Part shown: in pieces, positions 1 through 64,000 of the stretch
Numbering within the stretch: position 1 is the first letter of the stretch
Layout of the letters: each line of letters begins with the position of its first letter
DNA from: a virus
Lineage: Duplodnaviria; Heunggongvirae; Uroviricota; Caudoviricetes
Length of the DNA stretch: 64,000 nucleotides
IMG/VR virus record: IMGVR_UViG_3300034105_002625
Location: 25,437 to 89,436 of that record
Direction: 5' to 3' (one strand)
Made by a program: the position numbers and the translations under genes
Notes under the pieces: model-generated
What the model saw: only the letters and a program-made list of their open reading frames with translations
Databases searched by the model: none
What the model was told of the DNA's origin: nothing

Positions 1-41
1 CAAACAACTCCGGTACAAGCAGCACCAGCTCAAAAAGAATC

Positions 42-755
42 ATGGTAAAAAAAATACTATTCATATTATTTCTACTAGCAAGTATAATAGGCTCTGCTCA
101 AAAAGTAGGGTCTGTTAAAACGGAGGTCTACCAAGCTGATTTTGAAAAGAAACAGTCATTAGCTGTAGTGTCTGATTATACAGGAGACATAGTGATACCT
201 ATTCAGATACTTAAGATTGGTATCAATGAGGAACTATATGAAATATACCCTGAACTAAAAGACAAAAGAGTTGGTTTAGGAGTTGCAAATATAGTACTAG
301 AATATTTAGAGTCAACTGATAGATTCAAATTTACAGAAGACAGAGAAGAAATAAAACAAAAAATGATAGCCCAGCACATAGCTTCTTCTAAGGGTATATC
401 AGAAAATAAAATAGTTGTAAAGGGAAATGTTATACTTGCAAAATATTTTGTTTACATAGAAGTATATGATTTCAGTATTGGAGAGGATGAAGAAGTTACA
501 ACCTCAGGAGCTGAAATAAGACAAAAAACAATATTAGGGTTACAAATAAGATTTGTGGATGCACAAACTGGTGAAATTATTACTGGATCAGGATCCGGTG
601 AAGCAGTTACAGTGAAGAAAGCAAGCCTATTAGACGGACTCGATGATATTAAATTTAACCAATCCACAATCGGAGTATCTACCAAAAAGTCATTAGAAAC
701 TGCCTCTTCAAGAGTAGTATCAAAATTGATTAAAAAGGGGATATTTCCGAACTAA
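42..755 (+). CDS. secreted protein of unknown function (Bacteroidetes-type N-terminal signal peptide)
   Basis: ORF 237 aa; N-terminus MVKKILFILFLLASIIGSAQ is a typical signal peptide; no recognisable catalytic motif. Confidence 0.4.
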   Translation: MVKKILFILFLLASIIGSAQKVGSVKTEVYQADFEKKQSLAVVSDYTGDIVIPIQILKIGINEELYEIYPELKDKRVGLGVANIVLEYLESTDRFKFTEDREEIKQKMIAQHIASSKGISENKIVVKGNVILAKYFVYIEVYDFSIGEDEEVTTSGAEIRQKTILGLQIRFVDAQTGEIITGSGSGEAVTVKKASLLDGLDDIKFNQSTIGVSTKKSLETASSRVVSKLIKKGIFPN

Positions 756-2182
756 TGAAAAAATGGATTTCTTTATTTACTTTATTATTAACTCTGACAT
801 CGTTAGCACAGTCAGGGTACAACTACAGTTTTACAGATCCATGTACTCTATCTGTAAGGAGCGTATTCGTTCCTACTGGTAGCGGAGTAGTAGTTAATTA
901 TTTTGACAACTACAGTACATTCTCTTCTACAGACTTCTCATCAGGAGTCTTCGATGCTTGGATAGCTCAAGTATCTCAACAAAACTCATCATCACCTTGT
1001 CAATCTGTAACAACTACAGTAACAAATAATGTAACATCAGCTGTAGTAGCAAATACAGTTGGCATAGTAACAAATGTTGTAGCAATATCATCACTAGCAC
1101 AATCTATGGCTAGTTTAAGTAGCTCAATAGGAAGCTCAATGTCAGCCACAGCAGGAGGTATCTCAAACATGGGAACTGGTAATGCAGTGGATAATAACCA
1201 AAGCAATTCAAATGGAAAATCAGATAACAAAAGCGGAGGAAGTACTGGAGGTACTCAAACAAACAACCAAAATGAAGGAAGCACTACCCCTAGTACAACA
1301 ACTGGAGGAAATACTAATCCAGCAGGAGGAACAAGTACAGGCCAAGGAGGAAACACTCCTAGTACAAATCAACCAACTCAAGGAGGAGAACAAACGTCTC
1401 AACCATCTGTAGAAGGAGGCTCTACATCAGGTGCTTCTGGTAGCACTGCTAACTCAATTTCTAACTCTATAGATGGAGGAGGAAGCGAAGGTGGAAGCTC
1501 ATCAGGAAGCGGATCACCAAGCTCTAAAAAACAAGCAGCAGCTAAAACATCTTCAGGAAGTCTAATTGCTTCAGGAGATATGGTTGCAATATCAAATGCT
1601 GATGGAGTAACAGCAAATCAATATAAGATAGTAGCAAGTATTACTCACGCTAATACTAGAGGTACAAGAATTAAAGGAGTACTATTCAACTTCACAACAG
1701 GAGTTAATAACGTAAATGTAACTTTATACAAATCATATATTAATAAATCAAGAAGTTTAAATACCATTGTAGCAAATTCAACTATGATGGATTTTGAAAA
1801 GAATATCTTCAATACTACAACTGCTTTAGAATCATACAAAGTAAATAAAACCTTAACAGGAATGTTTGGTTTGAATTTTACAGCAGGTAAAATGGGAGAA
1901 AGAGGTTTTTATAATTTATCAGCAGTAGGAGGAGGTCATGTTAGTGTAAAAGTAACTGAGAGAACTTCAACTAGCTTTTTGGTTTTAGCAATTTATTCAC
2001 CATTCACTCAATTTTATGATGGGAAATGGTTTGGAGCAGGAATATTATTCGTACCATTTAGTTCATGGGATTTTAAAATAACAAAGACGTTCAAATACAA
2101 TGTAAGTTTGACAGGAGTTTATGAGATGAATCAAAGTTTTCTTAACTATCAAATATTAACAGGAGGCAAAATATCATTCTAA
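755..2182 (+). CDS. secreted Ser/Thr/Gly/Asn-rich low-complexity protein with beta-rich C-terminal domain (possible adhesin/fibre-like)
   Basis: ORF 475 aa; signal peptide MKKWISLFTLLLTLTSLAQ; ~250 aa S/T/G/N low-complexity tract; start overlaps stop of upstream ORF (ATGA). Confidence 0.4.
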   Translation: MKKWISLFTLLLTLTSLAQSGYNYSFTDPCTLSVRSVFVPTGSGVVVNYFDNYSTFSSTDFSSGVFDAWIAQVSQQNSSSPCQSVTTTVTNNVTSAVVANTVGIVTNVVAISSLAQSMASLSSSIGSSMSATAGGISNMGTGNAVDNNQSNSNGKSDNKSGGSTGGTQTNNQNEGSTTPSTTTGGNTNPAGGTSTGQGGNTPSTNQPTQGGEQTSQPSVEGGSTSGASGSTANSISNSIDGGGSEGGSSSGSGSPSSKKQAAAKTSSGSLIASGDMVAISNADGVTANQYKIVASITHANTRGTRIKGVLFNFTTGVNNVNVTLYKSYINKSRSLNTIVANSTMMDFEKNIFNTTTALESYKVNKTLTGMFGLNFTAGKMGERGFYNLSAVGGGHVSVKVTERTSTSFLVLAIYSPFTQFYDGKWFGAGILFVPFSSWDFKITKTFKYNVSLTGVYEMNQSFLNYQILTGGKISF

Positions 2183-2184
2183 TC

Positions 2185-2637
2185 ATGAAAAAACTACTAT
2201 TACTACTACCGCTTTTATTCTTATTATCATCAGATACTCCTAAGGAGTGTTACAAAGTAACCAAAGTTACAACTCTAGTGGAAGCACCTGAGATGAAAAA
2301 AGAAAGAATCTTATTTGGAATTAAACAAATGACTGAAGAAGTATTATCTGAAAAAGTAGGACTATGTGAAGATGGACTTCCAGTTGAAGTTGAAGTAATG
2401 TCTATTGAAGCTCCAACCACATCTACTTCCTTTGGACCATTTGCAAAAGAGAAAAAAGAAACCATTGTAAAACTTAGAATCATAATTGGAAAGGATGATT
2501 ACTGGGGACAGGGTAAGGCAAACGTTACAGTTCAGTCTACATTCTTAGACCTAAATGACGATAATTTACCATTTAGTAAGACTGCATTCTCAGGAGCAGT
2601 TAAAAAAGCTTTAGTGGAAGCCGTTGGAGAAATGTAA
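2185..2637 (+). CDS. small secreted protein
   Basis: 150 aa ORF, signal peptide MKKLLLLLPLLFLLSS. Confidence 0.35.
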   Translation: MKKLLLLLPLLFLLSSDTPKECYKVTKVTTLVEAPEMKKERILFGIKQMTEEVLSEKVGLCEDGLPVEVEVMSIEAPTTSTSFGPFAKEKKETIVKLRIIIGKDDYWGQGKANVTVQSTFLDLNDDNLPFSKTAFSGAVKKALVEAVGEM

Positions 2638-2658
2638 AAAAGTTCGTATCTTTACGAT

Positions 2659-2862
2659 ATGAATAAGCACTCTTTCAAATTCAAAAATAAAATTTACGAA
2701 CTTACAGATCTCTGGGAAGAGACTTGTATAAATGACTCCAAGGACTTTCAAATGGAGCAGTTCAACTATTTGCTAAAGATAAAAGACTTTACTACGATGG
2801 AAAATAGGGTAAATAATCAAATAATGCTTGGATATTTAAAAGAAAGTTCGTATATTAAATAA
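2659..2862 (+). CDS. hypothetical protein (apparently leaderless; start codon abuts promoter box)
   Basis: 67 aa ORF; TTCGTATCTTTACGAT box ends at the ATG. Confidence 0.3.
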   Translation: MNKHSFKFKNKIYELTDLWEETCINDSKDFQMEQFNYLLKIKDFTTMENRVNNQIMLGYLKESSYIK

Positions 2863-3017
2863 TAATCAAAAATCAAATTTATGTCAAAGAATTCAGCAAA
2901 AAGAATTTATCAGTCGGTAATGGAATGGATCCCAACCTTAAATCGACCAAAAGAAGTAAAAGAGCAATCAGCAACTAAGTTTTCTAAAGCAGATCACTAC
3001 AAATCAAAAGGAGCATA

Positions 3018-3284
3018 ATGTCTAAGAAAGTTATTAAGTTTTTCGCCGATTGGTGTGGACCTTGTAAAGTCTATGCACCAACTTTTGAATCAGTAAAGCA
3101 AGAACTACAAAGCGATGAAATTGAATTTGTAGAAATCAATGTTGAGAATGATCCTGATAACTTAGCAGGAGAATACGGAGTAAGAGGAATTCCTCATACA
3201 GTAATTCTAGAAGAAGGAGCAGAAACAAGAGCTGCATCAGGAAGACTAGGAGAGGAAGAGTTAAAAGAATTTATTTTAAACTAA
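3018..3284 (+). CDS. thioredoxin
   Basis: 88 aa; canonical WCGPC active site (FADWCGPCK); RBS AAAGGAG upstream. Confidence 0.75.
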   Translation: MSKKVIKFFADWCGPCKVYAPTFESVKQELQSDEIEFVEINVENDPDNLAGEYGVRGIPHTVILEEGAETRAASGRLGEEELKEFILN

Positions 3285-3294
3285 AATTAAGAAA

Positions 3295-3606
3295 ATGTTA
3301 CGAAATCCAAACACAATACCAGCAGGTGATACAGTTATAGAAGATCCACAAATGGAACCTTTCTTTATTACTCATTCCTCATCAGGAGGATATACAGTTT
3401 ACGAAAGAGTAAATAGAGGGAAAGACGATAAAGCGTACCTACGAACTGTATGTTATCCATCTACATTTAATCATGCACTTAAAACTGTTTCAAAAGAGTT
3501 ACTAAACATAAATGGTAATAAACACTTTAGGACAATAAAAGAGTATATTGAAACTTGGAACTCTATCGAACAGAGTATGAAGACAATGACTACAATAGAC
3601 GCATAA
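3295..3606 (+). CDS. hypothetical protein
   Basis: 103 aa ORF in operon context. Confidence 0.3.
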   Translation: MLRNPNTIPAGDTVIEDPQMEPFFITHSSSGGYTVYERVNRGKDDKAYLRTVCYPSTFNHALKTVSKELLNINGNKHFRTIKEYIETWNSIEQSMKTMTTIDA

Positions 3607-3736
3607 AGATGGGAGAAGTTATAGGACACCTTTGCGGGACTTGTGGAGAAAATCATCCAAGTCTATTAACTCTACCTGCACTTTTAGTTGTATTCGGAGG
3701 ATATTATTCGTATATTAAGTGTAAAATAAAATCATT

Positions 3737-4078
3737 ATGGAAAAAAAATTAGTATTACATCAAGTAAAATTCTCACCTAGTTCAATCTTCAGTAAAGAAG
3801 ATGTATTGAGAATAGTTGACAGTGTCGACGAAAATCCAATCAAAGTTTATAAAATAGAAACAGTTATGACAGAAGATCCAGCAGAGAAATTAGTCTCTTT
3901 ATTTGAATACCTAGGCCGTGCTGCAGGTACTGAATTAGGAAAACAAGTTGCTACAGCAGCAACAAGGGCCCATGAAACAATGGACATTAGAATAGTGAAT
4001 ACAAAAACCTACAAAGGAAAGGTAATGCTTTACAGAGAGATATTCCTAGATGAATATTTTCAGAAAAAAAGAGCATAA
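3737..4078 (+). CDS. hypothetical protein
   Basis: 113 aa ORF. Confidence 0.3.
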   Translation: MEKKLVLHQVKFSPSSIFSKEDVLRIVDSVDENPIKVYKIETVMTEDPAEKLVSLFEYLGRAAGTELGKQVATAATRAHETMDIRIVNTKTYKGKVMLYREIFLDEYFQKKRA

Positions 4079-4132
4079 TAAAAGGGTTTGCCTATACCCT
4101 ATTAATACCTGGCACAAATTAAATTATAAATT

Positions 4133-4996
4133 ATGTCTAAAAAACATGTTGTAGTATCCTTAAGTGGAGGAATGGACTCAAGTACTTTATTACTTAGATG
4201 CCTAAAAGAGTATGACACAGTTACTGCTATTAGCTTTGACTATGGTCAAAAACACAGAGTAGAGCTAGAGAGAGCTCAATCATTGGTAAACTATATTGGA
4301 GAAGAATCATCATCACAGACTGAATTACGTTATCGTCAAATTAAACTAGACGGATTAGTTGATCTATTAGATTCAGCTTTAGTAACTGGGGGTAAAGATG
4401 TACCAGAAGGTCATTACGAGCAAGACAATATGAAAGAAACAGTTGTTCCTAACAGAAACAAGATGTTCGCTTCTATTGCTCAAGCAGTAGCTTTATCGGT
4501 TGCAAATCGTACAGGAGAGACTTGTGATATTGCAATGGGAATTCATGCAGGTGATCATGCTGTTTATCCAGACTGTAGACAAGAATTTAGAGATGCAGAT
4601 GATAATGCCTTCAGAATGGGTAACTGGGATGCTGAAAGAGTAGGTTATTTTACACCTTATCTTGATACAGACAAATTCGGTATCTTACAGGATGGAGAAG
4701 TTTTATGTAAAGAGTTGTATTTAGATTTTGATGAAGTTTATTCAAGAACTAATACTTCTTATAAACCAATATGGATACCAGGACCTGAAAGTAAATCAAG
4801 AGTAGAAGAAACTCACAGAACAAAATGGGGTGAATGGTACTCAGATTATAAATCAGCATCTTCAGTAGAACGTATCGAAGCATTTATCAAACTAGGAAGA
4901 AAAGATCCAGTTGCTTATGCAGACGAAACAGGACCAGTAACATGGGAAGTAGCAAGAGATGCAGTTCAAAAAGTATTAACAGAACATAATAATTAA
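4133..4996 (+). CDS. queC: QueC-like 7-cyano-7-deazaguanine (preQ0) synthase homolog, atypical (no C-terminal Zn-Cys cluster, ~60 aa C-terminal extension)
   Basis: PP-loop SLSGGMDSS near N-terminus; QueC-like YPDCRQEF and TPYLDTDK motifs; CxxCxxC zinc ribbon of canonical QueC not present. Confidence 0.7.
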   Translation: MSKKHVVVSLSGGMDSSTLLLRCLKEYDTVTAISFDYGQKHRVELERAQSLVNYIGEESSSQTELRYRQIKLDGLVDLLDSALVTGGKDVPEGHYEQDNMKETVVPNRNKMFASIAQAVALSVANRTGETCDIAMGIHAGDHAVYPDCRQEFRDADDNAFRMGNWDAERVGYFTPYLDTDKFGILQDGEVLCKELYLDFDEVYSRTNTSYKPIWIPGPESKSRVEETHRTKWGEWYSDYKSASSVERIEAFIKLGRKDPVAYADETGPVTWEVARDAVQKVLTEHNN

Positions 4997-5000
4997 GATC

Positions 5001-5450
5001 ATGAATGAAACGACAACAACCTTAAATGGTTATTCAGGAACAACAACAAGTAACCACTCGGGAATAACCACAGGCCTCTATACAGGTAACATAGGAATGG
5101 GAACCTGTAATCCCTCTGAAAGACTAACAGTATCGGGTAACCACTCTAATGGAATAGGAGCAATAGGTACAGCGGTAACACCGGGATTACAATTATCAGG
5201 AAATGCAACAATTATTTATTCAACAAATCAATTTCAAAATAACATGACACCAAAACAAGTAAACGTAGCAGTATTCACAATCACAAGAGATGAAGATACA
5301 AATGAAATCAATTCAACTAAATTCTTAAAAGAATTATGGATTGAACAAAAAAACGGAACATCAATTGATTTATTAGTTGCAAAACAATTAGGAAATGATT
5401 TTGATCCTGAACTTACTATTATTAAAACTCTTTCTATAGTAAATTTCTAG
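5001..5450 (+). CDS. hypothetical protein (Thr/Gly/Asn-rich N-terminus)
   Basis: 149 aa ORF. Confidence 0.3.
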   Translation: MNETTTTLNGYSGTTTSNHSGITTGLYTGNIGMGTCNPSERLTVSGNHSNGIGAIGTAVTPGLQLSGNATIIYSTNQFQNNMTPKQVNVAVFTITRDEDTNEINSTKFLKELWIEQKNGTSIDLLVAKQLGNDFDPELTIIKTLSIVNF

Positions 5451-5515
5451 TAAAAAAGTTGGAGAAGTAAATTAAAGTTCGTATATTTAAGTATTATTAA
5501 TAAAAGTAAATAAAA

Positions 5516-5677
5516 ATGAAAAAAGTATTTTTAACATTAGCCTTAGTGGCTTTAGTGGCAGTAAGTTGTAACAAGGTGACTCCGTCATCAAAATTAACAA
5601 CAGTAGATTCAACAGCAGTTCAAACTGATTCAGTATCAGTTGACACAGCTGCAGTAGATACTACAACTGTAAAATAA
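5516..5677 (+). CDS. small lipoprotein candidate (53 aa)
   Basis: ATG 5516, TAA 5675; MKKVFLTLALVALVAVSC lipobox-like signal; preceded by promoter box at 5478. Confidence 0.3.
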   Translation: MKKVFLTLALVALVAVSCNKVTPSSKLTTVDSTAVQTDSVSVDTAAVDTTTVK

Positions 5678-5887
5678 AACACCCCCCAGTAGATAGGTCC
5701 GCCAAGAAAGTCTTTAAACAACGTGGGAACTGCGGCTCTCCCAATGTGGCTGGAATGTTTTATAAAATACCAATGCTCGCTGTTAATTGATGATGGTGTT
5801 AAACGGATGAAAAAGGGTTTATAGTAATCTAGAGTACAAGCAAATCATCAATCAGAAACCCTGAAAGACCAAGGTTGGTAAAAAAAG

Positions 5888-5972
5888 AATAGGTTGGTGT
5901 CAACGGGAAAGTTCCTGCTAGGGTTAACATGGACGATAAGTCTGGATGAAGGTTCGAATCCTTCACCTATTC
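5888..5972 (+). tRNA. isolated class-II (long variable arm) tRNA-like gene, anticodon unresolved (possibly GCT/Ser-like), followed by genomically encoded CCA
   Basis: perfect 7-bp acceptor AATAGGT/ACCTATT; canonical T-arm GAAGG-TTCGAAT-CCTTC; variable-arm hairpin GGAC-GATAA-GTCT; 3' ...C-CA; anticodon stem is weak. Confidence 0.35.
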
Positions 5973-6017
5973 CAAATTTTAAGATTACCGTTCTTTGAAT
6001 TTAAAAAAAACAAAACT

Positions 6018-6299
6018 ATGGAACAAATTTTAGCATTTGTTTTAGGTGTTGGTGCAGTTGCCTTTGTATGGGCAGTTGTGGTAGCGTTTAAGACAACGAA
6101 AAAAGTAAAACAGATTGAATATTCAATCACAGGACATCGAGAATGGATTCAAAACAACGATGCAATGGTTAACAGAAGAATTGATCAAGAAATTGATCGA
6201 GTAGATCTAATCTACACAAATGTATTATCAACTATAGATTCTAGGTTAGATAAATTAGAAGCAAAGATTACAAAAGAAAAACAAGTACTAAAAGGATAA
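6018..6299 (+). CDS. small membrane/coiled-coil protein (start adjusted to internal ATG)
   Basis: ORF track 5946-6299 overlaps the tRNA-like 3' end; internal Met at 6018 (MEQILAFVLG...) begins a TM helix. Confidence 0.35.
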   Translation: MEQILAFVLGVGAVAFVWAVVVAFKTTKKVKQIEYSITGHREWIQNNDAMVNRRIDQEIDRVDLIYTNVLSTIDSRLDKLEAKITKEKQVLKG

Positions 6300-6361
6300 A
6301 TTAACGCAAAGAACGGTATTCTTTTTAAACAATATACCTATTTATAGGAAAATACATATCA

Positions 6362-6883
6362 ATGAAAAAATCACAACTAGTACAATTAATAAAAGAATCT
6401 TTAAATGAATCATCTAAAGATAGTATAGCTCAGAAAGAATTCAAAATGAATTACAGTCAACTGGGTGCAAAAGAAAAGGAATGGGTTGATGATGAAATCG
6501 ATAACATCGAATACAAAAAGAAAAAGAAAGTTCTTAAAGAAGAAAAATCAGTAGATCAATTAATGACTGATTTAGGAGATGCAATTCTTGCAGACAACAA
6601 TGCAGCAATGAAAATTGCTTTCAAGAATTTGAAAACAGGATTGATAGGAAGAATAAAAAATAAATTAGAAAAAAAATATACAAACGAGAACTACGAAGAA
6701 GTAGATGATAAGTATGATACAGGGGGATACGTTGAAGCAATGGGTCCTGAACTTGACAAACATATAAAAGCAATTGCAGGTATATTCCAGGAATGGGAGG
6801 AAGGTCCAGCAACTGAACCGGGAATGGTAGGATATGCTACGTACGATTTAATAGAGTACATCAAAAGAGCAATAAGAAGATAA
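6362..6883 (+). CDS. hypothetical protein
   Basis: 173 aa ORF. Confidence 0.35.
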   Translation: MKKSQLVQLIKESLNESSKDSIAQKEFKMNYSQLGAKEKEWVDDEIDNIEYKKKKKVLKEEKSVDQLMTDLGDAILADNNAAMKIAFKNLKTGLIGRIKNKLEKKYTNENYEEVDDKYDTGGYVEAMGPELDKHIKAIAGIFQEWEEGPATEPGMVGYATYDLIEYIKRAIRR

Positions 6884-7190
6884 AGCAAAAAAATAAATCA
6901 ACCATTAGTTGGTTCGGAAAGGAAAAGTTCATATATTTATATATAGAAAGCAATTAAAATGAAAGCACAACAAAACATACATCAATTAAATCGCACAGCA
7001 GAAAGAGCACTGATATTATCAGCCAGTTCGTTATGGAGTGATATTATATTTGAAGGAAGTGTTATTGGCTTTACGTATAATAATCAACCGAAACAAGGTG
7101 GTACCGAGGTATGATATAGAGATATAACATATAAATTCTAATAAGAAGCTCGGATCAAATAAAAAGATTCGAGTTTTTTTTTACAAAAGA

Positions 7191-7227
7191 GTTGCTAGAA
7201 AGAATAAAAGTTCGTATATTTAGGTAT
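7191..7227 (+). promoter_or_regulatory. promoter for the tRNA array (GTTGCTAG -33-like element + TTCGTATATTTAGGTAT box)
   Basis: TTG, then 20 nt, then TATATTTA fits the Bacteroidetes -33 TTTG / -7 TAnnTTTG architecture; 44 nt upstream of first tRNA. Confidence 0.55.
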
Positions 7228-7270
7228 AAGAAATAAGAATAAGAGTTCATTGACATATTGGATAAAATTT

Positions 7271-7354
7271 GGAAGGCGGCCGAATGGACGAGGAGCTTGT
7301 CTTGAAAACAAGTAGCGGGTAACACCGTTGTGGGTTCGATTCCCATGCCTTCCT
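7271..7354 (+). tRNA. tRNA-Ser (anticodon TGA), class II
   Basis: acceptor GGAAGGC/GCCTTCC; anticodon stem CTTGT/ACAAG with loop CTTGAAA; long variable arm; T-arm TGGGTTCGATTCCCA. Confidence 0.6.
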
Positions 7355-7360
7355 CAATAT

Positions 7361-7431
7361 TGCCCGTTCGTATAAAAGTAGTACACATGTCTTTGACACA
7401 TGCGGAGAAGGAGCGTTACCTTCATGGGCAA
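7361..7431 (+). tRNA. tRNA-Gln (anticodon TTG) with non-canonical T-loop AGCGTTA
   Basis: acceptor TGCCCGT/ATGGGCA (7 bp incl. G-U); anticodon stem CATGT/ACATG with loop CTTTGAC; T-arm GAAGG-AGCGTTA-CCTTC. Confidence 0.45.
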
Positions 7432-7443
7432 CAAATTAAATTT

Positions 7444-7514
7444 CTAGTAGCGAAGCTAGGTTACATGCCTCACTTGGACTGAGGAGTACGCAGGTTCGAA
7501 TCCTGCCTATTAGA
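7444..7514 (+). tRNA. tRNA-Pro (anticodon TGG)
   Basis: acceptor CTAGTAG/CTATTAG (one G-U); anticodon stem CCTCA/TGAGG with loop CTTGGAC; T-arm GCAGG-TTCGAAT-CCTGC. Confidence 0.55.
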
Positions 7515-7519
7515 CAATC

Positions 7520-7590
7520 GCCCTCTAGGCTTTAAAGTGAAGCACCTAGCTTTTAACTAGGGTAAGAAGGAGCATTACCTTCAGGGGGTA
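7520..7590 (+). tRNA. tRNA-Lys (anticodon TTT) with non-canonical T-loop AGCATTA
   Basis: acceptor GCCCTCT/AGGGGGT; anticodon stem CCTAG/CTAGG with loop CTTTTAA; T-arm GAAGG-AGCATTA-CCTTC. Confidence 0.45.
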
Positions 7591-7649
7591 CACGGATGAG
7601 ATTGTTACTAATTCATAGAACTGCATGGTGTGAGCGTAGAATTAGATTT

Positions 7650-7720
7650 GCCTCGTTGGCGTAATGGGAGCGTATTTCTTTTACATGGAAATGGCAGTGG
7701 TTCGATTCCACTACGAGGTA
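7650..7720 (+). tRNA. tRNA-Val (anticodon TAC)
   Basis: acceptor GCCTCGT/ACGAGGT; anticodon stem TTTCT/GGAAA with loop TTTACAT; T-arm AGTGG-TTCGATT-CCACT. Confidence 0.55.
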
Positions 7721-7921
7721 CTAAGTAAGTTAATATGCTGTGAAAGCTTCAATGAGCGCAAGTTGAAGTTAGGTGGGTTCGAGCCCCTCTACTGTAGTAA
7801 TAGCCTAAGTCGGAGGCAGCCAAGTAGCAGATAACATATTATAGCCGATTTGGGTTGTGCACCTCGTCCGAGAAGCCCTAATAGTTCCTAATAGTTCGGT
7901 ATGGAACAACTTACTTAAAAT

Positions 7922-7992
7922 GGGGACAACAGGCAAGGTGCCGAGCAGCTCTGTAAAAGCTCACTGGGTAGGTTCGATTCCTACTGGCCCCA
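7922..7992 (+). tRNA. tRNA-like gene, tentative anticodon GTA (Tyr) in a class-I (short variable arm) scaffold
   Basis: acceptor GGGGACA/TGGCCCC (one A:G mismatch); T-arm GTAGG-TTCGATT-CCTAC; 4-bp anticodon stem AGCT/AGCT with loop CTGTAAA. Confidence 0.3.
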
Positions 7993-8098
7993 CAAAGTCA
8001 TGGCATCAAATCCCGGTAGGGGTGCTGACTTAAAATAAACAACGATGGTGAAAATGGAGTCCTGCAGGCTAACCAGAAGTAACAACGAGGGGATAATT

Positions 8099-8171
8099 GG
8101 GGATTAAGCTAATCTAGTGAAAGCGCTAGCCTGAAGAGTTAGAGAGATCGGAGCGTAACCGATAGTCCCCA
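8099..8171 (+). tRNA. tRNA-Phe (anticodon GAA) with non-canonical T-loop AGCGTAA
   Basis: acceptor GGGGATT/AGTCCCC; anticodon stem CTAGC/GTTAG with loop CTGAAGA; T-arm ATCGG-AGCGTAA-CCGAT. Confidence 0.45.
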
Positions 8172-8178
8172 CAATATT

Positions 8179-8251
8179 GGTCTGAAGCTTAAGAGGTATA
8201 CAGCGGAGGTTTGTTAAACCTAGGATAGCAGGTTCGAGTCCTGTCAGACCA
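8179..8251 (+). tRNA. tRNA-like gene, anticodon unresolved
   Basis: perfect acceptor GGTCTGA/TCAGACC; T-arm CAGG-TTCGAGT-CCTG; anticodon arm does not fold canonically by eye. Confidence 0.3.
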
Positions 8252-8478
8252 GCAAAACTACTGAAATTGAATGACACGAGCTTCATACGTTCGAAAGGAG
8301 TCATGCAGTAGTTTAAAATGTTCGTATAGATGTGCTGTGGATACGCAGGGAACACATCGAGTGGGTTAATGATGGTAGTAGGTACACAACACTCCTTAAT
8401 ACTAGGATTGGAGCGAAGGGTTGATGCATACTGCAGGTAATTAACAAGACTGGTTCGATTCCAGTTACGGGCGCAATT

Positions 8479-8550
8479 TCTCCTATAGTAGAATGGTTAG
8501 CACACATCTCTGATAAGGATGAAATGGAAGTTCAATTCTTCCTAGGAGTA
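8479..8550 (+). tRNA. tRNA-Ile (anticodon GAT)
   Basis: acceptor TCTCCTA/TAGGAGT (1:72 mismatch); anticodon stem CATCT/GGATG with loop CTGATAA; T-arm GGAAG-TTCAATT-CTTCC. Confidence 0.5.
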
Positions 8551-8662
8551 CAAAAGTTACCACGCTTGTTCCGTCAGTGGTTGTAAAGTCGAATCAATAA
8601 ACGGAACCCCAAATGGAGGTCTTGCCTTAGTAGACTAAAGATTCTAAACGACAACTTTAAAT

Positions 8663-8745
8663 GGAAAGTAAATCAACTAGGAGTTGAGACCGCTTGCTAA
8701 GCGTATCGTGCCTTCGGGCATGGGGTTCGATACCTCTACTTTCCT
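8663..8745 (+). tRNA. tRNA-Ser (anticodon GCT), class II
   Basis: perfect acceptor GGAAAGT/ACTTTCC; anticodon loop TTGCTAA on a short G-C stem; variable-arm hairpin GTGCC-TTCG-GGCAT; T-loop TTCGATA; 83 nt. Confidence 0.45.
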
Positions 8746-8955
8746 CTTTAAAAACCTGGTCCCTGTCCTCATAAAGTGTTTAAGGAACACAGGAGTTGAA
8801 TGTGCATTCGGGGCGGATAGTGGTGGGACACTGATAAATAAAATCTTAAGCACAAAGATAAGTTAACGGGTTCTTATCAACTACCGACTTGATCTAGGAT
8901 CGAAAATATCTCATAAGTATTTTCAGACAAGAGCGTAACTTGTAGTCGGTACAAA

Positions 8956-9034
8956 GCTAAAGTGGTGAAATTGGTAAACACTCCCATCGAGAGATGGTGC
9001 GGATTTTGTAGGTTCGAGTCCTACCTTTAGTGTA
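8956..9034 (+). tRNA. tRNA-like gene, anticodon unresolved
   Basis: acceptor GCTAAAG/CTTTAGT; T-arm GTAGG-TTCGAGT-CCTAC; 79 nt. Confidence 0.3.
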
Positions 9035-9038
9035 TATG

Positions 9039-9110
9039 GTGTTTCTAGCTTAATCGGTAAAGTGCTTCACTGTGAATGAAGAGAACAGGGTTCGAAACCC
9101 GGAAACACAC
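9039..9110 (+). tRNA. tRNA-His (anticodon GTG) with extra 5' G(-1)
   Basis: anticodon stem CTTCA/TGAAG with loop CTGTGAA; 8-bp-type acceptor GTGTTTC/GAAACAC; T-loop TTCGAAA. Confidence 0.5.
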
Positions 9111-9204
9111 GACGACGCCCAAAGGACGATCGACCTGGCCAGAGACTAGTTCTTGCAAACTCAATGCCTAAAGTTGAGCGGCCAATCTATGGGATTGGCT
9201 TTAC

Positions 9205-9277
9205 ATCCCTGTGGTGAAACGGTAAACACAACGAGTTTAAGCCTCGTAAGCTGCAGGTTCGACTCCTGTCAGGGATA
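9205..9277 (+). tRNA. class-I tRNA with apparent anticodon TAA (Leu-type anticodon without long variable arm), A73
   Basis: perfect acceptor ATCCCTG/CAGGGAT; anticodon stem ACGAG/CTCGT with loop TTTAAGC; 3-nt variable region; T-arm GCAGG-TTCGACT-CCTGT; 73 nt. Confidence 0.4.
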
Positions 9278-9282
9278 CAAAT

Positions 9283-9355
9283 GGTCTTGTAGCATAAATG
9301 GAAATGCACTTGAATACGAATCAAGAGATTGTAGGCTCGAATCCTACCAGGACTT
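9283..9355 (+). tRNA. tRNA-Arg (anticodon ACG)
   Basis: acceptor GGTCTTG/CAGGACT; anticodon stem CTTGA/TCAAG with loop ATACGAA; T-arm GTAGG-CTCGAAT-CCTAC. Confidence 0.6.
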
Positions 9356-9360
9356 CAATT

Positions 9361-9432
9361 GCCCTATTAGTTAAACGGATATAACGAATCTCTTCTAAAG
9401 ATTAATTCTAGGTTCGATTCCTGGATGGGGTA
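9361..9432 (+). tRNA. tRNA-Arg (anticodon TCT)
   Basis: acceptor GCCCTAT/ATGGGGT; anticodon stem AATCT/AGATT with loop CTTCTAA; T-arm CTAGG-TTCGATT-CCTGG. Confidence 0.6.
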
Positions 9433-9495
9433 CAAAAAAATCGTATTGGAAGAAAGTTTGATCAACTTTCGTAGGTTAAGCGATATCCTACAAAT

Positions 9496-9566
9496 GCAGG
9501 TCACAGACAAGGTGTCGGTACGGTCTCCAAAACTGCTACGGGTAAGTTCGATTCTTACGGTCTGCG
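9496..9566 (+). tRNA. tRNA-Trp (anticodon CCA)
   Basis: acceptor GCAGGTC/GGTCTGC; anticodon stem CGGT/ACTG (+1 mismatch) with loop CTCCAAA; T-arm GTAAG-TTCGATT-CTTAC. Confidence 0.5.
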
Positions 9567-9598
9567 CAAAATAAATTGTTTCATTTAAAATTAAAATC

Positions 9599-10105
9599 AT
9601 GAGTAAGTACCAAAGAACACTGGTAATTGATTCAAGCTTTATGGCAAGATCTATTATCTCTACCGAAAGAGCTTTCGTGATTTCGTATAAGGGTAATGCA
9701 GAAGTTATAGCTGAACATCCAGAAACATTCGGATTAGTAAATCCGGATTTAAAAATTAATAAACCTTCAATCATTAGGGTTTACAAATACGTAAAACAAG
9801 ACATTCAAAAAGTTCCTCTAACAAGAGAGAACATTTATCGAAGAGATAATTACGAATGTGTTTATTGTGGATCAAGTTACTTGAAGTCACTAACACTTGA
9901 CCATGTCATCCCACAATCAAAAGGTGGAGCAAATGCTTGGGATAATTTAGTAACAGCATGTAGAACTTGCAATTCAGAAAAAGCAGATTTAACTCTTGAG
10001 GAATATGGTAAAGACATAGTAGAACCAAAAAGACCTCATTATCTAATGCTTATGAAACAGTTAACATACATTCCAAAAGAATGGGAAACATTTTTATTTT
10101 TCTAG
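9599..10105 (+). CDS. free-standing HNH homing endonuclease inserted in the tRNA array
   Basis: 168 aa; CVYCGSSY...LDHVIPQSKGGANAWDNLVTACRTCNSEK is an HNH/zinc-ribbon motif; located between tRNA-Trp and the second promoter of the array. Confidence 0.8.
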   Translation: MSKYQRTLVIDSSFMARSIISTERAFVISYKGNAEVIAEHPETFGLVNPDLKINKPSIIRVYKYVKQDIQKVPLTRENIYRRDNYECVYCGSSYLKSLTLDHVIPQSKGGANAWDNLVTACRTCNSEKADLTLEEYGKDIVEPKRPHYLMLMKQLTYIPKEWETFLFF

Positions 10106-10113
10106 TAAAAAAA

Positions 10114-10150
10114 GTTGCTAGAAAGAAATAAAGTTCGTATCTTTAAGTAT
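10114..10150 (+). promoter_or_regulatory. promoter (GTTGCTAG + TTCGTATCTTTAAGTAT box) for the second half of the tRNA array
   Basis: same bipartite motif as 7191-7227, immediately after HNH stop. Confidence 0.5.
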
Positions 10151-10227
10151 AAGAAAGAAACATCACCTACTACGTAACGCACGATCGACGACACGTACTG
10201 TCTGGCAGGTCAGGCTAGGTGATAAAT

Positions 10228-10297
10228 GGGCAGGGTGGTCTTGGAGGCCGGTGGCATTGCAACAGCTACAGACAGAGTTCGATTCTCTGCTTGCCCT
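10228..10297 (+). tRNA. tRNA-like gene, tentative anticodon GCA (Cys)
   Basis: acceptor GGGCAGG/CTTGCCC; T-arm CAGAG-TTCGATT-CTCTG; anticodon stem TGGC(A)/(A)GCTA with loop TTGCAAC. Confidence 0.35.
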
Positions 10298-10393
10298 CAT
10301 TGAAGGTTCGACCCTCTACCATCTTGTATTACACCTACAGATGGATATCGAGAGGGAGCTACCGATTGATAAGTGACCGCACATGCGGTAAAT

Positions 10394-10465
10394 GCCCGAG
10401 TGGTGGAACGGTAGACACGCTAGTCTTAGGAACTAGATACTGAGGGTTCGAATCCCTCCTTGGGT
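10394..10465 (+). tRNA. class-I tRNA with apparent anticodon TAG (Leu-type anticodon without long variable arm), A73
   Basis: acceptor GCCCGAG/CTTGGGT; anticodon stem CTAGT/ACTAG with loop CTTAGGA; 5-nt variable region; T-arm GAGGG-TTCGAAT-CCCTC; 72 nt. Confidence 0.4.
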
Positions 10466-10545
10466 ACGATAGTAGGACCGGGTTACCGGATATGGGTTCC
10501 TTAATTGGACAGAAGGACTGGAGTCCTAGTCGCCTACAAAATAAA

Positions 10546-10613
10546 ATTAGAGTTCGCTTATAGTAAAGCAGCAGGGGCTAACCTGCAGAAGGGATTCCAA
10601 CACCCACTCTAAT
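10546..10613 (+). tRNA. degenerate tRNA-like element / possible tRNA pseudogene
   Basis: perfect 7-bp acceptor ATTAGAG/CTCTAAT; D-stem GCTT/AAGC; anticodon-like hairpin GCAGG-GGCTAA-CCTGC with a 6-nt loop; weak T-arm GGG-ATTCCAACA-CCC. Confidence 0.25.
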
Positions 10614-10619
10614 TTACTT

Positions 10620-10693
10620 GCTCTCGACGCACAAATGGTGGTGCACCGGATTTGTAACCCGGAATAGAGCCAGTTCGATCCTGGCCGAGAGCT
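10620..10693 (+). tRNA. tRNA-Thr (anticodon TGT)
   Basis: perfect acceptor GCTCTCG/CGAGAGC; anticodon loop TTTGTAA on CCGG(A)/(C)CCGG stem; T-arm GCCAG-TTCGATC-CTGGC. Confidence 0.55.
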
Positions 10694-10701
10694 CAATAAA
10701 T

Positions 10702-10774
10702 GCGAATGTCGTATAACGGCTCATTACTCTTGACTTCCAATCAAGGAATGAGGGTTCGATTCCCTCCATTCGCT
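10702..10774 (+). tRNA. tRNA-Gly (anticodon TCC)
   Basis: perfect acceptor GCGAATG/CATTCGC; anticodon stem CTTGA/TCAAG with loop CTTCCAA; T-arm GAGGG-TTCGATT-CCCTC. Confidence 0.6.
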
Positions 10775-10780
10775 CAAAAT

Positions 10781-10852
10781 GGCCCTATCGTCTATCGGTT
10801 AGGACACATGGTTTTCATCCATGAAAGTCGGGTTCGACTCCCGGTGGGGCTA
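10781..10852 (+). tRNA. tRNA-Glu (anticodon TTC)
   Basis: acceptor GGCCCTA/TGGGGCT; anticodon stem CATGG/CCATG with loop TTTTCAT; T-arm TCGGG-TTCGACT-CCCGG. Confidence 0.6.
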
Positions 10853-10857
10853 CAATT

Positions 10858-10929
10858 GGGGCTATAGTATAACGGCTATTACAATGGTTTTGCAAATCAT
10901 AAATTGGAGTTCGATTCTCCATAGCTCCA
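10858..10929 (+). tRNA. tRNA-Ala (anticodon TGC) with G3:U70 identity pair
   Basis: acceptor GGGGCTA/TAGCTCC gives G3:U70; anticodon stem ATGGT/ATCAT with loop TTTGCAA; T-arm TGGAG-TTCGATT-CTCCA. Confidence 0.65.
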
Positions 10930-10934
10930 CAAAA

Positions 10935-11007
10935 GGTCTATTCGTTCAACGGCTAGGACACTACCCTGTCACGGTAGGGATGAGAGTTCGATTCTCTCAT
11001 AGACCGC
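10935..11007 (+). tRNA. tRNA-Asp (anticodon GTC)
   Basis: perfect acceptor GGTCTAT/ATAGACC; anticodon stem CTACC/GGTAG with loop CTGTCAC; T-arm GAGAG-TTCGATT-CTCTC. Confidence 0.65.
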
Positions 11008-11012
11008 TATAT

Positions 11013-11086
11013 CGCGAGTTGGTAGAAGATGGTATCTCGCTAGGCTCATAACCTAGAGGTCGGGGGTTCGAATCCCTCACTCGCTA
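11013..11086 (+). tRNA. tRNA-Met (anticodon CAT)
   Basis: anticodon stem CTAGG/CCTAG with loop CTCATAA; T-arm GGGGG-TTCGAAT-CCCTC; acceptor CGCGAGT/ACTCGCT with one terminal mismatch. Confidence 0.5.
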
Positions 11087-11091
11087 CTAAT

Positions 11092-11166
11092 GTCCTTTTA
11101 GCTCAGCCCGGTTAGAGCAGCTCGCTCATAACGAGAAGGTCACAGGTTCGAATCCTGTATAGGACA
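11092..11166 (+). tRNA. second CAT-anticodon tRNA (elongator Met, or Ile2 after lysidine modification)
   Basis: acceptor GTCCTTT/ATAGGAC; D-arm GCTCAGCCCGGTTAGAGC; anticodon loop CTCATAA on CTCG/CGAG stem; T-arm ACAGG-TTCGAAT-CCTGT. Confidence 0.5.
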
Positions 11167-11196
11167 CAAAAATTTTATCCAATAAAAATAAAAGTT

Positions 11197-11637
11197 ATGA
11201 GAAGAGAGCCTGATTTTAAAGACTTAAATTACCAATTGGGAATGTATGTTGGAGAACATATTACGTTTAAATATCTTCCAGTACTATCTACAGATGCACT
11301 AAGAACAAATACAATAGTACCAGTATCTGAAGAAGATGCTGAAAGACATAGAATTGTAGATGATACGCTATACAGTTGCAAAACAGACAGGCAAAAAAAG
11401 TTCGCAGTCTATAAAGCTCTAAACAATGAACTTGCTAGAAAATATCTCTCAGAAAAATTAGATTGCATAGTACCTAAAGTCTATCCAACAGATATGGATA
11501 AATTTAAAGAAGGACTAATGGATCAGTTATGGGATACAGATTTATCTCATTATCTTCCAGAAGATGACTTCTATCAAGTGGGACATGAAATGGGTTGGGC
11601 AGATCATATTATACTTACTTTAAAAATAAATGATTAA
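11197..11637 (+). CDS. hypothetical protein
   Basis: 146 aa ORF directly downstream of the tRNA array. Confidence 0.35.
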   Translation: MRREPDFKDLNYQLGMYVGEHITFKYLPVLSTDALRTNTIVPVSEEDAERHRIVDDTLYSCKTDRQKKFAVYKALNNELARKYLSEKLDCIVPKVYPTDMDKFKEGLMDQLWDTDLSHYLPEDDFYQVGHEMGWADHIILTLKIND

Positions 11638-11660
11638 AAGTTTGGATATTAAAAATATTG

Positions 11661-11677
11661 TTCGTATATTAAATAAA
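11661..11677 (+). promoter_or_regulatory. promoter box variant TTCGTATATTAAATAAA
   Basis: conserved TTCGTATATT core 18 nt upstream of ATG 11695. Confidence 0.4.
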
Positions 11678-11694
11678 AATAAAAGATCATAGTT

Positions 11695-12606
11695 ATGAAA
11701 AATTCATTAGCAGCAAAAGGGTTATCAATGTCACAAGCACAATCAATCTCAAACTTGTGCAATCAACGTTCAAAAGATATTACAGCACAATTGGCTGATA
11801 TCAATAACGTTTCAAAAGAATTAGTAATAGGTTCAGATACCTATACTGAGGTTAAAGGAAATCCAATTCCAGCAAACGTAGTTGAATTATTAACTGCTAA
11901 AGCAAGATTATCTGCCACTCAAGCATTCTTGATGGAGAACATCAAGGCTAAGGACGAATTGATTAACAAAATCAAATACGAAGGATTTCAGTACTCAGTA
12001 GAGGCTCCAGTTCGTCCACAAACAATCTCAGAAAACATTCCAACAGAAGTGGATGAGGATTTTGGTTGGGATACTTTAACAACAGCCGAATACAATGAAT
12101 TTATAGAGGCAGAGGCTTATGCTTCACATATTGGACAATTTATCCACAAAGGAGGTAAATTGGATCGATTGAGAGCAGAACTTCCTACCATTAAAACTTT
12201 AGAGTTTATGGAAATTGAAGTAGGAAAGAAAACTCCACTTAAAATAACTATTCATCATACTGCAGCACAATTGCTTACAATCCATGAGGAGTTAGCAGCA
12301 TTACACAGAGGGTATGAGCAAAAAGTGAATTACTTCAAATCTAAGATTAAAAATGCTACTACTTCTGAGAATGCTAAAATTCAGAAAGAGAGAGGAGAAA
12401 TTCAAGCAAGAGTTAACCAACAAAACTCAGACCTAGCAAATGCTTATAAATTAGCATATGAGCAATGGACTGCAGAGCAACGTAAAGCTCAACACGAGTT
12501 TGAAGAAAAACGTCAAGCAAAAATTCAAGATGCTGTCAATTTAAAAATTGAAGTAGCAGAAAGATTTCAATCTGTAGTAGATGAATTTTTAAATCAATTA
12601 AAATAA
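11695..12606 (+). CDS. hypothetical protein (303 aa)
   Basis: long ORF, K/E-rich C-terminal coiled-coil-like region. Confidence 0.4.
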   Translation: MKNSLAAKGLSMSQAQSISNLCNQRSKDITAQLADINNVSKELVIGSDTYTEVKGNPIPANVVELLTAKARLSATQAFLMENIKAKDELINKIKYEGFQYSVEAPVRPQTISENIPTEVDEDFGWDTLTTAEYNEFIEAEAYASHIGQFIHKGGKLDRLRAELPTIKTLEFMEIEVGKKTPLKITIHHTAAQLLTIHEELAALHRGYEQKVNYFKSKIKNATTSENAKIQKERGEIQARVNQQNSDLANAYKLAYEQWTAEQRKAQHEFEEKRQAKIQDAVNLKIEVAERFQSVVDEFLNQLK

Positions 12607-12945
12607 TTTGGTGCTAAGAAGGTAAGCACAAGCTGATCCTTCAGAGCTTTATGCTGGGATAGTAGGGTTTTAAATATAAACTATATGATATATTCAATAT
12701 TCAACTACAGACATAAACACCTCCGGGTGTTTGTAAACTCGCTTCCCTACAAACTTAAACCAAAACTGAGATAGAACTCAACAGCTAGACAGGTTACATC
12801 CCGTAAAGGGTGATTGGCTAGCGACTCTAGACTTAGTTTTTGTCCTTGCCCTTGTGGTAGTGGAAGGTTTTTGACTTTGATTTTGCATTTGACATCGTCT
12901 ATATGCTTTACATCCCAGCAACATTTTTTAAAAATAATTAACAAA

Positions 12946-12968
12946 AAGCTTGCTTACGCAGGCTTTTA
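12946..12968 (+). terminator. rho-independent terminator hairpin + T-run
   Basis: AGCTTGC-TTAC-GCAGGGCT hairpin followed by TTTT; overlaps the -33 region of the next promoter. Confidence 0.45.
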
Positions 12969-12985
12969 TTCGTATATTTAGGTAT
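12968..12985 (+). promoter_or_regulatory. promoter box ATTCGTATATTTAGGTAT
   Basis: near-identical copy of the conserved box, 14 nt upstream of ATG 12999. Confidence 0.5.
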
Positions 12986-12998
12986 AAGAAAAAGAGAT

Positions 12999-13649
12999 AT
13001 GAAAATTACATTAGAAAAAGATCAAAGAATCTTCTTTACATCAGACACACATTACGCTCACTCAAACATCTGTAGTGCTACTACAAACTGGACTGAGTCT
13101 TCGAACTTGACAAGAGAATTCAATTCACTTGATCATATGAACCAAGTACTTGTTGATAACATCAACAACATGGTTGGTGAAGATGATATCTTAATTCATT
13201 TAGGAGATTTTAGCTTTGGAGGATTTGATAAGATACAAGAATTCAGAAGTAGAATCCTTTGTAAAAACATTCACTTGGTACTTGGAAATCATGATCACCA
13301 CATTGAAAGAAACAAAGAAGGAGTTCAAAAACTATTCTCTTCAGTACAAAACTACTTGAGATTAGAAGTAAGAAAGCCAATTAATAAGGCATTAACAGAC
13401 AAGCATATTTTCGTTTGTATGCACTATCCAATTGCGTCATGGCATGATATGAACCAAGGAGTAATTCACTTGCATGGCCACGTGCATTTACCTTCACACC
13501 TACGAATAGCAGAGGGTAAAGCAATGGATGTTGGAGTAGATGGAAATGGTTTAGAGCCTTTATCACTAGGAGAGATCCTTATGATTATGAAAGACCAACC
13601 AATTAGAAAATTAGAGTTACCAAAGGATCATCACGAAAAAAGAATCTAA
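12999..13649 (+). CDS. calcineurin-like metallophosphoesterase (putative RNA-end-healing 2',3'-cyclic/3'-phosphatase)
   Basis: 216 aa; GDFSFGG and GNHDHH motifs of the metallophosphatase superfamily; adjacent to P-loop kinase and RNA ligase. Confidence 0.65.
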   Translation: MKITLEKDQRIFFTSDTHYAHSNICSATTNWTESSNLTREFNSLDHMNQVLVDNINNMVGEDDILIHLGDFSFGGFDKIQEFRSRILCKNIHLVLGNHDHHIERNKEGVQKLFSSVQNYLRLEVRKPINKALTDKHIFVCMHYPIASWHDMNQGVIHLHGHVHLPSHLRIAEGKAMDVGVDGNGLEPLSLGEILMIMKDQPIRKLELPKDHHEKRI

Positions 13650-13650
13650 T

Positions 13651-14037
13651 ATGAAAGAGTTATTTTTATTAAGAGGATTACCTGGATCAGGTAAATCAAC
13701 ATTTGCAAAGGCATTAACAGGTGTTTATACTATAGAAGCAGATAAGTACTTTATGGATGGAGATGAATATAAATTTGATCCGTCTAAACTAAAAGATGCA
13801 CATGCTTGGTGTCAAAATACTACACGGGTTTGGATGACAACTGGTGTAAAAAGAATCACAATAGCAAACACATTTACTCAGGAATGGGAAATGCAACCAT
13901 ACTACGATTTAGCTAAAGAGTACGGATACAGAGTTTACTCTTTGATTGTAGAAAATAGACATGAAGGGGTAAATGAACATGGAGTACCAGAAGAAAAATT
14001 AGTACAAATGAAAAATAGATTCGAGATCAAGCTATGA
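13651..14037 (+). CDS. P-loop polynucleotide-kinase-like protein
   Basis: 128 aa; Walker A GLPGSGKST at residues 9-17; size and context match AAA_33 / Pnk kinase domains. Confidence 0.55.
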   Translation: MKELFLLRGLPGSGKSTFAKALTGVYTIEADKYFMDGDEYKFDPSKLKDAHAWCQNTTRVWMTTGVKRITIANTFTQEWEMQPYYDLAKEYGYRVYSLIVENRHEGVNEHGVPEEKLVQMKNRFEIKL

Positions 14038-14252
14038 GAGTAGTAGAAGAGTTTGATGTTCAAGGAAGAGTTATTAAACAAAAAATAGCAGGCCCTTACT
14101 ATGATTCTATTTGGACTTACGAGTATCAAGGAGATACAGTCATTGAAAAAAGAAGTGATGCTGTTTGGACTAAAATTATAAATCATAAGGATAAGACATC
14201 TAAATTAGTTTATCCTGATAAAAAAGAATACAATATAACTTATAATACATAA
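14034..14252 (+). CDS. hypothetical protein
   Basis: 72 aa ORF, start overlaps upstream stop (ATGA). Confidence 0.3.
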   Translation: MRVVEEFDVQGRVIKQKIAGPYYDSIWTYEYQGDTVIEKRSDAVWTKIINHKDKTSKLVYPDKKEYNITYNT

Positions 14253-14255
14253 GAA

Positions 14256-15398
14256 ATGGAAAATAATAACAGTGTTTGCTTTATAGCAAAAATAAATGAA
14301 GTAAGAGCAATTGAAGGAGCAGATAACATCGAACTTGTAATCGCAGGTGGGTGGAATGCTATTACTAAAAAAGGTGAATTTAAAGTAGGTGATGAAACAA
14401 TCATTGCAACTACTGATGCAGTTATACCAGAATCTCTTTCTGAGGAAATGGGAGTTGCTTCTTACCTAAGAAAAGGAGGTAGAGTAAGAACTGTTAAACT
14501 AAGAGGAGTTTATTCTGAATGTTTAATCATTCCAATGACTTACCTTAGGGGTAAAGCCACAATGGGGGATTGGGATTTAAAAGAAGGAAGTGACTGCATG
14601 GAACTATTAGGTATCACCAAATACGAACCACCAGTTAAACAAATTCAACTTGCTTCAGGTAGAAAAATCAAATGGAGAGACAATCAAAACTTCCATATCT
14701 ATTACAAATTCCCAAACCTTAAAAACGTTGATGGAATGTTTACAGAAGAAGATACAGTAGAGATTTCTCGTAAAATTCATGGTACAAATGCTAGATACGG
14801 TATTGTAAAAAAGACTAAATTGTCATTCTGGGATAAAGTAAAAAAATTCTTTAGATTAGCTGATAAGTGGATTAACTACGAATACATTTACGGTTCACAT
14901 AACTGTGAGAAAGGATCTGACTCTCAAGGATTTTATTCTGAAGATGTTTGGAAAACAATTGCTGAGAAGTATGATATTAAAGCTAAGCTTTGGAAATATG
15001 TTAAAGATACAGCTAATATTGTAGACATTGGAAGTGGTATAGTACTCTATGGAGAAATTTATGGAGCAGGTATTCAAAAGAACTATGACTATGGATTGGA
15101 TGATATTAAATTTATAGGATTTGATACAACTATGAAAGGTGACTATAATTCACCAGCGGGTACTTACGGTGCATTTCATTCACTAGACTTACCTTATATT
15201 GAAGTACTTTATTTTGGACTTTGGAATCAAGAAGTACAGGATAAGTTTGTATTTAACAACTTCATTGAAGGAACAAAAGTACCACATGAAGGAATTGTAA
15301 TCAAACACAGTTCAGGAGATAGAAAAAAAGTAGCAAAGGTAATCAATCCAGACTATTTGATCTACGGAGAGAAGAATGATGTAGGAGATTCACATTAA
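14256..15398 (+). CDS. ATP-dependent RNA ligase (Rnl2/Rnl5-like) with N-terminal OB-fold tRNA-binding-like domain
   Basis: 380 aa; nucleotidyltransferase motif I KIHGTN (lysine-adenylate site, as in T4 Rnl2); first ~100 aa resemble the Myf/Trbp111 tRNA-binding OB fold (…GADNIELVIAGGWNAI…LRGVYSECLIIP). Confidence 0.65.
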   Translation: MENNNSVCFIAKINEVRAIEGADNIELVIAGGWNAITKKGEFKVGDETIIATTDAVIPESLSEEMGVASYLRKGGRVRTVKLRGVYSECLIIPMTYLRGKATMGDWDLKEGSDCMELLGITKYEPPVKQIQLASGRKIKWRDNQNFHIYYKFPNLKNVDGMFTEEDTVEISRKIHGTNARYGIVKKTKLSFWDKVKKFFRLADKWINYEYIYGSHNCEKGSDSQGFYSEDVWKTIAEKYDIKAKLWKYVKDTANIVDIGSGIVLYGEIYGAGIQKNYDYGLDDIKFIGFDTTMKGDYNSPAGTYGAFHSLDLPYIEVLYFGLWNQEVQDKFVFNNFIEGTKVPHEGIVIKHSSGDRKKVAKVINPDYLIYGEKNDVGDSH

Positions 15399-15410
15399 AA
15401 TAATTGTTAA

Positions 15411-15436
15411 AAGGCTTGTTTATATGAGCCTTTTTT
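15411..15436 (+). terminator. rho-independent terminator
   Basis: GGCTT-GTTTATAT-GAGCC hairpin + TTTTTT right after RNA ligase stop. Confidence 0.5.
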
Positions 15437-15444
15437 CTTATCTT

Positions 15445-15461
15445 TAAGTATTAAAATAAAG
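15445..15461 (+). promoter_or_regulatory. promoter box variant TTCTTATCTTTAAGTAT
   Basis: conserved box variant upstream of a 57-aa ORF (ATG ~15464). Confidence 0.4.
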
Positions 15462-15621
15462 GTTATGAGAGGAAGAAGAGTTTATTGTGAAGATATATCT
15501 CCGGTTCTAAAATCAATTAGAACGTCTAAGAAACACGGAAAGACAGTAGAAATCAACGGTCTACAGTACGAACATATAGGAGATGATATGTTGTATTGTT
15601 TAAAGACTTCAACCATTAAAA

Positions 15622-15659
15622 AGTTGGAGAATTAGAATAAAGTTCGTATATTTAGGTAT
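15622..15659 (+). promoter_or_regulatory. promoter (AAGTTGGAGAA + TTCGTATATTTAGGTAT)
   Basis: perfect core box at 15643-15659. Confidence 0.5.
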
Positions 15660-15912
15660 TAGAAATTTAAAACAAAAAAGGTTATGGAAATAGTTTGGCA
15701 TTGGAATTTTTTAGAAACACTAGGAGCTATAGTTTTGGTAATTATTGCTGCATGGGTAATACTACCCATAGTGGGTGTAATTTTCGTAAATGGAAAATTT
15801 AAAGGTTGGTGGTAAAATTTAAAAAGAAATAAGATGAAACAAGTAAAAACATTTGCAATCACATTTGTAGCAGCATTAGTATTAATGATCGTAGTAGTAA
15901 ATTTAAGATAAC

Positions 15913-16530
15913 ATGGAAGACTTTTTCGAAGATTTAAAAAACAGACCAAGACCAAACTTATTCAGAAGAATATACCTTTGGTGGGCACATGATGGAAAGT
16001 ATTATCACAAATACTTCAAACAAGGAGTAAAGAATCTATGGTACTGGTTTCCAATCATCTGGAAGGATAGAGATTGGGATGGTCATTACATCTTTGAGAT
16101 ACTACAGCACAAATTGGAAGCACAAGCCAATTACATTGGAAGAAGAGATCTTCACACAAGAGCACAGCTTGATGCTAAAAGAATGAGACTTTGCATCTCT
16201 TTAATTAAGAAAGTGCAAGAGGAAGACTACACAATGGAGTATATGGACTACCATAAGGACAGAGTTTGGTTTACAGATGTTGAAGACAGACCAGGAAATT
16301 CTCTATATAATTCAGAAGAAGTATGGGAAAAGTATGATGAATATTTTGCTAAATATCCTTTAGTTTATAAAAGAGTAATGAAAGGAGATGGAGTATTTAC
16401 TTTAGATGGTAGAAATGAATCTGATATAAAAAGAGTCATTGCAATGAATATTGCTCACCTTAATCACGACAGAGCAAGAAAATTGTTATTTAAAATAATG
16501 GAAGAGAACATCGAGGGTTGGTGGGACTAA
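15913..16530 (+). CDS. hypothetical protein (205 aa)
   Basis: ORF with good coding appearance; no recognised motif. Confidence 0.35.
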   Translation: MEDFFEDLKNRPRPNLFRRIYLWWAHDGKYYHKYFKQGVKNLWYWFPIIWKDRDWDGHYIFEILQHKLEAQANYIGRRDLHTRAQLDAKRMRLCISLIKKVQEEDYTMEYMDYHKDRVWFTDVEDRPGNSLYNSEEVWEKYDEYFAKYPLVYKRVMKGDGVFTLDGRNESDIKRVIAMNIAHLNHDRARKLLFKIMEENIEGWWD

Positions 16531-25751: not shown

Positions 25752-26045
25752 ATGACGTTACAGGAACTAATTACTTTAGCAGGAGATAGAGATCTATCAA
25801 AATCATATCCAAAAGCAGATGGCCTTTACATCTGGGATTATAAATTACAATTCAATCAGGACTTTGAATTAGACTTAGTACTAATACCAAGCGATTCAGG
25901 AAAGACAGGATTCAAAGACAAAGTGTCAATTCAGGAGTTGGTAACCTATACATTAGGTGAACACAGTCAGGAACTCTCATCAGAACAAATATTATCGGAA
26001 TTACAAATTGTAGGTGTTGAAGGTATAACAGTAGCAAAAGTATAA
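25752..26045 (+). CDS. hypothetical protein
   Basis: 97 aa ORF. Confidence 0.3.
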   Translation: MTLQELITLAGDRDLSKSYPKADGLYIWDYKLQFNQDFELDLVLIPSDSGKTGFKDKVSIQELVTYTLGEHSQELSSEQILSELQIVGVEGITVAKV

Positions 26046-26046
26046 C

Positions 26047-26625
26047 ATGAAAAAGTTTTTATTATTACTTTTACTTCCGCTAATAGGCTTTGGACAACTA
26101 AGAGATAGCATTTACGTAAAGACAGACATCTACGAAGTAATGTACTCTGAAACATTGGAACAACCATTATGGGTAAAGTATACAGTGGCTTGTACCGGAG
26201 CAGGAGCATCTAGAAAAGGAATGGACTTTTATACAGATAAAACAATCCATACCTCAGATGCAAAAGATTATGCATTCAATGTTTACGATAAAGGACATTG
26301 TGCACCTGCAGCAGATTTTAATTGTACTAGAGAGATGTTATTTAAAACATTCTCATATTTGAACTGCACCCTTCAGAACGAAAGATTAAACAGAGTGCAT
26401 TGGAGATTGTTGGAAGATTATGAAAGATTACTAGCATATACCGAAGGACCAGTCAATGTTGAAATAAAAATAGTATTTGACAAAAGTCCCAAGAGAGTAC
26501 CTGCAGGTGCAGCTATCCCTACCGCTTTCTATAAAATTATTAAAACAAAGAATAAGTCACTTAAGTTTTTCTTTAAGAATGAACAACCAACCAAGCCGAC
26601 GTTTGTCGACTATCAAATCAAATAG
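26047..26625 (+). CDS. secreted DNA/RNA non-specific endonuclease (Serratia NUC / EndoG family)
   Basis: 192 aa; signal peptide MKKFLLLLLLPLIGFG; active-site-like YDKGHCAPAADF (cf. DRGH motif). Confidence 0.55.
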   Translation: MKKFLLLLLLPLIGFGQLRDSIYVKTDIYEVMYSETLEQPLWVKYTVACTGAGASRKGMDFYTDKTIHTSDAKDYAFNVYDKGHCAPAADFNCTREMLFKTFSYLNCTLQNERLNRVHWRLLEDYERLLAYTEGPVNVEIKIVFDKSPKRVPAGAAIPTAFYKIIKTKNKSLKFFFKNEQPTKPTFVDYQIK

Positions 26626-26627
26626 TT

Positions 26628-27023
26628 ATGGCATTAAAAATAGGAAATAAGATATTCATAAGCTGGGATGATATGAACATCCTAGTTGATGAACTCTGCA
26701 GTACGATTTCAAAATCAGGAGCAGAAATTAAATCAATTACAGGAATTGAAAGAGGAGGATTAATACCAGCGGTAATGATCTCACATAAGCTAAACATTCC
26801 TTATGTAACGAAAATCAATAAGTATACTCTTGTTGTAGATGATATTTGTGATACCGGAGAGACGTTAAAAAAGACTGTAGCAGGTTTTACAGCAACACTT
26901 CATTATAAGAAGACAGCAATCTTTACACCGGACTTCTATTCAAAAGAAGTAGGAACAGAGTGGATTGTTTACCCTTGGGAAAGAAATGACTCAGAAACTA
27001 TTCAAGATTATTTGAAAAAATAG
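26628..27023 (+). CDS. small type-I phosphoribosyltransferase (xanthine-guanine PRT / Gpt-like)
   Basis: 131 aa; PRPP-binding motif LVVDDICDTGETL; IERGGLIPA region resembles Gpt. Confidence 0.6.
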   Translation: MALKIGNKIFISWDDMNILVDELCSTISKSGAEIKSITGIERGGLIPAVMISHKLNIPYVTKINKYTLVVDDICDTGETLKKTVAGFTATLHYKKTAIFTPDFYSKEVGTEWIVYPWERNDSETIQDYLKK

Positions 27024-27094
27024 TTGTAGGATAGAATAAAAAATGTTATATTAAATAAAACGGAGTCGTAGAACCTCCATAAAAACAATCTTAT

Positions 27095-27805
27095 ATGTCA
27101 AATAAAAAATTTATCGACGGTACAGAATTAGTACAAGCCGGATTCGCTAATGGTATTTCATCTCAATTAGCTAAAAAACAATTAACAGATGGTCCAGAGG
27201 CAAGACTAACTGAAGTAGAAAAGCAACACATAATCGAAGATGCAGCAGAAGCATTTGGTAACTTCTTAACAGCTTTAGGTACTGATTGGAAGAATGATCC
27301 AAATTCATCTGATACTCCAAAGAGAGTTGCAAAGGCTTATGTAAATGATCTATGGGCAGGAAGGTATGCACCACTTACTCAAATCACAGCATTTCCTTCA
27401 GATGGATATGATGGAATAGTTCAAGAGAGTAACATACCAGTTACTTCAATGTGTTCACATCACCACCAAACAATCTCCGGAGAGGTAAGCATAGCTTATA
27501 TTCCCTCTAAAGATGGAAAGGTAGTTGGGCTTTCAAAACTAAATAGAATTGTAGAGCAGTTTGCTAGACGTGGAGCAATCCAAGAACAGTTAACAGTTGC
27601 AATTCATAATGCAGTAGATAAAATCTGTGAAGGGAATCTAGGAGTAGCAGTAGCAATCTCAGCAACACATAACTGCGTATCATGTAGAGGAATTAAACAT
27701 CAAGGAGCTTCAATGCAAACAGCAAAGCTAACAGGATGTTTCTTAGAAGAAGATTCAGCAAGAGCAGAATTCTATTCAAATATTAAACTCGGAAAAAATA
27801 ACTAA
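27095..27805 (+). CDS. folE: GTP cyclohydrolase I
   Basis: 236 aa; MCSHHHQ (cf. CEHH) and HNCVSCRGIKHQG (cf. HxCMxxRGV) signature motifs. Confidence 0.85.
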   Translation: MSNKKFIDGTELVQAGFANGISSQLAKKQLTDGPEARLTEVEKQHIIEDAAEAFGNFLTALGTDWKNDPNSSDTPKRVAKAYVNDLWAGRYAPLTQITAFPSDGYDGIVQESNIPVTSMCSHHHQTISGEVSIAYIPSKDGKVVGLSKLNRIVEQFARRGAIQEQLTVAIHNAVDKICEGNLGVAVAISATHNCVSCRGIKHQGASMQTAKLTGCFLEEDSARAEFYSNIKLGKNN

Positions 27806-27816
27806 AATCAAACAAA

Positions 27817-28014
27817 ATGGATTATTGGCAAGTAACAGTGCAATTGGAGCACGAAAACGACAGAGGTCGTATTCAGAAAGTAAGAGAACTTTATTTAGTA
27901 GATGCAATTTCAGCAACAGAAGCTGAAGCTAAAATCTATGTAGAGTTCGAAGGAGAGTCTAACTTCACAGTAGTAGGAGTTAATCAATCTAAAATATTAA
28001 AAGTATTGGAATAA
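27817..28014 (+). CDS. hypothetical protein
   Basis: 65 aa ORF. Confidence 0.25.
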   Translation: MDYWQVTVQLEHENDRGRIQKVRELYLVDAISATEAEAKIYVEFEGESNFTVVGVNQSKILKVLE

Positions 28015-28018
28015 AAAG

Positions 28019-28040
28019 TTGGACCTTCGGGTCCAATTTC
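28019..28040 (+). terminator. rho-independent terminator
   Basis: TTGGACC-TTCG-GGTCCAA perfect hairpin + TTT. Confidence 0.5.
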
Positions 28041-28053
28041 TTATATTAATAAA
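28037..28053 (+). promoter_or_regulatory. promoter box variant TTTCTTATATTAATAAA
   Basis: box 14 nt upstream of ATG 28067. Confidence 0.35.
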
Positions 28054-28066
28054 AAAGTAAAAAGTT

Positions 28067-28591
28067 ATGATAACAGATCCAAAAGTACCTTTTATTGATG
28101 AGGTAGAAGAGTTTAATGCCGTAATGGGCAAACCTAACAACTATGAACCAACTATCCCCGAAAGAAAAGAATGGGAGTTTGTATACAATTTCATCCTTGA
28201 GGAATTGGAAGAATATAGAGAAGCTTGCGAAAGAGGAGACATCGTTGAGGTTTTGGATGCTTTGTGCGATATTGCTTATGTTTCCCTTGGGAACGGTACT
28301 ATGTTACATGGCCTTAAGGATAAGATATGGCCAGCATATCAAGAAGTACAGGCATCAAATATGTCTAAAGCTTGCAAAACAGAAGACGAAGCTTTACAGA
28401 CTGTCATTAAGAGAGCGCTCGAACAGAATGAAGCATGTCATCATGAAAAAGTTGGAGACTATTATATCGTCTATAGAACAAGAGATAGAAAAGTAATGAA
28501 GAACGTTAACTATTTCCGTCCGGACTTAAAACAATTCTTTACAGATAAAGAACTTCAGAAGTCATATTTAAAACAACTAACAGGAGAGTAG
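28067..28591 (+). CDS. MazG-like all-alpha nucleoside triphosphate pyrophosphohydrolase
   Basis: 174 aa; acidic helix pattern E-x2-EE-x2-EA…D-x2-E…D typical of phage MazG-like NTP-PPases. Confidence 0.45.
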   Translation: MITDPKVPFIDEVEEFNAVMGKPNNYEPTIPERKEWEFVYNFILEELEEYREACERGDIVEVLDALCDIAYVSLGNGTMLHGLKDKIWPAYQEVQASNMSKACKTEDEALQTVIKRALEQNEACHHEKVGDYYIVYRTRDRKVMKNVNYFRPDLKQFFTDKELQKSYLKQLTGE

Positions 28592-28592
28592 T

Positions 28593-28790
28593 ATGCAAAA
28601 AGCATTAGACCATTTAGAGAAGCATAAAGTCTTTATTGAGACTTTAGGAACAGATATGATACCTTTATCGGAAGCTTACAAGGCAGTGGAGTTATCAATC
28701 GATGAACAATTACAGGACACTTTATCTTTACTACAGGAACAACTCGGAGGATTGACAGAAGAACTAGAAATACCAGAAGAAAATGATTAA
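28593..28790 (+). CDS. hypothetical acidic protein
   Basis: 65 aa ORF. Confidence 0.25.
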   Translation: MQKALDHLEKHKVFIETLGTDMIPLSEAYKAVELSIDEQLQDTLSLLQEQLGGLTEELEIPEEND

Positions 28791-29577
28791 GATAGCTCAC
28801 GAATCACCAAAAAGCATATTCAAACAGGTACAGAGTGTAACTGACTATGACTATGCACTTGTACATTTATTTGAAGAAGATCCTGAATACCTACAGCAAT
28901 TTCAAGAGGCAAAGGAAAAAGGAAGAGAGATTATTCTAGATAATTCTATCTTTGAATTAGAAGAAGCTTTTGATGCAGAGAAGTTTGCAGGATGGGTATT
29001 AGAGTTACAACCAGATTGGTATATAGTTCCTGATGCTTTAGAGGATGCAAAGAAGACTTGCTCACAAATGGCAAATTGGATAAACAAATATAAAAATCTT
29101 CCAGGAAAGAAGATAGGAGTTGTTCAAGGAACAACCTATCAGCAGATTAAATCTTGTTACGAATACATGGATAAGATTGCTGAAGTTGATATGATTGCAA
29201 TTTCATTTGACTATTCTTACTATGTTAAATCAGTTCCGCATCCAAACAAATATGTTTCCTGGATGATGGGTAGAGTAAAACTATTAGGAGATTTATTAAA
29301 GGATGGAATAATAAATGAGAATAAGAAGCATCACTTATTAGGATGCGGATTACCTCAAGAGTTTGCTTTCTATTCAGATTATAAATGGATATACTCTTTA
29401 GATACTTCCAATCCAGTTGTTCACGGAATAAAAGGAATTGAATACAGAGAAGACGGACTATGGTCAAAAGAATCTCAGAAGTTATTTGAATTAATAAATC
29501 ATCAGGTAGAAGATATTAATCCAATACTATATAATATCAATAAGTTCAAATGGTTTACAAATGGAAGCAAAGTATAA
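28783..29577 (+). CDS. dpdA: DpdA-like 7-deazaguanine DNA transglycosylase (tRNA-guanine transglycosylase superfamily, no zinc site)
   Basis: 264 aa; TGT-like blocks GVVQGTTYQQ (cf. GIVQGG), MIAISFD (cf. GYAIGGL), HLLGCGLP (cf. LMGVGTP), YSLDTSNPV (cf. FDCVLP catalytic Asp); no CxCxxC…H zinc motif. Confidence 0.55.
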   Translation: MIKIAHESPKSIFKQVQSVTDYDYALVHLFEEDPEYLQQFQEAKEKGREIILDNSIFELEEAFDAEKFAGWVLELQPDWYIVPDALEDAKKTCSQMANWINKYKNLPGKKIGVVQGTTYQQIKSCYEYMDKIAEVDMIAISFDYSYYVKSVPHPNKYVSWMMGRVKLLGDLLKDGIINENKKHHLLGCGLPQEFAFYSDYKWIYSLDTSNPVVHGIKGIEYREDGLWSKESQKLFELINHQVEDINPILYNINKFKWFTNGSKV

Positions 29578-29729
29578 AGTAGGACAAAAAGTTGATATTA
29601 ATCGTGATAATGAAATACTAGAAGTACAGATATTCGGACATTTTAAAATGAGAGAAAGAGTACTTTACAGTGTTAGATCAGAAGGAAAGTTTCACGTAAT
29701 AGAAGAATCAGAAATATTAGAAAGAGTAA

Positions 29730-30257
29730 ATGATTAGACCTTGGATAGCATTTTTTAGTCAAACAGGATCAGAGATCGTAGAAGTATCAAAGCTTCTAGG
29801 AAGATGGCCTGATATGATAGTAACAAACGAAAGACCAGAACATCTTAGAAAGATTCATCCGGCTTTAGAGAACAAGCATTTAATCTTCGTAGATAATAAA
29901 CCTTCAGAAGAAGAATTAGGACTAATATTAGGTCACTATAAAGAACCTTTAGTAACTCTTCATGGATGGTTAAGAGTTATGCCTCCGGATATCTGTAATA
30001 GGTTTGAAATCTATAATGGACATCCAGGACTTATAACTGAACATCCAGAACTAAAAGGAAAAGATCCACAACAAAAAGCTTTTGACTTAGGATTAGAATC
30101 TTCCGGATGTGTTATTCATAGAGTAACAGAAGGAGTTGATGAAGGAGAGATACTTCGAAGTAGAAAAGTTTCTATAAAAGGGTTGGAAATAGGAGAATTA
30201 TTTCATATCTTACATAGTATATCAGTAAGTCTTTGGGTAGACTTCTTAAAAAATTAG
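29730..30257 (+). CDS. formyltransferase (PurN / Fmt catalytic-domain family)
   Basis: 175 aa; N-x-HPGL (YNGHPGLITEHPELKGKD) and downstream catalytic Asp (EGVDEGEIL) match the formyl_trans_N fold. Confidence 0.6.
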   Translation: MIRPWIAFFSQTGSEIVEVSKLLGRWPDMIVTNERPEHLRKIHPALENKHLIFVDNKPSEEELGLILGHYKEPLVTLHGWLRVMPPDICNRFEIYNGHPGLITEHPELKGKDPQQKAFDLGLESSGCVIHRVTEGVDEGEILRSRKVSIKGLEIGELFHILHSISVSLWVDFLKN

Positions 30258-30259
30258 TT

Positions 30260-30784
30260 ATGAAAAGAATAGCATTAGTAGGAGCATCATCAGTAGGTAA
30301 GACTACGGTATATGAATTACTTAAAAGTAAATTACCTGAGTATGATTTCATAAATGAATCAACAAGAACGGTTGGTAAATTTGGATTTCCTATTAATGAA
30401 GCAGGAACTTCTGAAACACAGCTTGCTATTTCTTCTTTCCATTTAGAAGCTCTATTAGCTCCTAAGGATGTAATCTTAGATAGATGTTATTTGGATTTGG
30501 TAGTATACTCTACTTATATGGATAAGTTATCTACTAGCGCATATGATTACATATTAGATACTTGGGTAAGAGTTAGGCATCAGTATACACATTTTATTTA
30601 CTTCCCTATCGAATTTGCATCAGTAGACGATGGAGTAAGAAGTGTAAACGAAGAATGGAGAGAGGCAATTGATAAGCAGTTTGAAATTAACTTAAAAGCA
30701 ATTAAATTTGCTGGAGGAGATTATTTAACAGTAACAGGAAGTCCTAATCAAAGAGTTGAACAAATATTAAACTACATAAAATAA
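30260..30784 (+). CDS. P-loop NTPase / small-molecule kinase-like protein
   Basis: Walker A ALVGASSVGKTT; start adjusted to Met 30260 (MKRIALVG). Confidence 0.5.
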   Translation: MKRIALVGASSVGKTTVYELLKSKLPEYDFINESTRTVGKFGFPINEAGTSETQLAISSFHLEALLAPKDVILDRCYLDLVVYSTYMDKLSTSAYDYILDTWVRVRHQYTHFIYFPIEFASVDDGVRSVNEEWREAIDKQFEINLKAIKFAGGDYLTVTGSPNQRVEQILNYIK

Positions 30785-30785
30785 T

Positions 30786-31712
30786 ATGACACAAGAATTA
30801 AATCAAGCAGAAGTTGTAAAGATTGCAGGAAAGCATCTAGGACAAGTAGGTGGAGCAGGTTATAGCGATACTTATGATCCAAGCCTATTGGTAGAAATTC
30901 CACGTTACTTGAATAGAGAAGCGTATGGAATTGATGATAACAGTTTACCATTCGTGGGAGGAGATGTATGGAATGCATACGAAGTATCTGCAATTACTAC
31001 AAAAGGACTTCCAGTTGTTGGAATGTTAAAGATTTGGTATCCAGCAGATTCAAAACTTCACGTAGAGTCTAAATCAATTAAATTGTATTTGAATTCATTC
31101 AATATGACTCAATTGGGAGAAACAGATCATGAATGTATCAAGTTACTAAAACAAAGAGTAAAGAAAGACTTATCTGACTTACTACAAACAAAAGTACAGG
31201 TAGAGATGTTTACCTCAGAGCATTCTCCAAGCTATGCCTTCAAAGGATATGCACCACTAGATGCTTTAGTAGATCTAAATGCAATTGAATTTACTTCTTA
31301 CCATTCAGACGCTACACAATTGGAAACAGAAGAAGTAGATGAGGATGTTGAAATAGGAGAAATAAAAGTACAATCAAATCTTTTAAGATCAAATTGTAGA
31401 GTAACAAATCAACCAGACTGGGGTGATGTATTTATTCACATCAAGCCTAAAGCAGGAGTTGTTCCTAATCTACAATCACTAGCAAAATATATTGTAAGTC
31501 ATAGACAAGTAAGTCACTTCCATGAAGAGATTTGTGAAATGATCTACATGCACTTAAAAGAAGCTTACAATCCAGAAGAATTAATGGTAGCTTGTCTTTA
31601 CACTCGTAGAGGAGGATTAGATATTAATCCAATTAGAGCTTCACATAAGAAACTAATACCAGGATTCTTTACAGACATTACTTGTAGAATGGCTAAAACA
31701 TTACGTCAATAA
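30786..31712 (+). CDS. queF: QueF-type NADPH-dependent 7-cyano-7-deazaguanine (preQ0) reductase, bimodular type
   Basis: 308 aa; QueF motif ESKSIKLYL and catalytic-Cys block CRVTNQPDWGDV. Confidence 0.65.
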   Translation: MTQELNQAEVVKIAGKHLGQVGGAGYSDTYDPSLLVEIPRYLNREAYGIDDNSLPFVGGDVWNAYEVSAITTKGLPVVGMLKIWYPADSKLHVESKSIKLYLNSFNMTQLGETDHECIKLLKQRVKKDLSDLLQTKVQVEMFTSEHSPSYAFKGYAPLDALVDLNAIEFTSYHSDATQLETEEVDEDVEIGEIKVQSNLLRSNCRVTNQPDWGDVFIHIKPKAGVVPNLQSLAKYIVSHRQVSHFHEEICEMIYMHLKEAYNPEELMVACLYTRRGGLDINPIRASHKKLIPGFFTDITCRMAKTLRQ

Positions 31713-31993
31713 TGTCAGAAGGTAGGCAGATAACTGAAATGCGATTCAGAGTAATTGCAAAAAGAGAAGCTCCAGGAGATAGATGGAGACTAGTAGATGA
31801 TAATCATAAACCTTCTGGAGAGATCATAGAAGGTTTAGTTGAGACTTTGTCAGCTTACATGAAAAAAACCGGACACAAAGAAGGTTATCGATTGGAGCCT
31901 TTGAGAGGAACTTTGATGGCAATAGAGTGGGCAGAGCCAGAAGCAGTAATACCACCACCTCCAAAAACTTATGATCTTTACGGGGAATTTTAA
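31712..31993 (+). CDS. hypothetical protein
   Basis: 93 aa ORF. Confidence 0.3.
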   Translation: MSEGRQITEMRFRVIAKREAPGDRWRLVDDNHKPSGEIIEGLVETLSAYMKKTGHKEGYRLEPLRGTLMAIEWAEPEAVIPPPPKTYDLYGEF

Positions 31994-32000
31994 TACAAAA

Positions 32001-32024
32001 GAGTTGTTTAATCGCAACTCTTTT
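32001..32024 (+). terminator. rho-independent terminator
   Basis: GAGTTG-TTTAATCG-CAACTC hairpin + TTTT. Confidence 0.45.
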
Positions 32025-32040
32025 CTTATCTTTATAGTAT
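32023..32040 (+). promoter_or_regulatory. promoter box variant TTCTTATCTTTATAGTAT
   Basis: box 13 nt upstream of DNA polymerase ATG 32053. Confidence 0.4.
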
Positions 32041-32052
32041 ATAAAATCAGTT

Positions 32053-34386
32053 ATGCAAATAGAAAAAAAGTACTACCATGTTGACAGTATCGAGACTGTT
32101 AATCTTCTTATCGAACATATTAATCAGTCAGAGGTTATTGCCTATGATACTGAGACAAGTGGCTTAAATGTTAGAAAAGGATCTATCGTAGGATGGTCCA
32201 TATCAGGAGAAGAAGGAATAGGATTTTATCTCCCTACTCAGAAATGGAATACAGAAACAAATCAATTGGAAGAATGTAGTATTGGTGGCAAAGGAGCACA
32301 TGGTATTACTAAAAAGTTACTCCCGCTGCTTAAGGGTAAGAAACTAGTAATGCACAATGCTTCTTTTGACTGCCGTTTTACAAAGAACTATTACGGAGTA
32401 TCTTTATTAGAAGATCTTTGGGTAGATACAGCTCTACTTGTTCATACAGTACAGGAAGAGGGAGCAGGTATGGGAGTATTTGGATTAAAAGCATTAGCAA
32501 TCTCTATTCAGAAAGAGATTGGATTAGATGTACAAGAAGCAGCCAATAAGGAACAAGTAGAGTTAAAAGAATCTATTAAAGCAAACGGAGGATCAACCAC
32601 GAAAGACCTCTATGAAATTTTCAAAGCAGATATGGCAATTCTGTCAAAGTATGCTGCAGCCGATACAGATTTAACCCTCAGGGTTTGTAATCACTTCCTA
32701 AAAGTGTTAAAGGCGGAAGGATTAGAGAAATTCTTCTTTGAAGAAGAAGTAATGCCTCTTTATAGAGAAGTAACTATTCCAATGGAAGAGTTAGGAGTAG
32801 CATTAGATCTTCCACTACTGGAAAAGACTAAAGAGGATATTACAAATGATTTACAGTCAAATAAAAAGATTGTAATCGATAGCATTTTAAGTATTCCAGA
32901 GGCCAAGGAATGGGTAGTCGATACAGCACTATATACTTATCCACCTTCGCATAAAGGAAACTGGGCACAGAATTTAATTATGCTTCATTCACTTCCCCTA
33001 GAAAGAAGCGAGAAGACTAGAAAGTATTCTTTAACTAAGAAAGCTATTGACGAATTAGATGAGAGTAACATAAAACAATTTCTACTAACAGGAGATTTAT
33101 CTCTACTAGACGAAATGGAAGTTGTTAGAATCTCTATGTCAATGTGGAAGGAAGACAATGAAGGAGACTATTTGAATATACAATCAAAGAAACACTTAGG
33201 TGAGATTGCATTTAAGTATATGGGAATTAAACCTCTTACTCAGACTAAAAAAGGACAAGATCAATTCGATATGGATATGTTAGAGGAACTAGCCAAGACA
33301 TATGAATGGGCAAATAATCTTAGAACATATAATAAGTTACTAAAGATTAAATCAACCTACATCGATAGATTCCTAGACGGTCAAGAAGACGGAAGATACT
33401 ATTTCTATTATAAGCAGCATGGTACAGTATCAGGACGATATGGTTCAGATGCACAACAATTACCTAAACCTAAAGAAGAAGGAGAAGATACCCCACTACT
33501 TGTAAAATATACAAATGTAGTAAGAGAGTTCTTAATTGCAGGAGAAGGAAGAAAGTTAATCGATAATGATTATACTTCTCTAGAACCTCACTGCTTTGCT
33601 TCTGTAGCAGGTGATATTAATCTTCAAGAGATCTTTAACAACGGATGGGATTTTTATTCTACTGTTGCCATAAGAACTGAGAAGCTAGATCAAGATAAAG
33701 TAAAGTATCCAAATGGTGTTTCACCTGATACTAAATCTCCTATCTTCTTAAAGAAATTAGATCCAGTAAAAAGAAATCAAGCAAAGGCTTATTCATTAGG
33801 AATTGCATACGGAATGGAAGCATACGCATTGGCTAAAACTCTAGATATATCTCAGAAAGAAGCTGATACTCTTGTAGCAGGTTACCTAGATGGTTTTCCT
33901 CAATTAAAAGAGTGGAGAGTTAATTCTAGAGAGCAAGTAAAACAACATGGGTATATCCAAAATAAAGTAGGACGAATCAGACACTTACCAAAAGTAAAAC
34001 TTATCTTTGAGAAATTTGGAGATCAAGTATTGGATTGGAGATTTAGAAAGAGTCTAGAGAATCAATACGGAAAAGAGCCTGTAATGCAGATGTATAGAGA
34101 TTATCGAAATGGATTGAACAACTGCTTGAATTATCAGCTACAGTCACTAGCAGCGGCGGTTGTGAATAGAGCAGCAGTACAGATCAACAGAAAGGCAAAA
34201 GAGTTAGGAATAGATGCTAGAGTACAGGCACAGATTCATGATCAACTTATCATAAACATTAGAGAAGATCAAGCAGAAATGTTTATGCCTTATGTAAAAG
34301 AGCTAATGGAACTAACAACACAACTTCCAGGAGTAACTCTAAAGGCACCACCACAAATAGCAAATAACTTTGCAGAAGGTCATTAG
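32053..34386 (+). CDS. family-A DNA polymerase (Pol I-like) with 3'-5' exonuclease domain
   Basis: 777 aa; exo motif AYDTETSGL; pol motif A DYTSLEP, motif B RNQAKAYSLGIAYGM, motif C QIHDQLI. Confidence 0.9.
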   Translation: MQIEKKYYHVDSIETVNLLIEHINQSEVIAYDTETSGLNVRKGSIVGWSISGEEGIGFYLPTQKWNTETNQLEECSIGGKGAHGITKKLLPLLKGKKLVMHNASFDCRFTKNYYGVSLLEDLWVDTALLVHTVQEEGAGMGVFGLKALAISIQKEIGLDVQEAANKEQVELKESIKANGGSTTKDLYEIFKADMAILSKYAAADTDLTLRVCNHFLKVLKAEGLEKFFFEEEVMPLYREVTIPMEELGVALDLPLLEKTKEDITNDLQSNKKIVIDSILSIPEAKEWVVDTALYTYPPSHKGNWAQNLIMLHSLPLERSEKTRKYSLTKKAIDELDESNIKQFLLTGDLSLLDEMEVVRISMSMWKEDNEGDYLNIQSKKHLGEIAFKYMGIKPLTQTKKGQDQFDMDMLEELAKTYEWANNLRTYNKLLKIKSTYIDRFLDGQEDGRYYFYYKQHGTVSGRYGSDAQQLPKPKEEGEDTPLLVKYTNVVREFLIAGEGRKLIDNDYTSLEPHCFASVAGDINLQEIFNNGWDFYSTVAIRTEKLDQDKVKYPNGVSPDTKSPIFLKKLDPVKRNQAKAYSLGIAYGMEAYALAKTLDISQKEADTLVAGYLDGFPQLKEWRVNSREQVKQHGYIQNKVGRIRHLPKVKLIFEKFGDQVLDWRFRKSLENQYGKEPVMQMYRDYRNGLNNCLNYQLQSLAAAVVNRAAVQINRKAKELGIDARVQAQIHDQLIINIREDQAEMFMPYVKELMELTTQLPGVTLKAPPQIANNFAEGH

Positions 34387-34408
34387 AAGTTGTTTCCTTA
34401 GATATTTA

Positions 34409-34424
34409 TTCATATATTAATAAA
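34409..34424 (+). promoter_or_regulatory. promoter box variant TTCATATATTAATAAA
   Basis: upstream of groES ATG 34450. Confidence 0.35.
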
Positions 34425-34449
34425 ATAAGTTATAAATTAAAATCAGTTT

Positions 34450-36398
<1,949 letters not shown>

Positions 36399-36421
36399 TA
36401 TTAATTAAACAAATAAAAAAA

Positions 36422-36589
36422 ATGAACAAGCAAGAATTATTCGAACAAATCGATGAATTGTATCAAAGTTTTGTAGCAAGCCATAACGGAACTACTAAAA
36501 AATCACAAGCAGGAGCAAGAAAATCTATTGGAGAGGTTAAGAAATTAATCACGGACTATAGAAAAGCTTCAACAGCAGAGAGTAAATAA
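36422..36589 (+). CDS. small basic protein (55 aa), possible histone-H1-like DNA-binding protein
   Basis: Lys/Ala-rich; ATG 36422 to TAA 36587. Confidence 0.25.
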   Translation: MNKQELFEQIDELYQSFVASHNGTTKKSQAGARKSIGEVKKLITDYRKASTAESK

Positions 36590-36602
36590 GAAGGGACCGA
36601 GA

Positions 36603-36647
36603 GGGGAGGGGGCGTCAAAACCTCCTCACCGAAGGTGTCACGCGCAA
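36603..36647. repeat. GC-rich conserved element copy 1 (GGGGAGGGGGCG … CTCACCGAAGGTGTCACGCGCAA)
   Basis: two blocks identical to copy at 62133-62175; strongly GC-rich in an AT-rich genome. Confidence 0.6.
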
Positions 36648-36668
36648 AATTAACCAATTAACAAACAT

Positions 36669-37040
36669 ATGACAATTTTAACATCATTTATTCTAGTAGT
36701 AGCTATCACAGCAATAGCTCTATTCATTGCATACAATGTGCAAAAAGGTACAAAAACCTTAAAAGAATTTAAAACAGACTTCGATAACAACGAGGAAGCT
36801 CAAGAGTTAGTACAGTTATCTAAAGAATTGTATAACAAAGACCTACGTCCAGTTACAGCAAAGAAAGCACCTAAGAAAGAAAAGGTAGCAGAAATAACAC
36901 CAGAGGTTGTAGAGAAAGTAGTAGAGATTGCCCAAGTAACACCAGACACTACAACAGTAAACGTTGAAGCAGTAGTGGAATCAACCAAGCCTAAGAAAAA
37001 AAGAAAGTATTATCCAAAAGCTCCTAAGGGGAAGGCATAA
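36669..37040 (+). CDS. membrane-anchored protein
   Basis: 123 aa; N-terminal TM helix, Lys-rich C-terminus. Confidence 0.35.
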   Translation: MTILTSFILVVAITAIALFIAYNVQKGTKTLKEFKTDFDNNEEAQELVQLSKELYNKDLRPVTAKKAPKKEKVAEITPEVVEKVVEIAQVTPDTTTVNVEAVVESTKPKKKRKYYPKAPKGKA

Positions 37041-37294
37041 TGTCAGATTCAAGAGCCAAGTACGAGGAATTAAGAGAGAAGCCTACCTTTGTTGAAAATA
37101 CAGAACAGCAAAGAAGCGTGGCCATTATTGTAGAAATTCTACAGGCAAGTGATCATACCTCTCTCACCAAGCACCTTTTATCAAAAGTGTTAGAAGTATC
37201 AAAGGAGGGTCCAAACCTTTCACCGGCCACTGTCTTTCAAATAGCAGCAGATGCTACAAAGGTAGATGAATTATGCAATGCAAAACAAAACTAA
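37040..37294 (+). CDS. hypothetical protein
   Basis: 84 aa ORF. Confidence 0.3.
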   Translation: MSDSRAKYEELREKPTFVENTEQQRSVAIIVEILQASDHTSLTKHLLSKVLEVSKEGPNLSPATVFQIAADATKVDELCNAKQN

Positions 37295-37532
37295 AATGGA
37301 ACAACAACCAAGAATGAATCTATCGATTGATCAAACACTTCCGGTAGAATGCGAAAAATGTGGACACACCTTCTTTGAAGAAGCACTTCATATTAGAAAA
37401 GCATCGGGAATACTTACAGGTACAGGTCAAACAACCTACATGCCTATTCCGGTATTTGCGTGCAAGGCCTGCGGCCATGTCAACACAGAATTTCTTCCAA
37501 AGGAATTAAAAGGGTTGAATTCTGAGGAATAA
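37266..37532 (+). CDS. zinc-ribbon protein
   Basis: 88 aa; CEKCGH … CKACGH. Confidence 0.3.
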   Translation: MNYAMQNKTKMEQQPRMNLSIDQTLPVECEKCGHTFFEEALHIRKASGILTGTGQTTYMPIPVFACKACGHVNTEFLPKELKGLNSEE

Positions 37533-37553
37533 ACCAGACTTTACTTAAACTTC

Positions 37554-37581
37554 AAAGAGGCCTCGTGCCTCTTTTTTTTGT
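37554..37581 (+). terminator. rho-independent terminator
   Basis: AAAGAGGC-CTCGT-GCCTCTTT hairpin + TTTTTTTT. Confidence 0.55.
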
Positions 37582-37604
37582 GCTATTTATATCAAAGAGT
37601 TACT

Positions 37605-37913
37605 ATGAAAATTTTGTTACTACCAATTAGTTACGTCCTAACTAACTTAAAAAAATATTTTATGGGATTTTTCAGTATCTTTAAAAAATCAAATGATTAC
37701 AATGAAAAGGTTGTAATTGGATTCATGTCATTCATGGTGATGGTAATTGCCATTGCAGTAGACCTTGTAACAGGTTACATGGGTAAAGCTTTAGAATTAA
37801 ACGAGTACATCTTTGATGCATTCATGTACATCACATTAGGTTCATTCCTTCCAGATGTATTGGAGAAATTTGCAGCAATGAAAAACGGAGGTAAATCAAA
37901 CAACGAAGAATAA
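37605..37913 (+). CDS. membrane protein
   Basis: start adjusted to MKILLLPISY; two TM helices. Confidence 0.3.
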   Translation: MKILLLPISYVLTNLKKYFMGFFSIFKKSNDYNEKVVIGFMSFMVMVIAIAVDLVTGYMGKALELNEYIFDAFMYITLGSFLPDVLEKFAAMKNGGKSNNEE

Positions 37914-37923
37914 AAATTAGATT

Positions 37924-38535
37924 ATGAGCTTAAAAAGTTTACAAGAAAAAGTAGGAGTAACAGCCGATGGTGCTTTTGGTCCAGGAACAATGAAAAAAGC
38001 AATGGAGTTTTATAAATTAACTCCAGTAAGAGCAGCACATTTCTTTGCACAAACAGCACACGAAACAGGAGGGTTTAAAGCATTTGCAGAAAATCTAAAC
38101 TACTCAGGAGATGGATTAAAAGGTATCTTTGGAAAATACTTTCCAGGTAACTTAAATGAACTATACGCTCGTAATCCTGAAAAGATTGCCAATAGAGTAT
38201 ACGGATCAAGAATGGGTAATGGAGCAGAAGCTTCAGGAGATGGATACAAGTTCAGAGGAAGAGGAGCTCTTCAATTGACAGGAAAAGAAAACTACAAAGC
38301 ATTTTCAGATTATTTGAAAAAGCCAGAAATCATGACCAATCCAGATCTAGTAGCAACTACTTACTCTTTTGAATCAGCAATGTTCTTTTTTGATAAAAAT
38401 AAATTATGGTCAATATGTGACCAAGGAGTGAACGATGCTTCAATCCTAGCTCTTACAAAAAGAATTAACGGCGGTACTCATGGTTTAGCAGATCGTTCTG
38501 AGAAAACTAAAAAATATTACGAATACGTTAAATAG
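37924..38535 (+). CDS. endolysin (lysozyme-like / GH19 chitinase-like peptidoglycan hydrolase)
   Basis: 203 aa; …HFFAQTAHETGGF… and …RGRGALQLTGKENY… are hallmark motifs of the phage lysozyme/chitinase-like family. Confidence 0.7.
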   Translation: MSLKSLQEKVGVTADGAFGPGTMKKAMEFYKLTPVRAAHFFAQTAHETGGFKAFAENLNYSGDGLKGIFGKYFPGNLNELYARNPEKIANRVYGSRMGNGAEASGDGYKFRGRGALQLTGKENYKAFSDYLKKPEIMTNPDLVATTYSFESAMFFFDKNKLWSICDQGVNDASILALTKRINGGTHGLADRSEKTKKYYEYVK

Positions 38536-38546
38536 GTAAATATAAG

Positions 38547-38972
38547 ATGAAAACTTCACTATTAATCACATTATCATTGACAACAGCATTAGCATTTATT
38601 GGTACATATTTTATGCACCTAACAGCAGATAACATCGAACAATACCTTTCAGTAGGGTTGGTTGTCTTTGCTGATGGCTTCTTTGGTATATGGGCAGGAG
38701 TTAAGAGAGAAGGTTTTCAGACTTTTAAAGCATTAAGCGTATTAAAAACATTTGGCTTTTGGGTAGTAATGCTATCAGCTATCTTATCAATAGAAAAAGG
38801 ATTTACTGGAACAGCTTGGTTAAGCGAGACTATTATGGCTCCCTTCTTAGTATTCCAGTTAATTTCTATTTTAAAAAATGCCTCAATGGTAGGTTTAGTA
38901 AAAAATGAATTAGCAGTTCAGATATTGGACAGACTAGATAAACACAAAGGAGAAAGAGATGTTACAGAATAA
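38547..38972 (+). CDS. holin-like membrane protein
   Basis: 141 aa with 3-4 TM helices immediately after endolysin. Confidence 0.4.
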   Translation: MKTSLLITLSLTTALAFIGTYFMHLTADNIEQYLSVGLVVFADGFFGIWAGVKREGFQTFKALSVLKTFGFWVVMLSAILSIEKGFTGTAWLSETIMAPFLVFQLISILKNASMVGLVKNELAVQILDRLDKHKGERDVTE

Positions 38973-39312
38973 ACAAAACTTATTACTGGTTATAGTAGTT
39001 GTATTAATTGGTTATAATATTTTCAATACAAATAGCATCAGAACAGATGTAAAAGGGTACAAAGCTGAAATAGAATTATTACAAACTAAAGTAGATTCAG
39101 CTAAGACAGTAAACAAACAAATCGATACTAAAATCGATTCAGTAAAAGAAAAGGTAGTTTCTATTTCAAAAGAAATACATCACATAGACAATACAATAAC
39201 AATCGTAAAAAATCAAACAAATGAAAAAGCTGCTAATGCTGGTAAGTTTTCTAATGTTGAGCTTGAGCAGTTTTTCGCAAGCAGATACAACAAAAGTCTT
39301 ACTCCCAACTAA
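38959..39312 (+). CDS. spanin-like protein (N-terminal TM + coiled coil)
   Basis: 117 aa; TM then coiled-coil. Confidence 0.3.
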   Translation: MLQNKQNLLLVIVVVLIGYNIFNTNSIRTDVKGYKAEIELLQTKVDSAKTVNKQIDTKIDSVKEKVVSISKEIHHIDNTITIVKNQTNEKAANAGKFSNVELEQFFASRYNKSLTPN

Positions 39313-39616
39313 AATTGCTAGACAAGTTGCAAAAGACCTTATTAGGTATGATGGTTGCAAACAAGAACTAAAACTTACTCAAGAAAAAATTATCAAGTTA
39401 GAAGAAAGAGAAGTACAAAAAGATACTATCATCAAGCTTCTAAACGATAAGGATGAGAACAATAAATACATCATTCATCAGAATGAACTTCAAATTGGAC
39501 AGTACGAACATATGACTGACGATTTACAAAAAGAGTTAAAGGCCTCTAGAACAAAAACCTTCCTCTATAAAGTAGGAACATTTGTCGGATTGGCATTAGC
39601 ACTCTACCTCTACTAA
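39221..39616 (+). CDS. spanin-like / lipoprotein (signal peptide, coiled coil, C-terminal TM), embedded/overlapping previous ORF
   Basis: 131 aa; MKKLLMLVSFLMLSLSSFSQ signal; overlaps 38959-39312 in another frame as in i-/o-spanin pairs. Confidence 0.3.
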   Translation: MKKLLMLVSFLMLSLSSFSQADTTKVLLPTKIARQVAKDLIRYDGCKQELKLTQEKIIKLEEREVQKDTIIKLLNDKDENNKYIIHQNELQIGQYEHMTDDLQKELKASRTKTFLYKVGTFVGLALALYLY

Positions 39617-39629
39617 AATAATTAAATTA

Positions 39630-39656
39630 AGGCTTGCTTTTGCAGGCCTTTTTTCT
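39630..39656 (+). terminator. rho-independent terminator
   Basis: AGGCTTGC-TTTT-GCAGGCCT hairpin + TTTTTT. Confidence 0.55.
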
Positions 39657-39671
39657 TATATTATAGTTATA
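39654..39671 (+). promoter_or_regulatory. promoter box variant TTCTTATATTATAGTTAT
   Basis: 12 nt upstream of ATG 39683. Confidence 0.35.
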
Positions 39672-39682
39672 TAAAATACGTT

Positions 39683-39973
39683 ATGACAAAGAACAGTGAT
39701 GTAAAACCTTTAGTAAAAGAGAAGGTTGTAAACAAAATGGTCGACCATCCTCAACACTACGGAGGTAAGGGAAACAAATACGAAGCCATAAAAGTAATTG
39801 AAGCATGGGACTTAGGTTTCTGTTTAGGAAATACTGTGAAGTATATCTCCAGAGCAGGAAAGAAAGATAACATAGTTCAAGAATTAGAAAAAGCTCTTTG
39901 GTATTTAAAAAGAGAAATCAAAACACTAAAGAAAAATGGCCAAGAAAATACTCAAGCAGGTAAGTCTAATTAA
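39683..39973 (+). CDS. DUF3310-family phage protein
   Basis: 96 aa; HPQHYGG…IEAWDLGFCLGNTVKYISRAGKK matches the DUF3310 signature. Confidence 0.5.
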   Translation: MTKNSDVKPLVKEKVVNKMVDHPQHYGGKGNKYEAIKVIEAWDLGFCLGNTVKYISRAGKKDNIVQELEKALWYLKREIKTLKKNGQENTQAGKSN

Positions 39974-40877
39974 GGACTTCTGCAATCCAGTTATAGATTA
40001 TAACATCAGCAAATCAATATCGTATAGTCAAACTCTAGCATACAATACTTGTCCGCACCAATGGGCATTAAAATATGTTAAAGGACTGCAGGAGTATAAG
40101 CCCTCCATTCATACAGTCTTTGGAACAGCCTTACACGAAGTTGTACAGGAATGGCTAACAGAACTCTATGAAGGGACTGTAAAGAAAGCAACTGAGATGG
40201 ATCTTGGAGCACTTCTACATGAAAAGCTCTTTAGTATTTATGCTCAAGAAAAAGATAAGTACGGAAAACATTTCTCTACCTCTGAGCAGTTATCTGAGTT
40301 TCATAATGATGGAGTTGAAATATTGAATTACGTACGTAAGAAACGCTCTATTTACTTCGGTACCAAGTATTATAAGTTGGTAGGAGTAGAGATTCCTTTG
40401 ATACATCAAATAGCTGAGAATATTTTCTTCAAAGGATTTATTGATATTGTTCTCTATGATGAGCAGGATGACAGGTATATCATTTTAGATATCAAAACAT
40501 CAACCTCAGGATGGAATGATTATGCAAAGAAGGATGATAAAAAGCTAGCACAATTACTTCTCTATAAAGAATTCCTAGCAAGACAATTTGATATAGATGT
40601 TGATAAGGTAGATGTAAAGTACTTCATCGTAAAGAGAAAAGTACCTGCCGATCCAGAATATCCAGCCATGGGTAGAAGAGTTCAAGAGTTTGTACCACCT
40701 TCAGGAAAAATTAAAAGAGGACAAGCAACCACAGCTCTTACAAAATTTATTGACGATGCTTTCGATTCACATGGAAAGTATATTGATAAGGAATATGATA
40801 AGAAGCCATCCAAGTCCAATTGTATGTTCTGTGATTTTAAAGGTACAGAGCATTGCCATGCAGGTGTTTTGATATAA
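39936..40877 (+). CDS. PD-(D/E)XK nuclease, Cas4/RecB-like with C-terminal Cys cluster
   Basis: 313 aa; GFIDIVLYDE…ILDIKTS (D…D/E-x-K core); C-terminal CMFCDFKGTEHCH; N-terminal Cys. Confidence 0.6.
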   Translation: MAKKILKQVSLIKDFCNPVIDYNISKSISYSQTLAYNTCPHQWALKYVKGLQEYKPSIHTVFGTALHEVVQEWLTELYEGTVKKATEMDLGALLHEKLFSIYAQEKDKYGKHFSTSEQLSEFHNDGVEILNYVRKKRSIYFGTKYYKLVGVEIPLIHQIAENIFFKGFIDIVLYDEQDDRYIILDIKTSTSGWNDYAKKDDKKLAQLLLYKEFLARQFDIDVDKVDVKYFIVKRKVPADPEYPAMGRRVQEFVPPSGKIKRGQATTALTKFIDDAFDSHGKYIDKEYDKKPSKSNCMFCDFKGTEHCHAGVLI

Positions 40878-40912
40878 GGGTATATTTATATATACATATA
40901 ATTATATAAACA

Positions 40913-41095
40913 ATGAACACAAAAAAATTAACATCGGTTAAGGTAGAAGAGGATCTTCTACAAGAATTTAAAGAGCAATGCGTAAGAGATAAATTTTCTT
41001 TACAGAAGCTTGTAGACAGAGCAATTTTTCTTTATATTACAGAAGAGAGCTTTAAACAAAAATTACGCACACAAACAGATATTAAATTAAAATAG
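40913..41095 (+). CDS. small ribbon-helix-helix-like protein
   Basis: 60 aa ORF. Confidence 0.25.
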   Translation: MNTKKLTSVKVEEDLLQEFKEQCVRDKFSLQKLVDRAIFLYITEESFKQKLRTQTDIKLK

Positions 41096-41099
41096 TTAC

Positions 41100-42542
41100 A
41101 TGAAAGAAAAATTTCGTTATGTTAAGAAAGAAGATCGTAAAAAGATACTTCTGTTATGCGATGATATTAGGATGCATTCCGGTATCGCAACGATGGCTAG
41201 AGAGATTGTTGTAGGAACATCTCATCACTTTAACTGGATCAATCTAGGAGCTGCAATTAACCACCCCGAAGCAGGAAAAGGATTTGACATCTCAGGAGAG
41301 GTTAATAGGTTAACAGGGCTAGAAGATTCAGATGTAAAGGTATTGCCTAACAATGGTTATGGAGATGCTATGCAAATTAGAGCTTTAATTGCACAAGAAA
41401 AGCCAGATGCTATTTTTATCTTTACAGATCCAAGGTACTGGGTATGGTTATTTGAAATAGAAAGAGAGATTAGAAATGAAATTCCTTTGATGTACTTAAA
41501 CATTTGGGATGACTATCCAGCTCCTCTTTATAACAAACCGTACTACGAGTCATGTGATTTGTTAATGGCAATCTCAAAACAAACTAAAAATATTAATGAA
41601 ATAGTTTTAGGAGAAGCAGTTGAGAATAAGATTTTAAAATATGTTCCTCATGGAATAAATGAAGAGCACTTCTTTCCAATGACCTCAGTAGATCAACTTG
41701 AGACTTTAGGTCAATTTAAAAAAGACTTATTTCAAGGAAAGGATATCGAATTCGTAGCATTCTTCAATTCAAGAAACATCAGAAGAAAATCTCCAGGAGA
41801 TGTAATTCTATCTTATAGAATGTTCTGTGATTTAATCGGAGAAGAGAAAGCTAAGAAATGTGCTTTAGTAATGCACACACAGGCTGTAGATGAAAACGGT
41901 ACAGACCTTTATGCAGTAAGAGAAGCAATTTGTGATGAGAGTTATGTAAATGTATTCTTCTCACAAGAGAGATTAGATACTCCACAAATTAATTTACTTT
42001 ATAACATAGCTGATGTAGGATTGCTTATCACTTCAAATGAAGGATGGGGATTATCTCTAACTGAGACTATGATGGCAGGTAAAATGATCATAGCCAACGT
42101 AACAGGCGGTATGCAAGATCAAATGAGATTTACAGATGAGAATGGTGAGTGGATTAACTTCACTCCTGACTTCCCTTCTAACCATAGAGGTACTTATAAA
42201 GAGCATGGAGAGTGGGCAGTGCCTGTCTATCCTTCAAACATCTCAATGGTAGGTTCAGTTCCAACTCCATACATCTTCGATGATAGGTGTGCACCAGAAG
42301 ACGTAGCTAAAGCTTTAGAAGAGGTTTACAACATGGGGAAAGAAGAGAGAGATAGAAGAGGATTATTAGCTAGAGAATGGGTAACATCAGATGAATCAGG
42401 AATGTCAGCACGTCAAATGTGTACAAACGTTATTGATGCAATGGATGAGACATTTGAAAAGTTTACTCCAAGATCTAGATTTGACCTATATAAAGTAACA
42501 GACAGACCAAAAAAATATATCACACATAAATTAATATACTAG
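41100..42542 (+). CDS. glycosyltransferase, GT4-like (GT-B fold)
   Basis: 480 aa; NEGWGLSLTETMMAGKMIIA resembles the E-x-FG…EAMAxGxPVI GT4 donor-binding motif. Confidence 0.55.
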   Translation: MKEKFRYVKKEDRKKILLLCDDIRMHSGIATMAREIVVGTSHHFNWINLGAAINHPEAGKGFDISGEVNRLTGLEDSDVKVLPNNGYGDAMQIRALIAQEKPDAIFIFTDPRYWVWLFEIEREIRNEIPLMYLNIWDDYPAPLYNKPYYESCDLLMAISKQTKNINEIVLGEAVENKILKYVPHGINEEHFFPMTSVDQLETLGQFKKDLFQGKDIEFVAFFNSRNIRRKSPGDVILSYRMFCDLIGEEKAKKCALVMHTQAVDENGTDLYAVREAICDESYVNVFFSQERLDTPQINLLYNIADVGLLITSNEGWGLSLTETMMAGKMIIANVTGGMQDQMRFTDENGEWINFTPDFPSNHRGTYKEHGEWAVPVYPSNISMVGSVPTPYIFDDRCAPEDVAKALEEVYNMGKEERDRRGLLAREWVTSDESGMSARQMCTNVIDAMDETFEKFTPRSRFDLYKVTDRPKKYITHKLIY

Positions 42543-42544
42543 TT

Positions 42545-43831
42545 ATGAGTAAACCTACATTAGTAGTAAGCTGTCCAGTAGACACTTACTCAGGATATGG
42601 AGCAAGAGCAAGAGACTTTGTACAATCAATTATCGATACAGATAAGTACGAAGTAAAGATCCTATCACAAAGATGGGGAGGTACTAGATTTGGATATCTT
42701 AAAGATCATAAGAATGAATCTTTAGCCTCTAGAATTATACCACAACTAACACAACAGCCAGACATCTGGATTCAAATTACAGTACCGAATGAATTTCAAA
42801 AGGTTGGTAAATACAATATTGGACTAACAGCAGGAATTGAAACTACAATCTGTGATCCTTCCTGGATTGAAGGATGTAACAGAATGGACTTAGTATTAGT
42901 ATCAGCACAACATGCTAAGAAAGTATTTGAAGATAGTAAATTCAATATGCAAGATTCAAATACAGGACAAGTAACAGGACAGTTAGCACTTAGTACAAAG
43001 GTAGAAGTTCTATTTGAAGGAGCTGATATAGAGAAGTATGCACCATTGTCATGGCCAGTCACATTAGATCTTTCAACTATACCGGAAATGTTCTGCTTCC
43101 TAACAGTAGGTCACTGGCTTCAGGGGTCTCTTGGAGAGGATAGAAAGAATATTGGATACACTATTAAAGCATTCTTAGAAACATTTAAGAATAAAAAAGA
43201 TCAACCGGCACTTATTTTAAAAGTACAAGCAGGAGCAGGAACCTCTATCATGGATAGGGAAGCAGTGTTGGATAAAATTGATGCAATCAGAAAGACAGTA
43301 AAGGGAAAGTTACCAAACATTTACGTACTACATGGAGAAATGTCTGATGCTGAAGTAAATGAACTATACAACCACGGTAAGGTAAAGGCGATGATCTCTT
43401 TAACAAAAGGAGAAGGATTTGGAAGACCTCTACTAGAATTTAGTTTAATAAACAAACCAATCATAGCTTCAGGATGGTCAGGGCATATTGACTTCCTTGA
43501 TAATCGATATACAAAACAAATAGGAGGAACTCTTACAAACGTACATCCATCAGCAGCTGTAGACAAAATGATCTTACAAGAAAGCCAGTGGTTTACACCA
43601 GACGATGCTCTTGTAGGAAAAGCTCTTAAGGATGTATTTGAGGATTATAAACCATATAAGGAATTAGCCAAAAGACAGGGGTATAAGAGTAGAACTGAGT
43701 TCTCGTATGATAAGATGAGAGAGACGCTAGATACTCTTCTAACACAGTACATTCCTGAATTCCCTAAGCAAGTACAGTTAAAGTTACCTCAACTTAAGAA
43801 AATAGAACTACCAAAATTAACTAAAATATAA
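42545..43831 (+). CDS. glycosyltransferase, GT4-like (GT-B fold)
   Basis: 428 aa; GEGFGRPLLEFSLINKPIIASGW matches GT4 motif. Confidence 0.6.
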   Translation: MSKPTLVVSCPVDTYSGYGARARDFVQSIIDTDKYEVKILSQRWGGTRFGYLKDHKNESLASRIIPQLTQQPDIWIQITVPNEFQKVGKYNIGLTAGIETTICDPSWIEGCNRMDLVLVSAQHAKKVFEDSKFNMQDSNTGQVTGQLALSTKVEVLFEGADIEKYAPLSWPVTLDLSTIPEMFCFLTVGHWLQGSLGEDRKNIGYTIKAFLETFKNKKDQPALILKVQAGAGTSIMDREAVLDKIDAIRKTVKGKLPNIYVLHGEMSDAEVNELYNHGKVKAMISLTKGEGFGRPLLEFSLINKPIIASGWSGHIDFLDNRYTKQIGGTLTNVHPSAAVDKMILQESQWFTPDDALVGKALKDVFEDYKPYKELAKRQGYKSRTEFSYDKMRETLDTLLTQYIPEFPKQVQLKLPQLKKIELPKLTKI

Positions 43832-44289
43832 TGGAAGAAAAAATGTCAATCTGTCCACATTGTGGAGGAAATGCTTGCTATGAACAAGCAGTAACAGAAG
43901 AAGTAACAACAAGCTTTTGCTTTGGATGCGGGTATTCAACTTCAACTCTAATGGTTGAAGGAGGAGATTTAGTAAACAAAACACTAGAAGCATCACCAGA
44001 ACTTTATAAAGATCTTATGTTTGTAAGTGAAGATAAGAAAGTATGGTTCCCTTCTACAGTTACTCTTCCAAATAAAGGAATGGTATTCTTAGACGGAACA
44101 GCAAAAGAGAATTGGAGATGGGCAGCAGTAACCTCAGTAGAGATTCTAGAAGAAGAGAAAGCTAAATTTCCAAAAGGTCAGACAACTAAAATGGATATGA
44201 AAAATATCAAACATTTTGAGAAAGAAGATTTTATGGAAGCATTAGATGCTATCAAATTCTTTGATGTAGAAGTTGCTGAATCAGAATAA
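43831..44289 (+). CDS. zinc-ribbon protein
   Basis: 152 aa; CPHCGG…CFGCGYS. Confidence 0.3.
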   Translation: MEEKMSICPHCGGNACYEQAVTEEVTTSFCFGCGYSTSTLMVEGGDLVNKTLEASPELYKDLMFVSEDKKVWFPSTVTLPNKGMVFLDGTAKENWRWAAVTSVEILEEEKAKFPKGQTTKMDMKNIKHFEKEDFMEALDAIKFFDVEVAESE

Positions 44290-44291
44290 AT

Positions 44292-44308
44292 TTCTTATCT
44301 TAATAGGA
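44292..44308 (+). promoter_or_regulatory. promoter box TTTCTTATCTTAATAGG abutting ATG (leaderless candidate)
   Basis: box ends at ATG 44308. Confidence 0.35.
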
Positions 44309-44925
44309 TGAAAATAAGTTATGCAATAACAGTTTGTAATGAGTTGGAGGAGATTAAACGCTTAGTGACTTTCCTCCTTCTTACTAAACGTAAAGAAGAC
44401 GAAGTAGTTATTTTATTTGATGAGAAGAACGGAACAGATGAAGTATTTGATTACATAGAGTCTCAAGTTTATCACTGTGAAGTATTCTGTGAAAAGTTTG
44501 AAGGACACTTTGCTGATTGGAAAAATGAACTTACATCACACTGTACAGGAAAGTACATCTTTCAAATAGATGCAGACGAACTTCCAACTGAAGACCTTAT
44601 TGTAAACCTTCCGTACATCTTAGAAGTTAATCAAGATGTAGATGTATTTCTTGTACCAAGAATTAATACAGTAGAAGGACTAACACTTCAACATATTCAG
44701 AAATGGGGATGGAATGTAAATGATAAAGGTTGGGTAAACTTCCCAGACTACCAATGGAGAATTTATAGAAATGATCCTAGTATAAAATGGAAGAACAGAG
44801 TACACGAAGTACTAGAAGGATTTAAAACATCCACACTACTTCCAGCAGAGGAGATGTATTGCCTATATCATCCAAAGACAATCGACAGACAAGAGAAACA
44901 GAATAATTATTACGATACATTATAA
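44308..44925 (+). CDS. glycosyltransferase family 2-like
   Basis: 205 aa; N-terminal ISYAITVCNE… typical GT2 Rossmann start; DxD-like IDADE. Confidence 0.5.
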   Translation: MKISYAITVCNELEEIKRLVTFLLLTKRKEDEVVILFDEKNGTDEVFDYIESQVYHCEVFCEKFEGHFADWKNELTSHCTGKYIFQIDADELPTEDLIVNLPYILEVNQDVDVFLVPRINTVEGLTLQHIQKWGWNVNDKGWVNFPDYQWRIYRNDPSIKWKNRVHEVLEGFKTSTLLPAEEMYCLYHPKTIDRQEKQNNYYDTL

Positions 44926-44932
44926 ATTAGTT

Positions 44933-46243
44933 ATGGATAGTATTTTAAATTTAGTACAAGAGTACATTACAAAGAAGGATAGCGAGAAGAAATGGGTAGC
45001 AGGAGAAGACTTAGTTCAATATGCTGGACCTTACTTCGATGGTCAAGAAGCTCAAGCGGTTGTTAGGACTATGCTTGAAGGATGGTTAGTTCTAGGAAAA
45101 GAAGGAGCAATGTTTGAAAGACGTTTCCCTAAAAAATTAGGGCAGAAGACTGGAGTCATTGTTAATAGCGGTTCAAGTGCTAATTTACTAATGATGTTAG
45201 CCTTAACATCTAAGAGAGGAATGAACTTACCAAAAGGTACAAAAGTAATTACTCCAATAGCAGGATTCCCTGCAACACTTAGTCCTACTATTCAAGTAGG
45301 CTTTACACCAATCTTTGTTGATATTGAATTAGAATCTCTTAATCTAGACTTAGATCAAGTAGAGCAAGCATGCATTGATCATCCGGATGCAAAGATAATT
45401 ACATTTGCTCACGTATTAGGTAATCCACCTAACATGGATCGATTAATGGAAATTGTAAACAAATATAATTTAATTCTATTAGAAGACTGTTGTGATGCTT
45501 TAGGAACGACATACGATGGTAAGATGTTAGGATCATTTGGTAAAATGTCTTCATGCTCATTCTATCCAGCACATCACATTACAATGGGTGAAGGAGGATT
45601 TGTAGCTTGTGGAGATGCTCATACAGAAAAGATACTAAGAAGTTTTAGAGACTGGGGTAGAGGGTGTTTCTGTCAAGGTAAAGCAAATGCTTTAGAATGT
45701 GGTTCATGTGGTATTAGATTTAGTAATTGGTTACCAAGTCTTCCTAATGAGATCTTTGATCACAAATATACTTATGAAGAGATTGGATACAATTTAAAAC
45801 CTACAGAGTTACAAGCAGCAATGGGTAATGTTCAGTTAGGTAAGTTAGAAGAGATTGGAGTACTGAGAAGAAGAAATCATAAAGCAATTGTTGACATCTT
45901 TAAGAAGTATGAAGATAAATTTATCCTTCCTAAAGCTACAGATAAATCAGATCCAGATTGGTTTGCAGTAGCATTAACATTAAGAGACGGAGTAGGATTT
46001 ACAAGATCTGAATTCTGTCAATACTTAGAAGCAAATAAGATTCAAACAAGACCTTACTTTGCAGGTAACATTATGTTACAGCCAGGCTATTCACATTTAA
46101 TTGATTCAAAAGAAGTTATTGAGAAATATCCAGTATCAAGAAAAGTAACAACAGATACTTTCTTCTTAGGATGCTCACCAATCATTACATTGGAACAAAT
46201 AGAATACATTGGAACAATTGTAGATAAATTCTTCAGTAAATAG
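44933..46243 (+). CDS. NDP-4-keto-6-deoxyhexose 3-dehydrase (E1 / DdhC / ColD-type, PMP-dependent DegT family enzyme with active-site His replacing Lys and [2Fe-2S] Cys cluster)
   Basis: 436 aa; DegT/aminotransferase fold; SFYPAHHITMGEGG (His where aminotransferases have the PLP Lys); Cys cluster CFCQGKANALECGSCG. Confidence 0.7.
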   Translation: MDSILNLVQEYITKKDSEKKWVAGEDLVQYAGPYFDGQEAQAVVRTMLEGWLVLGKEGAMFERRFPKKLGQKTGVIVNSGSSANLLMMLALTSKRGMNLPKGTKVITPIAGFPATLSPTIQVGFTPIFVDIELESLNLDLDQVEQACIDHPDAKIITFAHVLGNPPNMDRLMEIVNKYNLILLEDCCDALGTTYDGKMLGSFGKMSSCSFYPAHHITMGEGGFVACGDAHTEKILRSFRDWGRGCFCQGKANALECGSCGIRFSNWLPSLPNEIFDHKYTYEEIGYNLKPTELQAAMGNVQLGKLEEIGVLRRRNHKAIVDIFKKYEDKFILPKATDKSDPDWFAVALTLRDGVGFTRSEFCQYLEANKIQTRPYFAGNIMLQPGYSHLIDSKEVIEKYPVSRKVTTDTFFLGCSPIITLEQIEYIGTIVDKFFSK

Positions 46244-46244
46244 T

Positions 46245-47090
46245 ATGAAAAAATTTGTAATAAGTACACATGGGTTTGATATGGGAATAGGAGGCTTAAA
46301 GGTTTTACATAAACTTTGTCACCTTCTAAATGAAAATGGATACGACGCATATCTAATACCAGTAAATTTTAATGAACCATTCGGCATGTATGAGGGGTAT
46401 AATACCAAAATGATTACACAAGACATACTAGATAATCTGGAAGAGGCCATAGTAGTGTACCCTGAAAGCTGGAACGGTAACTACCTCAATGCACCAAACG
46501 TAGTTAGGTGGATGATAGGACCTCCTACCAAGGATGTTGCTGCTACATGGTCTAGCAAGGACCTATGGTTTTGGTATATTCCTTTTTATAAGTCTTCTGA
46601 GTTTACTAAGCATTTAGAAAATCAACTGTATATAGGAGAGCAGCATAGGGATATCTTTTTTAATAGAAACTTAGAAAGGACTATTACTAGTTGGACTTTA
46701 AGAAAAGCTCAAGGGTTAGTACAAGAAGTAAATTACAAACACCCTAAGGATAGTTTGTTTCTTCCGTATCATGCAGCAGGAGATTTAGCCTCTCTTTCTG
46801 ATATATTTAATAGATCTAAAGCATTCTACTGCTACGATACATATACCTACTTAACAATACAGAGCCTACTATGCGGTACAGAGGCCATAGTGCTTCCAAA
46901 TAGTTGGACCGAGAAAGAACATTTTCTAAAAGGATTTGCACTAAGCAAGTATGTAGCCTATGGAATAGACGATCTACCCAGAGCCAGAAGTATCCGTAAT
47001 GAATTTTTAGAAGAAGTAGAAGAGATTGAAACATTAACAATAAAACAGTTACATGAATTTACAGAAAAATGCTCTACCTACTTTAGCTGA
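46245..47090 (+). CDS. hypothetical protein in glycan cluster
   Basis: 281 aa ORF. Confidence 0.3.
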   Translation: MKKFVISTHGFDMGIGGLKVLHKLCHLLNENGYDAYLIPVNFNEPFGMYEGYNTKMITQDILDNLEEAIVVYPESWNGNYLNAPNVVRWMIGPPTKDVAATWSSKDLWFWYIPFYKSSEFTKHLENQLYIGEQHRDIFFNRNLERTITSWTLRKAQGLVQEVNYKHPKDSLFLPYHAAGDLASLSDIFNRSKAFYCYDTYTYLTIQSLLCGTEAIVLPNSWTEKEHFLKGFALSKYVAYGIDDLPRARSIRNEFLEEVEEIETLTIKQLHEFTEKCSTYFS

Positions 47091-48081
47091 GTTTAGCTTC
47101 TTGATCGTAACTGCAGCAAGAGATGAGAATAGACTAAGAGAAGCCTACAGGTCAATAAGGCTACAATACCCGGAAAATGAAATAGTAGTAGTATATGATA
47201 ACACTGGTGTTTTATTACTAAATAGAGAAGATATAAACCTACTGGAGATTCCAACTTCGGAAAGAGTGTATGTTAGTAGGGGATATAATATAGCATTAAA
47301 AAACTGCTCTAAGCCATATTTTGTATTTCTACATGATGATACTTTTATTGCTCCTAACTTTCTAGAAAACATATTACCCCATATAAGCGAAAGTCAGTTT
47401 TGTAACTTCACTGCAATAGAGCCTCCAGTATTTGGCAACATCGATTCAGCAACAGCACCAATTAGGGATTTTGGTAGAAGCTTAGATACGTTTGTAGTAG
47501 AGAACTTTAATAAATATACAGAAAAGTATGTACAGACCTTAGAACACAGAACAGTAGAATCTCCTTTTGGAGGATTTTTTATGGTGGGAAGTACTAAGAG
47601 TATATTAAGTATAGGAGGATTTGATGAAACCTTTCAACCCTATTTCTTTGAAGACAGTGACTTAATGGTACGGCTACACCTAGCAAACTTTAGGTTTATA
47701 CAGGTACTAGATAGTTTAGTATATCATATGGTAAGCCTAACCTCTAGAGGAACTCCGGAGAGTAGGGTAGCTGAGAGTATCACTCATAAGTTGTTTGTTA
47801 AGAAATGGAAGGTAGAATTCAATTACTTCAGACAGTATACAATGTCAGCAGGTATTCCATATAAGAAGATACCAGTCTTAATTAAACACACAAACTGTAG
47901 TGAATCATTACAAGAGTACCTATCCTTAATAAGTGAACCTAGTACAGTAGAGCTAATAGTAGACGGACTGCAAATATCTCAAGAAGATGTAGGATATATA
48001 CAATCATTACCGTATATTATACAGGATACAATACTATCAGGTAGCTACCAACTGGGAAGTATGCAACTAAATTTTAACTAA
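47053..48081 (+). CDS. putative glycosyltransferase (GT2-like)
   Basis: 342 aa; weak GT-A-like VFLHDDTF; cluster context. Confidence 0.3.
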   Translation: MNLQKNALPTLAEFSFLIVTAARDENRLREAYRSIRLQYPENEIVVVYDNTGVLLLNREDINLLEIPTSERVYVSRGYNIALKNCSKPYFVFLHDDTFIAPNFLENILPHISESQFCNFTAIEPPVFGNIDSATAPIRDFGRSLDTFVVENFNKYTEKYVQTLEHRTVESPFGGFFMVGSTKSILSIGGFDETFQPYFFEDSDLMVRLHLANFRFIQVLDSLVYHMVSLTSRGTPESRVAESITHKLFVKKWKVEFNYFRQYTMSAGIPYKKIPVLIKHTNCSESLQEYLSLISEPSTVELIVDGLQISQEDVGYIQSLPYIIQDTILSGSYQLGSMQLNFN

Positions 48082-48108
48082 ATAACATAAAAAGATAATT
48101 TTATAAAG

Positions 48109-49065
48109 ATGAAAAAAGTAGTTTACGTTACCGGTTGTTTAGGATTTATTGGATCCTACGTAACAAGGAAGTGTTTAGATAGAGGATGGTACGTTAAGGG
48201 AGTTGATAAGAAGACCTATGCAGCTAATAAAGACTTATTAAAAGAGTTTAAAGAGTATGAAAACTTTTCATTTGTAGATTGTGATATAAATGATTTGAAG
48301 TTCCTATATGACTGTGACTATATAATTAATACAGCAGCTGAGACTCATGTAGGAAACTCTATAATGGATTCGGATGTATTTGTACATTCAAATGTAAATG
48401 GAGTTCACAATCTACTAGAGTTAATAAAAAATCATAGAGGAGAGAATGCTACTAAGCCTACACTCCTTCACTTTAGTACAGACGAAGTTTATGGAGATAT
48501 CGAAGAAGGAGAGCATATCGAGACTGACATACTTAAACCATCTAATCCATACTCAGCTACTAAAGCTGCAGCAGATATGCTAATAACAGCTTGGGCAAGA
48601 ACTTACAAACTTCCTTATATTATAATAAGGCCAACAAACAATTACGGAATAGGGCAGTATGTAGAGAAGTTAATACCTAAAGCCTGTAAGTACTTACGAC
48701 TTGGTAAAAAGATTCCTCTACACAATAACGGTACTCCAATTAGAAACTGGCTCCATGCCCAGGATACAGCTGAGGCTGTAATTAGAATTATTGAATCAGG
48801 AGTGCAGAATGAAATCTATAATATTTGTGGAGGATTTGAGCAAACTAATTTGGATACTATTAAAAAAGTTCTTATATTGTACTATAAGGATTTAGGAGTA
48901 GACATAGAAGCTAACTTAGACCTAAAATGTAATAGACAAGGACAAGATGTTAGGTATGCCTTAAATGATGATAAATTAAGAGCATTAGGATGGAAACCTA
49001 CAATTGACTTTGACTTGGAATTAAAAAATGTTGTAGAATATTATAGAGAAAAATTCATATGGTAA
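48109..49065 (+). CDS. NAD-dependent NDP-sugar 4,6-dehydratase/epimerase (extended SDR)
   Basis: 318 aa; VTGCLGFIGSYV Rossmann motif; YSATK (YxxxK). Confidence 0.75.
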   Translation: MKKVVYVTGCLGFIGSYVTRKCLDRGWYVKGVDKKTYAANKDLLKEFKEYENFSFVDCDINDLKFLYDCDYIINTAAETHVGNSIMDSDVFVHSNVNGVHNLLELIKNHRGENATKPTLLHFSTDEVYGDIEEGEHIETDILKPSNPYSATKAAADMLITAWARTYKLPYIIIRPTNNYGIGQYVEKLIPKACKYLRLGKKIPLHNNGTPIRNWLHAQDTAEAVIRIIESGVQNEIYNICGGFEQTNLDTIKKVLILYYKDLGVDIEANLDLKCNRQGQDVRYALNDDKLRALGWKPTIDFDLELKNVVEYYREKFIW

Positions 49066-50813
49066 AAGTAAGTGATGTAATCGTTCAATACCTTAAAGCT
49101 AATAAGATAGAGATTGTATTTGGAATAATTGGCTCAGCTAATTCTCACATATTCAATTCGATATTAGAAGAAGGAAGTATCAAATTGGTATCGGTACATC
49201 ATGAACAAGCCGCTGTAATGGCTATGGGAGCTTATTACCGTTCAACCGGAAAGATGGCTGTTGCATTAGTAACAGCAGGAGGAGGAGCATCAAATGCTTC
49301 AACAGGAATTCTTTCCAACTGGGCTGACTCCATTCCAGGAATAACTATCTCAGGACAAGAACAATCCTACTACTTAGCTGAATATAAAGATATGAGAATG
49401 TTTGGAGTACAAGGTTATGATGCAACTAAAGCATATGAAAACTGTACTAAAATGTCTTATGTACTTACAGAAAATACCTTACATTCAATAATGCCTTTTG
49501 CATTTGCTTTAACACAAGAAGGTAGACCAGGGCCAGTATTCCTGGAAGTACCTTTCGATGTTCAAAGTAAAATGATAGAAGAAGTAGAAATAAAAGTAAC
49601 TCCAATTGTAGAAATATACCCTGAGACTTCTTCTGATACAGACTATATCCTCTCTGCACTTTCACAAGCAGAGCGACCAGTTATACTAGGAGGTCACGGC
49701 GTTAAGCTAGCTAAAGCAGAAGAATTATTTAAACAATTTGTAGGAGACTATAACATACCAACAGTATTAAGCTGGTCAGCAGTAGACTTACTTGATGATA
49801 ATGATCCTAACTATTTCGGAAGACCAGGAGTACAGGGTCAGAGAGCAGCTAACTTTATAGTACAGAACTCTGATTTACTAATTGTATTAGGAAGCAGACT
49901 ATCATTACTTCAGACAGGCTACAAAAGAGAAGACTTTGCTCCATATGCTAATATCATTCATGTTGATGTAGATGATACAGAAATTAATAAGTTCAACGGA
50001 AAGAATATAAAAGCAGATGTAGGAGAATTACTTACAAGTTTAAATTCTAAATGGAAAGCTGAGATTGAAATAGAGGAATGGATACAATACTGTAATCAAA
50101 TTAAAGAAAAGTATCCTTTAGTAATGCCTGAGCATTTAGCAGACCCTACCAATTCATATACATTTATTGATAAATTCTCACAAAAAGTATCGGACAATTA
50201 TACAATCGTTACTGATATGGGAACAGCTTTATTAAGTGGATTCTATGGATGGAGAATTAAACCTAACCAAAAGATGTTTACCTCTCTAGGATTAGGAGAG
50301 ATGGGATATGGATTAGCAGCAGCAGTTGGAGCTGGATTTGGAGAAAGACCAGTGATGTGTTTAAATTGTGATGGAGGTATGATGATGAACATACAAGAGT
50401 TACAAACAATTAAGACACATAACCTTCCAGTAAAGATTATCATATTCAACAATGACGGATACTTAATGATCAAACATACTCAGAATATGTTATTTAAAGG
50501 AGCACGTACTTGTGTTGACAAAGAGACAGGAGTAACACTTCCTGATTATAAAAAAGTAGCACATGCATTTGATTTTGAATACTTCACAGAAGATAACGTA
50601 GATGACTTCTTAGCATTTGAAGGCCAGGCTATCATGGAAGTATTTATGGATCCAAATCAAGAATTTATTCCTAAGGTAAGAGGAATGAAGCTAGAAGATA
50701 GTACAATCCAAGCAGGACTATTAGAGGAGATGTCTCCACTTCTTCCGTTAGAAGAAATAGAACAAGCAATGGTTGCAGGAATTAACCAAAGAAGTAAAAC
50801 AGTTGTAAGATGA
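49059..50813 (+). CDS. thiamine-diphosphate-dependent acetolactate-synthase-like enzyme (YerE-like two-carbon branching enzyme candidate)
   Basis: 584 aa; three-domain ALS/POX architecture; ThDP motif CDGGMMMN-x21-NNDGY. Confidence 0.75.
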   Translation: MVKVSDVIVQYLKANKIEIVFGIIGSANSHIFNSILEEGSIKLVSVHHEQAAVMAMGAYYRSTGKMAVALVTAGGGASNASTGILSNWADSIPGITISGQEQSYYLAEYKDMRMFGVQGYDATKAYENCTKMSYVLTENTLHSIMPFAFALTQEGRPGPVFLEVPFDVQSKMIEEVEIKVTPIVEIYPETSSDTDYILSALSQAERPVILGGHGVKLAKAEELFKQFVGDYNIPTVLSWSAVDLLDDNDPNYFGRPGVQGQRAANFIVQNSDLLIVLGSRLSLLQTGYKREDFAPYANIIHVDVDDTEINKFNGKNIKADVGELLTSLNSKWKAEIEIEEWIQYCNQIKEKYPLVMPEHLADPTNSYTFIDKFSQKVSDNYTIVTDMGTALLSGFYGWRIKPNQKMFTSLGLGEMGYGLAAAVGAGFGERPVMCLNCDGGMMMNIQELQTIKTHNLPVKIIIFNNDGYLMIKHTQNMLFKGARTCVDKETGVTLPDYKKVAHAFDFEYFTEDNVDDFLAFEGQAIMEVFMDPNQEFIPKVRGMKLEDSTIQAGLLEEMSPLLPLEEIEQAMVAGINQRSKTVVR

Positions 50814-51667
50814 AAATAAAAGTAGCAATTATTGGTACAGGTAATATCGGAACAGATTTATTACTCAAAGCCTTAAAGACAGACTTCATGGATGTAGTAG
50901 CATTCGTAGGTCGTAGATTAGATTCAGATGGAATGCTAACAGCTAAGAAATACAATGTACTGATATCAGATCAAGGTATTCAATACTTTATTGACAATCC
51001 AAAGTGTTGTGATGTAGTTTACGATTGTACCTCAGCAGCAGATGCTATTGAACATGCTAAGATATTTAAAGACCAGGAAATAAAAGTAATTGACCTAACA
51101 CCAGCCAAGGTAGGAGATATGTGCGTACCAGATGTTAACTCTGAGATTATATTGACAGATGATAATGTAAATATGATTACTTGCGGAGGACAAGCTTCAA
51201 TGCCTATGCTTCATTTACTATCAAAAGAGTGCATAGGATTAGAATACATCGAAGTAGTATCACAGATTGCATCTAAGAGTGCAGGAATGGCTACAAGAAT
51301 AAACGTAGACAATTACATTCAAACAACTCAGAAAGCTATAACAAAGTTTACTGGTTGTTCAAATAACAAAGTAATACTAAACCTTAACCCTGCTGAACCC
51401 TGTGTTGATATGCAGACAACTATCTTTATCAAAGCAAAGAAAGTTAATTTTGAAAATCTAACAGAGAAGGTCTTAGAAAAAATTGAAGAGTTAAGAACAT
51501 ACATTCCATATTACGAAATGGTGCTTCCTCCAACTATGAACGATAATGGTGTAGTTGTAATGAGTATTAAAGTAAGAGGTACAGGAGACTATCTTCCAGC
51601 CTATGCTGGTAACCTGGATATTATTAACTGTGCAGCAATTAAAGTAACAGAAAGATTGGTAAAATGA
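50810..51667 (+). CDS. acetaldehyde dehydrogenase (acylating), MhpF/DmpF family
   Basis: 285 aa; MKIKVAIIGTGNIGTDLL N-terminus; catalytic Cys in ITCGGQASMP. Confidence 0.75.
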   Translation: MKIKVAIIGTGNIGTDLLLKALKTDFMDVVAFVGRRLDSDGMLTAKKYNVLISDQGIQYFIDNPKCCDVVYDCTSAADAIEHAKIFKDQEIKVIDLTPAKVGDMCVPDVNSEIILTDDNVNMITCGGQASMPMLHLLSKECIGLEYIEVVSQIASKSAGMATRINVDNYIQTTQKAITKFTGCSNNKVILNLNPAEPCVDMQTTIFIKAKKVNFENLTEKVLEKIEELRTYIPYYEMVLPPTMNDNGVVVMSIKVRGTGDYLPAYAGNLDIINCAAIKVTERLVK

Positions 51668-52662
51668 GAAAAGTAATCATAACAGATTCAAGTCTTAGAG
51701 ATGGAAATCATAGTGTTAAGCATACTATAAGTTTAGATAGTATAGCAAGGTATTGTCAATTTGCTGATAGAGCTGGCGTACCAATTGTAGAGGTAGGTCA
51801 CGGAAATGGATTAGCAGCATCCTCTTTACTTGTAGGTAAGTCTGTTAATACAGATGAAGAGATGCTAACAACTGCTAGAAAGAATCTAAAGAATTCTAAA
51901 CTAGGAATTCATATGATACCAGGACTAGCAACACTAGAACATACTAGGAGAGCAATTGATCTAGGAGTAGATGTAGTGAGAGTGGCAACACATTGTACAG
52001 AAGCAACACTATCTAAATCTCATATTGAAGCACTAGCAAAAGCAAATGTAGAAGTGTTCGGAGTATTGATGATGAGTGCTTTAATTACTCCTCTAGAATT
52101 ATTAGAGCAAGCTAAAATAATGGAAGGGTATGGAGCTAAGGCTATTATTATAATGGACTCTACAGGAACATATCTACCATTTGATGTACAGCAGAGAATT
52201 GCCCTACTGACAAGCAATCTAAATATTGCAGTAGGATTTCATGCTCATAACAACTTAGGATGTGCAGTAGCCAATTCCCTAACAGCAGTAGAATTTGGAG
52301 CAGACTATATTGACGGATGTATTAGAGGATTTGGAGCCGGAGCAGGAAATGCACCACTAGAAATACTTATACCAGTATTAGAGCAAACAGGCTTTCAAGT
52401 AGGAATAAACTTCCAGGAGACGATCAAAGAAGCTGATAATGTAATGAACTACTTAGTTCCATCAGCTCCTATCACAACTCCAATTAACATACTAACCGGA
52501 CTTAAGAAACTATTCTCAGGATTTGAAAAGCCTATCGTAAGTGCTTCTAAGTTGTATGGAATAGAATATTCATCTCTTATCTTTGAATTAGGTAATAGAA
52601 AGTTGGTAGCCGGGCAAGAAGATCTTATCTTAGAGGTAGCACAGAAGCTAAAGAAGAGATAG
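51664..52662 (+). CDS. 4-hydroxy-2-oxovalerate aldolase-like (MhpE/DmpG family, HMGL-like TIM barrel)
   Basis: 332 aa; ITDSSLRDGNHSVKH (D-x-x-LRDG…H) metal/ketoacid-binding signature; translationally coupled to the dehydrogenase. Confidence 0.75.
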   Translation: MRKVIITDSSLRDGNHSVKHTISLDSIARYCQFADRAGVPIVEVGHGNGLAASSLLVGKSVNTDEEMLTTARKNLKNSKLGIHMIPGLATLEHTRRAIDLGVDVVRVATHCTEATLSKSHIEALAKANVEVFGVLMMSALITPLELLEQAKIMEGYGAKAIIIMDSTGTYLPFDVQQRIALLTSNLNIAVGFHAHNNLGCAVANSLTAVEFGADYIDGCIRGFGAGAGNAPLEILIPVLEQTGFQVGINFQETIKEADNVMNYLVPSAPITTPINILTGLKKLFSGFEKPIVSASKLYGIEYSSLIFELGNRKLVAGQEDLILEVAQKLKKR

Positions 52663-53574
52663 ATGAACATATTAATTACAGGAGGGAATGGATTCTTAGG
52701 ATCTAATATTGTTAGAAAGCTGTTAAAGGAAGGACATAGTGTCTACTTATTTTCAAACAATACAAATAACATAGAGGACATACTTCCTCAAGTTTTATTT
52801 GACTACAGTAGTACTAATTCACTACCTATGTTTAAGAAGAAAATAGAGACATTTTCACCAGACATAGTAATACATTGTGGATGGAGTGGAGGAAATAGTT
52901 ACGCAGATACTAATAGTATGGATCAGTTTTATGAAAATGTAGATCCAAGTATCTCTCTACTACAACTACTAAGTAAGCTCAAGAAGAAGCCTAAGTTTGT
53001 AGGTTTTGGAAGTTTTGCAGAGTATGGAGAGATGTTCAATCCAGTAAGTGAAACAGTCCAAGAAGTTCCTACAAACCTATATGGACTATCAAAGTATACT
53101 TTTAAGAAGTATAGTGAAATGATATGCAACCAACACAGTATAGAATGGGTATGGATAAGGCCCTGCTACGTTTACGGACCAGGAGATGTAAGCACAAGAC
53201 TTCTTCCTAGTATAATTAAGAAGTTCTTAAGGAATGAAGCAGTAATACTTGATGAGTGTACTTCTACTGTAGATTATATTTATATAGATGATTTTGTTAA
53301 TTCAATTTATTTTCTTATATTAACAAAACATACAGGAGTGTACAACATATGCTCAGGAAAACAATACAAGATAAGAGATATAGTTGAGCAAGTTCATAAA
53401 CAAATTGAGAGTAGTAGTACTATTGAATTTAGTGCTAATCTAAAAAGAACCTCTACATACTCTTATGTATGTGGGGACAGACGAAAGATTGATGCTGTTG
53501 CAAATATTCCAACTCAGATATCTTTAAATGAAGGATTAGTTAAAACAATAACATATTATAAAGTAAGAAAATGA
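52663..53574 (+). CDS. NAD(P)-dependent sugar epimerase/reductase (extended SDR)
   Basis: 303 aa; ITGGNGFLGSNI; YGLSK (YxxxK). Confidence 0.7.
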   Translation: MNILITGGNGFLGSNIVRKLLKEGHSVYLFSNNTNNIEDILPQVLFDYSSTNSLPMFKKKIETFSPDIVIHCGWSGGNSYADTNSMDQFYENVDPSISLLQLLSKLKKKPKFVGFGSFAEYGEMFNPVSETVQEVPTNLYGLSKYTFKKYSEMICNQHSIEWVWIRPCYVYGPGDVSTRLLPSIIKKFLRNEAVILDECTSTVDYIYIDDFVNSIYFLILTKHTGVYNICSGKQYKIRDIVEQVHKQIESSSTIEFSANLKRTSTYSYVCGDRRKIDAVANIPTQISLNEGLVKTITYYKVRK

Positions 53575-54212
53575 AAAACGAAGTTGTAGTAAAAGAAGGA
53601 GGCTGGATTTGGCCTAAGAAGGATGAGAGAAGTTGGCAAGGTCAAATAAAACAAAAGGAACTAGCTCAATACATACTTCCCTATGTAGTGAAGAATGATG
53701 TAATGATACAAGCAGGTGGTAATTGTGGATTCATTCTAAGTACCTTTGTTCCCTACTTTAACAACATCTATACATTTGAACCAGATCCAATAAACTTTTA
53801 TTGCTTGAATCAGAATGTTACAGCACCAAGTGTTATTAAGATGCAATGTTGCTTAGGAAAAGAAAGTACACCAGTAGCTGTACAACATCTACAAAGAGGT
53901 ATAGGAGAGGGAATAGACATAGGGGGAGTACATGTTAGTGGAGTAGGGTTTACTCCTACTATTGTTATCGACAAATTAAACCTACAGGCATGTGACTTAA
54001 TTCAACTAGACATAGAAGGGTATGAACTCAATGCACTACTGGGTGCAGTAGAGACTATTAAGAAATATAAACCTGTACTATGTATAGAGTTCTGTGAAAA
54101 CTGGTTAAATAGGTATGAAGCTACGTCAGATAGTGTTGAAACTCTTTTAGTTGAATTAGGATACAAACATGTAGAATCGTACCAAGCAGATAGAATTTAC
54201 ATAACACAATAG
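53571..54212 (+). CDS. putative FkbM-family methyltransferase
   Basis: 213 aa; QAGGNCGF resembles SAM-binding G-x-G-x-G of FkbM-type MTases; cluster context. Confidence 0.4.
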   Translation: MKNEVVVKEGGWIWPKKDERSWQGQIKQKELAQYILPYVVKNDVMIQAGGNCGFILSTFVPYFNNIYTFEPDPINFYCLNQNVTAPSVIKMQCCLGKESTPVAVQHLQRGIGEGIDIGGVHVSGVGFTPTIVIDKLNLQACDLIQLDIEGYELNALLGAVETIKKYKPVLCIEFCENWLNRYEATSDSVETLLVELGYKHVESYQADRIYITQ

Positions 54213-54230
54213 GTTACATATATACATACA

Positions 54231-55508
54231 ATGGAAAATTCAATTAGTTTTTGCATCAATACAGCAGTAGATGAACTACCTTATTTAAAACTACTAATGA
54301 AGTCGTTAAAAGAAAATCTTAAGTACGACCACCACGAGGTAATTGTGTTTGTTGATTCTGATAATCAAAAAACCTTCGAATGGCTGACTACTCAAAAGTT
54401 AGAGTTTAAGAATCTAAAAATACTTAAAAACATACTCCCAGTATGTTATGGCCCTATTAGGAATATAAATGAAATGTTTAAATTTGCTTCTCATGAAATA
54501 GTTTCTTACCTACAGTCTGATATGGTTGTTTCTAGAAACTATGATGAGTATCTCTTAAAGCATATTAAACCTAATACGATACTATCTAGCACTAGAATTG
54601 AACCACCACTACATGGACCAGGTCCTGAGAAGCATACTGTGAACTTTGGACTAACTCCCTCTGAGTTTGATTATGAGGGGTTTTTAAACTACTGTGACAT
54701 ATGTAGAGAAGATAAAACAACAAGTTACTATTTTGCACCATTTACTTTATATAGAGAGATTTGGAACACTATAGGAGGGCAAGACAACACCTTTAGACGG
54801 TCAAGAGATGACTCTGATATTTTAAATAGGTTTATACTTTCAGGAGTAGAGATTGTTCAAACATGGGAAGCACTGGTATACCATTTTACTTGTACTTCTA
54901 GTAGAGGACCGGGCTGGCATGAGCCAAGTAATACAAAGGCACAGGAAAAGTTACAACTCCAAGCAAGAGCAGATAAGGTAGAACTTACTAGAATATTTAG
55001 AAAGTGGGGAGAATTTAGCCATGGACATCCAACACCGTACTACTATAATATAGTCTCAGAAATTAATATAGATATAGATATAGGTAACTTAGAGTTATTT
55101 AAAAACGTTGAGATGTTTTTTATAAAAAACTACATAACTTCTAAAAAACTATATAACGAGTTTATAAATGAGAATGAACATCTATATGCTAATATACTTT
55201 ACAAGTACTCTCAAGAACAGTGGGAGGAGTACAAGTACATGTGCAACATAGAGAGATTAGAGGATAGAGTTTGTATAGGAGAACCAGAAGGAGATGTGGT
55301 AGTTTCATTTAACCTTAGTAGTATTAACCAAAATACATTTAATAATGTACTAAGTAAGTTACAACACATAATACACGAAGCAGAACCAGGTGATTATGAA
55401 TTCGAAGGATTTACTTTCTCAATAAAGAACAAAGAGAATATTATAGAGACTAAACTTAAAGTAAACAATCCTGATATAAAACCAGAACATCTATATAAGG
55501 TATACTAG
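54231..55508 (+). CDS. putative glycosyltransferase (GT2-like N-terminal domain) with C-terminal extension
   Basis: 425 aa; SFCINTAVDE… N-terminus; HEVIVFVDSD (DxD-like). Confidence 0.4.
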   Translation: MENSISFCINTAVDELPYLKLLMKSLKENLKYDHHEVIVFVDSDNQKTFEWLTTQKLEFKNLKILKNILPVCYGPIRNINEMFKFASHEIVSYLQSDMVVSRNYDEYLLKHIKPNTILSSTRIEPPLHGPGPEKHTVNFGLTPSEFDYEGFLNYCDICREDKTTSYYFAPFTLYREIWNTIGGQDNTFRRSRDDSDILNRFILSGVEIVQTWEALVYHFTCTSSRGPGWHEPSNTKAQEKLQLQARADKVELTRIFRKWGEFSHGHPTPYYYNIVSEINIDIDIGNLELFKNVEMFFIKNYITSKKLYNEFINENEHLYANILYKYSQEQWEEYKYMCNIERLEDRVCIGEPEGDVVVSFNLSSINQNTFNNVLSKLQHIIHEAEPGDYEFEGFTFSIKNKENIIETKLKVNNPDIKPEHLYKVY

Positions 55509-55535
55509 AAAATAAACTATTTATAACAAAAACAT

Positions 55536-55886
55536 ATGAGCTTAATCAACGAAATAAAAGAGATGCTATCAGAAGTTACCAAAGTAAACTTCAAAGGAAA
55601 TAAATTTGTCCTTAAGATAGATGTAAATGAAGATCCAAATAAGAAAGGAATTAAAGTACAATTCCTTCCAACAACATTCTCAGGTATGTCTAAACAACAA
55701 CAAGACGATATCGCTATGGACTTAGGAGCTAAATTAAATCAAGGATTAGCACCTCTAGGGTTAGCAGTAGAGAGAGACAGAGAGTTAAAGGATAAGACAA
55801 TTGTAGGCTTCTTTATCTATATCGAATATCTAGATAAGATTATTATCAATGCTCTAAATCAAGCAGCACAAACAAGTAACGACTAA
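55536..55886 (+). CDS. hypothetical protein
   Basis: 116 aa ORF. Confidence 0.3.
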   Translation: MSLINEIKEMLSEVTKVNFKGNKFVLKIDVNEDPNKKGIKVQFLPTTFSGMSKQQQDDIAMDLGAKLNQGLAPLGLAVERDRELKDKTIVGFFIYIEYLDKIIINALNQAAQTSND

Positions 55887-55897
55887 ATAAAAAAGAT

Positions 55898-56110
55898 ATG
55901 CCACAGTTTTGTTTTTATTCAAAGAATAACCCTACACAAGAACCAGTAGGAGTTCTACACGCAGCAAGTAGAGAAGAAGCAATAAAATTCTTCTCATTGT
56001 CAAAACAATTATCAACAAATGATTTTCTAACAATTTTCGAAGTAAAAAACTATACGTATGGAGCTCAAGAAGGAATTAAGGAAAACGCTAAACAATTACT
56101 TAAAGGGTAA
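55898..56110 (+). CDS. hypothetical protein
   Basis: 70 aa ORF. Confidence 0.25.
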   Translation: MPQFCFYSKNNPTQEPVGVLHAASREEAIKFFSLSKQLSTNDFLTIFEVKNYTYGAQEGIKENAKQLLKG

Positions 56111-56456
56111 TATTAGGATAAAAGAAAGAGATATGGCTAGAGATACAATGGAAAAGAAACTTTTTATCGAAAGCATAATCCTTTTAAGAGAGATAGAAGA
56201 TAGAAGAGACTTTATGGAGGAAGAGATTGGAATGGATATGTCTATGTATGAAGAGAAGTTCTTACAGATTATAGAGAATCTATTTAAAGTTCATTTTACA
56301 AAAGAACAATTTGCTTTAATACAATACTACCTATATAAAGTTCCGGAGATTGAAGATTGGGATGGAAAGATTGATATTACAGACGGAAAGGAAATGATTA
56401 CTGTTGACTTTGAAACTCCTGATCAAGTATGGAATGTTATATCCAGCTTAAAATAA
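56058..56456 (+). CDS. hypothetical protein
   Basis: 132 aa ORF. Confidence 0.3.
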   Translation: MELKKELRKTLNNYLKGNIRIKERDMARDTMEKKLFIESIILLREIEDRRDFMEEEIGMDMSMYEEKFLQIIENLFKVHFTKEQFALIQYYLYKVPEIEDWDGKIDITDGKEMITVDFETPDQVWNVISSLK

Positions 56457-56467
56457 ATAAGAAAATA

Positions 56468-56504
56468 GTTGCTAGATAAGACTATTGTTCGTATATTTAG
56501 GTAT
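56468..56504 (+). promoter_or_regulatory. promoter (GTTGCTAG + TTCGTATATTTAGGTAT)
   Basis: bipartite motif with 20-nt spacing; 22 nt upstream of ATG 56526. Confidence 0.55.
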
Positions 56505-56525
56505 AAATAATAAATTAAAACGGTT

Positions 56526-56933
56526 ATGAGCTTAGAACAAATTAAATGTACAAGGTGTAGGAATGATATGCCTAAACTTAGATTGGACAATTACGGATAC
56601 GATTTCTGTATAGAATGTTCAGATGTAAAGCCTAAGGTAGGACGTATTAGAGTAGTTGGGGAAGGAGACTATACAGTCACTGAACTTGATATCTTAGACC
56701 AGGATACAGCTAGAAGACTTCAAGAGCTGGAGAATACCTCTAGAGGAGTTAGAAATGTTCCATTAGAGATCTTAAACTTTGATGAGGATGAAATGTCTGA
56801 CGACAGTAGAGCAATCTCAGAAGCTACAGACAAAGCATTAGAAGGTGAATTAGAAGTCTTAGATGATGAAGAAGACTTAGAAGACCTAGAAGATGTTGAA
56901 GATGTAGAGCTTGAAGACGAAGACGACGAATAG
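56526..56933 (+). CDS. zinc-finger protein with acidic C-terminal tail
   Basis: 135 aa; CTRC…CIEC; D/E-rich tail. Confidence 0.3.
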   Translation: MSLEQIKCTRCRNDMPKLRLDNYGYDFCIECSDVKPKVGRIRVVGEGDYTVTELDILDQDTARRLQELENTSRGVRNVPLEILNFDEDEMSDDSRAISEATDKALEGELEVLDDEEDLEDLEDVEDVELEDEDDE

Positions 56934-57587
56934 ATGCCACCACCAAAATTCATATCGAAAGATGATTGCTTAAGAGCAATGCAAAATACTAGAAGTAACC
57001 GAGGAGCAGCTCGGTTTCTTCGATGTAGCTTTGTACACTATAAGAAGTATGCTAGAACGTATGTTAATGATCAAGGAGTAACTCTATGGGAGGCTCATAA
57101 GAATCAATCAGGCATAGGTATTCCTAAATATCTTCCTAACAAAGGTAAGCAAGCACCTCTTAAAGAATTGATTGAAGGGAAGATATCAGTAGCTTCTTTT
57201 GAGCCGGCTAAGATCAAACAGAGATTAATCTTTGAAGGCTATTTAAAAGAGGAATGTAATCGATGTGGCTTTCATGAAGAGAGAGTAACAGATCATAAGA
57301 TACCTTTGATACTTCAATTTAGAGATAAGAACAAAGTCAACTACGAGCTTTCTAATATAGAGCTTATGTGTTACAATTGCTCTTTCCTATACTCTGTATC
57401 ACCTATCACCGATAGACAAGTAGCAGCAGCAGAGGATTCTGTAGACAGACAAGTAAGAGATTTTGATTGGGAGGTAGATGATGCAATGAAAGAGCATTTA
57501 GAATCATTAGGACTTTGGAATGAAGTACCAACAGATGGTTCACAATACATCTCAGAAAACTATAAAGGGAATGAAAAAGAAGACTAA
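56934..57587 (+). CDS. HNH-like endonuclease candidate
   Basis: 217 aa; CNRCGFHEERVTDHKIPL…CYNCS resembles an HNH/Zn-finger core. Confidence 0.35.
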   Translation: MPPPKFISKDDCLRAMQNTRSNRGAARFLRCSFVHYKKYARTYVNDQGVTLWEAHKNQSGIGIPKYLPNKGKQAPLKELIEGKISVASFEPAKIKQRLIFEGYLKEECNRCGFHEERVTDHKIPLILQFRDKNKVNYELSNIELMCYNCSFLYSVSPITDRQVAAAEDSVDRQVRDFDWEVDDAMKEHLESLGLWNEVPTDGSQYISENYKGNEKED

Positions 57588-57698
57588 GCCCTCTAGGGAG
57601 AGAATTGTAGCTAACAAGCTTGTCAAACAATCTGAACAGAATGAAAAGCTGAGAGAGAAAACAATTAGTAATTCTTTTTGGAAATTATTTAGGAAATA

Positions 57699-57735
57699 GT
57701 TGCTAGAACAAACCTTTGTTCGTATATTTAGGTAT
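57699..57735 (+). promoter_or_regulatory. promoter (GTTGCTAG + TTCGTATATTTAGGTAT) fused to start codon (leaderless candidate)
   Basis: box ends 57735; ATG at 57734 lies inside GGTATGG. Confidence 0.5.
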
Positions 57736-58060
57736 GGAAAAAACAGGTGCAACAGTAAAGAAGCTTCATGACTTTAATACCTCAGGAGTATTAGAAGTAT
57801 GTATAAAAGGTAACTGGTATAGGACTACTTGTAATGATTTTAGATCATTCGATGGTAAGAGAAGAATAACTGAGCCAATCAAACAGCCAGGTATAGGGGA
57901 TAGTTTTAATGATATAGAATTTAAGACCTATGACTATAACGGTCCAGTATATGTTCTTCAAACAAACTTAGAAGTAATCAGAATGGATACAGAGACAATT
58001 GTAACTAATCCATATATTGAATCAACACAAAAATCTTTACCTAACAGCAATCGTATATGA
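57734..58060 (+). CDS. hypothetical protein (start adjusted from TTG 57716 to ATG 57734)
   Basis: MEKTGATVKKLHDF…; ORF-track start lies inside the promoter box. Confidence 0.35.
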   Translation: MEKTGATVKKLHDFNTSGVLEVCIKGNWYRTTCNDFRSFDGKRRITEPIKQPGIGDSFNDIEFKTYDYNGPVYVLQTNLEVIRMDTETIVTNPYIESTQKSLPNSNRI

Positions 58061-58353
58061 AAAAATTAGTATTCAGATCCACAGATGAATTCTCAGAATT
58101 CTTTAAAGGAAAGAGCCCAGAGCTTACAAATGCAATAGTACATTCTATAAGAGAGGCTTTCATGTTTCATAAGAAGACAGCCAATCTATTTGAGATTACT
58201 TTTGATGAGAGTGATTCCGTATTTGAAATATCGCTATCGCATAAGGAATGGATAATAGCATTAGAGAATTGTCTTTCTCACTATGAGGAGTGGGAGATGG
58301 GAGACGACGCAATAGATACATTTTTATTAATTAAAGAAATAAAAACATGGTAA
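58057..58353 (+). CDS. hypothetical protein
   Basis: 98 aa ORF. Confidence 0.3.
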   Translation: MKKLVFRSTDEFSEFFKGKSPELTNAIVHSIREAFMFHKKTANLFEITFDESDSVFEISLSHKEWIIALENCLSHYEEWEMGDDAIDTFLLIKEIKTW

Positions 58354-58601
58354 AGCCTTATACTAAAACATTTACATGTGATATCACAGGAATTATAACG
58401 ACCTACACTTACAACGGTGCTAGCATTGTAAATGGTATCATAAAAGCAGAGTTCGAATATCCTAAAGAATACTTAGATGAATTCAATAAAAAGGAAAAAA
58501 GACAGAGTAATCTTCCGAAAACAAAACAAATGTTCTTAAATCCTGCAACAGGAAAAGAAGTGGGATATTACAGAGCTAAGAATTTAGGCCTTGTAAAATA
58601 A
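58347..58601 (+). CDS. hypothetical protein
   Basis: 84 aa ORF. Confidence 0.3.
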   Translation: MVKPYTKTFTCDITGIITTYTYNGASIVNGIIKAEFEYPKEYLDEFNKKEKRQSNLPKTKQMFLNPATGKEVGYYRAKNLGLVK

Positions 58602-58623
58602 ATTAAAAAAAGTTTGTATATTA

Positions 58624-58660
58624 GTTGCTAGAACGAATCTTTGTTCGTATATTTAGGTAT
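58624..58660 (+). promoter_or_regulatory. promoter (GTTGCTAG + TTCGTATATTTAGGTAT)
   Basis: identical box and downstream AGAAATCAATTAAAAA leader as at 61793. Confidence 0.55.
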
Positions 58661-58685
58661 AGAAATCAATTAAAAACAATAAGTT

Positions 58686-59510
58686 ATGTTAGCAAAATTC
58701 AACACAGGTTTAGATTCTTACCTTTCAAAAGATCAAGTAAAAGCTTTAGCACCAGTAGCATTCGCTACAGCACCAACAAGTGATAAAGTTAGTAAGGATT
58801 ACTTACTAGTAAATACTGAGACTATCATCGATGACTTAGAAAAGTTAGGATGGCTTCCAGTTACAGCCTCTCAAAGAAAGGCTAGAAAGTCTGAAAAGGC
58901 TACAATCTTCTCCAAGCACATGGTATCCTTTCAGAATCCAGATCTTATGATCAAGGGTAAGAATGGTGATGATGCTTTTCCAAGAATCATTTTAACGAAC
59001 TCCCATGATGGATTTAATTCTTTTCAGTTTAGAATTGGAATCTACAGATTGGTATGTTCAAATGGATTGGTAGTAGCTGACGAGGAATTCTCAGCATTCA
59101 GAATACGTCACACAGGATATACCTTCGAAGAATTAAGAGGAGTAGTAGCACAAGCAGTAGCTGATCTTCCTAATAAGGTAATGATTTTAAATCAAATGCA
59201 GTTGAGAGAATTGTCTCCGGTAGAGCAAAGACAATTGGCTATCGATGCAATGCAATTGAGAACAAATAGAATCGATGCTGAATGGGATGAAGAGACTATC
59301 CAGGACGTTTTAACTCCTACAAGAGATGCTGATAAAGGAAATGACCTTTGGAAAGTATTTAATGTAATCCAAGAGAAGATTACTCAAGGAGGATATTCAG
59401 CAGCATTGAATGGTGCTAAAGTAAGAAAGGTTAGAAAGATTAAATCATTCGAGAAAGATCTAGAGGTTAATCAAAAGCTATTCAAATTAGCTACAGCATT
59501 GATCAACTAA
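58686..59510 (+). CDS. DUF932-family phage/plasmid protein
   Basis: 274 aa; size and N-terminal pattern consistent with the DUF932 family. Confidence 0.4.
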   Translation: MLAKFNTGLDSYLSKDQVKALAPVAFATAPTSDKVSKDYLLVNTETIIDDLEKLGWLPVTASQRKARKSEKATIFSKHMVSFQNPDLMIKGKNGDDAFPRIILTNSHDGFNSFQFRIGIYRLVCSNGLVVADEEFSAFRIRHTGYTFEELRGVVAQAVADLPNKVMILNQMQLRELSPVEQRQLAIDAMQLRTNRIDAEWDEETIQDVLTPTRDADKGNDLWKVFNVIQEKITQGGYSAALNGAKVRKVRKIKSFEKDLEVNQKLFKLATALIN

Positions 59511-59749
59511 TGGATAGAGAGAAATATCTACAGATGAGAAGAACTGGCCAATATGACCTTGGCTGGTTCTATCAATACTACCTAGAGCATAAGGATAAGG
59601 ATAGAATGACTCCTCCCTTTGAAGCTTTTCATCAGGCCTTTAATATGTACTTCCAAATGCATGGAGGTTTTATTCTAGACTATATGGATAAGAAAATGGA
59701 AGTAACTAAAATAGAAAACGAACAAGGAAATTTAATTTATATAAACTAA
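59510..59749 (+). CDS. hypothetical protein
   Basis: 79 aa ORF. Confidence 0.3.
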   Translation: MDREKYLQMRRTGQYDLGWFYQYYLEHKDKDRMTPPFEAFHQAFNMYFQMHGGFILDYMDKKMEVTKIENEQGNLIYIN

Positions 59750-59750
59750 A

Positions 59751-59993
59751 ATGGCAGAAGGCAAAGTAAAAACACCAAAGGAATTGATGGCAGACTTAAA
59801 AGGAAATTACATTCAAGTAATTAAAAAGAACGGAAAGACTCATGATAAGCTCTATAAAGATCCTCAGAGAGCGATTAGAGGAGTAGGAGGAGTTGATAAT
59901 GTAAAATACCTTAGAGAGGTTCTTAAAGAGCAAGTCAATTCAAGATACGTAGAAGTAGATTCATTAACCGGAACACCAGAAAACGAATTATAG
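59751..59993 (+). CDS. hypothetical protein
   Basis: 80 aa ORF. Confidence 0.3.
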   Translation: MAEGKVKTPKELMADLKGNYIQVIKKNGKTHDKLYKDPQRAIRGVGGVDNVKYLREVLKEQVNSRYVEVDSLTGTPENEL

Positions 59994-59995
59994 TT

Positions 59996-60199
59996 ATGGA
60001 AAAATTAGGAATAGTATTAGCAGCATTTGGAATGCTAGTTGTAGTAGCGATTTTATTAGCATGGCCAACACAATGGCTTTGGAATAACGCTTTAGTAGGA
60101 GCAGCAGATGGATTTAATCCAATTGGCTTTTGGCAAGCATTAGGAATTAATATCCTATGTGGAATTTTATTTAGAAATAATAACTCAAGTTCAAAGTAA
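59996..60199 (+). CDS. small membrane protein
   Basis: 67 aa, TM helix. Confidence 0.3.
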   Translation: MEKLGIVLAAFGMLVVVAILLAWPTQWLWNNALVGAADGFNPIGFWQALGINILCGILFRNNNSSSK

Positions 60200-60432
60200 T
60201 GAAGACAGTTATTAAAGTTTTAGTAGGATTTTTCCTAGGATTAGGATTAGTTCAGTTAGTAGATCTAGGAATGTATCTGCTGAATAGGCCAGATAGTTAT
60301 CTATTCAACTTAGGAGTATTGATACTTGGAATAGTATTTGTAGCATTTGGATTCTTAGGATTGTATATAATGAAAATAATCAAGCCTGAGGAAGAAGTAA
60401 AAGAAGAGGTTAAACAGGAAAAAGAAGAATAG
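60199..60432 (+). CDS. small membrane protein
   Basis: 77 aa, two TM helices. Confidence 0.3.
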   Translation: MKTVIKVLVGFFLGLGLVQLVDLGMYLLNRPDSYLFNLGVLILGIVFVAFGFLGLYIMKIIKPEEEVKEEVKQEKEE

Positions 60433-60434
60433 TT

Positions 60435-60824
60435 ATGGTAGTATTATTAGTAATATTAATTGTAGGCTTATTAGTTTTAGGAATTATAGAAACTGTTACA
60501 GCATTTGATTTAGGATCTCCAATCTCAGACAAAGACATCTCAGATTATTTAGATAGAATTGAAAATGAAAATCTTATAAATGGAATAACTTTAAGATGGA
60601 ATGACAAATATGTTCTTAATGTAAAAGGGTATACAATTAGACATCATAGTAATCCTTCCATTTATCAAACACAGTACTCTATTATATTTCCATATTATAT
60701 CACTGATGTAGGAGTAATTCCAATATGGAGTAAATCTTATAGTAGAGTTAAGAAGTTATTTAAAGATAACATTGAAAATTCTAGTTATAGAACAGATAAA
60801 AGAAAAAAATTAGGGCTAGAATAG
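60435..60824 (+). CDS. membrane-anchored protein
   Basis: 129 aa; N-terminal TM. Confidence 0.3.
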   Translation: MVVLLVILIVGLLVLGIIETVTAFDLGSPISDKDISDYLDRIENENLINGITLRWNDKYVLNVKGYTIRHHSNPSIYQTQYSIIFPYYITDVGVIPIWSKSYSRVKKLFKDNIENSSYRTDKRKKLGLE

Positions 60825-60860
60825 TTGCCTCCTAAGAATATATTTCATATATTTAGGTAT
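60824..60860 (+). promoter_or_regulatory. promoter (GTTGCCTC + TTCATATATTTAGGTAT)
   Basis: bipartite motif variant upstream of SPFH gene. Confidence 0.45.
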
Positions 60861-60904
60861 AATAATAAACAATTAATTATAAATCAAATTTAAACAAAGA
60901 AGTT

Positions 60905-61741
60905 ATGAACAGAATTTTAGTAGCAGTAGGATTAATCCTAGTAGTTTTTGCAGTAACCATGTCATGTGAGAACATTGACTCAGGTAACATTGGTATCAAA
61001 GTAAACAAGTTTGGTACAGGAAGAGGGGTAAGTGGAGTAACAGAGTGTACAGGTACAGTCTTTTATAATCCAATCACAACAAACATCTTTGAATTTCCAA
61101 TCAATATTCGTCATAAAGAGTATACTGACGAAGGATCATTTGTAGTGAATAGTAAAGATGGATCAGAGTTTCATGTTAGTCCAATTGTCAACTATAGAAT
61201 TAATCCAGATAAAGCCACACAGATCTTTGCAAAATATAGAAAAGACTTAGATGGTATTGAGAATGGATTCCTTAAGACAGCAGTAACAGAAGCATTTAGA
61301 ATCGTTACCAATGGCTATACAGCTGATCAATTAATCTCAAGTAGAGAAGCATTTGATAATAAAGTAAAAGCTACATTAAGAAAACAATTAGAGCCAGAAG
61401 GATTTGTATTGGATCAATTTACAACTAATCTAGAATATCCTACATCATTCAAGAATGCTATTAATGCTAAGAATAATGCAGTACAGAAGGCTTTAATGGC
61501 TGAGAATAGAGTTAAACAAGCAGAGGCTGAAGCAAAGATTAAAGTAGCAGAAGCAGAAGGAGATGCTCAATCAACACTTACAAGAGCAAGAGCTGAATCA
61601 GAAGCAAATACTTTAAAGCAGAGAACATTAACTCCAATGCTATTGCAACAACAATGGATTGAAGCATGGAGAAAAGGTGGATCTAAAGTACCTCAGTATA
61701 TTACAAGCGGTGGAGGAAACTTCATGATGACTATAAAATAG
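60905..61741 (+). CDS. SPFH / band-7 (prohibitin/stomatin-like) membrane protein
   Basis: 278 aa; N-terminal TM; SPFH-domain-like core then Ala/Glu-rich coiled coil. Confidence 0.65.
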   Translation: MNRILVAVGLILVVFAVTMSCENIDSGNIGIKVNKFGTGRGVSGVTECTGTVFYNPITTNIFEFPINIRHKEYTDEGSFVVNSKDGSEFHVSPIVNYRINPDKATQIFAKYRKDLDGIENGFLKTAVTEAFRIVTNGYTADQLISSREAFDNKVKATLRKQLEPEGFVLDQFTTNLEYPTSFKNAINAKNNAVQKALMAENRVKQAEAEAKIKVAEAEGDAQSTLTRARAESEANTLKQRTLTPMLLQQQWIEAWRKGGSKVPQYITSGGGNFMMTIK

Positions 61742-61768
61742 TAAAATATATTAAAAATAATTGATAAA

Positions 61769-61793
61769 AGAGTTGCTAGCGCAGCTCTTTTTT
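61769..61793 (+). terminator. rho-independent terminator overlapping the next promoter's -33 element
   Basis: AGAGTTGC-TAGC-GCAGCTCT hairpin + TTTTTT. Confidence 0.55.
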
Positions 61794-61809
61794 CGTATAT
61801 TTAGGTATA
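61793..61809 (+). promoter_or_regulatory. promoter box TTCGTATATTTAGGTAT
   Basis: perfect box; ATG at 61833. Confidence 0.5.
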
Positions 61810-61832
61810 GAAATCAATTAAAAATAAAGGTT

Positions 61833-62009
61833 ATGAAAGTACAAGATTTAAAAGCAGGTGATAAGTTTAAGATGAATGGACTATCAGTAAGCGGTAAGCA
61901 GACTAAGGTTAAATGTGAAATGATCCGATACAATGGAATGGATAAGTACGTTGTAGTATGCCAGGGTATTAGTATACTGGTAGATGGTACTGATGAAGTA
62001 TTTGTATAA
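61833..62009 (+). CDS. hypothetical protein (start adjusted to ATG 61833)
   Basis: MKVQDLKAGDKF…; ORF-track start lies inside the promoter. Confidence 0.3.
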   Translation: MKVQDLKAGDKFKMNGLSVSGKQTKVKCEMIRYNGMDKYVVVCQGISILVDGTDEVFV

Positions 62010-62132
62010 CTAGAGGATAAGAGCTATGACAGAAGAAGAATTACAAGTACTGCTTGATGAGGAAGAGACTTACATCAACGAATGGAGAGATAGTTTAACG
62101 CAAGAGCAGATTGATTCGATTTAAGAACGAAG

Positions 62133-62175
62133 GGGAGGGGGCGCAAGACTACTCACCGAAGGTGTCACGCGCAAT
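62133..62175. repeat. GC-rich conserved element copy 2 (GGGGAGGGGGCG … CTCACCGAAGGTGTCACGCGCAA)
   Basis: matches copy at 36603-36647; followed by hairpin CCTCCA-GGTTGT-TGGAGG. Confidence 0.6.
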
Positions 62176-62224
62176 TTCTCCCAACCCTCCAGGTTGTTGG
62201 AGGTAAAATCTAAATAAAAACTAT

Positions 62225-62479
62225 ATGAAAACAATTTACAAGTACGAATTAAGATCACAAGATGCTAGTATGAAGCTTCCAAAAGGGGCAGAGATACTTA
62301 CAGTACAGATTCAAGATGGGAGACCAATGCTATGGGCTTTAGTAGATCCAGAGAATGTATTAGAGGATAGATTTATATCCACTGTTGGTACAGGATGGGA
62401 AGTGGAAGACAATATGAAATACATTTGTACATACATGGAAGGATATTTTGTGTGGCATGTATTTGAAATGATACAATAG
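62225..62479 (+). CDS. hypothetical protein
   Basis: 84 aa ORF. Confidence 0.3.
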   Translation: MKTIYKYELRSQDASMKLPKGAEILTVQIQDGRPMLWALVDPENVLEDRFISTVGTGWEVEDNMKYICTYMEGYFVWHVFEMIQ

Positions 62480-62616
62480 TATGAAAGTAATATACATGGA
62501 ACAGACCATTGCTCTTATGTCTCATGGAAGAGCCAGAGAGGTAGAGGAATTAATAGCCTCAGGAGAGGTTAAGAAATCAGAACAAGGAGTTAATTACTTA
62601 CTAACAATTATAGAGG

Positions 62617-62811
62617 ATGAAGATACAGGAAGTTGAATTGTATAAGAAAAAGTATAAGGGAGTTAAAATAGCTTTCAACTCTAGAAAAGGTGTAGGAAGG
62701 ATTATAGAAGGAATAGCCGTACAGGTGGTAGAATCTCAGGGCCTTGTTATACTCAGAGACTATGATAACTTCCCTCATTGTATATCAATAATGACATTGG
62801 AAGAGATATGA
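62617..62811 (+). CDS. hypothetical protein
   Basis: 64 aa ORF. Confidence 0.25.
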   Translation: MKIQEVELYKKKYKGVKIAFNSRKGVGRIIEGIAVQVVESQGLVILRDYDNFPHCISIMTLEEI

Positions 62812-62996
62812 AAAAGTTTTTAGAAATTTATTTAGGGTTCTTTATAGCCTTGCCATTAGCACTTTGTATAGTATTATATGCAATAGGATGTTTTATGACA
62901 TGGAGTATTCTTGAACCAAATATTGAATGGGCCTATGTTAGGTTGTATATGGTAATGGCTCTTATAGTATCAATATTTTTAGCAGCGGATGAATAA
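62778..62996 (+). CDS. small membrane protein
   Basis: 72 aa, two TM helices. Confidence 0.3.
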   Translation: MYINNDIGRDMKKFLEIYLGFFIALPLALCIVLYAIGCFMTWSILEPNIEWAYVRLYMVMALIVSIFLAADE

Positions 62997-63204
62997 TATG
63001 AAAAAGCTAATAGGAAATCTTTATTGGAGAATATGTAGAAGGATAGGTTATATTATTACCCTTAGAGACTATTATGATCCAAAGACATTCACTCTAGTAA
63101 AAAAGAATAGTCATATGGCCTTATTAAAACATATAGGTAAGGTAGATGAACATGGACATATAAAGGTAAAAGAAGTTTGGCAAATACAAATTAAAAAGAT
63201 ATGA
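62989..63204 (+). CDS. hypothetical basic protein
   Basis: 71 aa ORF. Confidence 0.25.
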   Translation: MNNMKKLIGNLYWRICRRIGYIITLRDYYDPKTFTLVKKNSHMALLKHIGKVDEHGHIKVKEVWQIQIKKI

Positions 63205-63452
63205 CCGTAAAAGAACTAATTGAAAGTCTAAGTAAGATAGAAGACCAAGACATAAAGGTAATGACAAAAGGATATGAAGGAGGAGTAAATGATATGGTAA
63301 TAGGAAATGGTATAGATAATAATACTCCAGCAATCATACATGTAGCCTTAGATGTAAATACAGAATGGTATTACGGTACACATGAAAGAGTAGATGATAT
63401 GTACGGCAGTACTAATAGTGATTATCATATAGTAAAGGCAATTATTCTATAG
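63201..63452 (+). CDS. hypothetical protein
   Basis: 83 aa ORF. Confidence 0.3.
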   Translation: MTVKELIESLSKIEDQDIKVMTKGYEGGVNDMVIGNGIDNNTPAIIHVALDVNTEWYYGTHERVDDMYGSTNSDYHIVKAIIL

Positions 63453-63453
63453 T

Positions 63454-63645
63454 ATGGAAGTATGGGGAATAAATAAGTTAAAGGATCCTAATTCAAATCA
63501 TATAATACGAAAGGTAGTAAAGAGGAGAGAACAATTAAAGGAAAGAGAACAGACACCTAAGGTAATAAAGGAATTAAAGGGCCTAGAAGACAGGATGAAG
63601 ATAGGAGAAATGCTATTGGAAAGATGGCGAGAGACCCATTCATAG
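63454..63645 (+). CDS. hypothetical basic protein
   Basis: 63 aa ORF. Confidence 0.25.
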   Translation: MEVWGINKLKDPNSNHIIRKVVKRREQLKEREQTPKVIKELKGLEDRMKIGEMLLERWRETHS

Positions 63646-64000
63646 ACCCATTCCATACCCGTTTCTCTACCCGTTCGATACCCGTTTATACATACGTATC
63701 ACGTACGGGAGATATAAGGAGAGACATAGAGAGAACTACTGAGATACATAGTAAAAGGTGAAGGACTTTGATTAAACATAAAGGGTAGAAAAACCATACA
63801 AAGAGTATAAAGACATAGAGTACTAGGTAAGAAAAGGTACTGTACAGTATATACGATGTGTAAGAAAGAGGATAAGGCTAGGTAAAATAAGGATAGGAAA
63901 AATGTGGCGGGTGTGTCTCCTTAATAGTTTTTTTCTATAATAAGGAAAATCTATAGTAGAGACCCGTTCCATAGACCCGTTTCACTCTCTAGTAACCCGT
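63645..64000. repeat. iteron-like short direct repeats ((T/G)ACCCGTT(T/C) x7, ACATAG-type repeats) in a non-coding stretch
   Basis: ACCCGTT recurs at ~63657, 63668, 63677, 63962, 63975, 63992; no ORF; composition shift. Confidence 0.5.

Follow-up and report, generated by a model that had tools for sequence, protein, structure and literature searches.

A loop-less Gpt-class phosphoribosyltransferase tied to FolE in phage 7-deazaguanine DNA-modification clusters

INTRODUCTION

The published phage pathway for 7-deazaguanine DNA modification comprises FolE, QueD/E/C/F, DpdA1-4 and DpdL/M/N (Hutinet et al. 2019, 2023) and contains no phosphoribosyltransferase (PRTase). The DNA analysed here, a viral stretch of 64,000 nucleotides (IMGVR_UViG_3300034105_002625:25437-89436; hereafter the window), contains the full fdPreQ1 gene set of Flavobacterium phage immuto but, unlike the published scheme, has a small PRTase gene inside the cluster. 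What does a PRTase do in such a cluster? The original prediction had placed this enzyme outside the published DpdA scheme, and the literature agrees. No PRTase is mentioned in the 2023 NAR paper, in which fdPreQ1, DpdA3 and DpdN were defined in immuto, a phage with fdPreQ1 in place of all its G, and in which base insertion in vivo was reported for a classic-type DpdA (VH7D DpdA2). The words "phosphoribosyl", "PRPP" and "Gpt" are all absent from the 2019 Nature Communications paper. DpdA together with a purine PRTase, or guanine salvage of this kind, was not found in the searchable literature. Two metagenomic papers that contain both "7-deazaguanine" and "phosphoribosyltransferase" were discarded, as the enzyme they mean is nicotinamide PRTase.

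RESULTS

The 131-aa ORF encodes a Gpt-class phosphoribosyltransferase

The predicted ORF was found exactly as described:

26628..27023, + strand: mini (loop-II-less) Gpt-class phosphoribosyltransferase, 131 aa, ATG start (Pfam, PHROG, PDB, AF2 and Foldseek)

It begins 3 nt past the stop codon of the upstream ORF and ends 71 nt ahead of folE. Homologues numbered 1182 in protein clusters at 90% identity and 4264 among the representatives of 50%-identity clusters, 922 of the latter at E<1e-10, and the identical protein occurred on 29 contigs. The ORF is a bona fide gene.

Profile searches matched the protein to the type I phosphoribosyltransferase family PF00156 (33.2 bits against a gathering threshold of 26.3) and to PHROG 8995, "phosphoribosyl transferase" (E=1.5e-16). 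When the PDB was searched with phmmer, Gpt-class enzymes were matched (E=2e-9), and the sequence matches were exclusively 6-oxopurine PRTases of the Gpt class, namely S. solfataricus GpT-1 and GpT-2, P. horikoshii 1VDM and E. coli XGPRT. An AF2 model built from an alignment of 61 diverse family members reached a pLDDT of 87.7 and showed a Rossmann-like alpha/beta core fold. Foldseek searches with this model returned PRTases alone, with E values down to 6e-11 and TMq of 0.72-0.79 for HGXPRT/XGPRT enzymes; H. pylori XGHPRT was also among the matches. By sequence, fold and motifs, the protein belongs to the type I phosphoribosyltransferases, and among them to the Gpt (xanthine/guanine-type) class. 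It falls below the cutoff of the NCBIfam Gpt equivalog NF006613 (52.6 bits versus 138) because the loop II hairpin is deleted, and it should be named a Gpt-class variant rather than Gpt.

Catalytic motifs are retained and flexible loop II is missing

The PRTase was aligned with E. coli Gpt and with its own family, and the following elements were located:

26751..26759, + strand: PPi-binding loop R42-G43-G44, preceded by E41 and equivalent to S-R-G-G of E. coli Gpt (aligned to Gpt; invariant in 61/61 family members)
26802..26825, + strand: short coil, residues ~59-66, in place of the beta-hairpin/flexible loop II of Gpt/HGXPRT, which has ~26-28 residues (alignments, AF2)
26832..26867, + strand: PRPP-binding loop VVDDICDTGETL, residues 69-80, with D71, D72, D75, G77 and T79
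26907..26909, + strand: K94, aligned with Gpt Lys115 (K/R in 54/61 family members)
26961..26981, + strand: purine-stacking/hood motif W112-I-V-Y-P-W-E118, equivalent to W134-I-E-Q-P-W-D of Gpt (alignment, family conservation)
26982..27020, + strand: conserved C-terminal tail (DS.TIQDY), of low pLDDT and homologous to the PRT-to-FolE junction of fusion proteins

Both signatures of the original prediction, the PRPP-binding sequence VVDDICDTGETL and the Gpt-like GGLIPA block, are present, the former at residues 69-80 and the latter as part of RGGLIPA at residues 42-48 (nt 26751-26771). Residues 69-79, VVDDICDTGET, fit the family pattern, in which a hydrophobic strand leads into two acidic residues and then D-[ST]-G-x-T. 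In the alignment with E. coli Gpt, the RGG, DDxxDTGxT, lysine (K115) and W-I-x-x-P-W-acidic elements are all in register. R42, G43, G44, D71, D75, G77, P116 and E118 are invariant in all 61 family members, and W112 and W117 are nearly so; Ser52-His53 and Pro101 are near-invariant residues specific to the loop-less family. From homology to HGPRT/XGPRT structures, we take D75 to be the aspartate that contacts purine N7, and K94 and W112 presumably provide the O6 contact and the purine stacking, respectively.

The predicted shortfall of ~20 aa relative to Gpt is correct and can be assigned to one place. The spacing from RGG to DD is 26 residues in the phage protein versus 47 in E. coli Gpt, and HMMER and MAFFT agree in placing the entire loss at one site, residues ~59 to ~66, where the whole beta-hairpin with flexible loop II (about 21-28 residues) has been removed. 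In the AF2 model, a strand-free coil of only 11 residues leads from helix 45-55 to strand 67-74. The feature lost is thus the flexible loop II that closes over the active site in type I PRTases. The phage protein shares its fold and motifs with E. coli Gpt/XGPRT (PDB 1A95-1A98, 1NUL) and with archaeal HGXPRT/GpT (4Z1O/5BQO, 1VDM), but it differs from them in lacking the loop II hairpin, in its own conserved tail, in its restriction to phages and in its tie to FolE. Loop II covers the active site in HPRTs, and an engineered variant of B. subtilis HPRT in which it was completely deleted was dimeric and bound pppGpp much more weakly (eLife 2019, PMC6783271). Compared with those deletion variants, the phage protein is a naturally loop-II-less 6-oxopurine PRTase, and it belongs to the Gpt class, not the HPRT class.

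The gene lies in an immuto-type fdPreQ1 cluster

The window is a relative of immuto, with ~84% nucleotide identity across the cluster. The immuto PRTase occupies the same place, is 78% identical in amino acid sequence and is annotated simply as "phosphoribosyltransferase". As predicted, the gene is inside a deazaguanine cluster and adjacent to folE, with QueD, QueE, DpdA3, DpdN and QueF also around it:

4133..4996, + strand: QueC, far from the rest of the cluster
24322-24783, + strand: QueD (profile matches)
24773-25558, + strand: QueE (profile matches)
27095..27805, + strand: FolE (GTP cyclohydrolase I), conserved neighbour or fusion partner of the PRTase
28067..28591, + strand: MazG-like all-alpha NTP pyrophosphohydrolase, co-occurring accessory gene
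28783..29577, + strand: DpdA3, 87% identical to the "DNA guanine transglycosylase" of immuto
29730..30257, + strand: PurN-like formyltransferase, DpdN of the fdPreQ1 pathway
30233..30784, + strand: AAA_28/dTMP-kinase-like P-loop protein, conserved neighbour of DpdA3
30786..31712, + strand: QueF (preQ0 reductase)

PDB sequence searches with the MazG-like and AAA_28 proteins gave no match. Genes for a GMP-reductase, a decarboxylase or PurA/PurB-like enzymes were not present among the window ORFs scanned, which comprised the cluster genes and 10 more. The G+C content is 34.5%, at which a genome of ~160 kb would hold ~55,000 G.

The loop-less PRTase is a phage subfamily tied to FolE

A tblastn search of isolated phages placed distant PRTase relatives inside genes annotated as "GTP cyclohydrolase I". 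The FolE proteins of Vibrio phage VpKK5, Sphingomonas phage MMDA13 and a Stenotrophomonas phage are ~300 aa long, and in them residues 1 to ~115 form a loop-less PRT domain that is followed by a complete FolE domain. This fusion is common to ~35 isolated phages of Vibrio, Pseudomonas (PaMx25/NP1 group), Stenotrophomonas, Xanthomonas, Variovorax and Sphingomonas. IMG/VR contained the single PRT-FolE ORF in 36 loci and separate, neighbouring PRT and FolE genes in 21 more. Most of the 36 fusion loci also encoded classic DpdA (31), QueE (31), QueD (26) and QueC (25). The motifs were kept in the fusions: the PRPP loop in 27/27, the Trp motif in 26/27 and RGG in 24/27, the RGG arginine being lost in the remaining 3/27. 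The C-terminal tail of the stand-alone PRTase (DS.TIQDY) aligns with the junction into the FolE core of the fusion proteins, and the stand-alone and fused architectures are therefore homologous through the junction.

We examined the neighbours of the stand-alone form in 80 viral loci that had been retrieved with the family alignment, ranked by similarity and thus not phylogenetically independent; neighbours were called by tblastn/HMM thresholds, and contig ends hide some of them. FolE was present in 56/80 loci, mostly as the adjacent gene, QueE likewise in 56/80, QueD in 46/80, a MazG-like gene in 38/80, QueC in 36/80 and DpdA3 in 34/80. The commonest gene order was DpdA3-QueC-QueD-QueE-FolE-PRT-MazG, and the loci without pathway genes were mostly contigs that end at the PRTase gene, or the most distant relatives. 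With an RGG-to-DD spacing of <=40 defining the loop-less class, 7-deazaguanine genes were found near 60/67 loop-less viral copies versus 2/12 full-length viral copies and 2/67 full-length cellular homologues, again among similarity-ranked loci.

Among ~185,000 species-representative genomes, the nearest cellular homologue was merely 39-46% identical. The clearest cellular case with pathway genes was a phage-like DpdA-QueC-PRT-QueE-FolE cassette in a Lachnospiraceae MAG. The association with pathway genes also recurs in unrelated lineages: FolE and a Gpt-like gene are paired in Brevundimonas phage MaInes, and gpt is paired with queE in PA5oct-like jumbo phages. Full-length Gpt-like genes also occur in phages that have no 7-deazaguanine genes, a Synechococcus phage being among the matches. 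In ~83% of the MaInes genome, FolE and the Gpt-like gene were present and QueD/E/C and DpdA were not detected. A link to DpdA rather than to FolE is weakened by this case and by the position of the gene, which is mostly beside FolE. These results show that the loop-less PRTases form a large subfamily that is specific to phages and tied to FolE, and their link to FolE in 7-deazaguanine DNA-modification clusters is apparently new and undescribed.

The PRTase is a frequent but dispensable partner of the pathway

In a reverse survey, we analysed the 80 closest DpdA3 loci of IMG/VR, all of them DpdA3 + DpdN-type relatives of the window. A PRTase was found by profile in 38/80. It was near-universal where DpdA3 was >=70% identical to the DpdA3 of the window, and a neighbouring DpdA3 clade had, in the corresponding position upstream of FolE, a divergent PRTase of ~165 aa. 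In remoter DpdA3 clusters, which keep FolE, QueC/D/E, QueF and DpdN, the PRTase was mostly absent within 10 kb. Its distribution followed that of the MazG-like gene: 33 of the 80 loci had both genes, 37 had neither and 10 were discordant (Fisher p=7e-12, with loci treated as independent of phylogeny).

Two phages with complete substitution were compared. In Campylobacter phage CP220, which has DpdA3 and 100% dADG according to the literature, the PRTase was undetected in the 40 kb around DpdA3 and by genome-wide tblastn. Phage phiST, with 100% dDG, has a PRTase of 142 aa that retains part of the loop insert and lies 19 kb from the cluster, inside an RNase H/PRT/dNMP kinase/RNR block. We considered the PRTase as a mark of complete substitution and rejected it, since CP220 is fully substituted with no detectable PRTase; the DpdA3 + DpdN loci, about half of which are without a PRTase within 10 kb, and the occurrence of the fused form with classic DpdA also speak against it. 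Because about half of the DpdA3 loci and CP220 are without a detectable PRTase, the enzyme is a dispensable accessory, a frequent and specialised partner of the 7-deazaguanine pathway.

DISCUSSION

Proposed guanine recycling for FolE

Phages that replace every G polymerise G, excise it and burn one GTP for each replacement base. This double purine bill had not been addressed previously, nor had the disposal of the excised guanines, which are poorly soluble and number tens of thousands per genome. Our preferred but tentative reading of the sequences, to which we assign a probability of about 0.45, is that the PRTase is an active guanine PRTase that re-feeds GTP to FolE and clears the guanine excised by DpdA. 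Catalytically active despite the missing loop II, it would serve FolE as a dedicated accessory of 7-deazaguanine clusters by converting free guanine and PRPP to GMP, which the host GMP kinase and NDP kinase would raise to GTP. FolE would then irreversibly use one GTP for each 7-deazaguanine base, the purine ring being destroyed. One source of guanine would be base exchange by DpdA3, which should release one guanine per modified position, or ~55,000 guanines per genome if the phage is immuto-sized (~160 kb) and, like immuto, fully substituted; the breakdown of host nucleic acid could be another. The PRTase would close a cycle from guanine to GTP, preQ1, DNA and back to guanine, and would lower the purine cost of full substitution.

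The enzyme might also clear away guanine as a base of poor solubility and a competitor of preQ bases at the transglycosylase. By our estimate, bursts of tens of particles would produce millimolar guanine per cell. TGT-family enzymes have sub-micromolar Km values. The estimated concentration far exceeds both this Km and the solubility of guanine, so the released guanine would be expected to compete with the preQ bases.

Several observations are consistent with recycling. The residues thought to read guanine and to partner N7 are conserved, the catalytic motifs are retained in the fusions, and the partnership with FolE, the GTP sink, is found in phages with DpdA3 and in phages with classic DpdA. 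Since a base-exchanging DpdA is co-encoded, free guanine would be produced and free 7-deazaguanine base would be needed elsewhere. The accessory distribution fits a booster, because host Gpt/Hpt can replace the phage enzyme. Other observations fit less well. GMP is two kinase steps away from the substrate of FolE, and the fusion therefore joins steps that are not consecutive. Simple guanine salvage also leaves the tight co-occurrence with the MazG-like gene without an explanation; the product of that gene might clean up wrongly made 7-deaza-NTPs, hydrolyse dGTP to dGMP or reduce alarmone levels. The loss of loop II possibly carries a catalytic cost, which is a weak point of this reading. The loss may reflect docking on FolE and/or, by analogy with the HPRT deletion variants, escape from host (p)ppGpp control, the two ideas that we consider most likely. 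The original prediction had offered two functions, the recycling of excised guanine and the conversion of 7-deazaguanine bases to nucleotides. Guanine recycling appears to be the better supported, given the conserved motifs, the FolE link and the presence of DpdA. The conversion of deazaguanine bases is disfavoured because the PRTase was undetected in about half of the DpdA3 clusters and in CP220 and is present in classic-DpdA phages, the class to which the reported base insertion in vivo belongs.

Alternative roles

The conversion of 7-deazaguanine bases nonetheless has a close parallel in antibiotic biosynthesis. TubE, the experimentally shown CDG-specific PRTase of tubercidin biosynthesis, is encoded alongside homologues of FolE, QueD and QueE and a Nudix NTP hydrolase (PMC6112128), and ToyH is the preQ0 PRTase of the toyocamycin cluster. 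Set beside them by description and gene context (MG706975, ACF06639.1), the phage protein is likewise a PF00156 type I PRTase next to FolE, QueD and QueE with a co-encoded NTP pyrophosphohydrolase, MazG-like instead of the Nudix protein TubG, so that the phage pair of PRTase and MazG-like protein mirrors TubE and its hydrolase. A phage enzyme of this kind would convert CDG, preQ0 or preQ1 with PRPP to a ribonucleotide that is phosphorylated by the P-loop kinase, reduced and incorporated at replication while the MazG-like protein removes dGTP. Guanine and the 7-deazaguanines share their Watson-Crick and sugar edges, and the residue conservation is therefore compatible with 7-deaza substrates too; yet the aspartate that partners purine N7 is invariant, and a 7-deaza base has no N7. 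Both PRTase-carrying phages that have been analysed, immuto and phiST, replace 100% of G, and genes for a P-loop kinase-like protein and a phosphohydrolase flank DpdA3 in immuto-type phages, phiST and CP220. An ADG nucleoside has been reported from the cytoplasm of bacteria infected with a DpdA3 phage, and the reconstitution of DpdA3/DpdL in E. coli failed, for which the authors allow "other unknown enzymes". Against this, about half of the DpdA3 + DpdN + QueF clusters showed no PRTase within +-10 kb, nor was one detected in the fully substituted CP220, and in classic-DpdA phages, where the domain is fused to FolE, such an enzyme would compete with DpdA for the free base. It would also be unexpected for such an enzyme to be fused to the first enzyme of the pathway instead of the last. 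TubE itself has 194 aa, and the tub cluster is without a transglycosylase and has GMP-reductase and decarboxylase genes, the opposite of the phage cluster; tailoring enzymes of the toy/tub type (GMP-reductase, PurA/PurB-like) are absent among the window ORFs scanned. On balance we regard a TubE/ToyH-like role as unlikely. A fuller version, confined to the DpdA3 phages that replace all G, appears doubtful to us: here the PRTase would open a nucleotide-level route, the kinase-like protein and a ribonucleotide reductase of host or phage would lead to a 7-deaza-dGTP analogue, the MazG-like protein would deplete dGTP, and DpdA3 would patch residual G or act on nucleotides. If it were true, substitution would be at least partly pre-replicative, which would contradict the conclusion that all phage 7-deazaguanine modification is post-replicative.

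The fusion could also mean that the domain acts on FolE itself, as a non-catalytic or weakly catalytic module that binds PRPP, GMP, guanine or (p)ppGpp and has a regulatory or stabilising effect on the FolE decamer. PurR and PyrR are examples of PRT-fold proteins that act in gene regulation, although we know of no precedent for the regulation of GTP cyclohydrolase I by a PRT domain. Such a partner would account for a covalent PRT-FolE fusion in many phages even though the two steps are not consecutive, and it is specifically the FolE-associated forms that have lost loop II. The conserved, low-confidence tail that matches the fusion junction is what would be expected of a partner-binding segment, and a Gpt-like protein with bound ppGpp exists (PDB 5vog). 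However, all catalytic and substrate-binding motifs are strongly conserved in stand-alone and fused forms alike, whereas in a pure sensor some of them should have disappeared in some lineages; the RGG arginine alone is lost, in 3/27 fusions. We consider a purely FolE-directed module quite improbable. Least probable by far is that the gene is an ordinary phage purine-salvage gene that came to lie beside folE by chance, as part of a general nucleotide-metabolism module. Ten of the 12 full-length viral copies do occur without 7-deazaguanine genes, and the phiST enzyme sits in its nucleotide-metabolism block 19 kb from the cluster. The context statistics largely refute this explanation for the loop-less form, 60/67 copies of which are in 7-deazaguanine clusters versus 2/67 full-length cellular homologues; moreover, the FolE fusion is recurrent in many phage groups and adjacency to FolE is conserved across unrelated lineages.

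Implications

If guanine recycling is correct, the FolE-linked loop-less Gpt would be a missing recycling step and a new component of a pathway considered fully enumerated. The PRTase may also explain the resistance of DpdA3 systems to reconstitution in E. coli. It would be a natural case of a type I PRTase that manages its catalytic or regulatory task in the absence of the catalytic flexible loop, and it offers an experimental handle on whether complete 7-deazaguanine substitution is purely post-replicative.

Genes accompanying the phosphoribosyltransferase

The loop-less Gpt-class phosphoribosyltransferase (PRTase) of the window co-occurs with a MazG-like gene:

28067-28591, + strand, MazG-like all-alpha NTP pyrophosphohydrolase

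Among the DpdA3 clusters of the 80 closest IMG/VR loci, 33 contained both genes, 37 contained neither and 10 were discordant (p=7e-12, without correction for phylogeny), and the two genes look like a single accessory module. A PDB sequence search with the MazG-like protein found no relative.

An endonuclease gene ends 3 nt before the start of the PRTase:

26047-26625, + strand, DNA/RNA non-specific endonuclease (PF01223)

Its N-terminus is signal-peptide-like (MKKFLLLLLLPLIGFG). In place of this gene, Flavobacterium phage immuto carries two small ORFs; a homologue was found at some position within the cluster in 22/80 DpdA3 loci. The target of an endonuclease in a DNA-protection cluster may be unmodified host DNA, the degradation of which would release purines for salvage.

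Nucleotide-handling neighbors of DpdA3

A P-loop protein is a conserved neighbor of DpdA3, being present in 58/80 loci, with counterparts in two named phages:

30233-30784, + strand, AAA_28/'thymidylate kinase'-like P-loop protein
L249 (Campylobacter phage CP220) 20813-21355, CPT_0057, P-loop protein homologue (32% identity)
L251 (phage phiST) 32048-32545, gp041, ATPase adjoining gp042

The CP220 homologue lies directly after DpdA3, and an HD-phosphohydrolase and P-loop fusion is also encoded just upstream; in phiST, the ATPase lies alongside the DpdA3-sized gp042. Thus, nucleotide-handling proteins consistently flank DpdA3, and no description of their role was found in the accessible literature.

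PRTase variants and Gpt-like genes in other loci

Related genes were located in other extracted loci (own coordinates):

L118-L125 and L133 (20.8-kb loci), about 8050-8560, divergent PRTase (~165-170 aa)
L171 (Lachnospiraceae MAG, 'cellular' contig) 5730-9600, DpdA-QueC-PRT-QueE-FolE with a loop-less PRTase
L006 (Brevundimonas phage MaInes) 6331-7486, adjacent FolE and full-length Gpt-like genes (161 aa)
L007 (PA5oct-like Pseudomonas phage Callisto) 5995-8404, Gpt-like gene (144 aa) immediately preceding a QueE-like radical SAM gene

In loci L118-L125 and L133, which belong to a neighboring DpdA3 clade, the divergent PRTase occupies the same slot immediately upstream of FolE; the slot is conserved, and protein length varies. 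The Lachnospiraceae contig probably represents either a prophage or a gut phage contig assigned to the wrong bin. In MaInes, dNMP kinase and RNR adjoin the FolE/Gpt-like pair, and QueD/E/C and DpdA were undetectable in the ~57 kb examined of the 69-kb genome, indicating a pair from which the remainder of the pathway is missing. The Callisto pair is followed by two unannotated ORFs without a match in a Pfam search, and the group may constitute an unrecognized deazapurine module of jumbo phages.

Other genes of the window

4133-4996, + strand, QueC
20687-21967, + strand, thymidylate synthase ORF (426 aa)
14256-15398, RNA ligase, with two metallophosphatases close by
34758-36398, GroEL-like phage chaperonin (Cpn60_TCP1)
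41100-43831, tandem pair of group-1 glycosyltransferases

The pathway is split in this phage, since ~20 kb separates QueC from the remaining 7-deazaguanine cluster, which is located downstream. The thymidylate synthase exceeds typical ThyA by roughly 100 aa or more and appears to contain an internal insertion plus a C-terminal extension.

Follow-up and report, generated by a model that had tools for sequence, protein, structure and literature searches.

A covarying two-hairpin RNA element at two sites in the genomes of T4-like Flavobacterium phages

Two copies of a GC-rich element and their neighbourhood

The DNA analysed here – a 64,000-nucleotide stretch of a Caudoviricetes genome (IMG/VR record IMGVR_UViG_3300034105_002625), hereafter the window – has a GC content of 0.31–0.41 (about 0.34 overall) and is collinear with Flavobacterium phage immuto at 76% identity. 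On its plus strand lie two copies of a GC-rich element. Copy 1 consists of GGGGAGGGGGCG at 36603–36614, followed by CTCACCGAAGGTGTCACGCGCAA at 36625–36647, and the corresponding parts of copy 2 occupy 62132–62143 and 62152–62174. An earlier note, made from the sequence alone, had recognised the pair and placed copy 1 exactly, while its position for copy 2 (62133–62175) was off by one. The resemblance is genuine: an exact 23-mer is common to both copies (none expected by chance), and it occurs exactly twice in the window even when three mismatches are allowed, a result seen in none of 100 shuffles. The 12-mer G-tract is weaker evidence on its own, since at least two matches with up to two mismatches arose in 9 of 100 shuffles. 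The composition of the element is foreign to this 34% GC, CpG-depleted genome, its tail accounting for two of only three CGCG tetranucleotides in the window, and no frame contains a stop codon unless the variable first residue of the tail (N-CACGCGC) is A.

Each copy follows a short open reading frame (ORF) and precedes another, as the earlier note had described. Upstream of copy 1, a 55-aa Hc1 histone-like ORF (36422..36589, plus strand; Pfam Hc1, E=1e-4, narrowly missing the cut-off) ends with a stop codon 13 nt before the G-tract, an arrangement with an orthologous counterpart in immuto. The first gene after copy 1, 21 nt past the element, is a 123-aa ORF (36669..37040, plus strand) whose hydrophobic N-terminal stretch, judged by eye, looks like a membrane segment; in immuto the ortholog bears the annotation FliL-like flagellar basal body-associated protein. 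Copy 2 is preceded by a 32-aa ORF (62026..62124, plus strand), with 7 nt between its stop codon and the G-tract, and is followed after 50 nt by an 84-aa DUF7352 ORF (62225..62479, plus strand; E=1.8e-23).

The standard early promoter nearest to copy 2, AGTTGCTAG-N14-TTCGTATATTTAGGTAT (61773..61808, plus strand), lies about 330 nt upstream, and promoter boxes are found in the window at 5481, 7214, 10137, 12972, 15646, 56491, 57722, 58647, 60847 and 61795. A scan of the window detected no such box in either intergenic region, nor in or after either copy, bearing out another remark of the earlier note; there is likewise no early promoter between copy 1 and the 36669..37040 ORF. As the genes after both copies have no early promoter of their own, any transcriptional stop at these sites must be leaky. 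A consensus scan for intrinsic terminators (GC-rich stem-loop followed within 0–2 nt by a U-tract of at least five in eight) flagged neither copy; it flagged 37554 and 39629, within the promoter-less gene string after copy 1.

A sense-strand fold supported by covariation

Comparative analysis supports a fold of the sense strand that comprises two hairpins, P1 and P2, and a single-stranded tail. In P1 (36603..36626 in copy 1), a purine-only G-run (36603–36612) pairs across the loop CGTCAAAA (36613–36620) with a pyrimidine-only CU-run, CCTCCT (36621–36626), giving a helix rich in G.U pairs. Of the alignment cells in this helix, 89% are paired, changes on both sides occur at four of six pairs – the supported ones involving 36607–36612 in copy 1 – and G.U pairs dominate at two positions. 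Because its two G-runs (G4 A G5) are the only ones present, where a quadruplex takes four, and form the 5' strand of this covarying helix, the G-quadruplex suggested in the earlier note can be set aside.

P2 abuts P1 directly and is a 4–5-bp hairpin with an invariant C-GAA-G triloop. The inverted repeat CACC-GAA-GGTG, already noticed in the first reading, is the 4-bp form of this hairpin in both copies (36627..36637 and 62154..62164), and it is supported both by covariation and by the raw stem variants: all cells are paired, three of four pairs show compensatory, double-sided changes, and the same GAA loop is retained in CACC/GGUG, CUCC/GGAG, CGAC/GUCG, CGACC/GGUCG, CGCC/GGCG, CAAC/GUUG, GCAC/GUGC, AACC/GGUU and CCCC/GGGG stems, which include at least eight compensatory variants. 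The near-invariant, unpaired tail N-CACGCGC is then followed by a short A(1–3)U(3–4) tract that is enriched across the family. In the window it reads T-CACGCGC-AAAATT at copy 1 (36638..36651) and T-CACGCGC-AATTT at copy 2 (62165..62177); in both tails, CACGCGCAAAATT and CACGCGCAATTTC, the U-run is short and set apart from the last helix.

In copy 2, the G-run GGGGAGGGGG is followed by CGC and a degenerate internal partner, AAGACTACT (together 62132..62153); the internal CU-run is largely lost, and mismatched pairs are marked in the covariance-model alignment. This copy also carries an extension (62178..62203) with a C-rich tract, CTCCCAACCCTCC, which can pair alternatively with the 5' G-run, in a predicted long-range stem, or with GGAGG at 62199–62203, in a CCTCC/GGAGG hairpin. 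The extension is kept in type-2 loci. It resembles the start of the ORF-free region found 3' of the element in other phages.

The observed covariation score was matched by none of 500 shuffles, and slid controls dropped to about one third of it. Only the plus strand beats its shuffles in folding energy at both sites, with z scores of -2.1 and -2.4; the minus-strand scores are +0.5 and -2.0. Together with the distribution described below, this shows the motif to be a phage-specific, sense-strand structured RNA. Its parts may have separable roles, since P2 is gone from the type-2 copy of immuto and some type-1 copies have P1 and the tail but no P2. Loop and tail do not vary even among phages whose Hc1 proteins are just 65–85% identical. 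About 7 of 54 copies lack the GCG of the P1 loop, and no covariation was found for its proposed contact with the CGC of the tail.

Distribution and genomic contexts

The element is present in 167 phage loci of the fetched set. In bacterial genomes it is absent, apart from a single, probably phage-derived low-GC MAG contig, and no counterpart was found in host genomes. Across more than 100 related phage contigs, its conservation far exceeds that of its flanks, so that the lack of conservation which the earlier note named as refuting its proposal is clearly not what is observed; one of the candidates listed there, a structured, conserved cis-acting RNA or a binding site for a regulator, is borne out by these data and by the compensatory changes confined to a sense-strand structure. 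The two window copies are thus genuine members of a strongly conserved two-hairpin RNA family, not described before, in this Flavobacterium phage group.

A covariance-model search of the complete 160-kb immuto genome found two sites only and none in the structural half; the immuto positions equivalent to 36647 and 62174 are 42490 and 64790. Both window sites are syntenic with those of immuto and the 25-kb segment between them is collinear, which argues against the earlier suggestion that the copies bound a mobile or invertible module. Genomes carry two to four copies (two in the window and in immuto, at least three in a few), every credible copy (E below about 0.1) sits on the gene strand, and copies within one genome diverge more from each other than orthologs do.

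At least 12 distinct genomic contexts hold the element, one of them, by comparison with immuto, being an insertion in frame inside a gene. At most loci, the G-run begins 6–22 nt past the upstream stop codon, and 14–67 nt separate the tail from the following ATG; the tail-to-start distance is 14–32 nt in most type-1 and 'a' contexts, rising to about 50 nt with an additional hairpin in between. At many copies, the next start codon is absent for 430–650 nt. In other phages, copies lie in frame inside ORFs, just ahead of canonical terminators, or ahead of an ORF-free region. The intra-ORF copies are read in all three frames, with the flanking peptide motifs remaining in frame, and selection is therefore on nucleotides, not protein. 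Some phages have the element next to an AT-rich ORF-free stretch with TATATA repeats spaced 10–12 bp, which could be an origin. The phage group also encodes 7-deazaguanine synthesis genes.

Several features are reminiscent of terminators. Among 93 distinct copies, a run of at least three T residues follows within 12 nt of the tail in 74% (17% background) and a run of at least four in 44% (4% background), some copies carrying U5–U7. At the orthologous post-Hc1 site of the more distant relative L387, a canonical intrinsic terminator replaces the element, and in several independent contexts such a terminator stands 10–20 nt past it. In several relatives, the order is element, operon-final terminator, new standard promoter, while in many phages transcription must cross the element, either because it lies within an ORF or because it precedes a promoter-less ORF-free region of 350–630 nt.

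Comparison with known elements

The element is a new RNA motif that reaches the gathering score of no Rfam family. Rfam searches yielded only tRNAs across the window, only chance snoRNA and lncRNA matches at the two sites at E values up to 10, and nothing at the related loci. HDV-like and other small self-cleaving ribozymes find no support in Rfam either; mapped by hand, an HDV-like fold would have no P2 strand between the equivalents of its P1 and P3, and conserved cores such as those of the twister, pistol or hammerhead ribozymes appear to be missing. The restriction to two sites in immuto, none in its structural half, tells against a late promoter, as entertained in the earlier note, and against a middle promoter, and no evidence was found for the homing or recombination target also listed there.

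One close likeness is to intrinsic terminators and leaky intercistronic attenuators: the element shares with them a stable, GC-rich hairpin on the sense strand, located just past a stop codon and trailed by an A/U-rich tract, and L387 has a canonical terminator at the orthologous site. Yet the element consists of two hairpins and an 8-nt conserved GC-rich spacer (with CACGCGC) before a short U-run, its loop and tail are invariant, transcription evidently runs through many copies, and neither window copy has the U-tract within 0–2 nt of the stem-loop that defines such terminators. T7 RNase III sites and the stable intercistronic hairpins of T4 likewise lie between phage cistrons and give the upstream mRNA a protective 3' structure; the long continuous hairpin expected of an RNase III site (P1 lengthened into CACC, with a lower stem added) is, however, unsupported by covariation, the extension simply being lost when P2 changes.

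Conserved, repeated intergenic regulatory motifs at the borders of shuffled gene cassettes, the promoter-terminator (PeSL) cassettes, are described in T4-type myoviruses (PMC2839356, PMC4122927). The element differs from these in having no promoter in or after it – a PeSL stem-loop is followed immediately by an early promoter – and in its occurrence only twice per genome, its covarying two-hairpin fold and its possible location inside ORFs. The standard promoter boxes of the window themselves look like PeSL analogues. REP/BIME and Rickettsia RPE-type elements are GC-rich imperfect palindromes in 3' untranslated gaps past stop codons, sometimes in frame within genes, that affect mRNA stability and termination; a genome holds tens to hundreds of copies of such a family, with an associated transposase, whereas the present element, under strong purifying selection, has two to four copies at orthologous positions and no annotated transposase. 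A mobile element of REP, PATE or MITE type, with many near-identical copies at non-orthologous sites, is thus not what the window and the complete immuto genome contain, and no Y1/HUH transposase (RAYT/TnpA) is annotated among the 243 features of immuto.

Proposed transcript punctuation and its alternatives

The reading that we tentatively favour is that the element punctuates the transcript: recognised by a factor, it would cause leaky termination, processing or protection of the 3' end; the phage group puts it at gene ends, probably to control the fate of the transcript there. The motif would act in the transcript at the end of a cistron, where the stable hairpins and A/U tail may create or protect an RNA 3' end through leaky termination or endonucleolytic processing, and this event would set how much transcription or mRNA reaches the next gene. 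A conserved host or phage factor would contact the RNA through the invariant GAA loop and the CACGCGC tail, and its binding could render the 3'-end event specific or regulated. Copy 1 would in this way separate the GroES, GroEL and Hc1 genes from membrane-protein and lysis genes, and copy 2 two promoter-proximal mini-ORFs from the remainder of an early operon. The covarying sense-strand fold, the selection on nucleotides, the post-stop placement, the two syntenic copies per complete genome, the T-run enrichment, the L387 terminator and the neighbouring terminators speak for punctuation. Against it stand the failure of both window copies to fit the terminator consensus, the need for transcription to pass the element in many phages, the apparent redundancy of a second 3'-end signal where a canonical terminator follows at once, the loss of P2 from the immuto type-2 copy and some type-1 copies, and the fact that a simple exonuclease barrier would need neither invariant loop nor tail.

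An unlikely but architecturally fitting alternative is processive antitermination, in which the newly made two-hairpin RNA, alone or with a bound factor, would modify RNA polymerase to pass terminators or Rho sites downstream. Lambda nut (boxA/boxB) and HK022 put are short cis-acting RNAs with one or more hairpins and a conserved single-stranded box, present in two copies per phage genome past promoters and small first genes. The element, too, has adjacent hairpins and a conserved unpaired box on the sense strand only, twice per genome; copy 2 follows an early promoter and two mini-ORFs, much as in the lambda order PR-cro-nutR, and the canonical terminators at 37554 and 39629 lie within the gene string after copy 1. 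A place between a promoter and terminators would suit both copies, and in other phages a long untranslated stretch follows that would need Rho protection. Read-through would nonetheless have no obvious purpose where the element directly precedes an operon-final terminator and a new promoter, and translation runs through some of the copies. The sequence resembles neither boxA/boxB nor put, no partner of the N, Q or RfaH kind was found, and we know of no N-like factor for the element. Equally doubtful is an autonomous protein-binding RNA domain – a translational operator through which a phage RNA-binding protein would act on the downstream gene, or a decoy or sponge, possibly an anti-defence mimic, for which transcription would suffice. 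It would explain an invariant loop and tail beside diverging Hc1 proteins, function in unrelated contexts (intergenic, intra-ORF, pre-terminator) and the 14–32-nt distance to the start codon, a spacing similar to that of T4 RegA/gp32-type operators; it is at odds with the many copies lacking a start codon for 430–650 nt, with the unrelated downstream genes, and with the absence of a known partner protein and of anything to mimic in bacterial genomes.

Conservation might instead reflect recognition of a strand-specific ssDNA hairpin, either a selfish REP/PATE-like miniature element moved by an HUH/Y1 enzyme or a priming or origin signal on the lagging-strand template. The many contexts with their in-frame insertion, the stop-free frames, the foreign composition, the single strand occupied and the adjoining TATATA stretch of some phages suit such a hairpin, and C-GAA-G forms an unusually stable DNA mini-hairpin. 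We consider it improbable, given so few copies at orthologous sites in genomes 24% diverged, greater divergence within genomes than between orthologs, no transposase annotated in immuto, no element in host genomes and a G-C/G-U/A-U substitution pattern that is an RNA signature, G.T-rich DNA stems being weak. Least likely by far is a small pseudoknotted riboswitch, whose ligand would stabilise P1 and a loop–tail contact and switch pairings with downstream C-rich and G-rich tracts. Size and pseudoknot potential (P1-loop GCG with tail CGC) fit, extended copies have four segments in which the G-run can pair with an internal or a downstream pyrimidine tract, and 7-deazaguanine genes occur in the group; but no Rfam family matches at E values as high as 10, the genes on either side have unrelated functions – which also tells against the riboswitch-like leader of the earlier note – the loop GCG is dispensed with in some copies and does not covary with the tail, and many copies, copy 1 included, have no extra segments.

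Implications

Gene regulation in Bacteroidota and their phages is unlike that of Escherichia coli, with different promoters and no Shine–Dalgarno-based initiation, and to our knowledge almost no cis-acting RNA signals of Bacteroidota phages are known. The motif described here is among the most conserved sequences across an entire clade of environmental T4-like Flavobacterium phages, with textbook covariation; for both reasons, it marks a specific, testable RNA–factor interaction. It is possible, though short of probable, that it represents a new class of phage RNA signal, in which the GAA loop and CACGCGC tail would recruit a host or phage factor, or RNA polymerase itself, to control transcript fate in Bacteroidota phages – a signal portable between genes, tolerated inside translated ORFs, and placed at the head of a conserved 350–630-bp ORF-free locus that may be a novel large non-coding RNA or an origin. 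The element in any case flags this unannotated conserved non-coding locus in related phages, and it could provide a compact regulatory part for Bacteroidota; an identified partner would show how these phages partition expression along long promoter-less gene strings.

A conserved two-hairpin motif

The element is a structured RNA-type motif, conserved on the sense strand and kept under strong purifying selection; it is made up of two helices (P1 and P2) and a tail. P1 joins a purine-only G-run to a pyrimidine-only CU-run; it is paired in 89% of cells of the covariation alignment, with double-sided changes at four of its six pairs, mostly G.U at two positions and strand flips nearly absent. P2, a hairpin of 4–5 bp, closes on a C-GAA-G triloop that never varies; wherever P2 is present it is paired, with compensatory changes at three of four pairs, and its stems are CACC/GGUG, CUCC/GGAG, CGAC/GUCG, CGACC/GGUCG and CGCC/GGCG, as well as CAAC/GUUG, GCAC/GUGC, AACC/GGUU and CCCC/GGGG. 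In an alignment fitted to the model, the covariation score of the whole structure was reached by none of 500 shuffles and was three-fold lower when the partner strand was slid as a control; the P2 swaps are nevertheless plain in the raw sequences. A cis-regulatory RNA had been among the candidates of the earlier note, and the covariation supports a conserved structured RNA. The G-quadruplex proposed alongside it does not hold, as the G-run is a P1 strand with double-sided pair changes.

On the 3′ side of P2 lies a tail, N-CACGCGC, that is unpaired and hardly varies, and after it comes A(1–3)U(3–4); a T-run of at least three comes after 74% of distinct copies (17% in the background). The G.U-rich helix is found on the sense strand only, and this is the one strand that outfolds shuffles in both window copies. 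Loop and tail offer a possible GCG:CGC pseudoknot, both sides of which are almost invariant, with the loop GCG missing in about seven copies.

A long single hairpin, in which P1 is extended by GGGG:CACC and a lower ACC:GGU stem, is thermodynamically favoured in copy 1 (–21.6 versus –12.6 kcal/mol). As a maintained fold it was rejected, since P2 stem changes leave 15 cells unpaired without compensation; it may be a lineage-specific alternative. Known ribozymes were likewise rejected: Rfam gave no match, and the topologies of HDV-like, pistol and twister ribozymes, mapped by hand, do not fit.

The two copies in the window

Against a window GC content of ~34%, copy 1 lies at 36603–36647 (GGGGAGGGGGCG-tcaaaacctc-CTCACCGAAGGTGTCACGCGCAA) and copy 2 at 62132–62174 (GGGGAGGGGGCG-caagacta-CTCACCGAAGGTGTCACGCGCAA), both on the plus strand. 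That there are two such GC-rich copies was confirmed: a 23-mer common to both has exactly two matches even at three mismatches, and none in any of 100 shuffles. The position first given for copy 2 was one base off, the remainder of the description being correct – a short ORF precedes each copy (36422–36589, encoding a histone-like Hc1 protein, and 62026–62124), another follows 21 nt downstream of copy 1 and 50 nt downstream of copy 2, and neither intergenic gap contains the standard promoter box, AGTTGCTAG-N14-TTCGTATATTTAGGTAT.

In copy 2 the internal CU-run is largely lost, and its G-run can pair instead with a conserved downstream tract, CTCCCAACCCTCC, for which an alternative hairpin with GGAGG at 62199–62203 is possible. 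The stretch at 62173–62203 (AATTTCTCCCAACCCTCC-loop-GGAGG) resembles the first helix of an ORF-free region found in relatives (e.g. L046, with AAATTCTCCAACCTTCCTACC...GGAGA), of which it may be a vestige.

CpG is strongly depleted throughout the window (observed/expected 0.46), and its 64 kb contain three CGCG tetranucleotides, two of them in the element tails and the third in a tRNA. Restriction-site avoidance was rejected as the reason (Markov expectation 4.3, 3 observed); because general CpG depletion accounts for it, this rarity is not a separate signal. No complement to the tail, of the kind expected of a trans-acting seed, occurs within the window.

Distribution among phages

The window is a collinear relative (~76–87% identical) of the 160-kb T4-like myovirus Flavobacterium phage vB_FspM_immuto. 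With a covariance model, the window shows exactly two copies, and the complete immuto genome also shows two, at 42423–42505 and 64734–64805, syntenic with the window sites. The same model finds none in the structural-gene half of immuto, and this distribution – two copies per genome, none among structural genes – does not support the late promoter suggested earlier; nor do the copies bound a mobile 25-kb segment, as collinearity with immuto extends over 36–62 kb of the window.

IMG/VR was scanned with exact or degenerate patterns, which placed the element in many low-GC (0.31–0.43) phage contigs, and further loci were fetched via two neighbouring proteins, giving 167 loci in total and 93 distinct sequences. 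When 185,579 species genomes of bacteria and archaea were scanned, there were 64 matches, all attributable to chance in high-GC genomes except one, in a phage-like MAG contig; the element is therefore phage-specific, and a host-derived repeat, a host origin and a CRISPR-repeat mimic were rejected. Rfam was searched, by gathering score and by E-value, with the window, with each of the two sites and with 15 related loci, and no match to the element emerged. It is new to Rfam, and a literature search on immuto phages turned up no description of it.

Genomic contexts

At most loci a stop codon lies 6–22 nt upstream of the G-run and the next start 14–67 nt after the tail. Elsewhere a canonical terminator comes within 10–20 nt after the element, ahead of a new promoter. 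More distant relatives have a degenerate element at their Hc1 locus, which keeps P1 and the tail and has lost P2 (likewise lost from immuto's copy at the site equivalent to copy 2); one locus, L387, has a canonical terminator in its place, and relatives at a still greater distance have no element there. Several Hc1 loci (L348, L349, L355, L363, L364, L367, L368) vary in the presence of an extra hairpin between element and next start codon, C-rich in its 5′ arm and G-rich in its 3′ arm (e.g. CACCCGCCC-AAGGA-CGGGGGGG), with no clear U-run afterwards in any (maximum UUU, in L363). Pairing between the C-rich arm of this hairpin and the G-run of the element is possible.

Other phages have the element within a small conserved ORF or the tail of a gene, ...LKGWGFDMxxL-[element]-...EEEWCxYGGxPSPxAY, where each of the three reading frames is used across it (...KGEGAFLSPPKVPRAFS... 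in L137, ...RESEGALSSLDRRSPRAIS... in L223, ...RGRGRLSLSTEGATRKFS... in L046) while both flanking peptide motifs remain in frame; selection thus acts on the nucleic acid, not on the protein. Immuto's homologue lacks the insertion. The protein family concerned (182–250 aa; FGGxYFG...DDPYGWFEWYCKY..GRR and the C-terminal EEEWCxYGGxPSPxAY) has no Pfam match; members lie at L223 3001–3747, L145 14858–15415 (immuto26A_117) and L137 8167–8881. The element is in frame within the L223 gene, the family tail is a separate overlapping small ORF in L137, L213 and L229, and the window's copy 2 locus has no gene of this family.

At further loci – L137 (8790–9240), L213, L214, L215, L216, L218, L222, L223, L225, L229, L230, L046, L038, L098 and L090 – the element is followed by a conserved 350–630-bp ORF-free region, which is absent from the window. 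It contains conserved blocks (GTGTCTGAGGTAGTGTA.GACTTTGGCTA, AAGCCTATTAATAATA, TGTATAGAATAAA) and several TATATA units at 10–12 bp spacing, and downstream of it come a terminator hairpin and, after that, a standard promoter. Rfam gave no match to it, and RNAalifold, run on a gappy MAFFT alignment, found no consensus fold; a novel large ncRNA is one possibility and an origin-like iteron region another.

Transcriptional setting

Bacteroidota-type early promoter cassettes, AGTTGCTAG-N14-TTCGTATATTTAGGTAT, lie at 5481, 7214, 10137, 12972 and 15646, and again at 56491, 57722, 58647, 60847 and 61795, the last about 330 nt upstream of copy 2; they are counterparts of the PeSL cassettes known from T4-like phages. 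The stretch from 15.7 to 56.4 kb has none, so these 40 kb must rely on read-through or on promoters of another type. Downstream of copy 1, around the endolysin region, a string of genes runs in one direction with no early promoter, and two canonical intrinsic terminators stand within it, at 37554–37582 and 39629–39660. The window also carries an array of 18–19 tRNA genes (7271–11167).

Possible functions

Tentatively, we read the element as punctuation recognised by a factor, by which an RNA 3′ end would be formed or protected where a cristron closes. Behind the very stable structure, the A/U tract would be the site of leaky termination or of processing, and this would tune flow into downstream genes without their own promoter. 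Its position after stop codons, the A/U tract enriched after the tail, the terminator that replaces it in one orthologue and the terminators that often adjoin it all point this way. Some copies, however, must be transcribed or translated through, and such a role leaves unexplained why loop and tail need to be invariant. Nut/put-like antitermination would suit the promoter-proximal position of copy 2, as well as the terminators internal to the gene string downstream of copy 1; it sits badly with copies ahead of operon-final terminators, and we consider it unlikely.

An autonomous protein-binding RNA, acting as operator or decoy, is similarly doubtful, and a strand-specific hairpin acting at the DNA level, selfish or origin-related, is improbable. 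Immuto encodes QueC, QueD, QueE, QueF, FolE and the DNA transglycosylase DpdA, and about 24.8–32 kb of the window is collinear with immuto 30.7–37.3 kb; given these immuto genes, the phage DNA probably carries 7-deazaguanine, which also speaks against a G-quadruplex or Hoogsteen structures forming in the DNA at the G-run. The earlier suggestion of a riboswitch finds no known class, as neither site matches Rfam at E-values up to 10, and a small pseudoknot riboswitch seems highly improbable.

Parallels can be drawn with several known systems: intrinsic terminators and attenuators, nut/put sites, REP elements, the intercistronic hairpins of T7 and T4, and the PeSL regulatory cassettes that T4-like phages carry (PMC4122927). 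Of the defining features examined, the element lacks those of intrinsic terminators, REP elements and PeSL cassettes; the placement expected of a nut/put site suits both window copies but not several copies in relatives, and the long hairpin that RNase III processing would need is not supported by covariation. It would belong with the intercistronic RNA signals of phages, as a candidate signal with excellent covariation and wide distribution.

Follow-up and report, generated by a model that had tools for sequence, protein, structure and literature searches.

A modular phage locus predicted to make and attach an erwiniose-type carbon-branched deoxysugar

The run of sugar-related genes at 41100-55508 in a 64-kb stretch of phage DNA (the window) raises the question of which glycan a phage would make there and onto which acceptor. 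We consider it likely that a soluble cytoplasmic glycosylation operon encoded here builds an NDP-activated, C-branched 3,6-dideoxyhexose of erwiniose type and links it to an acceptor. The source phage is a relative of Flavobacterium phage immuto (~83-85% at the nucleotide level). The locus consists of 14 genes, all on the + strand and tightly packed, with gaps of at most 27 bp and overlaps at five junctions (4 bp at three of them), and all the open reading frames named in a preliminary description of the locus were present at their coordinates. Pfam and NCBIfam profiles identified two GT4 and three GT2 glycosyltransferases, a DegT/E1 protein, an RmlB-like SDR, a three-domain ThDP enzyme, a second SDR and an FkbM methyltransferase. 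A GT2 assignment was rejected for the ORF at 46245-47090, which showed a GT-B fold instead. With it, the predicted glycosyltransferases number six (two GT4, one compact GT-B and three GT2), in line with the five or six counted before; the two GT4 and three of the "three or four" GT2-like enzymes stood, the fourth being the compact GT-B protein. The "~14 kb island" is not one by composition, the GC content being flat (~0.34) across the locus; the part that varies relative to immuto is 44933-55506, since nucleotide homology to immuto stops at 44933 and resumes at 55506. The flanks carry a PD-(D/E)XK nuclease gene on one side and an HNH gene on the other. No family match was found for the small ORF just upstream, and a 60-62-aa ORF occupies the matching position in immuto and in the related phages L143, L144 and L145.

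Table 1 Predicted features of the locus and of the ORF preceding it.
Position	Strand	Assignment	Evidence
40913..41095	+	Possible regulator, 60 aa (putative function)	ORF just upstream of locus; ribbon-helix-helix-like by eye
41100..42542	+	GT4a, GT-B family-4 glycosyltransferase, 480 aa, head	Pfam Glycos_transf_1 3.5e-7; PHROG 2170
42545..43831	+	GT4b, second GT4 glycosyltransferase, 428 aa, head	PHROG 2170; Pfam matches below gathering score
43831..44289	+	hyp152, conserved acidic protein, four-Cys zinc-ribbon N-terminus	
44308..44925	+	GT2, 205 aa, final head gene	Pfam Glycos_transf_2 8.8e-9
44933..46243	+	E1-type PMP/[2Fe-2S] NDP-4-keto-6-deoxyglucose 3-dehydrase	PDB 3BCX 3.8e-102; NF011936 RfbH
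46245..47090	+	Compact GT-B glycosyltransferase, 281 aa, swappable middle module	GT-B fold; without Pfam match
47053..48081	+	GT2, 342 aa, swappable middle module	Pfam Glycos_transf_2 2.3e-10
48109..49065	+	NDP-glucose 4,6-dehydratase, RmlB type	TIGR01181 299 bits; PDB 2HUN 1.1e-67; GxxGxxG, TDE 124-126, YSATK 148-152
49059..50813	+	YerE-like ThDP-dependent carboligase, sugar C-branching enzyme	PDB 8RPH (JanthE) 6.2e-150, 503 bits
50810..51667	+	Acylating acetaldehyde dehydrogenase, DmpF/BphJ/ErwJ type	TIGR03215; ITCGGQA catalytic Cys; PDB 7Z3S, 4JN6_B, 1NVM_B
51664..52662	+	4-hydroxy-2-oxovalerate aldolase, DmpG/BphI/ErwI type	TIGR03217; LRDGNH, HAHNN motifs; PDB 8IH7, 4JN6, 1NVM
52663..53574	+	Extended SDR, candidate side-chain ketoreductase (YerF/ErwF role by position only)	Pfam Epimerase 2.5e-37
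53571..54212	+	FkbM-family methyltransferase	Pfam Methyltransf_21 8.2e-12; TIGR01444 above cutoff; PHROG 8156
54231..55508	+	GT2, 425 aa, ~300-aa C-terminal extension, final variable-region gene	Pfam Glycos_transf_2 5e-7

The first four genes (GT4-GT4-hyp152-GT2) form a head kept across related phages at 46-93% amino acid identity; relative to immuto, GT4a is 91%, GT4b 88% and the head GT2 64% identical (the last 79% to the close relative L002). As to the acceptor, we infer that a virion structural protein is most likely, host envelope glycoconjugates ranking second; the window itself holds no structural (virion) genes. Chloroviruses and Megavirinae have virus-encoded glycan gene clusters. The locus resembles theirs and the mycobacteriophage systems in its soluble virus-encoded glycosyltransferases, in the nucleotide-sugar pathways that sometimes accompany them and in the differences between clusters of related viruses, and GT4a, which has no TM segment, found its best, if weak, PDB match in glycosyltransferase B736L (3OY2). 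An alternative in which the infecting phage modifies LPS, capsule or a lipid-linked intermediate, for example to block superinfection or the re-adsorption of progeny to debris, is possible but clearly less probable than a virion target. O-antigen and capsule loci typically have GT4, GT2 and such sugars, YerE-like enzymes have been placed among LPS enzymes, an envelope role has likewise been read into the LPS-like gene sets of cyanophages, and the variability of the locus is serotype-like, with conserved flanks and swapped cassettes (branched deoxysugar, nonulosonic acid, amino sugars) as in bacterial O-antigen and flagellin-glycosylation islands. Unlike these islands, however, the locus yielded no Wzx flippase, Wzy polymerase, priming phosphoglycosyltransferase or membrane protein, and no TM segments in any of its products, so that host lipid-linked assembly would need to be hijacked within the lytic cycle. 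Mycobacteriophages, whose virion glycosylation was reportedly described by Freeman et al. 2023, offer precedents for glycosylation of virions in the cytoplasm.

The variable half opens with a protein that had been taken for an E1-type dehydrase with His in place of Lys and a [2Fe-2S] cysteine cluster, and this was borne out. It passed the RfbH equivalog NF011936 (452 bits, cutoff 423), and in the alignment with E1 (42% identity) His214 aligned with E1 His220, where another entry, 3BB8, has Lys, and Cys187/245/247/259 aligned with E1 Cys193/251/253/261; with the catalytic His present, it is RfbH-type and not an ordinary Lys aminotransferase. The protein is 94-99% identical in the close relatives L002, L005 and L007. 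The catalytic His, the Cys motif and the predicted 4,6-dehydration followed by C-3 deoxygenation are shared with the Yersinia/Salmonella ddh (asc/rfb) systems (DdhA-D, E1 (RfbH) and E3), whereas the last Cys spacer is X11 and not X7, DdhA (cytidylyltransferase) and E3 are lacking, and the dehydratase is of the dTDP family. The latter, a 4,6-dehydratase-type SDR as first proposed, scored 299 bits with the dTDP-type TIGR01181 (cutoff 365) versus 71 bits with the CDP-type TIGR02622, and a CDP-glucose-type enzyme was rejected on these scores. Since it is RmlB-like and not CDP-type, the nucleotide carrier is written here simply as NDP. To our knowledge, the known E1 enzymes act on CDP-sugars, which is in tension with a dehydratase of dTDP type. 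No nucleotidyltransferase or NDP-sugar pyrophosphorylase and no E3 reductase was found in the 64-kb window, confirming the absence noted before, whereas the cassettes of L002, L005 and L007 include a gene for a nucleotidyltransferase fusion; the version in the window could therefore be incomplete, or depend on the host or on genes beyond the 64 kb.

The ThDP enzyme proved to be YerE-like, as had been predicted, and its second PDB match (254 bits) was 5AHK, which we take to be PpYerE. With acetolactate synthase (ALS) profiles it stayed far below every cutoff (334 bits, where ALS requires 738), and it is thus not a bona fide branched-chain amino-acid ALS. The closest structure was JanthE, with which it shares the three-domain fold, 43% identity and an unusual CDG ThDP-binding motif (PMC12188165). 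JanthE and PpYerE are YerE-like ThDP lyases (review PMC12247030); the viral enzymes differ from both in forming their own clade, sister to the JanthE clade. The two genes that follow had been overlooked in the first reading. Their products passed the curated equivalogs TIGR03215 (DmpF-like, 321.6 bits, cutoff 282) and TIGR03217 (DmpG-like, 342 bits, cutoff 286). The DmpF-like gene overlaps both neighbours by 4 bp, and through these consecutive overlaps the ThDP, DmpF-like and DmpG-like genes are predicted to be translationally coupled. The ThDP gene was found in 64 viral loci, about 50 of which also have DmpFG, adjoining it; most loci of bacteria and archaea show the same ThDP-DmpF-DmpG adjacency, which spans ThDP identities of 33% to 97%. 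The three genes are inherited together in roughly 100 loci, and loci without DmpFG form separate subclades.

A counterpart is the erwiniose cluster of Pectobacterium atrosepticum SCRI1043, with the ThDP enzyme ErwE, which uses 4-hydroxy-2-oxopentanoate and rejects pyruvate, the reductase ErwF, the BphI-like aldolase ErwI and the BphJ-like dehydrogenase ErwJ, adjoining genes for a 4-keto-3,6-dideoxy sugar (Steitz et al. 2022, PMC9306805). By its published description, it has in common with the phage locus a YerE-like ThDP enzyme, a BphI/DmpG aldolase, a BphJ/DmpF dehydrogenase, a reductase, adjoining 4-keto-3,6-dideoxyhexose genes and a nearby glycosyltransferase. The locus differs in its phage carrier, in a dehydratase of RmlB and not CDP-glucose type, in lacking a cytidylyltransferase and E3, in having a methyltransferase and six glycosyltransferases, and in a reductase without demonstrable homology to ErwF. 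Because the DmpF/DmpG pair is coupled to and co-inherited with the ThDP gene, the donor would be 4-hydroxy-2-oxovalerate and the branch a C4 unit (PMC9306805), and the variable half very probably makes a rare C-branched deoxysugar of erwiniose type. This displaces the "yersiniose-like" product first proposed, in which a pyruvate-derived C2 acetyl branch would be reduced by the SDR, DmpF and DmpG being accessory or unrelated. That route is conceivable, YerE chemistry being the founding example and JanthE, the closest characterised and solved relative, accepting pyruvate as well as 4-hydroxy-2-oxovalerate (PMC12188165), and four loci (L047, L048, L053 and L061) keep ThDP, SDR303 and FkbM without DmpFG. 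It is nevertheless unlikely, given the overlaps and co-inheritance described above; moreover, ErwE, beside such a pair, rejects pyruvate, and pyruvate is abundant, so that an aldolase pair would be purposeless in a pyruvate-only route.

For the erwiniose-type sugar, the enzyme identities and residues suggest the following course. Host NDP-glucose would be converted by the RmlB-like dehydratase (48109) to NDP-4-keto-6-deoxyglucose, from which E1 (44933), with electrons from a host reductase, would remove the 3-OH to yield NDP-4-keto-3,6-dideoxyglucose. Alongside this, acetyl-CoA would be reduced to acetaldehyde by the DmpF-like enzyme (50810), and the DmpG-like aldolase (51664) would condense the acetaldehyde with pyruvate. 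The ThDP enzyme (49059) would decarboxylate the resulting 4-hydroxy-2-oxovalerate and attach the C4 unit at position C-4 of the ketosugar. The branch ketone may then be reduced by the second SDR (52663), an assignment upheld for the family and suggested by position for the reductase role; it exhibits GGNGFLG and YGLSK motifs, the D-E pair is absent, and no specific NCBIfam family was found for it. The family profiles support the FkbM-like methyltransferase described earlier, for which sugar O-methylation of the product is probable; the SDR, FkbM and last GT2 genes occur together in 12 viral loci. The six glycosyltransferases would assemble the glycan.

Of the three targets initially named, virion, DNA and envelope, DNA is disfavoured, because in immuto, a phage with the same head glycosyltransferases and its own cassette, the DNA contains only dA, dC and dT besides fdPreQ1, which takes the place of all dG, and a glyco-nucleoside was not reported (PMC10516641). 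A glycan on phage DNA as base hypermodification against restriction is accordingly improbable; fdPreQ1 offers no hydroxyl acceptor, a hydroxymethylase is not present, and the ThyA homologue of the window passes the thymidylate synthase equivalog as a true thymidylate synthase.

Least credible of all is host-derived catabolic cargo, with DmpF/DmpG serving meta-cleavage or amino-acid metabolism beside a branched-chain ALS: database names do read "acetolactate synthase", the equivalogs that DmpF and DmpG pass are those of catabolic enzymes, and one virome paper counts the aldolase among AMGs of amino-acid metabolism, but the ThDP scores favour JanthE over ALS, no hydratase, dioxygenase or ALS small subunit was found nearby, the genes sit between E1, the dehydratase and glycosyltransferases, and GC is flat. 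Across 185,579 species searched, bacterial ThDP matches reached 46% at best, none of them in Flavobacterium, and the viral copies of the ThDP gene group in one clade, so the cassette is, from these comparisons, not recent host cargo, as the proposed phage origin had it. "Highly unusual" was overstated for sequence space, since dozens of viral contigs carry the module, but the literature searched does not seem to describe it and gave no report of an acyl-branched deoxysugar pathway in a virus.

At this site immuto carries an amino-sugar cassette, L144 and L145 carry nonulosonic acid cassettes, and L143 combines E1 with an HpcH aldolase. L007 has nothing homologous to segment 46248-48088 and contains 6 kb of other genes in its place; the junctions of such swaps fall at gene boundaries. 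The last GT2, whose Pfam match covers residues 13-116 only, is 78% identical to that of L007 and 31% to the last glycosyltransferase of immuto. Compared in this way, the locus looks modular, hypervariable and serotype-like, with varied sugar cassettes behind a conserved glycosyltransferase head. The head probably builds a shared core on an acceptor that is itself conserved, with the cassette contributing the distal sugar that varies.

All 14 plus-strand ORFs that the preliminary description had placed between 41100 and 55508 were recovered by an ORF check, and their products were identified by profile searches with Pfam, NCBIfam and PHROG models. The earlier gene list was right in its ORFs but had missed the acylating dehydrogenase and the aldolase, both of which pass NCBIfam equivalogs. 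No intergenic gap exceeds 27 bp and several junctions overlap (by 1, 38, 7, 4 and 4 bp, and, where the SDR gene meets the methyltransferase gene, by a further 4 bp), so that the 14-gene locus looks like one translationally coupled unit; it is flanked by a PD-(D/E)XK nuclease gene and an HNH gene. The whole window keeps a uniform GC content of about 0.34, and the view of the region as a compositional island was dropped. Further upstream, the window carries a phage GroEL gene, preceded by GroES as judged from synteny with Flavobacterium phage immuto, a relative of this phage, and a gene for a GH19 chitinase-like endolysin.

Coordinates of the features in the window and in the viral loci compared with it
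Feature	Source	Position	Strand	Basis or remark
GT4	window	41100 (start)	+	profile search
GT4	window	42545 (start)	+	profile search
hyp152, conserved 152-aa zinc-ribbon protein	window	43831-44289	+	
GT2	window	44308 (start)	+	profile search
E1	window	44933-46243	+	profile search
281-aa ORF	window	46245-47090	+	no profile annotation; GT-B transferase
GT2	window	47053 (start)	+	profile search
4,6-dehydratase	window	48109-49065	+	profile search
ThDP enzyme	window	49059-50813	+	PF02776, PF00205, PF02775
Acylating acetaldehyde dehydrogenase (DmpF)	window	50810-51667	+	NCBIfam equivalog
4-hydroxy-2-oxovalerate aldolase (DmpG)	window	51664-52662	+	NCBIfam equivalog
Extended SDR	window	52663-53574	+	profile search
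FkbM methyltransferase	window	53571 (start)	+	profile search
GT2	window	54231 (start)	+	profile search
60-aa ORF	window	40913-41095	+	
PD-(D/E)XK nuclease	window	39936-40877		
HNH	window	56934-57587		
7-deazaguanine set	window	4133-4996, 24773-25558, 27095-27805, 28783-29577, 29730-30257, 30786-31712	+	DpdA by synteny with immuto
Thymidylate synthase	window	20687-21967	+	
GroEL	window	34758-36398	+	
Endolysin	window	37924-38535		
Nucleotidyltransferase fusion	L002	2729-4594		
Nucleotidyltransferase fusion	L005	706-2580		
Nucleotidyltransferase fusion	L007	7182-8987		
Pyruvate-dehydrogenase-E1-like pair	L005	8821-9993		
Cassette	L143	11104-20447		
Cohesin/Por_Secre_tail protein	L143	1-402		

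The E1 enzyme, of the DegT/AAT fold, scored 452.1 bits against the RfbH equivalog NF011936 (cutoff 423) and matched the Yersinia E1 (PDB 3BCX) at 3.8e-102 with 42% identity. Its His214 aligned with His220 of the Yersinia enzyme, a position at which another PDB entry, 3BB8, has a lysine. Four cysteine residues, Cys187, Cys245, Cys247 and Cys259, aligned with Cys193, Cys251, Cys253 and Cys261 of the Yersinia E1, which we take to be its [2Fe-2S] ligands, the last spacer being four residues longer (11 residues vs 7). The proposed 3-dehydrase, with its His-for-Lys active site and [2Fe-2S] cysteine cluster, was thereby favoured over an ordinary lysine-containing aminotransferase.

The YerE-type identity suggested for the ThDP enzyme was likewise favoured over a branched-chain amino-acid acetolactate synthase (ALS). 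The best PDB match was the YerE-like JanthE (8RPH, 503 bits), followed by 5AHK (254 bits), presumably PpYerE, while the best ordinary acetohydroxyacid synthase gave 230 bits. The protein, which has all three ThDP-enzyme domains, shares with JanthE an unusual CDG ThDP motif and falls far under all NCBIfam ALS cutoffs (334 vs 738), and its operon also encodes the 4-keto-deoxysugar enzymes E1 and 4,6-dehydratase. It is accordingly classed as YerE-like, a predicted sugar C-branching carboligase; the structure of PpYerE has been solved (reviewed in PMC12247030).

The two genes behind it are joined to the ThDP gene and to each other by 4-bp overlaps. The dehydrogenase scored 321.6 bits against an NCBIfam equivalog cutoff of 282 and has the catalytic motif ITCGGQA, and the aldolase scored 342 bits against a cutoff of 286 and has the catalytic motifs LRDGNH and HAHNN; in structure, the two proteins come closest to the two chains of DmpFG-type complexes. 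A catabolic DmpFG/BphIJ meta-cleavage module was considered and rejected: the neighbours are sugar enzymes and glycosyltransferases only, and profile searches found, next to the pair, no gene for a hydratase, hydrolase or dioxygenase such as a pathway for aromatics or steroids would have. In a survey of 142 fetched loci, the ThDP-DmpF-DmpG adjacency occurred in about 50 of the 64 viral loci and in most of the bacterial and archaeal ones, persisting over a range of ThDP identity of 33-97%; loci without the pair formed ThDP subclades of their own. Five IMG/VR contigs with a giant-virus MAG label (GVMAG; L034, L039, L043, L045 and L060) carry the ThDP, DmpF and DmpG genes at about 47-50% ThDP identity. 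Where the window has E1 they have an aminotransferase-type DegT, and an RmlB-type dehydratase is absent; either these contigs are phages that were misbinned, or the genes may truly occur in giant viruses.

In the erwiniose cluster of Pectobacterium atrosepticum, the YerE-like ErwE rejects pyruvate and uses 4-hydroxy-2-oxopentanoate, and the cluster, which adjoins CDP-4-keto-3,6-dideoxyglucose genes, also encodes a reductase, a BphI-like aldolase and a BphJ-like acetaldehyde dehydrogenase (Steitz et al., PMC9306805). The window shares the YerE-like enzyme, the BphI/DmpG aldolase and the BphJ/DmpF dehydrogenase with this cluster as published, and an extended SDR with a YxxxK motif, which belongs to no specific NCBIfam family, is a candidate branch ketoreductase in the role of the reductase ErwF. 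Given this common gene set and the adjacency conserved over many loci, we infer a C4 branch (1,3-dihydroxybutyl), possibly O-methylated, rather than the C2 branch implied by the earlier term "yersiniose-like", against which the DmpF/DmpG pair beside the ThDP gene speaks. This falls short of proof because JanthE takes both pyruvate and 4-hydroxy-2-oxovalerate in vitro (PMC12188165).

From the complete CDP-4-keto-3,6-dideoxyglucose route (cytidylyltransferase, CDP-glucose 4,6-dehydratase, E1 and E3), the window has only E1 and an RmlB-type dehydratase. By its sequence the latter belongs to the dTDP-glucose (RmlB) family (299 bits, vs 71 bits with the CDP-glucose model), although the equivalog that E1 passes is named for a CDP-sugar enzyme (CDP-6-deoxy-L-threo-D-glycero-4-hexulose-3-dehydrase); every PDB match is RmlB-like and the T-D-E and YxxxK hallmarks are present. 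Its counterparts in the viral loci are 60-92% identical to it, while in the bacterial loci it has only 20-37% matches. As first described, the 64-kb window contains neither a nucleotidyltransferase nor an E3 partner of the ferredoxin-NAD(P) reductase type, which motif, tblastn and comparison searches bore out: no window ORF has a plant-type ferredoxin motif, and tblastn with the E3-like protein of one fetched locus, L101, reached no better E than 0.022 in the window and matched zero viral loci. The 281-aa ORF was considered for either role and ruled out, being a GT-B transferase. The missing E3 carries little weight because E3 is rarely found within 10 kb even in bacterial loci. SpnQ, an E1 homologue, takes a TDP-sugar as substrate, works with general reductases of the cell and is a precedent for both the dTDP-type dehydratase and the lack of E3. 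Six related viral loci (L002, L005, L007, L017, L020 and L021), none with an E3, carry inside the cassette a nucleotidyltransferase fusion of about 600-620 aa that is not found in the window, consisting of a sugar-1-phosphate nucleotidyltransferase, an EcbF/BcbF-type HAD phosphatase and an APH-like kinase-like domain; as to nucleotide specificity, it gave only generic sugar-1-phosphate nucleotidyltransferase matches.

When the ThDP enzyme was compared with the genomes of 185,579 bacterial and archaeal species, its best match reached 46% and none was from Flavobacterium, and in the ThDP tree the viral genes form a single clade whose sister is the bacterial clade with JanthE. On these sequence grounds the cassette is not recent host cargo, a possibility raised at the outset. 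A promoter scan found fewer sigma-70-type sites than in shuffles (64 vs 76.5) and nine matches to the Bacteroidota-type -33/-7 pattern (4.4 expected), none of these upstream of the locus. Metagenomes contain dozens of proteins with 80-97% identity to the ThDP enzyme, and contigs of 160-248 kb with its relatives have a phage-like context and keep the core gene order. In the phage loci L002 and L005, E1, dehydratase, ThDP enzyme, DmpF and DmpG are 80-97% identical to those of the window, whereas backbone proteins are only 28-46% identical, and the cassette evidently moves between phages. The breaks in homology coincide with gene boundaries: homology to immuto stops at 44933 and restarts at 55506, that to L002 and L005, which use a different SDR of 255 aa, stops just past DmpG, and L007 differs only by a swap of 46248-48088. 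L005, a 248-kb phage contig, has directly upstream of its YerE-like gene a pyruvate-dehydrogenase-E1 alpha/beta-like pair; ThDP systems of this second type are known from the branching of antibiotic sugars.

The cassettes vary behind a common head composed of the 60-aa ORF, two GT4 genes, hyp152 and a GT2 gene. The ORF fills the seeming gap upstream of the first glycosyltransferase, has a ribbon-helix-helix-like sequence and could regulate the locus; ORFs of 60-62 aa occupy the same position in immuto and in the loci L143, L144 and L145. The hyp152 gene invariably follows the second GT4 gene and precedes the first GT2 gene, and its 744 metagenomic homologues indicate that the locus is widespread; the protein has four conserved cysteine residues, three invariant and the fourth in at least 90% of the sequences, and a search for structural relatives detected none. 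Behind the head, the window has genes for the putative erwiniose-type branched deoxysugar, immuto has amino-sugar genes, and L144 and L145 have, downstream of hyp152, nonulosonic-acid genes (NeuB, a CMP-transferase, a PseB/LegB-like dehydratase, an aminotransferase and an acetyltransferase). The L143 cassette combines E1 and a dehydratase with an HpcH/HpaI aldolase and a DHQ-synthase-like gene. Elsewhere on this phage contig, a product with cohesin and Por_Secre_tail (type IX secretion sorting) domains suggests a phage protein sent to the Bacteroidota T9SS.

As to where the glycan goes, none of the 14 locus proteins has a transmembrane segment, and Pfam searches found no flippase, polymerase or priming phosphoglycosyltransferase in the locus, which distinguishes it from Wzx/Wzy O-antigen or capsule loci; assembly is therefore cytoplasmic. 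Our best guess for the target is the virion proteins, for which mycobacteriophages and giant viruses provide the analogy; the window itself contains no structural genes. Host envelope glycoconjugates, a target also proposed earlier, are a serious rival, set against the absence from the locus of the membrane enzymes of O-antigen and capsule loci. The third proposal, DNA, is unlikely because immuto, which has the same head glycosyltransferases, has DNA with only dA, dC, dT and fdPreQ1 and no glyco-nucleoside (PMC10516641, data for immuto), and because glycosylation of hmC/hmU phage DNA needs a pyrimidine hydroxymethylase, whereas the window ThyA is a genuine thymidylate synthase that passes the equivalog TIGR03284. 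At 426 aa, this ThyA exceeds the usual length of about 265-320 aa and is matched by ThyA models in two to three separate stretches, so it has one or more insertions. The window also encodes a 7-deazaguanine DNA-modification set (QueC, a QueE-like radical-SAM protein, FolE, DpdA, a PurN-like, DpdN-like formyltransferase and QueF), which in immuto leads to the whole replacement of dG by formyl-preQ1 (PMC10516641).

Tentatively, and with some doubt, we propose that immuto-like aquatic phages have a serotype-like locus, in which the conserved glycosyltransferase head would build a core on virion proteins and interchangeable cassettes (for erwiniose-type branched sugars, nonulosonic acids or amino sugars), swapped between distantly related phages, would then decorate it. 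Chemistry of this kind is known from bacteria, and glycosylation encoded by viruses is known as well. To our knowledge, bacterial LPS and antibiotics are the only sources of acyl-branched deoxysugars, among them yersiniose, erwiniose and caryophyllose, and the literature searched contained no report of such a pathway in a virus and nothing relevant on the glycan genes of immuto. A phage-borne pathway would extend these sugars to viruses as the first of its kind, entered by a non-canonical step of RmlB type and lacking a dedicated E3. YerE-like carboligases give chiral tertiary alcohols, and the compact enzyme set is of biocatalytic interest. Viral genes labelled "acetolactate synthase", "acetaldehyde dehydrogenase" and "4-hydroxy-2-oxovalerate aldolase", here part of a sugar pathway, are likely misannotated as AMGs of amino-acid or aromatic catabolism; in one virome study the aldolase is listed among the AMGs of amino-acid metabolism, an example of how these genes can be misread. 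If the proposal is true, these phage particles would have a variable sugar coat under diversifying selection. With immuto as a cultured relative (on Flavobacterium sp. LMO8), the hypervariable locus allows a direct test of the purpose of phage-encoded glycans and of the selection behind their diversity.

Follow-up and report, generated by a model that had tools for sequence, protein, structure and literature searches.

An acylating dehydrogenase–aldolase pair in a lake-water phage as the probable donor-supply module of an erwiniose-type branched deoxysugar pathway

Genes and layout of the glycan block

The window (the whole 64-kb stretch of DNA analysed here) comes from an Immutovirus-like Flavobacterium bacteriophage from lake water. 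In its glycan block (41100-55886), 15 genes share a strand and are separated by intergenic gaps of no more than 27 nt; within the block, ATGA overlaps couple a ThDP enzyme to a dehydrogenase and the dehydrogenase to an aldolase. The following features were assigned:

41100..42542, + strand: GT-B glycosyltransferase, Glycos_transf_1-like (Pfam PF00534, 3.5e-7; phrog_2170 glycosyltransferase); conserved flank of the glycan locus, 91% amino acid identity to the phage immuto homologue
42545..43831, + strand: second GT-B glycosyltransferase, conserved flank (Pfam and PHROG matches; 88% identity to immuto)
43831..44289, + strand: 152-aa protein with CxxC...CxxC motifs (93% identity to immuto; no match in Pfam, NCBIfam or PHROG)
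44308..44925, + strand: family 2 glycosyltransferase (PF00535, 8.8e-9)
44933..46243, + strand: E1/RfbH-type PMP-dependent NDP-4-keto-6-deoxyhexose 3-dehydrase (NCBIfam RfbH equivalog, PDB match)
46245..47090, + strand: 281-aa protein without a family match, recurring in some related viral cassettes (homologues in viral loci 34-75% identical)
47053..48081, + strand: family 2 glycosyltransferase (PF00535, 2.3e-10)
48109..49065, + strand: RmlB-like NDP-hexose 4,6-dehydratase (PF16363/PF01370), opening the conserved four-gene core
49059..50813, + strand: YerE/JanthE-like ThDP-dependent carboligase with a CDG cofactor motif (three TPP domains)
50810..51667, + strand: acylating (CoA-dependent) acetaldehyde dehydrogenase, DmpF/BphJ/ErwJ type (285 aa; Pfam, NCBIfam)
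51664..52662, + strand: class II pyruvate aldolase (4-hydroxy-2-oxovalerate aldolase, DmpG/BphI/ErwI type; 332 aa; Pfam, NCBIfam)
52663..53574, + strand: extended SDR with YxxxK, candidate side-chain ketoreductase (ErwF/YerF role; PF01370, 2.5e-37)
53571..54212, + strand: FkbM-family methyltransferase, candidate for sugar O-methylation (PF05050, 8e-12; TIGR01444)
54231..55508, + strand: family 2 glycosyltransferase, the final enzyme gene of the variable cassette (PF00535, 5e-7)

The coupling can be read directly from the raw sequence, in which the dehydrogenase start overlaps the ThDP enzyme stop at 50810-50813 (agATGAaaa), the aldolase start overlaps the dehydrogenase stop at 51664-51667 (aaATGAgaa) and the aldolase stop TAG runs straight into the start codon (ATG) of the following gene at 52663. 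ORF calling reproduced exactly the two reading frames given in the initial annotation, which had also described the ATGA overlap of the pair, quoted the motifs MKIKVAIIGTGNIGTDLL, ITCGGQASMP and DSSLRDGNHSVKH, all of which are present, and placed the genes in a sugar operon beside a YerE-like enzyme, the upstream neighbour being indeed a three-domain ThDP enzyme. There is no sign of a separate transcription unit for the pair.

The E1-like protein scores 452 bits on the NCBIfam RfbH equivalog (cut-off 423) and matches PDB 3bcx/3bb8 (E 4e-102) with an identical SFYPAHHITMGEGG motif and a conserved Cys-rich stretch. Neither an E3 (AscD-type) reductase nor a sugar nucleotidyltransferase was found in the 64-kb window or the viral loci, so E1 would depend on the host for an electron donor and for NDP-glucose. 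The 4,6-dehydratase scores 298.8 bits on TIGR01181 (below the cut-off of 365) compared to 70.6 bits for the CDP-glucose type; since this makes it RmlB-like and not of the CDP type, the sugar may be carried on a different nucleotide than in the erwiniose pathway. The phage cassette encodes no transmembrane proteins and thus no flippase or polymerase of the Wzx/Wzy type.

The enzyme trio and its conservation

The Pfam matches are AcetDehyd-dimer (2e-40) and Semialdhyde_dh for the dehydrogenase, and HMGL-like (2e-42) plus the DmpG communication domain (8e-16) for the aldolase. Both enzymes score above the curated NCBIfam equivalog cut-offs, with 321.6 on TIGR03215 (cut-off 282) and 342.2 on TIGR03217 (cut-off 286), respectively. 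These matches are far beyond chance and bear out the two enzyme identities originally proposed. The catalytic Cys of the dehydrogenase (ITCGGQA) aligns with that of the solved enzymes, the aldolase retains the catalytic residues Arg12, Asp13, His16, His193 and His195, and its conserved communication domain is consistent with a predicted complex of aldolase and dehydrogenase.

The substrate pocket of the aldolase is altered, with His83 at the position of BphI Leu87 and Phe284 at that of BphI Tyr290 (L88 and Y291 in DmpG). This H/x/F pocket occurs in 37/37 viral aldolases and in 51/55 of the genomic ones linked to ThDP; in catabolic and solved aldolases the residues are L/L/Y, and the association of His with ThDP linkage gave 6e-9 in a Fisher's test that ignores phylogeny. 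The phage pocket parallels that of the engineered BphI variant L87N/Y290F, which has switched to 4R substrates (PMC3962088); by analogy with these Asn/Phe mutants, the phage enzyme may likewise be 4R-selective. The pair does not group by identity with the canonical catabolic enzymes, sharing 36-40% with catabolic and solved enzymes compared to 47-54% with sugar-cluster homologues; in the aldolase tree, support for the deep nodes is poor.

Among solved structures, the ThDP enzyme is closest to JanthE from Janthinobacterium sp. HH01 (PDB 8rph/8rpi/8rpj), to which it aligns end to end (8rph, E 6e-150, 43.6% identity) with an identical VMCLNCDGGMMMN and the same rare CDG motif; the match to PpYerE (5ahk) is much weaker (1.7e-74). 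It is nevertheless a distant member relative to JanthE and not an orthologue. JanthE accepts 4-hydroxy-2-oxovalerate, and its physiological substrates are given as unknown (PMC12188165). As it is promiscuous and also takes pyruvate, homology by itself does not settle which donor the phage enzyme uses. JanthE orthologues (78-92% identity) are encoded directly between an E1-like gene and a dehydrogenase–aldolase pair, a position which suggests the same pathway as for the phage trio.

The trio is kept in about 50 viral contigs. In the aldolase search of IMG/VR, the 4,6-dehydratase, ThDP enzyme, dehydrogenase and aldolase genes had identical spacing in 36/36 informative loci, and searching from the ThDP side found the pair in at least 45 of 58 tabulated viral loci. 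Nearly every viral locus with the first gene order has the dehydratase, at 60-92% identity, directly upstream of the ThDP gene. In the viral loci L143 and L145 a CDG-type ThDP enzyme occurs without an aldolase, and in three others (L165, L170, L178) two HpcH/HpaI-type pyruvate aldolases replace the pair in the slot after the ThDP gene; L164 was placed with these by its layout and the GDG ThDP motif it has in common with L165 and L170, rather than by a scan of its own. The pair occurred in 0/50,697 deposited phage records. Among the 80 closest genomic aldolases, a set that does not include the Pectobacterium atrosepticum locus, the dehydrogenase adjoins the aldolase in 78, and within 10 kb a YerE-like ThDP enzyme is found in 55 and a DegT-family homologue of the E1 gene in 43. 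Both of the bacterial loci inspected closely are devoted to polysaccharides and encode a nucleotidyltransferase, a 4,6-dehydratase and E1, to which one adds E3 and Wzx and the other Wzz and GT2.

Proposed pathway and alternatives

Our data suggest, with a probability of about 0.8, that the pair serves as the donor-supply module of a viral pathway to an erwiniose-type acyl-branched ('higher branched') deoxysugar. Aldolase and dehydrogenase, which ordinarily complete the degradation of aromatics, would here most probably work in the opposite direction and produce the keto-acid side chain of this rare branched sugar. With NAD(P)H as reductant, the acylating dehydrogenase would convert acetyl-CoA, or possibly propionyl-CoA, into the aldehyde, which the class II aldolase would receive and condense with pyruvate. 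The product would be a 4-hydroxy-2-oxo acid, most likely 4-hydroxy-2-oxopentanoate, probably as its 4R enantiomer. The JanthE/YerE-like ThDP enzyme encoded upstream would then decarboxylate this acid to an acyl-anion equivalent and join it to C4 of an NDP-4-keto-(3,)6-dideoxyhexose, itself supplied by the RmlB-like 4,6-dehydratase and the E1-like 3-dehydrase. The side-chain ketone would be reduced by the downstream SDR; an SDR directly follows the aldolase in approximately 23/36 viral loci, and the role of the phage SDR is put forward as a candidate one because it shares only about 22% identity with the SDRs of the bacterial clusters. The FkbM enzyme may methylate a hydroxyl, and the soluble glycosyltransferases of the block would pass the sugar to its target. 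The 4-hydroxy-2-oxo-acid appendage, raised in the initial annotation as an alternative, is essentially this mechanism.

The same mechanism could in principle use a longer acyl-CoA (propionyl or butyryl), giving 4-hydroxy-2-oxohexanoate or -heptanoate as donor and a branch longer than that of erwiniose. ErwE conversion is 76% with 4-hydroxy-2-oxohexanoate compared to 49% with the pentanoate (PMC9306805) and BphI-type aldolases accept propionaldehyde (PMC3962088), but BphI needed L89A for longer aldehydes (PMC3962088). This length-limiting Leu89 is Ile85 in the phage aldolase, which is no smaller, and the dehydrogenase passes the acetaldehyde dehydrogenase equivalog, making a longer branch unlikely.

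Alternatively, a two-carbon (yersiniose-type) branch could derive from pyruvate or free acetaldehyde, with the pair only supplying acetaldehyde or pyruvate or extending the attached branch. Class II pyruvate aldolases require an alpha-keto acid nucleophile chelated to metal and therefore could not extend a sugar-bound methyl ketone, and abundant pyruvate requires no dedicated supply. YerE does use pyruvate, JanthE can take it as well as further short keto acids (PMC12247030, PMC12188165) and L143 and L145 have no aldolase; however, ErwE-type enzymes refuse both pyruvate and acetaldehyde as donors (PMC9306805, PMC12247030), and the exchange for HpaI-type pyruvate aldolases in some related phages fits keto-acid synthesis, not acetaldehyde supply. 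A two-carbon branch is thus quite improbable, and the same two observations speak against the supply of acetaldehyde, hydroxyethyl-ThDP or a pyruvyl unit that had first been suggested for the pair.

It is very improbable that the genes form a catabolic auxiliary metabolic set that breaks 4-hydroxy-2-oxovalerate down into pyruvate and acetyl-CoA in support of host carbon and energy metabolism during infection and sits in the sugar cluster only incidentally, since, although both proteins pass curated equivalogs of catabolic enzymes and virome surveys class K01666 as 'amino acid metabolism AMG' (PMC13303688), the block contains no hydratase, dioxygenase or other meta-cleavage genes, the pair is translationally coupled to a ThDP enzyme and co-conserved with it in about 50 viral and 55 cellular loci, its identity is higher to sugar-cluster homologues, the aldolase lacks the Leu87/Tyr290 pocket seen in 4S-specific catabolic enzymes, and a different pyruvate aldolase family fills the slot in some phages.

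Comparison with known systems

Synteny is seen with the genome of the closest isolate, Flavobacterium phage vB_FspM_immuto (Immutovirus, MW353175): nucleotide identity is 84% over 20.7-39 kb of the window, and protein identity is 88-93% in the flanking glycosyltransferases and small genes. Its central cassette encodes WecE-type aminotransferases, a PglD-like protein and a methyltransferase, with no ThDP enzyme, dehydrogenase or aldolase.

The catabolic complexes BphI-BphJ, DmpG-DmpF, HsaF-HsaG and MhpE-MhpF share with the phage pair the fold, domain set and communication domain, the catalytic Arg/His, metal ligands and catalytic Cys, as well as gene adjacency and scores that exceed the curated cut-offs of the families. 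They differ in sequence and in the two pocket residues noted above, and they belong to meta-cleavage or steroid pathways, in which they act in cleavage, whereas the phage pair sits in a sugar operon and would act in synthesis.

In the yersiniose A pathway of Yersinia pseudotuberculosis (YerE/YerF), ThDP-dependent branching also takes place at C4 of an E1-derived NDP-4-keto-3,6-dideoxyhexose and the side-chain ketone is then reduced, as proposed for the phage, but YerE, using pyruvate, needs neither aldolase nor dehydrogenase. The caryophyllose cluster of Mycobacterium marinum (MMAR_2331 aldolase, MMAR_2332 ThDP enzyme) follows the same logic as the phage, as a hydroxylated keto acid from a pyruvate aldolase feeds a YerE-like enzyme; that aldolase is of the HpcH/HpaI type (PMC9306805), as in the phage relatives L165, L170 and L178 (and L164, by layout). 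With a different aldolase family and no acyl-CoA reductase, it is not the arrangement of the window.

In the erwiniose cluster of Pectobacterium atrosepticum SCRI1043, the ThDP enzyme ErwE, the reductase ErwF, the BphI-like aldolase ErwI and the BphJ-like dehydrogenase ErwJ fill four roles (PMC9306805) that, compared by role, are adjacent in both systems. From acetyl-CoA and pyruvate, ErwJ and ErwI are described as forming (R)-4-hydroxy-2-oxopentanoate, and ErwE, which requires gamma-hydroxy keto acids and does not take pyruvate, adds it to the 4-keto-deoxysugar (Steitz et al., 2022; PMC9306805). The 4R enantiomer is the one that erwiniose requires. In contrast to this bacterial LPS locus, the phage locus has a ThDP enzyme of the JanthE (CDG) subtype, an RmlB-like rather than CDP-type 4,6-dehydratase, and no E3, nucleotidyltransferase or transmembrane proteins; genes for the 4-keto-deoxyhexose acceptor (4,6-dehydratase, E1) and glycosyltransferases are common to both. 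The use of the pair, which the initial annotation had considered novel, was therefore already described in bacteria in 2022, where it was proposed for the pair itself and the ThDP step was demonstrated in vitro (PMC9306805); its viral setting appears to be new.

The gene pair and its glycan block

Both genes described in the initial annotation, an acylating acetaldehyde dehydrogenase (ALDH) and a class II 4-hydroxy-2-oxovalerate aldolase, were recovered at exactly the same positions by ORF calling (50810-51667, + strand, 285 aa; 51664-52662, + strand, 332 aa), every motif quoted for the two proteins was found in the called ORFs, and their translational coupling is visible in the DNA as an ATGA stop/start overlap at 51664-51667. 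The raw DNA also has an ATGA stop/start overlap at 50810-50813, between the ALDH and the preceding thiamine diphosphate (ThDP) enzyme, a YerE/JanthE-like carboligase, and the aldolase stop codon directly abuts the start of the next gene. The ALDH matches the AcetDehyd dimerisation (PF09290, 2.2e-40) and Semialdhyde_dh (PF01118, 1.2e-7) domains and scores above the equivalog cut-off of NCBIfam TIGR03215 (321.6 bits; cut-off 282.25); PDB 7z3s is its best match, and its catalytic Cys, within ITCGGQA, aligns to the same motif of 7z3s and 4jn6_B. The aldolase combines an HMGL-like TIM barrel (PF00682, 1.9e-42) with a C-terminal DmpG communication domain (PF07836, 7.8e-16) and likewise exceeds its equivalog cut-off (TIGR03217, 342.2 bits; cut-off 286), and its catalytic residues R12 and H16 and metal ligands D13, H193 and H195 align with R17, H21, D18, H200 and H202 of DmpG and are invariant. 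The adjacency of the two genes implies a putative channelling complex. No PHROGs family was found for either protein.

All genes in the window lie on one strand (G+C ~34%), and the pair is contained in a 15-gene block (41100-55886) in which gaps do not exceed 27 nt.

Genes of the block at 41100-55886, in order
1-2: two GT-B glycosyltransferases
3: small Cys-motif protein
4: GT2 glycosyltransferase
5: 44933-46243, E1, an RfbH-type 3-dehydrase (above the RfbH equivalog cut-off; PDB 3bcx, 4e-102)
6: 46245-47090, 281-aa protein, no family match
7: 47053-48081, GT2 glycosyltransferase
8: RmlB-like 4,6-dehydratase
9: 49059-50813, ThDP enzyme
10: 50810-51667, +, ALDH
11: 51664-52662, +, aldolase
12: 52663-53574, extended short-chain dehydrogenase/reductase (SDR) with YxxxK, directly downstream of the aldolase
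13: FkbM methyltransferase
14: GT2 glycosyltransferase
15: small conserved protein

A terminator scan found no convincing terminator inside this block, and a sigma-70 scan returned 58 promoter-like sites against 72 expected, Bacteroidota promoters being outside the coverage of the model. Directly upstream of the first glycosyltransferase, in the place of immuto gene 89 and preceded by an AT-rich stretch, an ORF of ~60 aa (40914-41096, +) is by eye ribbon-helix-helix-like (KLTSVKVEEDLLQEF...) and may encode a small block regulator. The 281-aa ORF, which was found again in several viral cassettes, overlaps the following GT2 ORF by 38 nt, and the true start of the latter may lie further downstream.

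One virome study files the aldolase as an auxiliary metabolic gene (AMG) of amino-acid metabolism (PMC13303688). A purely catabolic AMG function of the pair is unlikely: by Pfam and NCBIfam the aldolase's neighbours are sugar-nucleotide enzymes, the ThDP enzyme, a methyltransferase and glycosyltransferases, a scan of the gene block found no meta-cleavage or steroid-pathway operon partner (hydratase, hydrolase, dioxygenase) beside the pair, and the aldolase is 36-40% identical to catabolic and solved enzymes versus 47-54% to homologues in sugar clusters.

Transmembrane segments were predicted in none of the 15 block proteins, so neither a Wzx/Wzy-type flippase or polymerase nor a membrane-bound phosphoglycosyl transferase is encoded in the cassette; a soluble-only cassette points to a soluble target that is glycosylated in the cytoplasm. 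Phage glycosyltransferases are known to act on virion proteins, DNA and host surface glycans (PMC12619734), and our present data are equally compatible with any of the three.

Between 20.7 and 39 kb the window shares 84% DNA identity with Flavobacterium phage vB_FspM_immuto (immuto), a 160-kb member of Immutovirus. By synteny with immuto, the region at ~20700-39000 carries 7-deazaguanine DNA-modification genes (GTP cyclohydrolase, QueF-like reductase, DNA guanine transglycosylase) together with thymidylate synthase, a family A DNA polymerase, GroES/GroEL, and a chitinase-like lysin with holin. The genes flanking the cassette are also common to both phages (88-93% protein identity), but the central segments differ completely (window 44933-55508; immuto, MW353175, 13027-19989), that of immuto encoding WecE-type aminotransferases, a PglD-like protein and a methyltransferase, with the ThDP enzyme, ALDH and aldolase all absent from it. 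Because the flanks match and the centre differs, the central cassette is a replaceable module in a conserved phage glycan locus, and the difference resembles a serotype-like exchange.

Related loci in viruses and cells

Queried with the aldolase, IMG/VR yielded 38 loci (67-94% identity), and in every one with enough sequence the 4,6-dehydratase, ThDP enzyme, ALDH and aldolase genes are identically ordered and spaced, between flanks that vary. With the ThDP enzyme as query there were 64 loci, and the pair is present in at least 45 of the 58 tabulated. ALDH adjoins aldolase in all complete viral loci. A second gene order characterises 16 loci (L147, L148, L150-L153, L155-L157, L159-L162, L167, L177 and L181; G+C 28-40%), with ALDH and ThDP enzyme sharing a strand and the aldolase encoded on the opposite one; five of these loci come from contigs named GVMAG (giant-virus MAG bins), which may be giant viruses or mis-binned phages. 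E1 is missing from many related viral cassettes, where the acceptor would be a 4-keto-6-deoxyhexose.

The pair is absent from four viral ThDP loci (L164, L165, L170 and L178), in which the ThDP-binding motif is GDG or SDG, not CDG. According to Pfam, the slot after the ThDP gene in L165 (7764-10375) and L178 (7829-11710) is occupied by two HpcH/HpaI-type pyruvate aldolases and a 4Fe-4S (LdpA-like) protein, with an additional C-methyltransferase in L178; L164 and L170 have the layout and GDG motif of L165. The aldolase type linked to the caryophyllose cluster is of the HpaI family (PMC9306805). This natural exchange of one pyruvate-aldolase module for another beside a similar ThDP enzyme provides strong comparative support for a predicted role in keto-acid donor supply.

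Cellular homologues were represented by the 80 closest genomic aldolases (46-54% identity), P. atrosepticum not being among them. ALDH is adjacent in 78 of these loci, a YerE-like ThDP enzyme lies within 10 kb in 55, and a DegT-family homologue of E1 within 10 kb in 43. The two loci viewed closely are both polysaccharide loci, with the order E3 (AscD-type reductase), nucleotidyltransferase, 4,6-dehydratase, SDR, ThDP, ALDH, aldolase, SDR, E1, Gmd, Wzx in Mucilaginibacter and Wzz, nucleotidyltransferase, 4,6-dehydratase, E1, HpaI-type aldolase, ThDP, SDR, ALDH, aldolase, SDR, GT2 in Janthinobacterium. In Janthinobacterium sp. BJB426 (L054, 5452-6294) an HpcH/HpaI-type aldolase accompanies a BphI/BphJ-type pair around a GDG-type ThDP enzyme, and with both aldolase types present keto acids may be supplied by two routes, or a chain may be extended in two steps. 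Sister pairs of ALDH and aldolase, largely from actinomycetes such as Streptomyces and Micromonospora (L070, L075, L084, L086, L090, L092-L094, L096-L098, L100-L102, L106, L108, L110 and L119), have no ThDP enzyme within 10 kb and mostly a Phe/Leu/Phe pocket, and may be members of secondary-metabolite clusters. Two metagenomic relatives of the aldolase, P0124 and P0125, are fusion proteins, one with a C-terminal carrier-protein-like tail (LDSLSVVEL) and the other with a C-terminal methyltransferase-like domain.

When the aldolase, ALDH and ThDP enzyme were searched against 50,697 deposited phage records, no instance of the pair and no YerE-like enzyme above 31% identity was found; all that matched were bacterial contigs filed in error and ordinary synthases of the acetolactate or isopropylmalate type. 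Among public assemblies the exact aldolase sequence is present in 43 index blocks; of the 20 contigs read, some are ~158-162 kb long.

The aldolase pocket and the ThDP partner

In BphI, C4 of the substrate is flanked by Tyr290 and Leu87 (PMC3962088). Aligned residue by residue with DmpG (1nvm), the phage aldolase has His83 at DmpG Leu88 (BphI Leu87), Ile85 at DmpG Leu90 (BphI Leu89) and Phe284 at DmpG Tyr291 (BphI Tyr290). The 4S-specific pocket is thus not kept, His83/Phe284 standing in place of the Leu/Tyr found in all four solved catabolic enzymes.

Aldolase residues at the positions of BphI 87/89/290
Viral loci: His/Ile/Phe, 37 of 37
Second viral gene order: His/Ile/His, 15 of 16
Genomic, ThDP-linked: His/Ile or Met/Phe, 51 of 55
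Genomic without a nearby ThDP enzyme, mainly actinomycetes: mostly Phe/Leu/Phe
Four solved catabolic enzymes and a Salmonella homologue: Leu/Leu, Ile or Met/Tyr

His at the BphI 87 position goes with ThDP linkage in 51 of 58 loci against 4 of 22 (Fisher 6e-9, a descriptive value only since the loci are phylogenetically related). The BphI variant Y290F loses stereocontrol and L87N/Y290F is inverted to 4R substrates (PMC3962088), and erwiniose requires the 4R acid (PMC9306805); from these analogies we infer that the His/Phe clade may have a natural adaptation for forming or accepting the 4R enantiomer. Its members are natural candidates for 4R-selective pyruvate aldolases in biocatalysis. Ile85, which is no smaller than BphI Leu89, argues for a short aldehyde, putatively C2 or C3. 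A neighbour-joining tree built from 151 aldolases groups the viral sequences and one 60%-identical metagenomic representative in one clade (bootstrap 99/100), nested among non-canonical Phe-type sequences; the viral clade alone is well supported, the deeper nodes being weak.

Among solved structures, JanthE (PDB 8rph, E 6e-150) is the nearest relative of the phage ThDP enzyme, with PpYerE (5ahk, 1.7e-74) and the acetolactate synthases far behind. JanthE and the phage protein align end to end at 43.6% identity and share the identical stretch VMCLNCDGGMMMN, which holds the unusual CDG ThDP motif; CDG is present in 37 of 37 viral and 31 of 55 genomic ThDP partners. JanthE is a YerE-like enzyme that takes 4-hydroxy-2-oxovalerate and whose physiological substrates were stated to be unknown (PMC12188165). 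In Duganella, Massilia and Pseudoduganella the genes of its orthologues (78-92% identity) have an E1-like gene immediately on one side and an ALDH-aldolase pair immediately on the other; loci with JanthE orthologues are L041-L048 (Duganella, Massilia, Pseudoduganella, Rugamonas). This genomic context suggests 4-hydroxy-2-oxopentanoate as the natural donor of JanthE, and the link between CDG enzymes and the pair offers a testable physiological donor for the family.

A probable donor-supply role and the erwiniose precedent

We consider it probable (roughly four chances in five) that the pair is a donor-supply module for the ThDP sugar-branching enzyme. The preference of this enzyme for gamma-hydroxy-alpha-keto acids, and a C4-branched 3,6-dideoxyhexose as product, are predictions from sequence.

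A broader reading, which as a whole we regard as possible but somewhat short of even odds, is that freshwater phages make erwiniose-like branched sugars via exchangeable cassettes. The makers would be abundant freshwater Flavobacterium myophages and a second viral contig group, several of them binned as giant-virus MAGs, using acetyl-CoA, pyruvate, a host NDP-hexose and naturally 4R-adapted BphI-type aldolases; relatives would swap the BphI/BphJ pair for HpaI-type aldolases or aminosugar cassettes, in the manner of serotype modules, and the glycosyltransferases, all of them soluble, would act on virion proteins or DNA, not lipid-linked polysaccharide. If true, a ThDP-dependent sugar-branching pathway would for the first time be known from a virus, and the JanthE (CDG) subfamily would gain a physiological role; no report linking YerE-type branching to viruses was found in the literature searched. 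Acyl-branched sugar synthesis, so far known only from (myco)bacterial lipopolysaccharides, would then extend to viruses. The modular, variable cassettes point to selection on a phage-made glycan, whose target may be the virion, DNA or the host surface. For annotation, pipelines and virome surveys label these genes as catabolic or as 'amino acid metabolism' auxiliary genes where their context shows glycan biosynthesis.

The initial annotation had called this a novel use of the enzyme pair, a claim overtaken by a documented bacterial precedent, since Steitz et al. (2022) described it for ErwI/ErwJ of the erwiniose cluster (PMC9306805). In Pectobacterium atrosepticum, a YerE-like ThDP enzyme (ErwE) and a reductase (ErwF) adjoin a pyruvate aldolase resembling BphI (ErwI) and an acetaldehyde dehydrogenase resembling BphJ (ErwJ); in the proposed route ErwJ makes acetaldehyde from acetyl-CoA, ErwI joins it with pyruvate to give (R)-4-hydroxy-2-oxopentanoate, and ErwE ligates this acid to CDP-4-keto-3,6-dideoxyglucose (PMC9306805). 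In vitro, ErwE takes gamma-hydroxy keto acids and refuses pyruvate (PMC9306805). That the phage pair instead supplies acetaldehyde or pyruvate itself is unlikely.

Compared by the gene roles described for ErwE, ErwF, ErwI and ErwJ (WP_011093010-13), the phage resembles the Erw cluster in that a YerE-like ThDP carboligase adjoins the pair and overlaps the ALDH start. From the NDP-4-keto-3,6-dideoxyhexose gene set it has the 4,6-dehydratase and E1; tblastn found no E3 or nucleotidyltransferase homologue in the 64-kb window (genome roughly 160 kb) or the viral loci. Unlike the CDP-type enzyme of erwiniose, the 4,6-dehydratase is RmlB-like, so the nucleotide carrier and the electron donor of E1 may come from the host or differ from those of the erwiniose pathway. 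The phage SDR, a candidate for the ErwF/YerF reductase role, is only ~22% identical to SDRs of the bacterial clusters. The enzyme logic is already known from bacteria; the details that are new are its viral host, a partner of JanthE type, a reduced gene set and a variable cassette.
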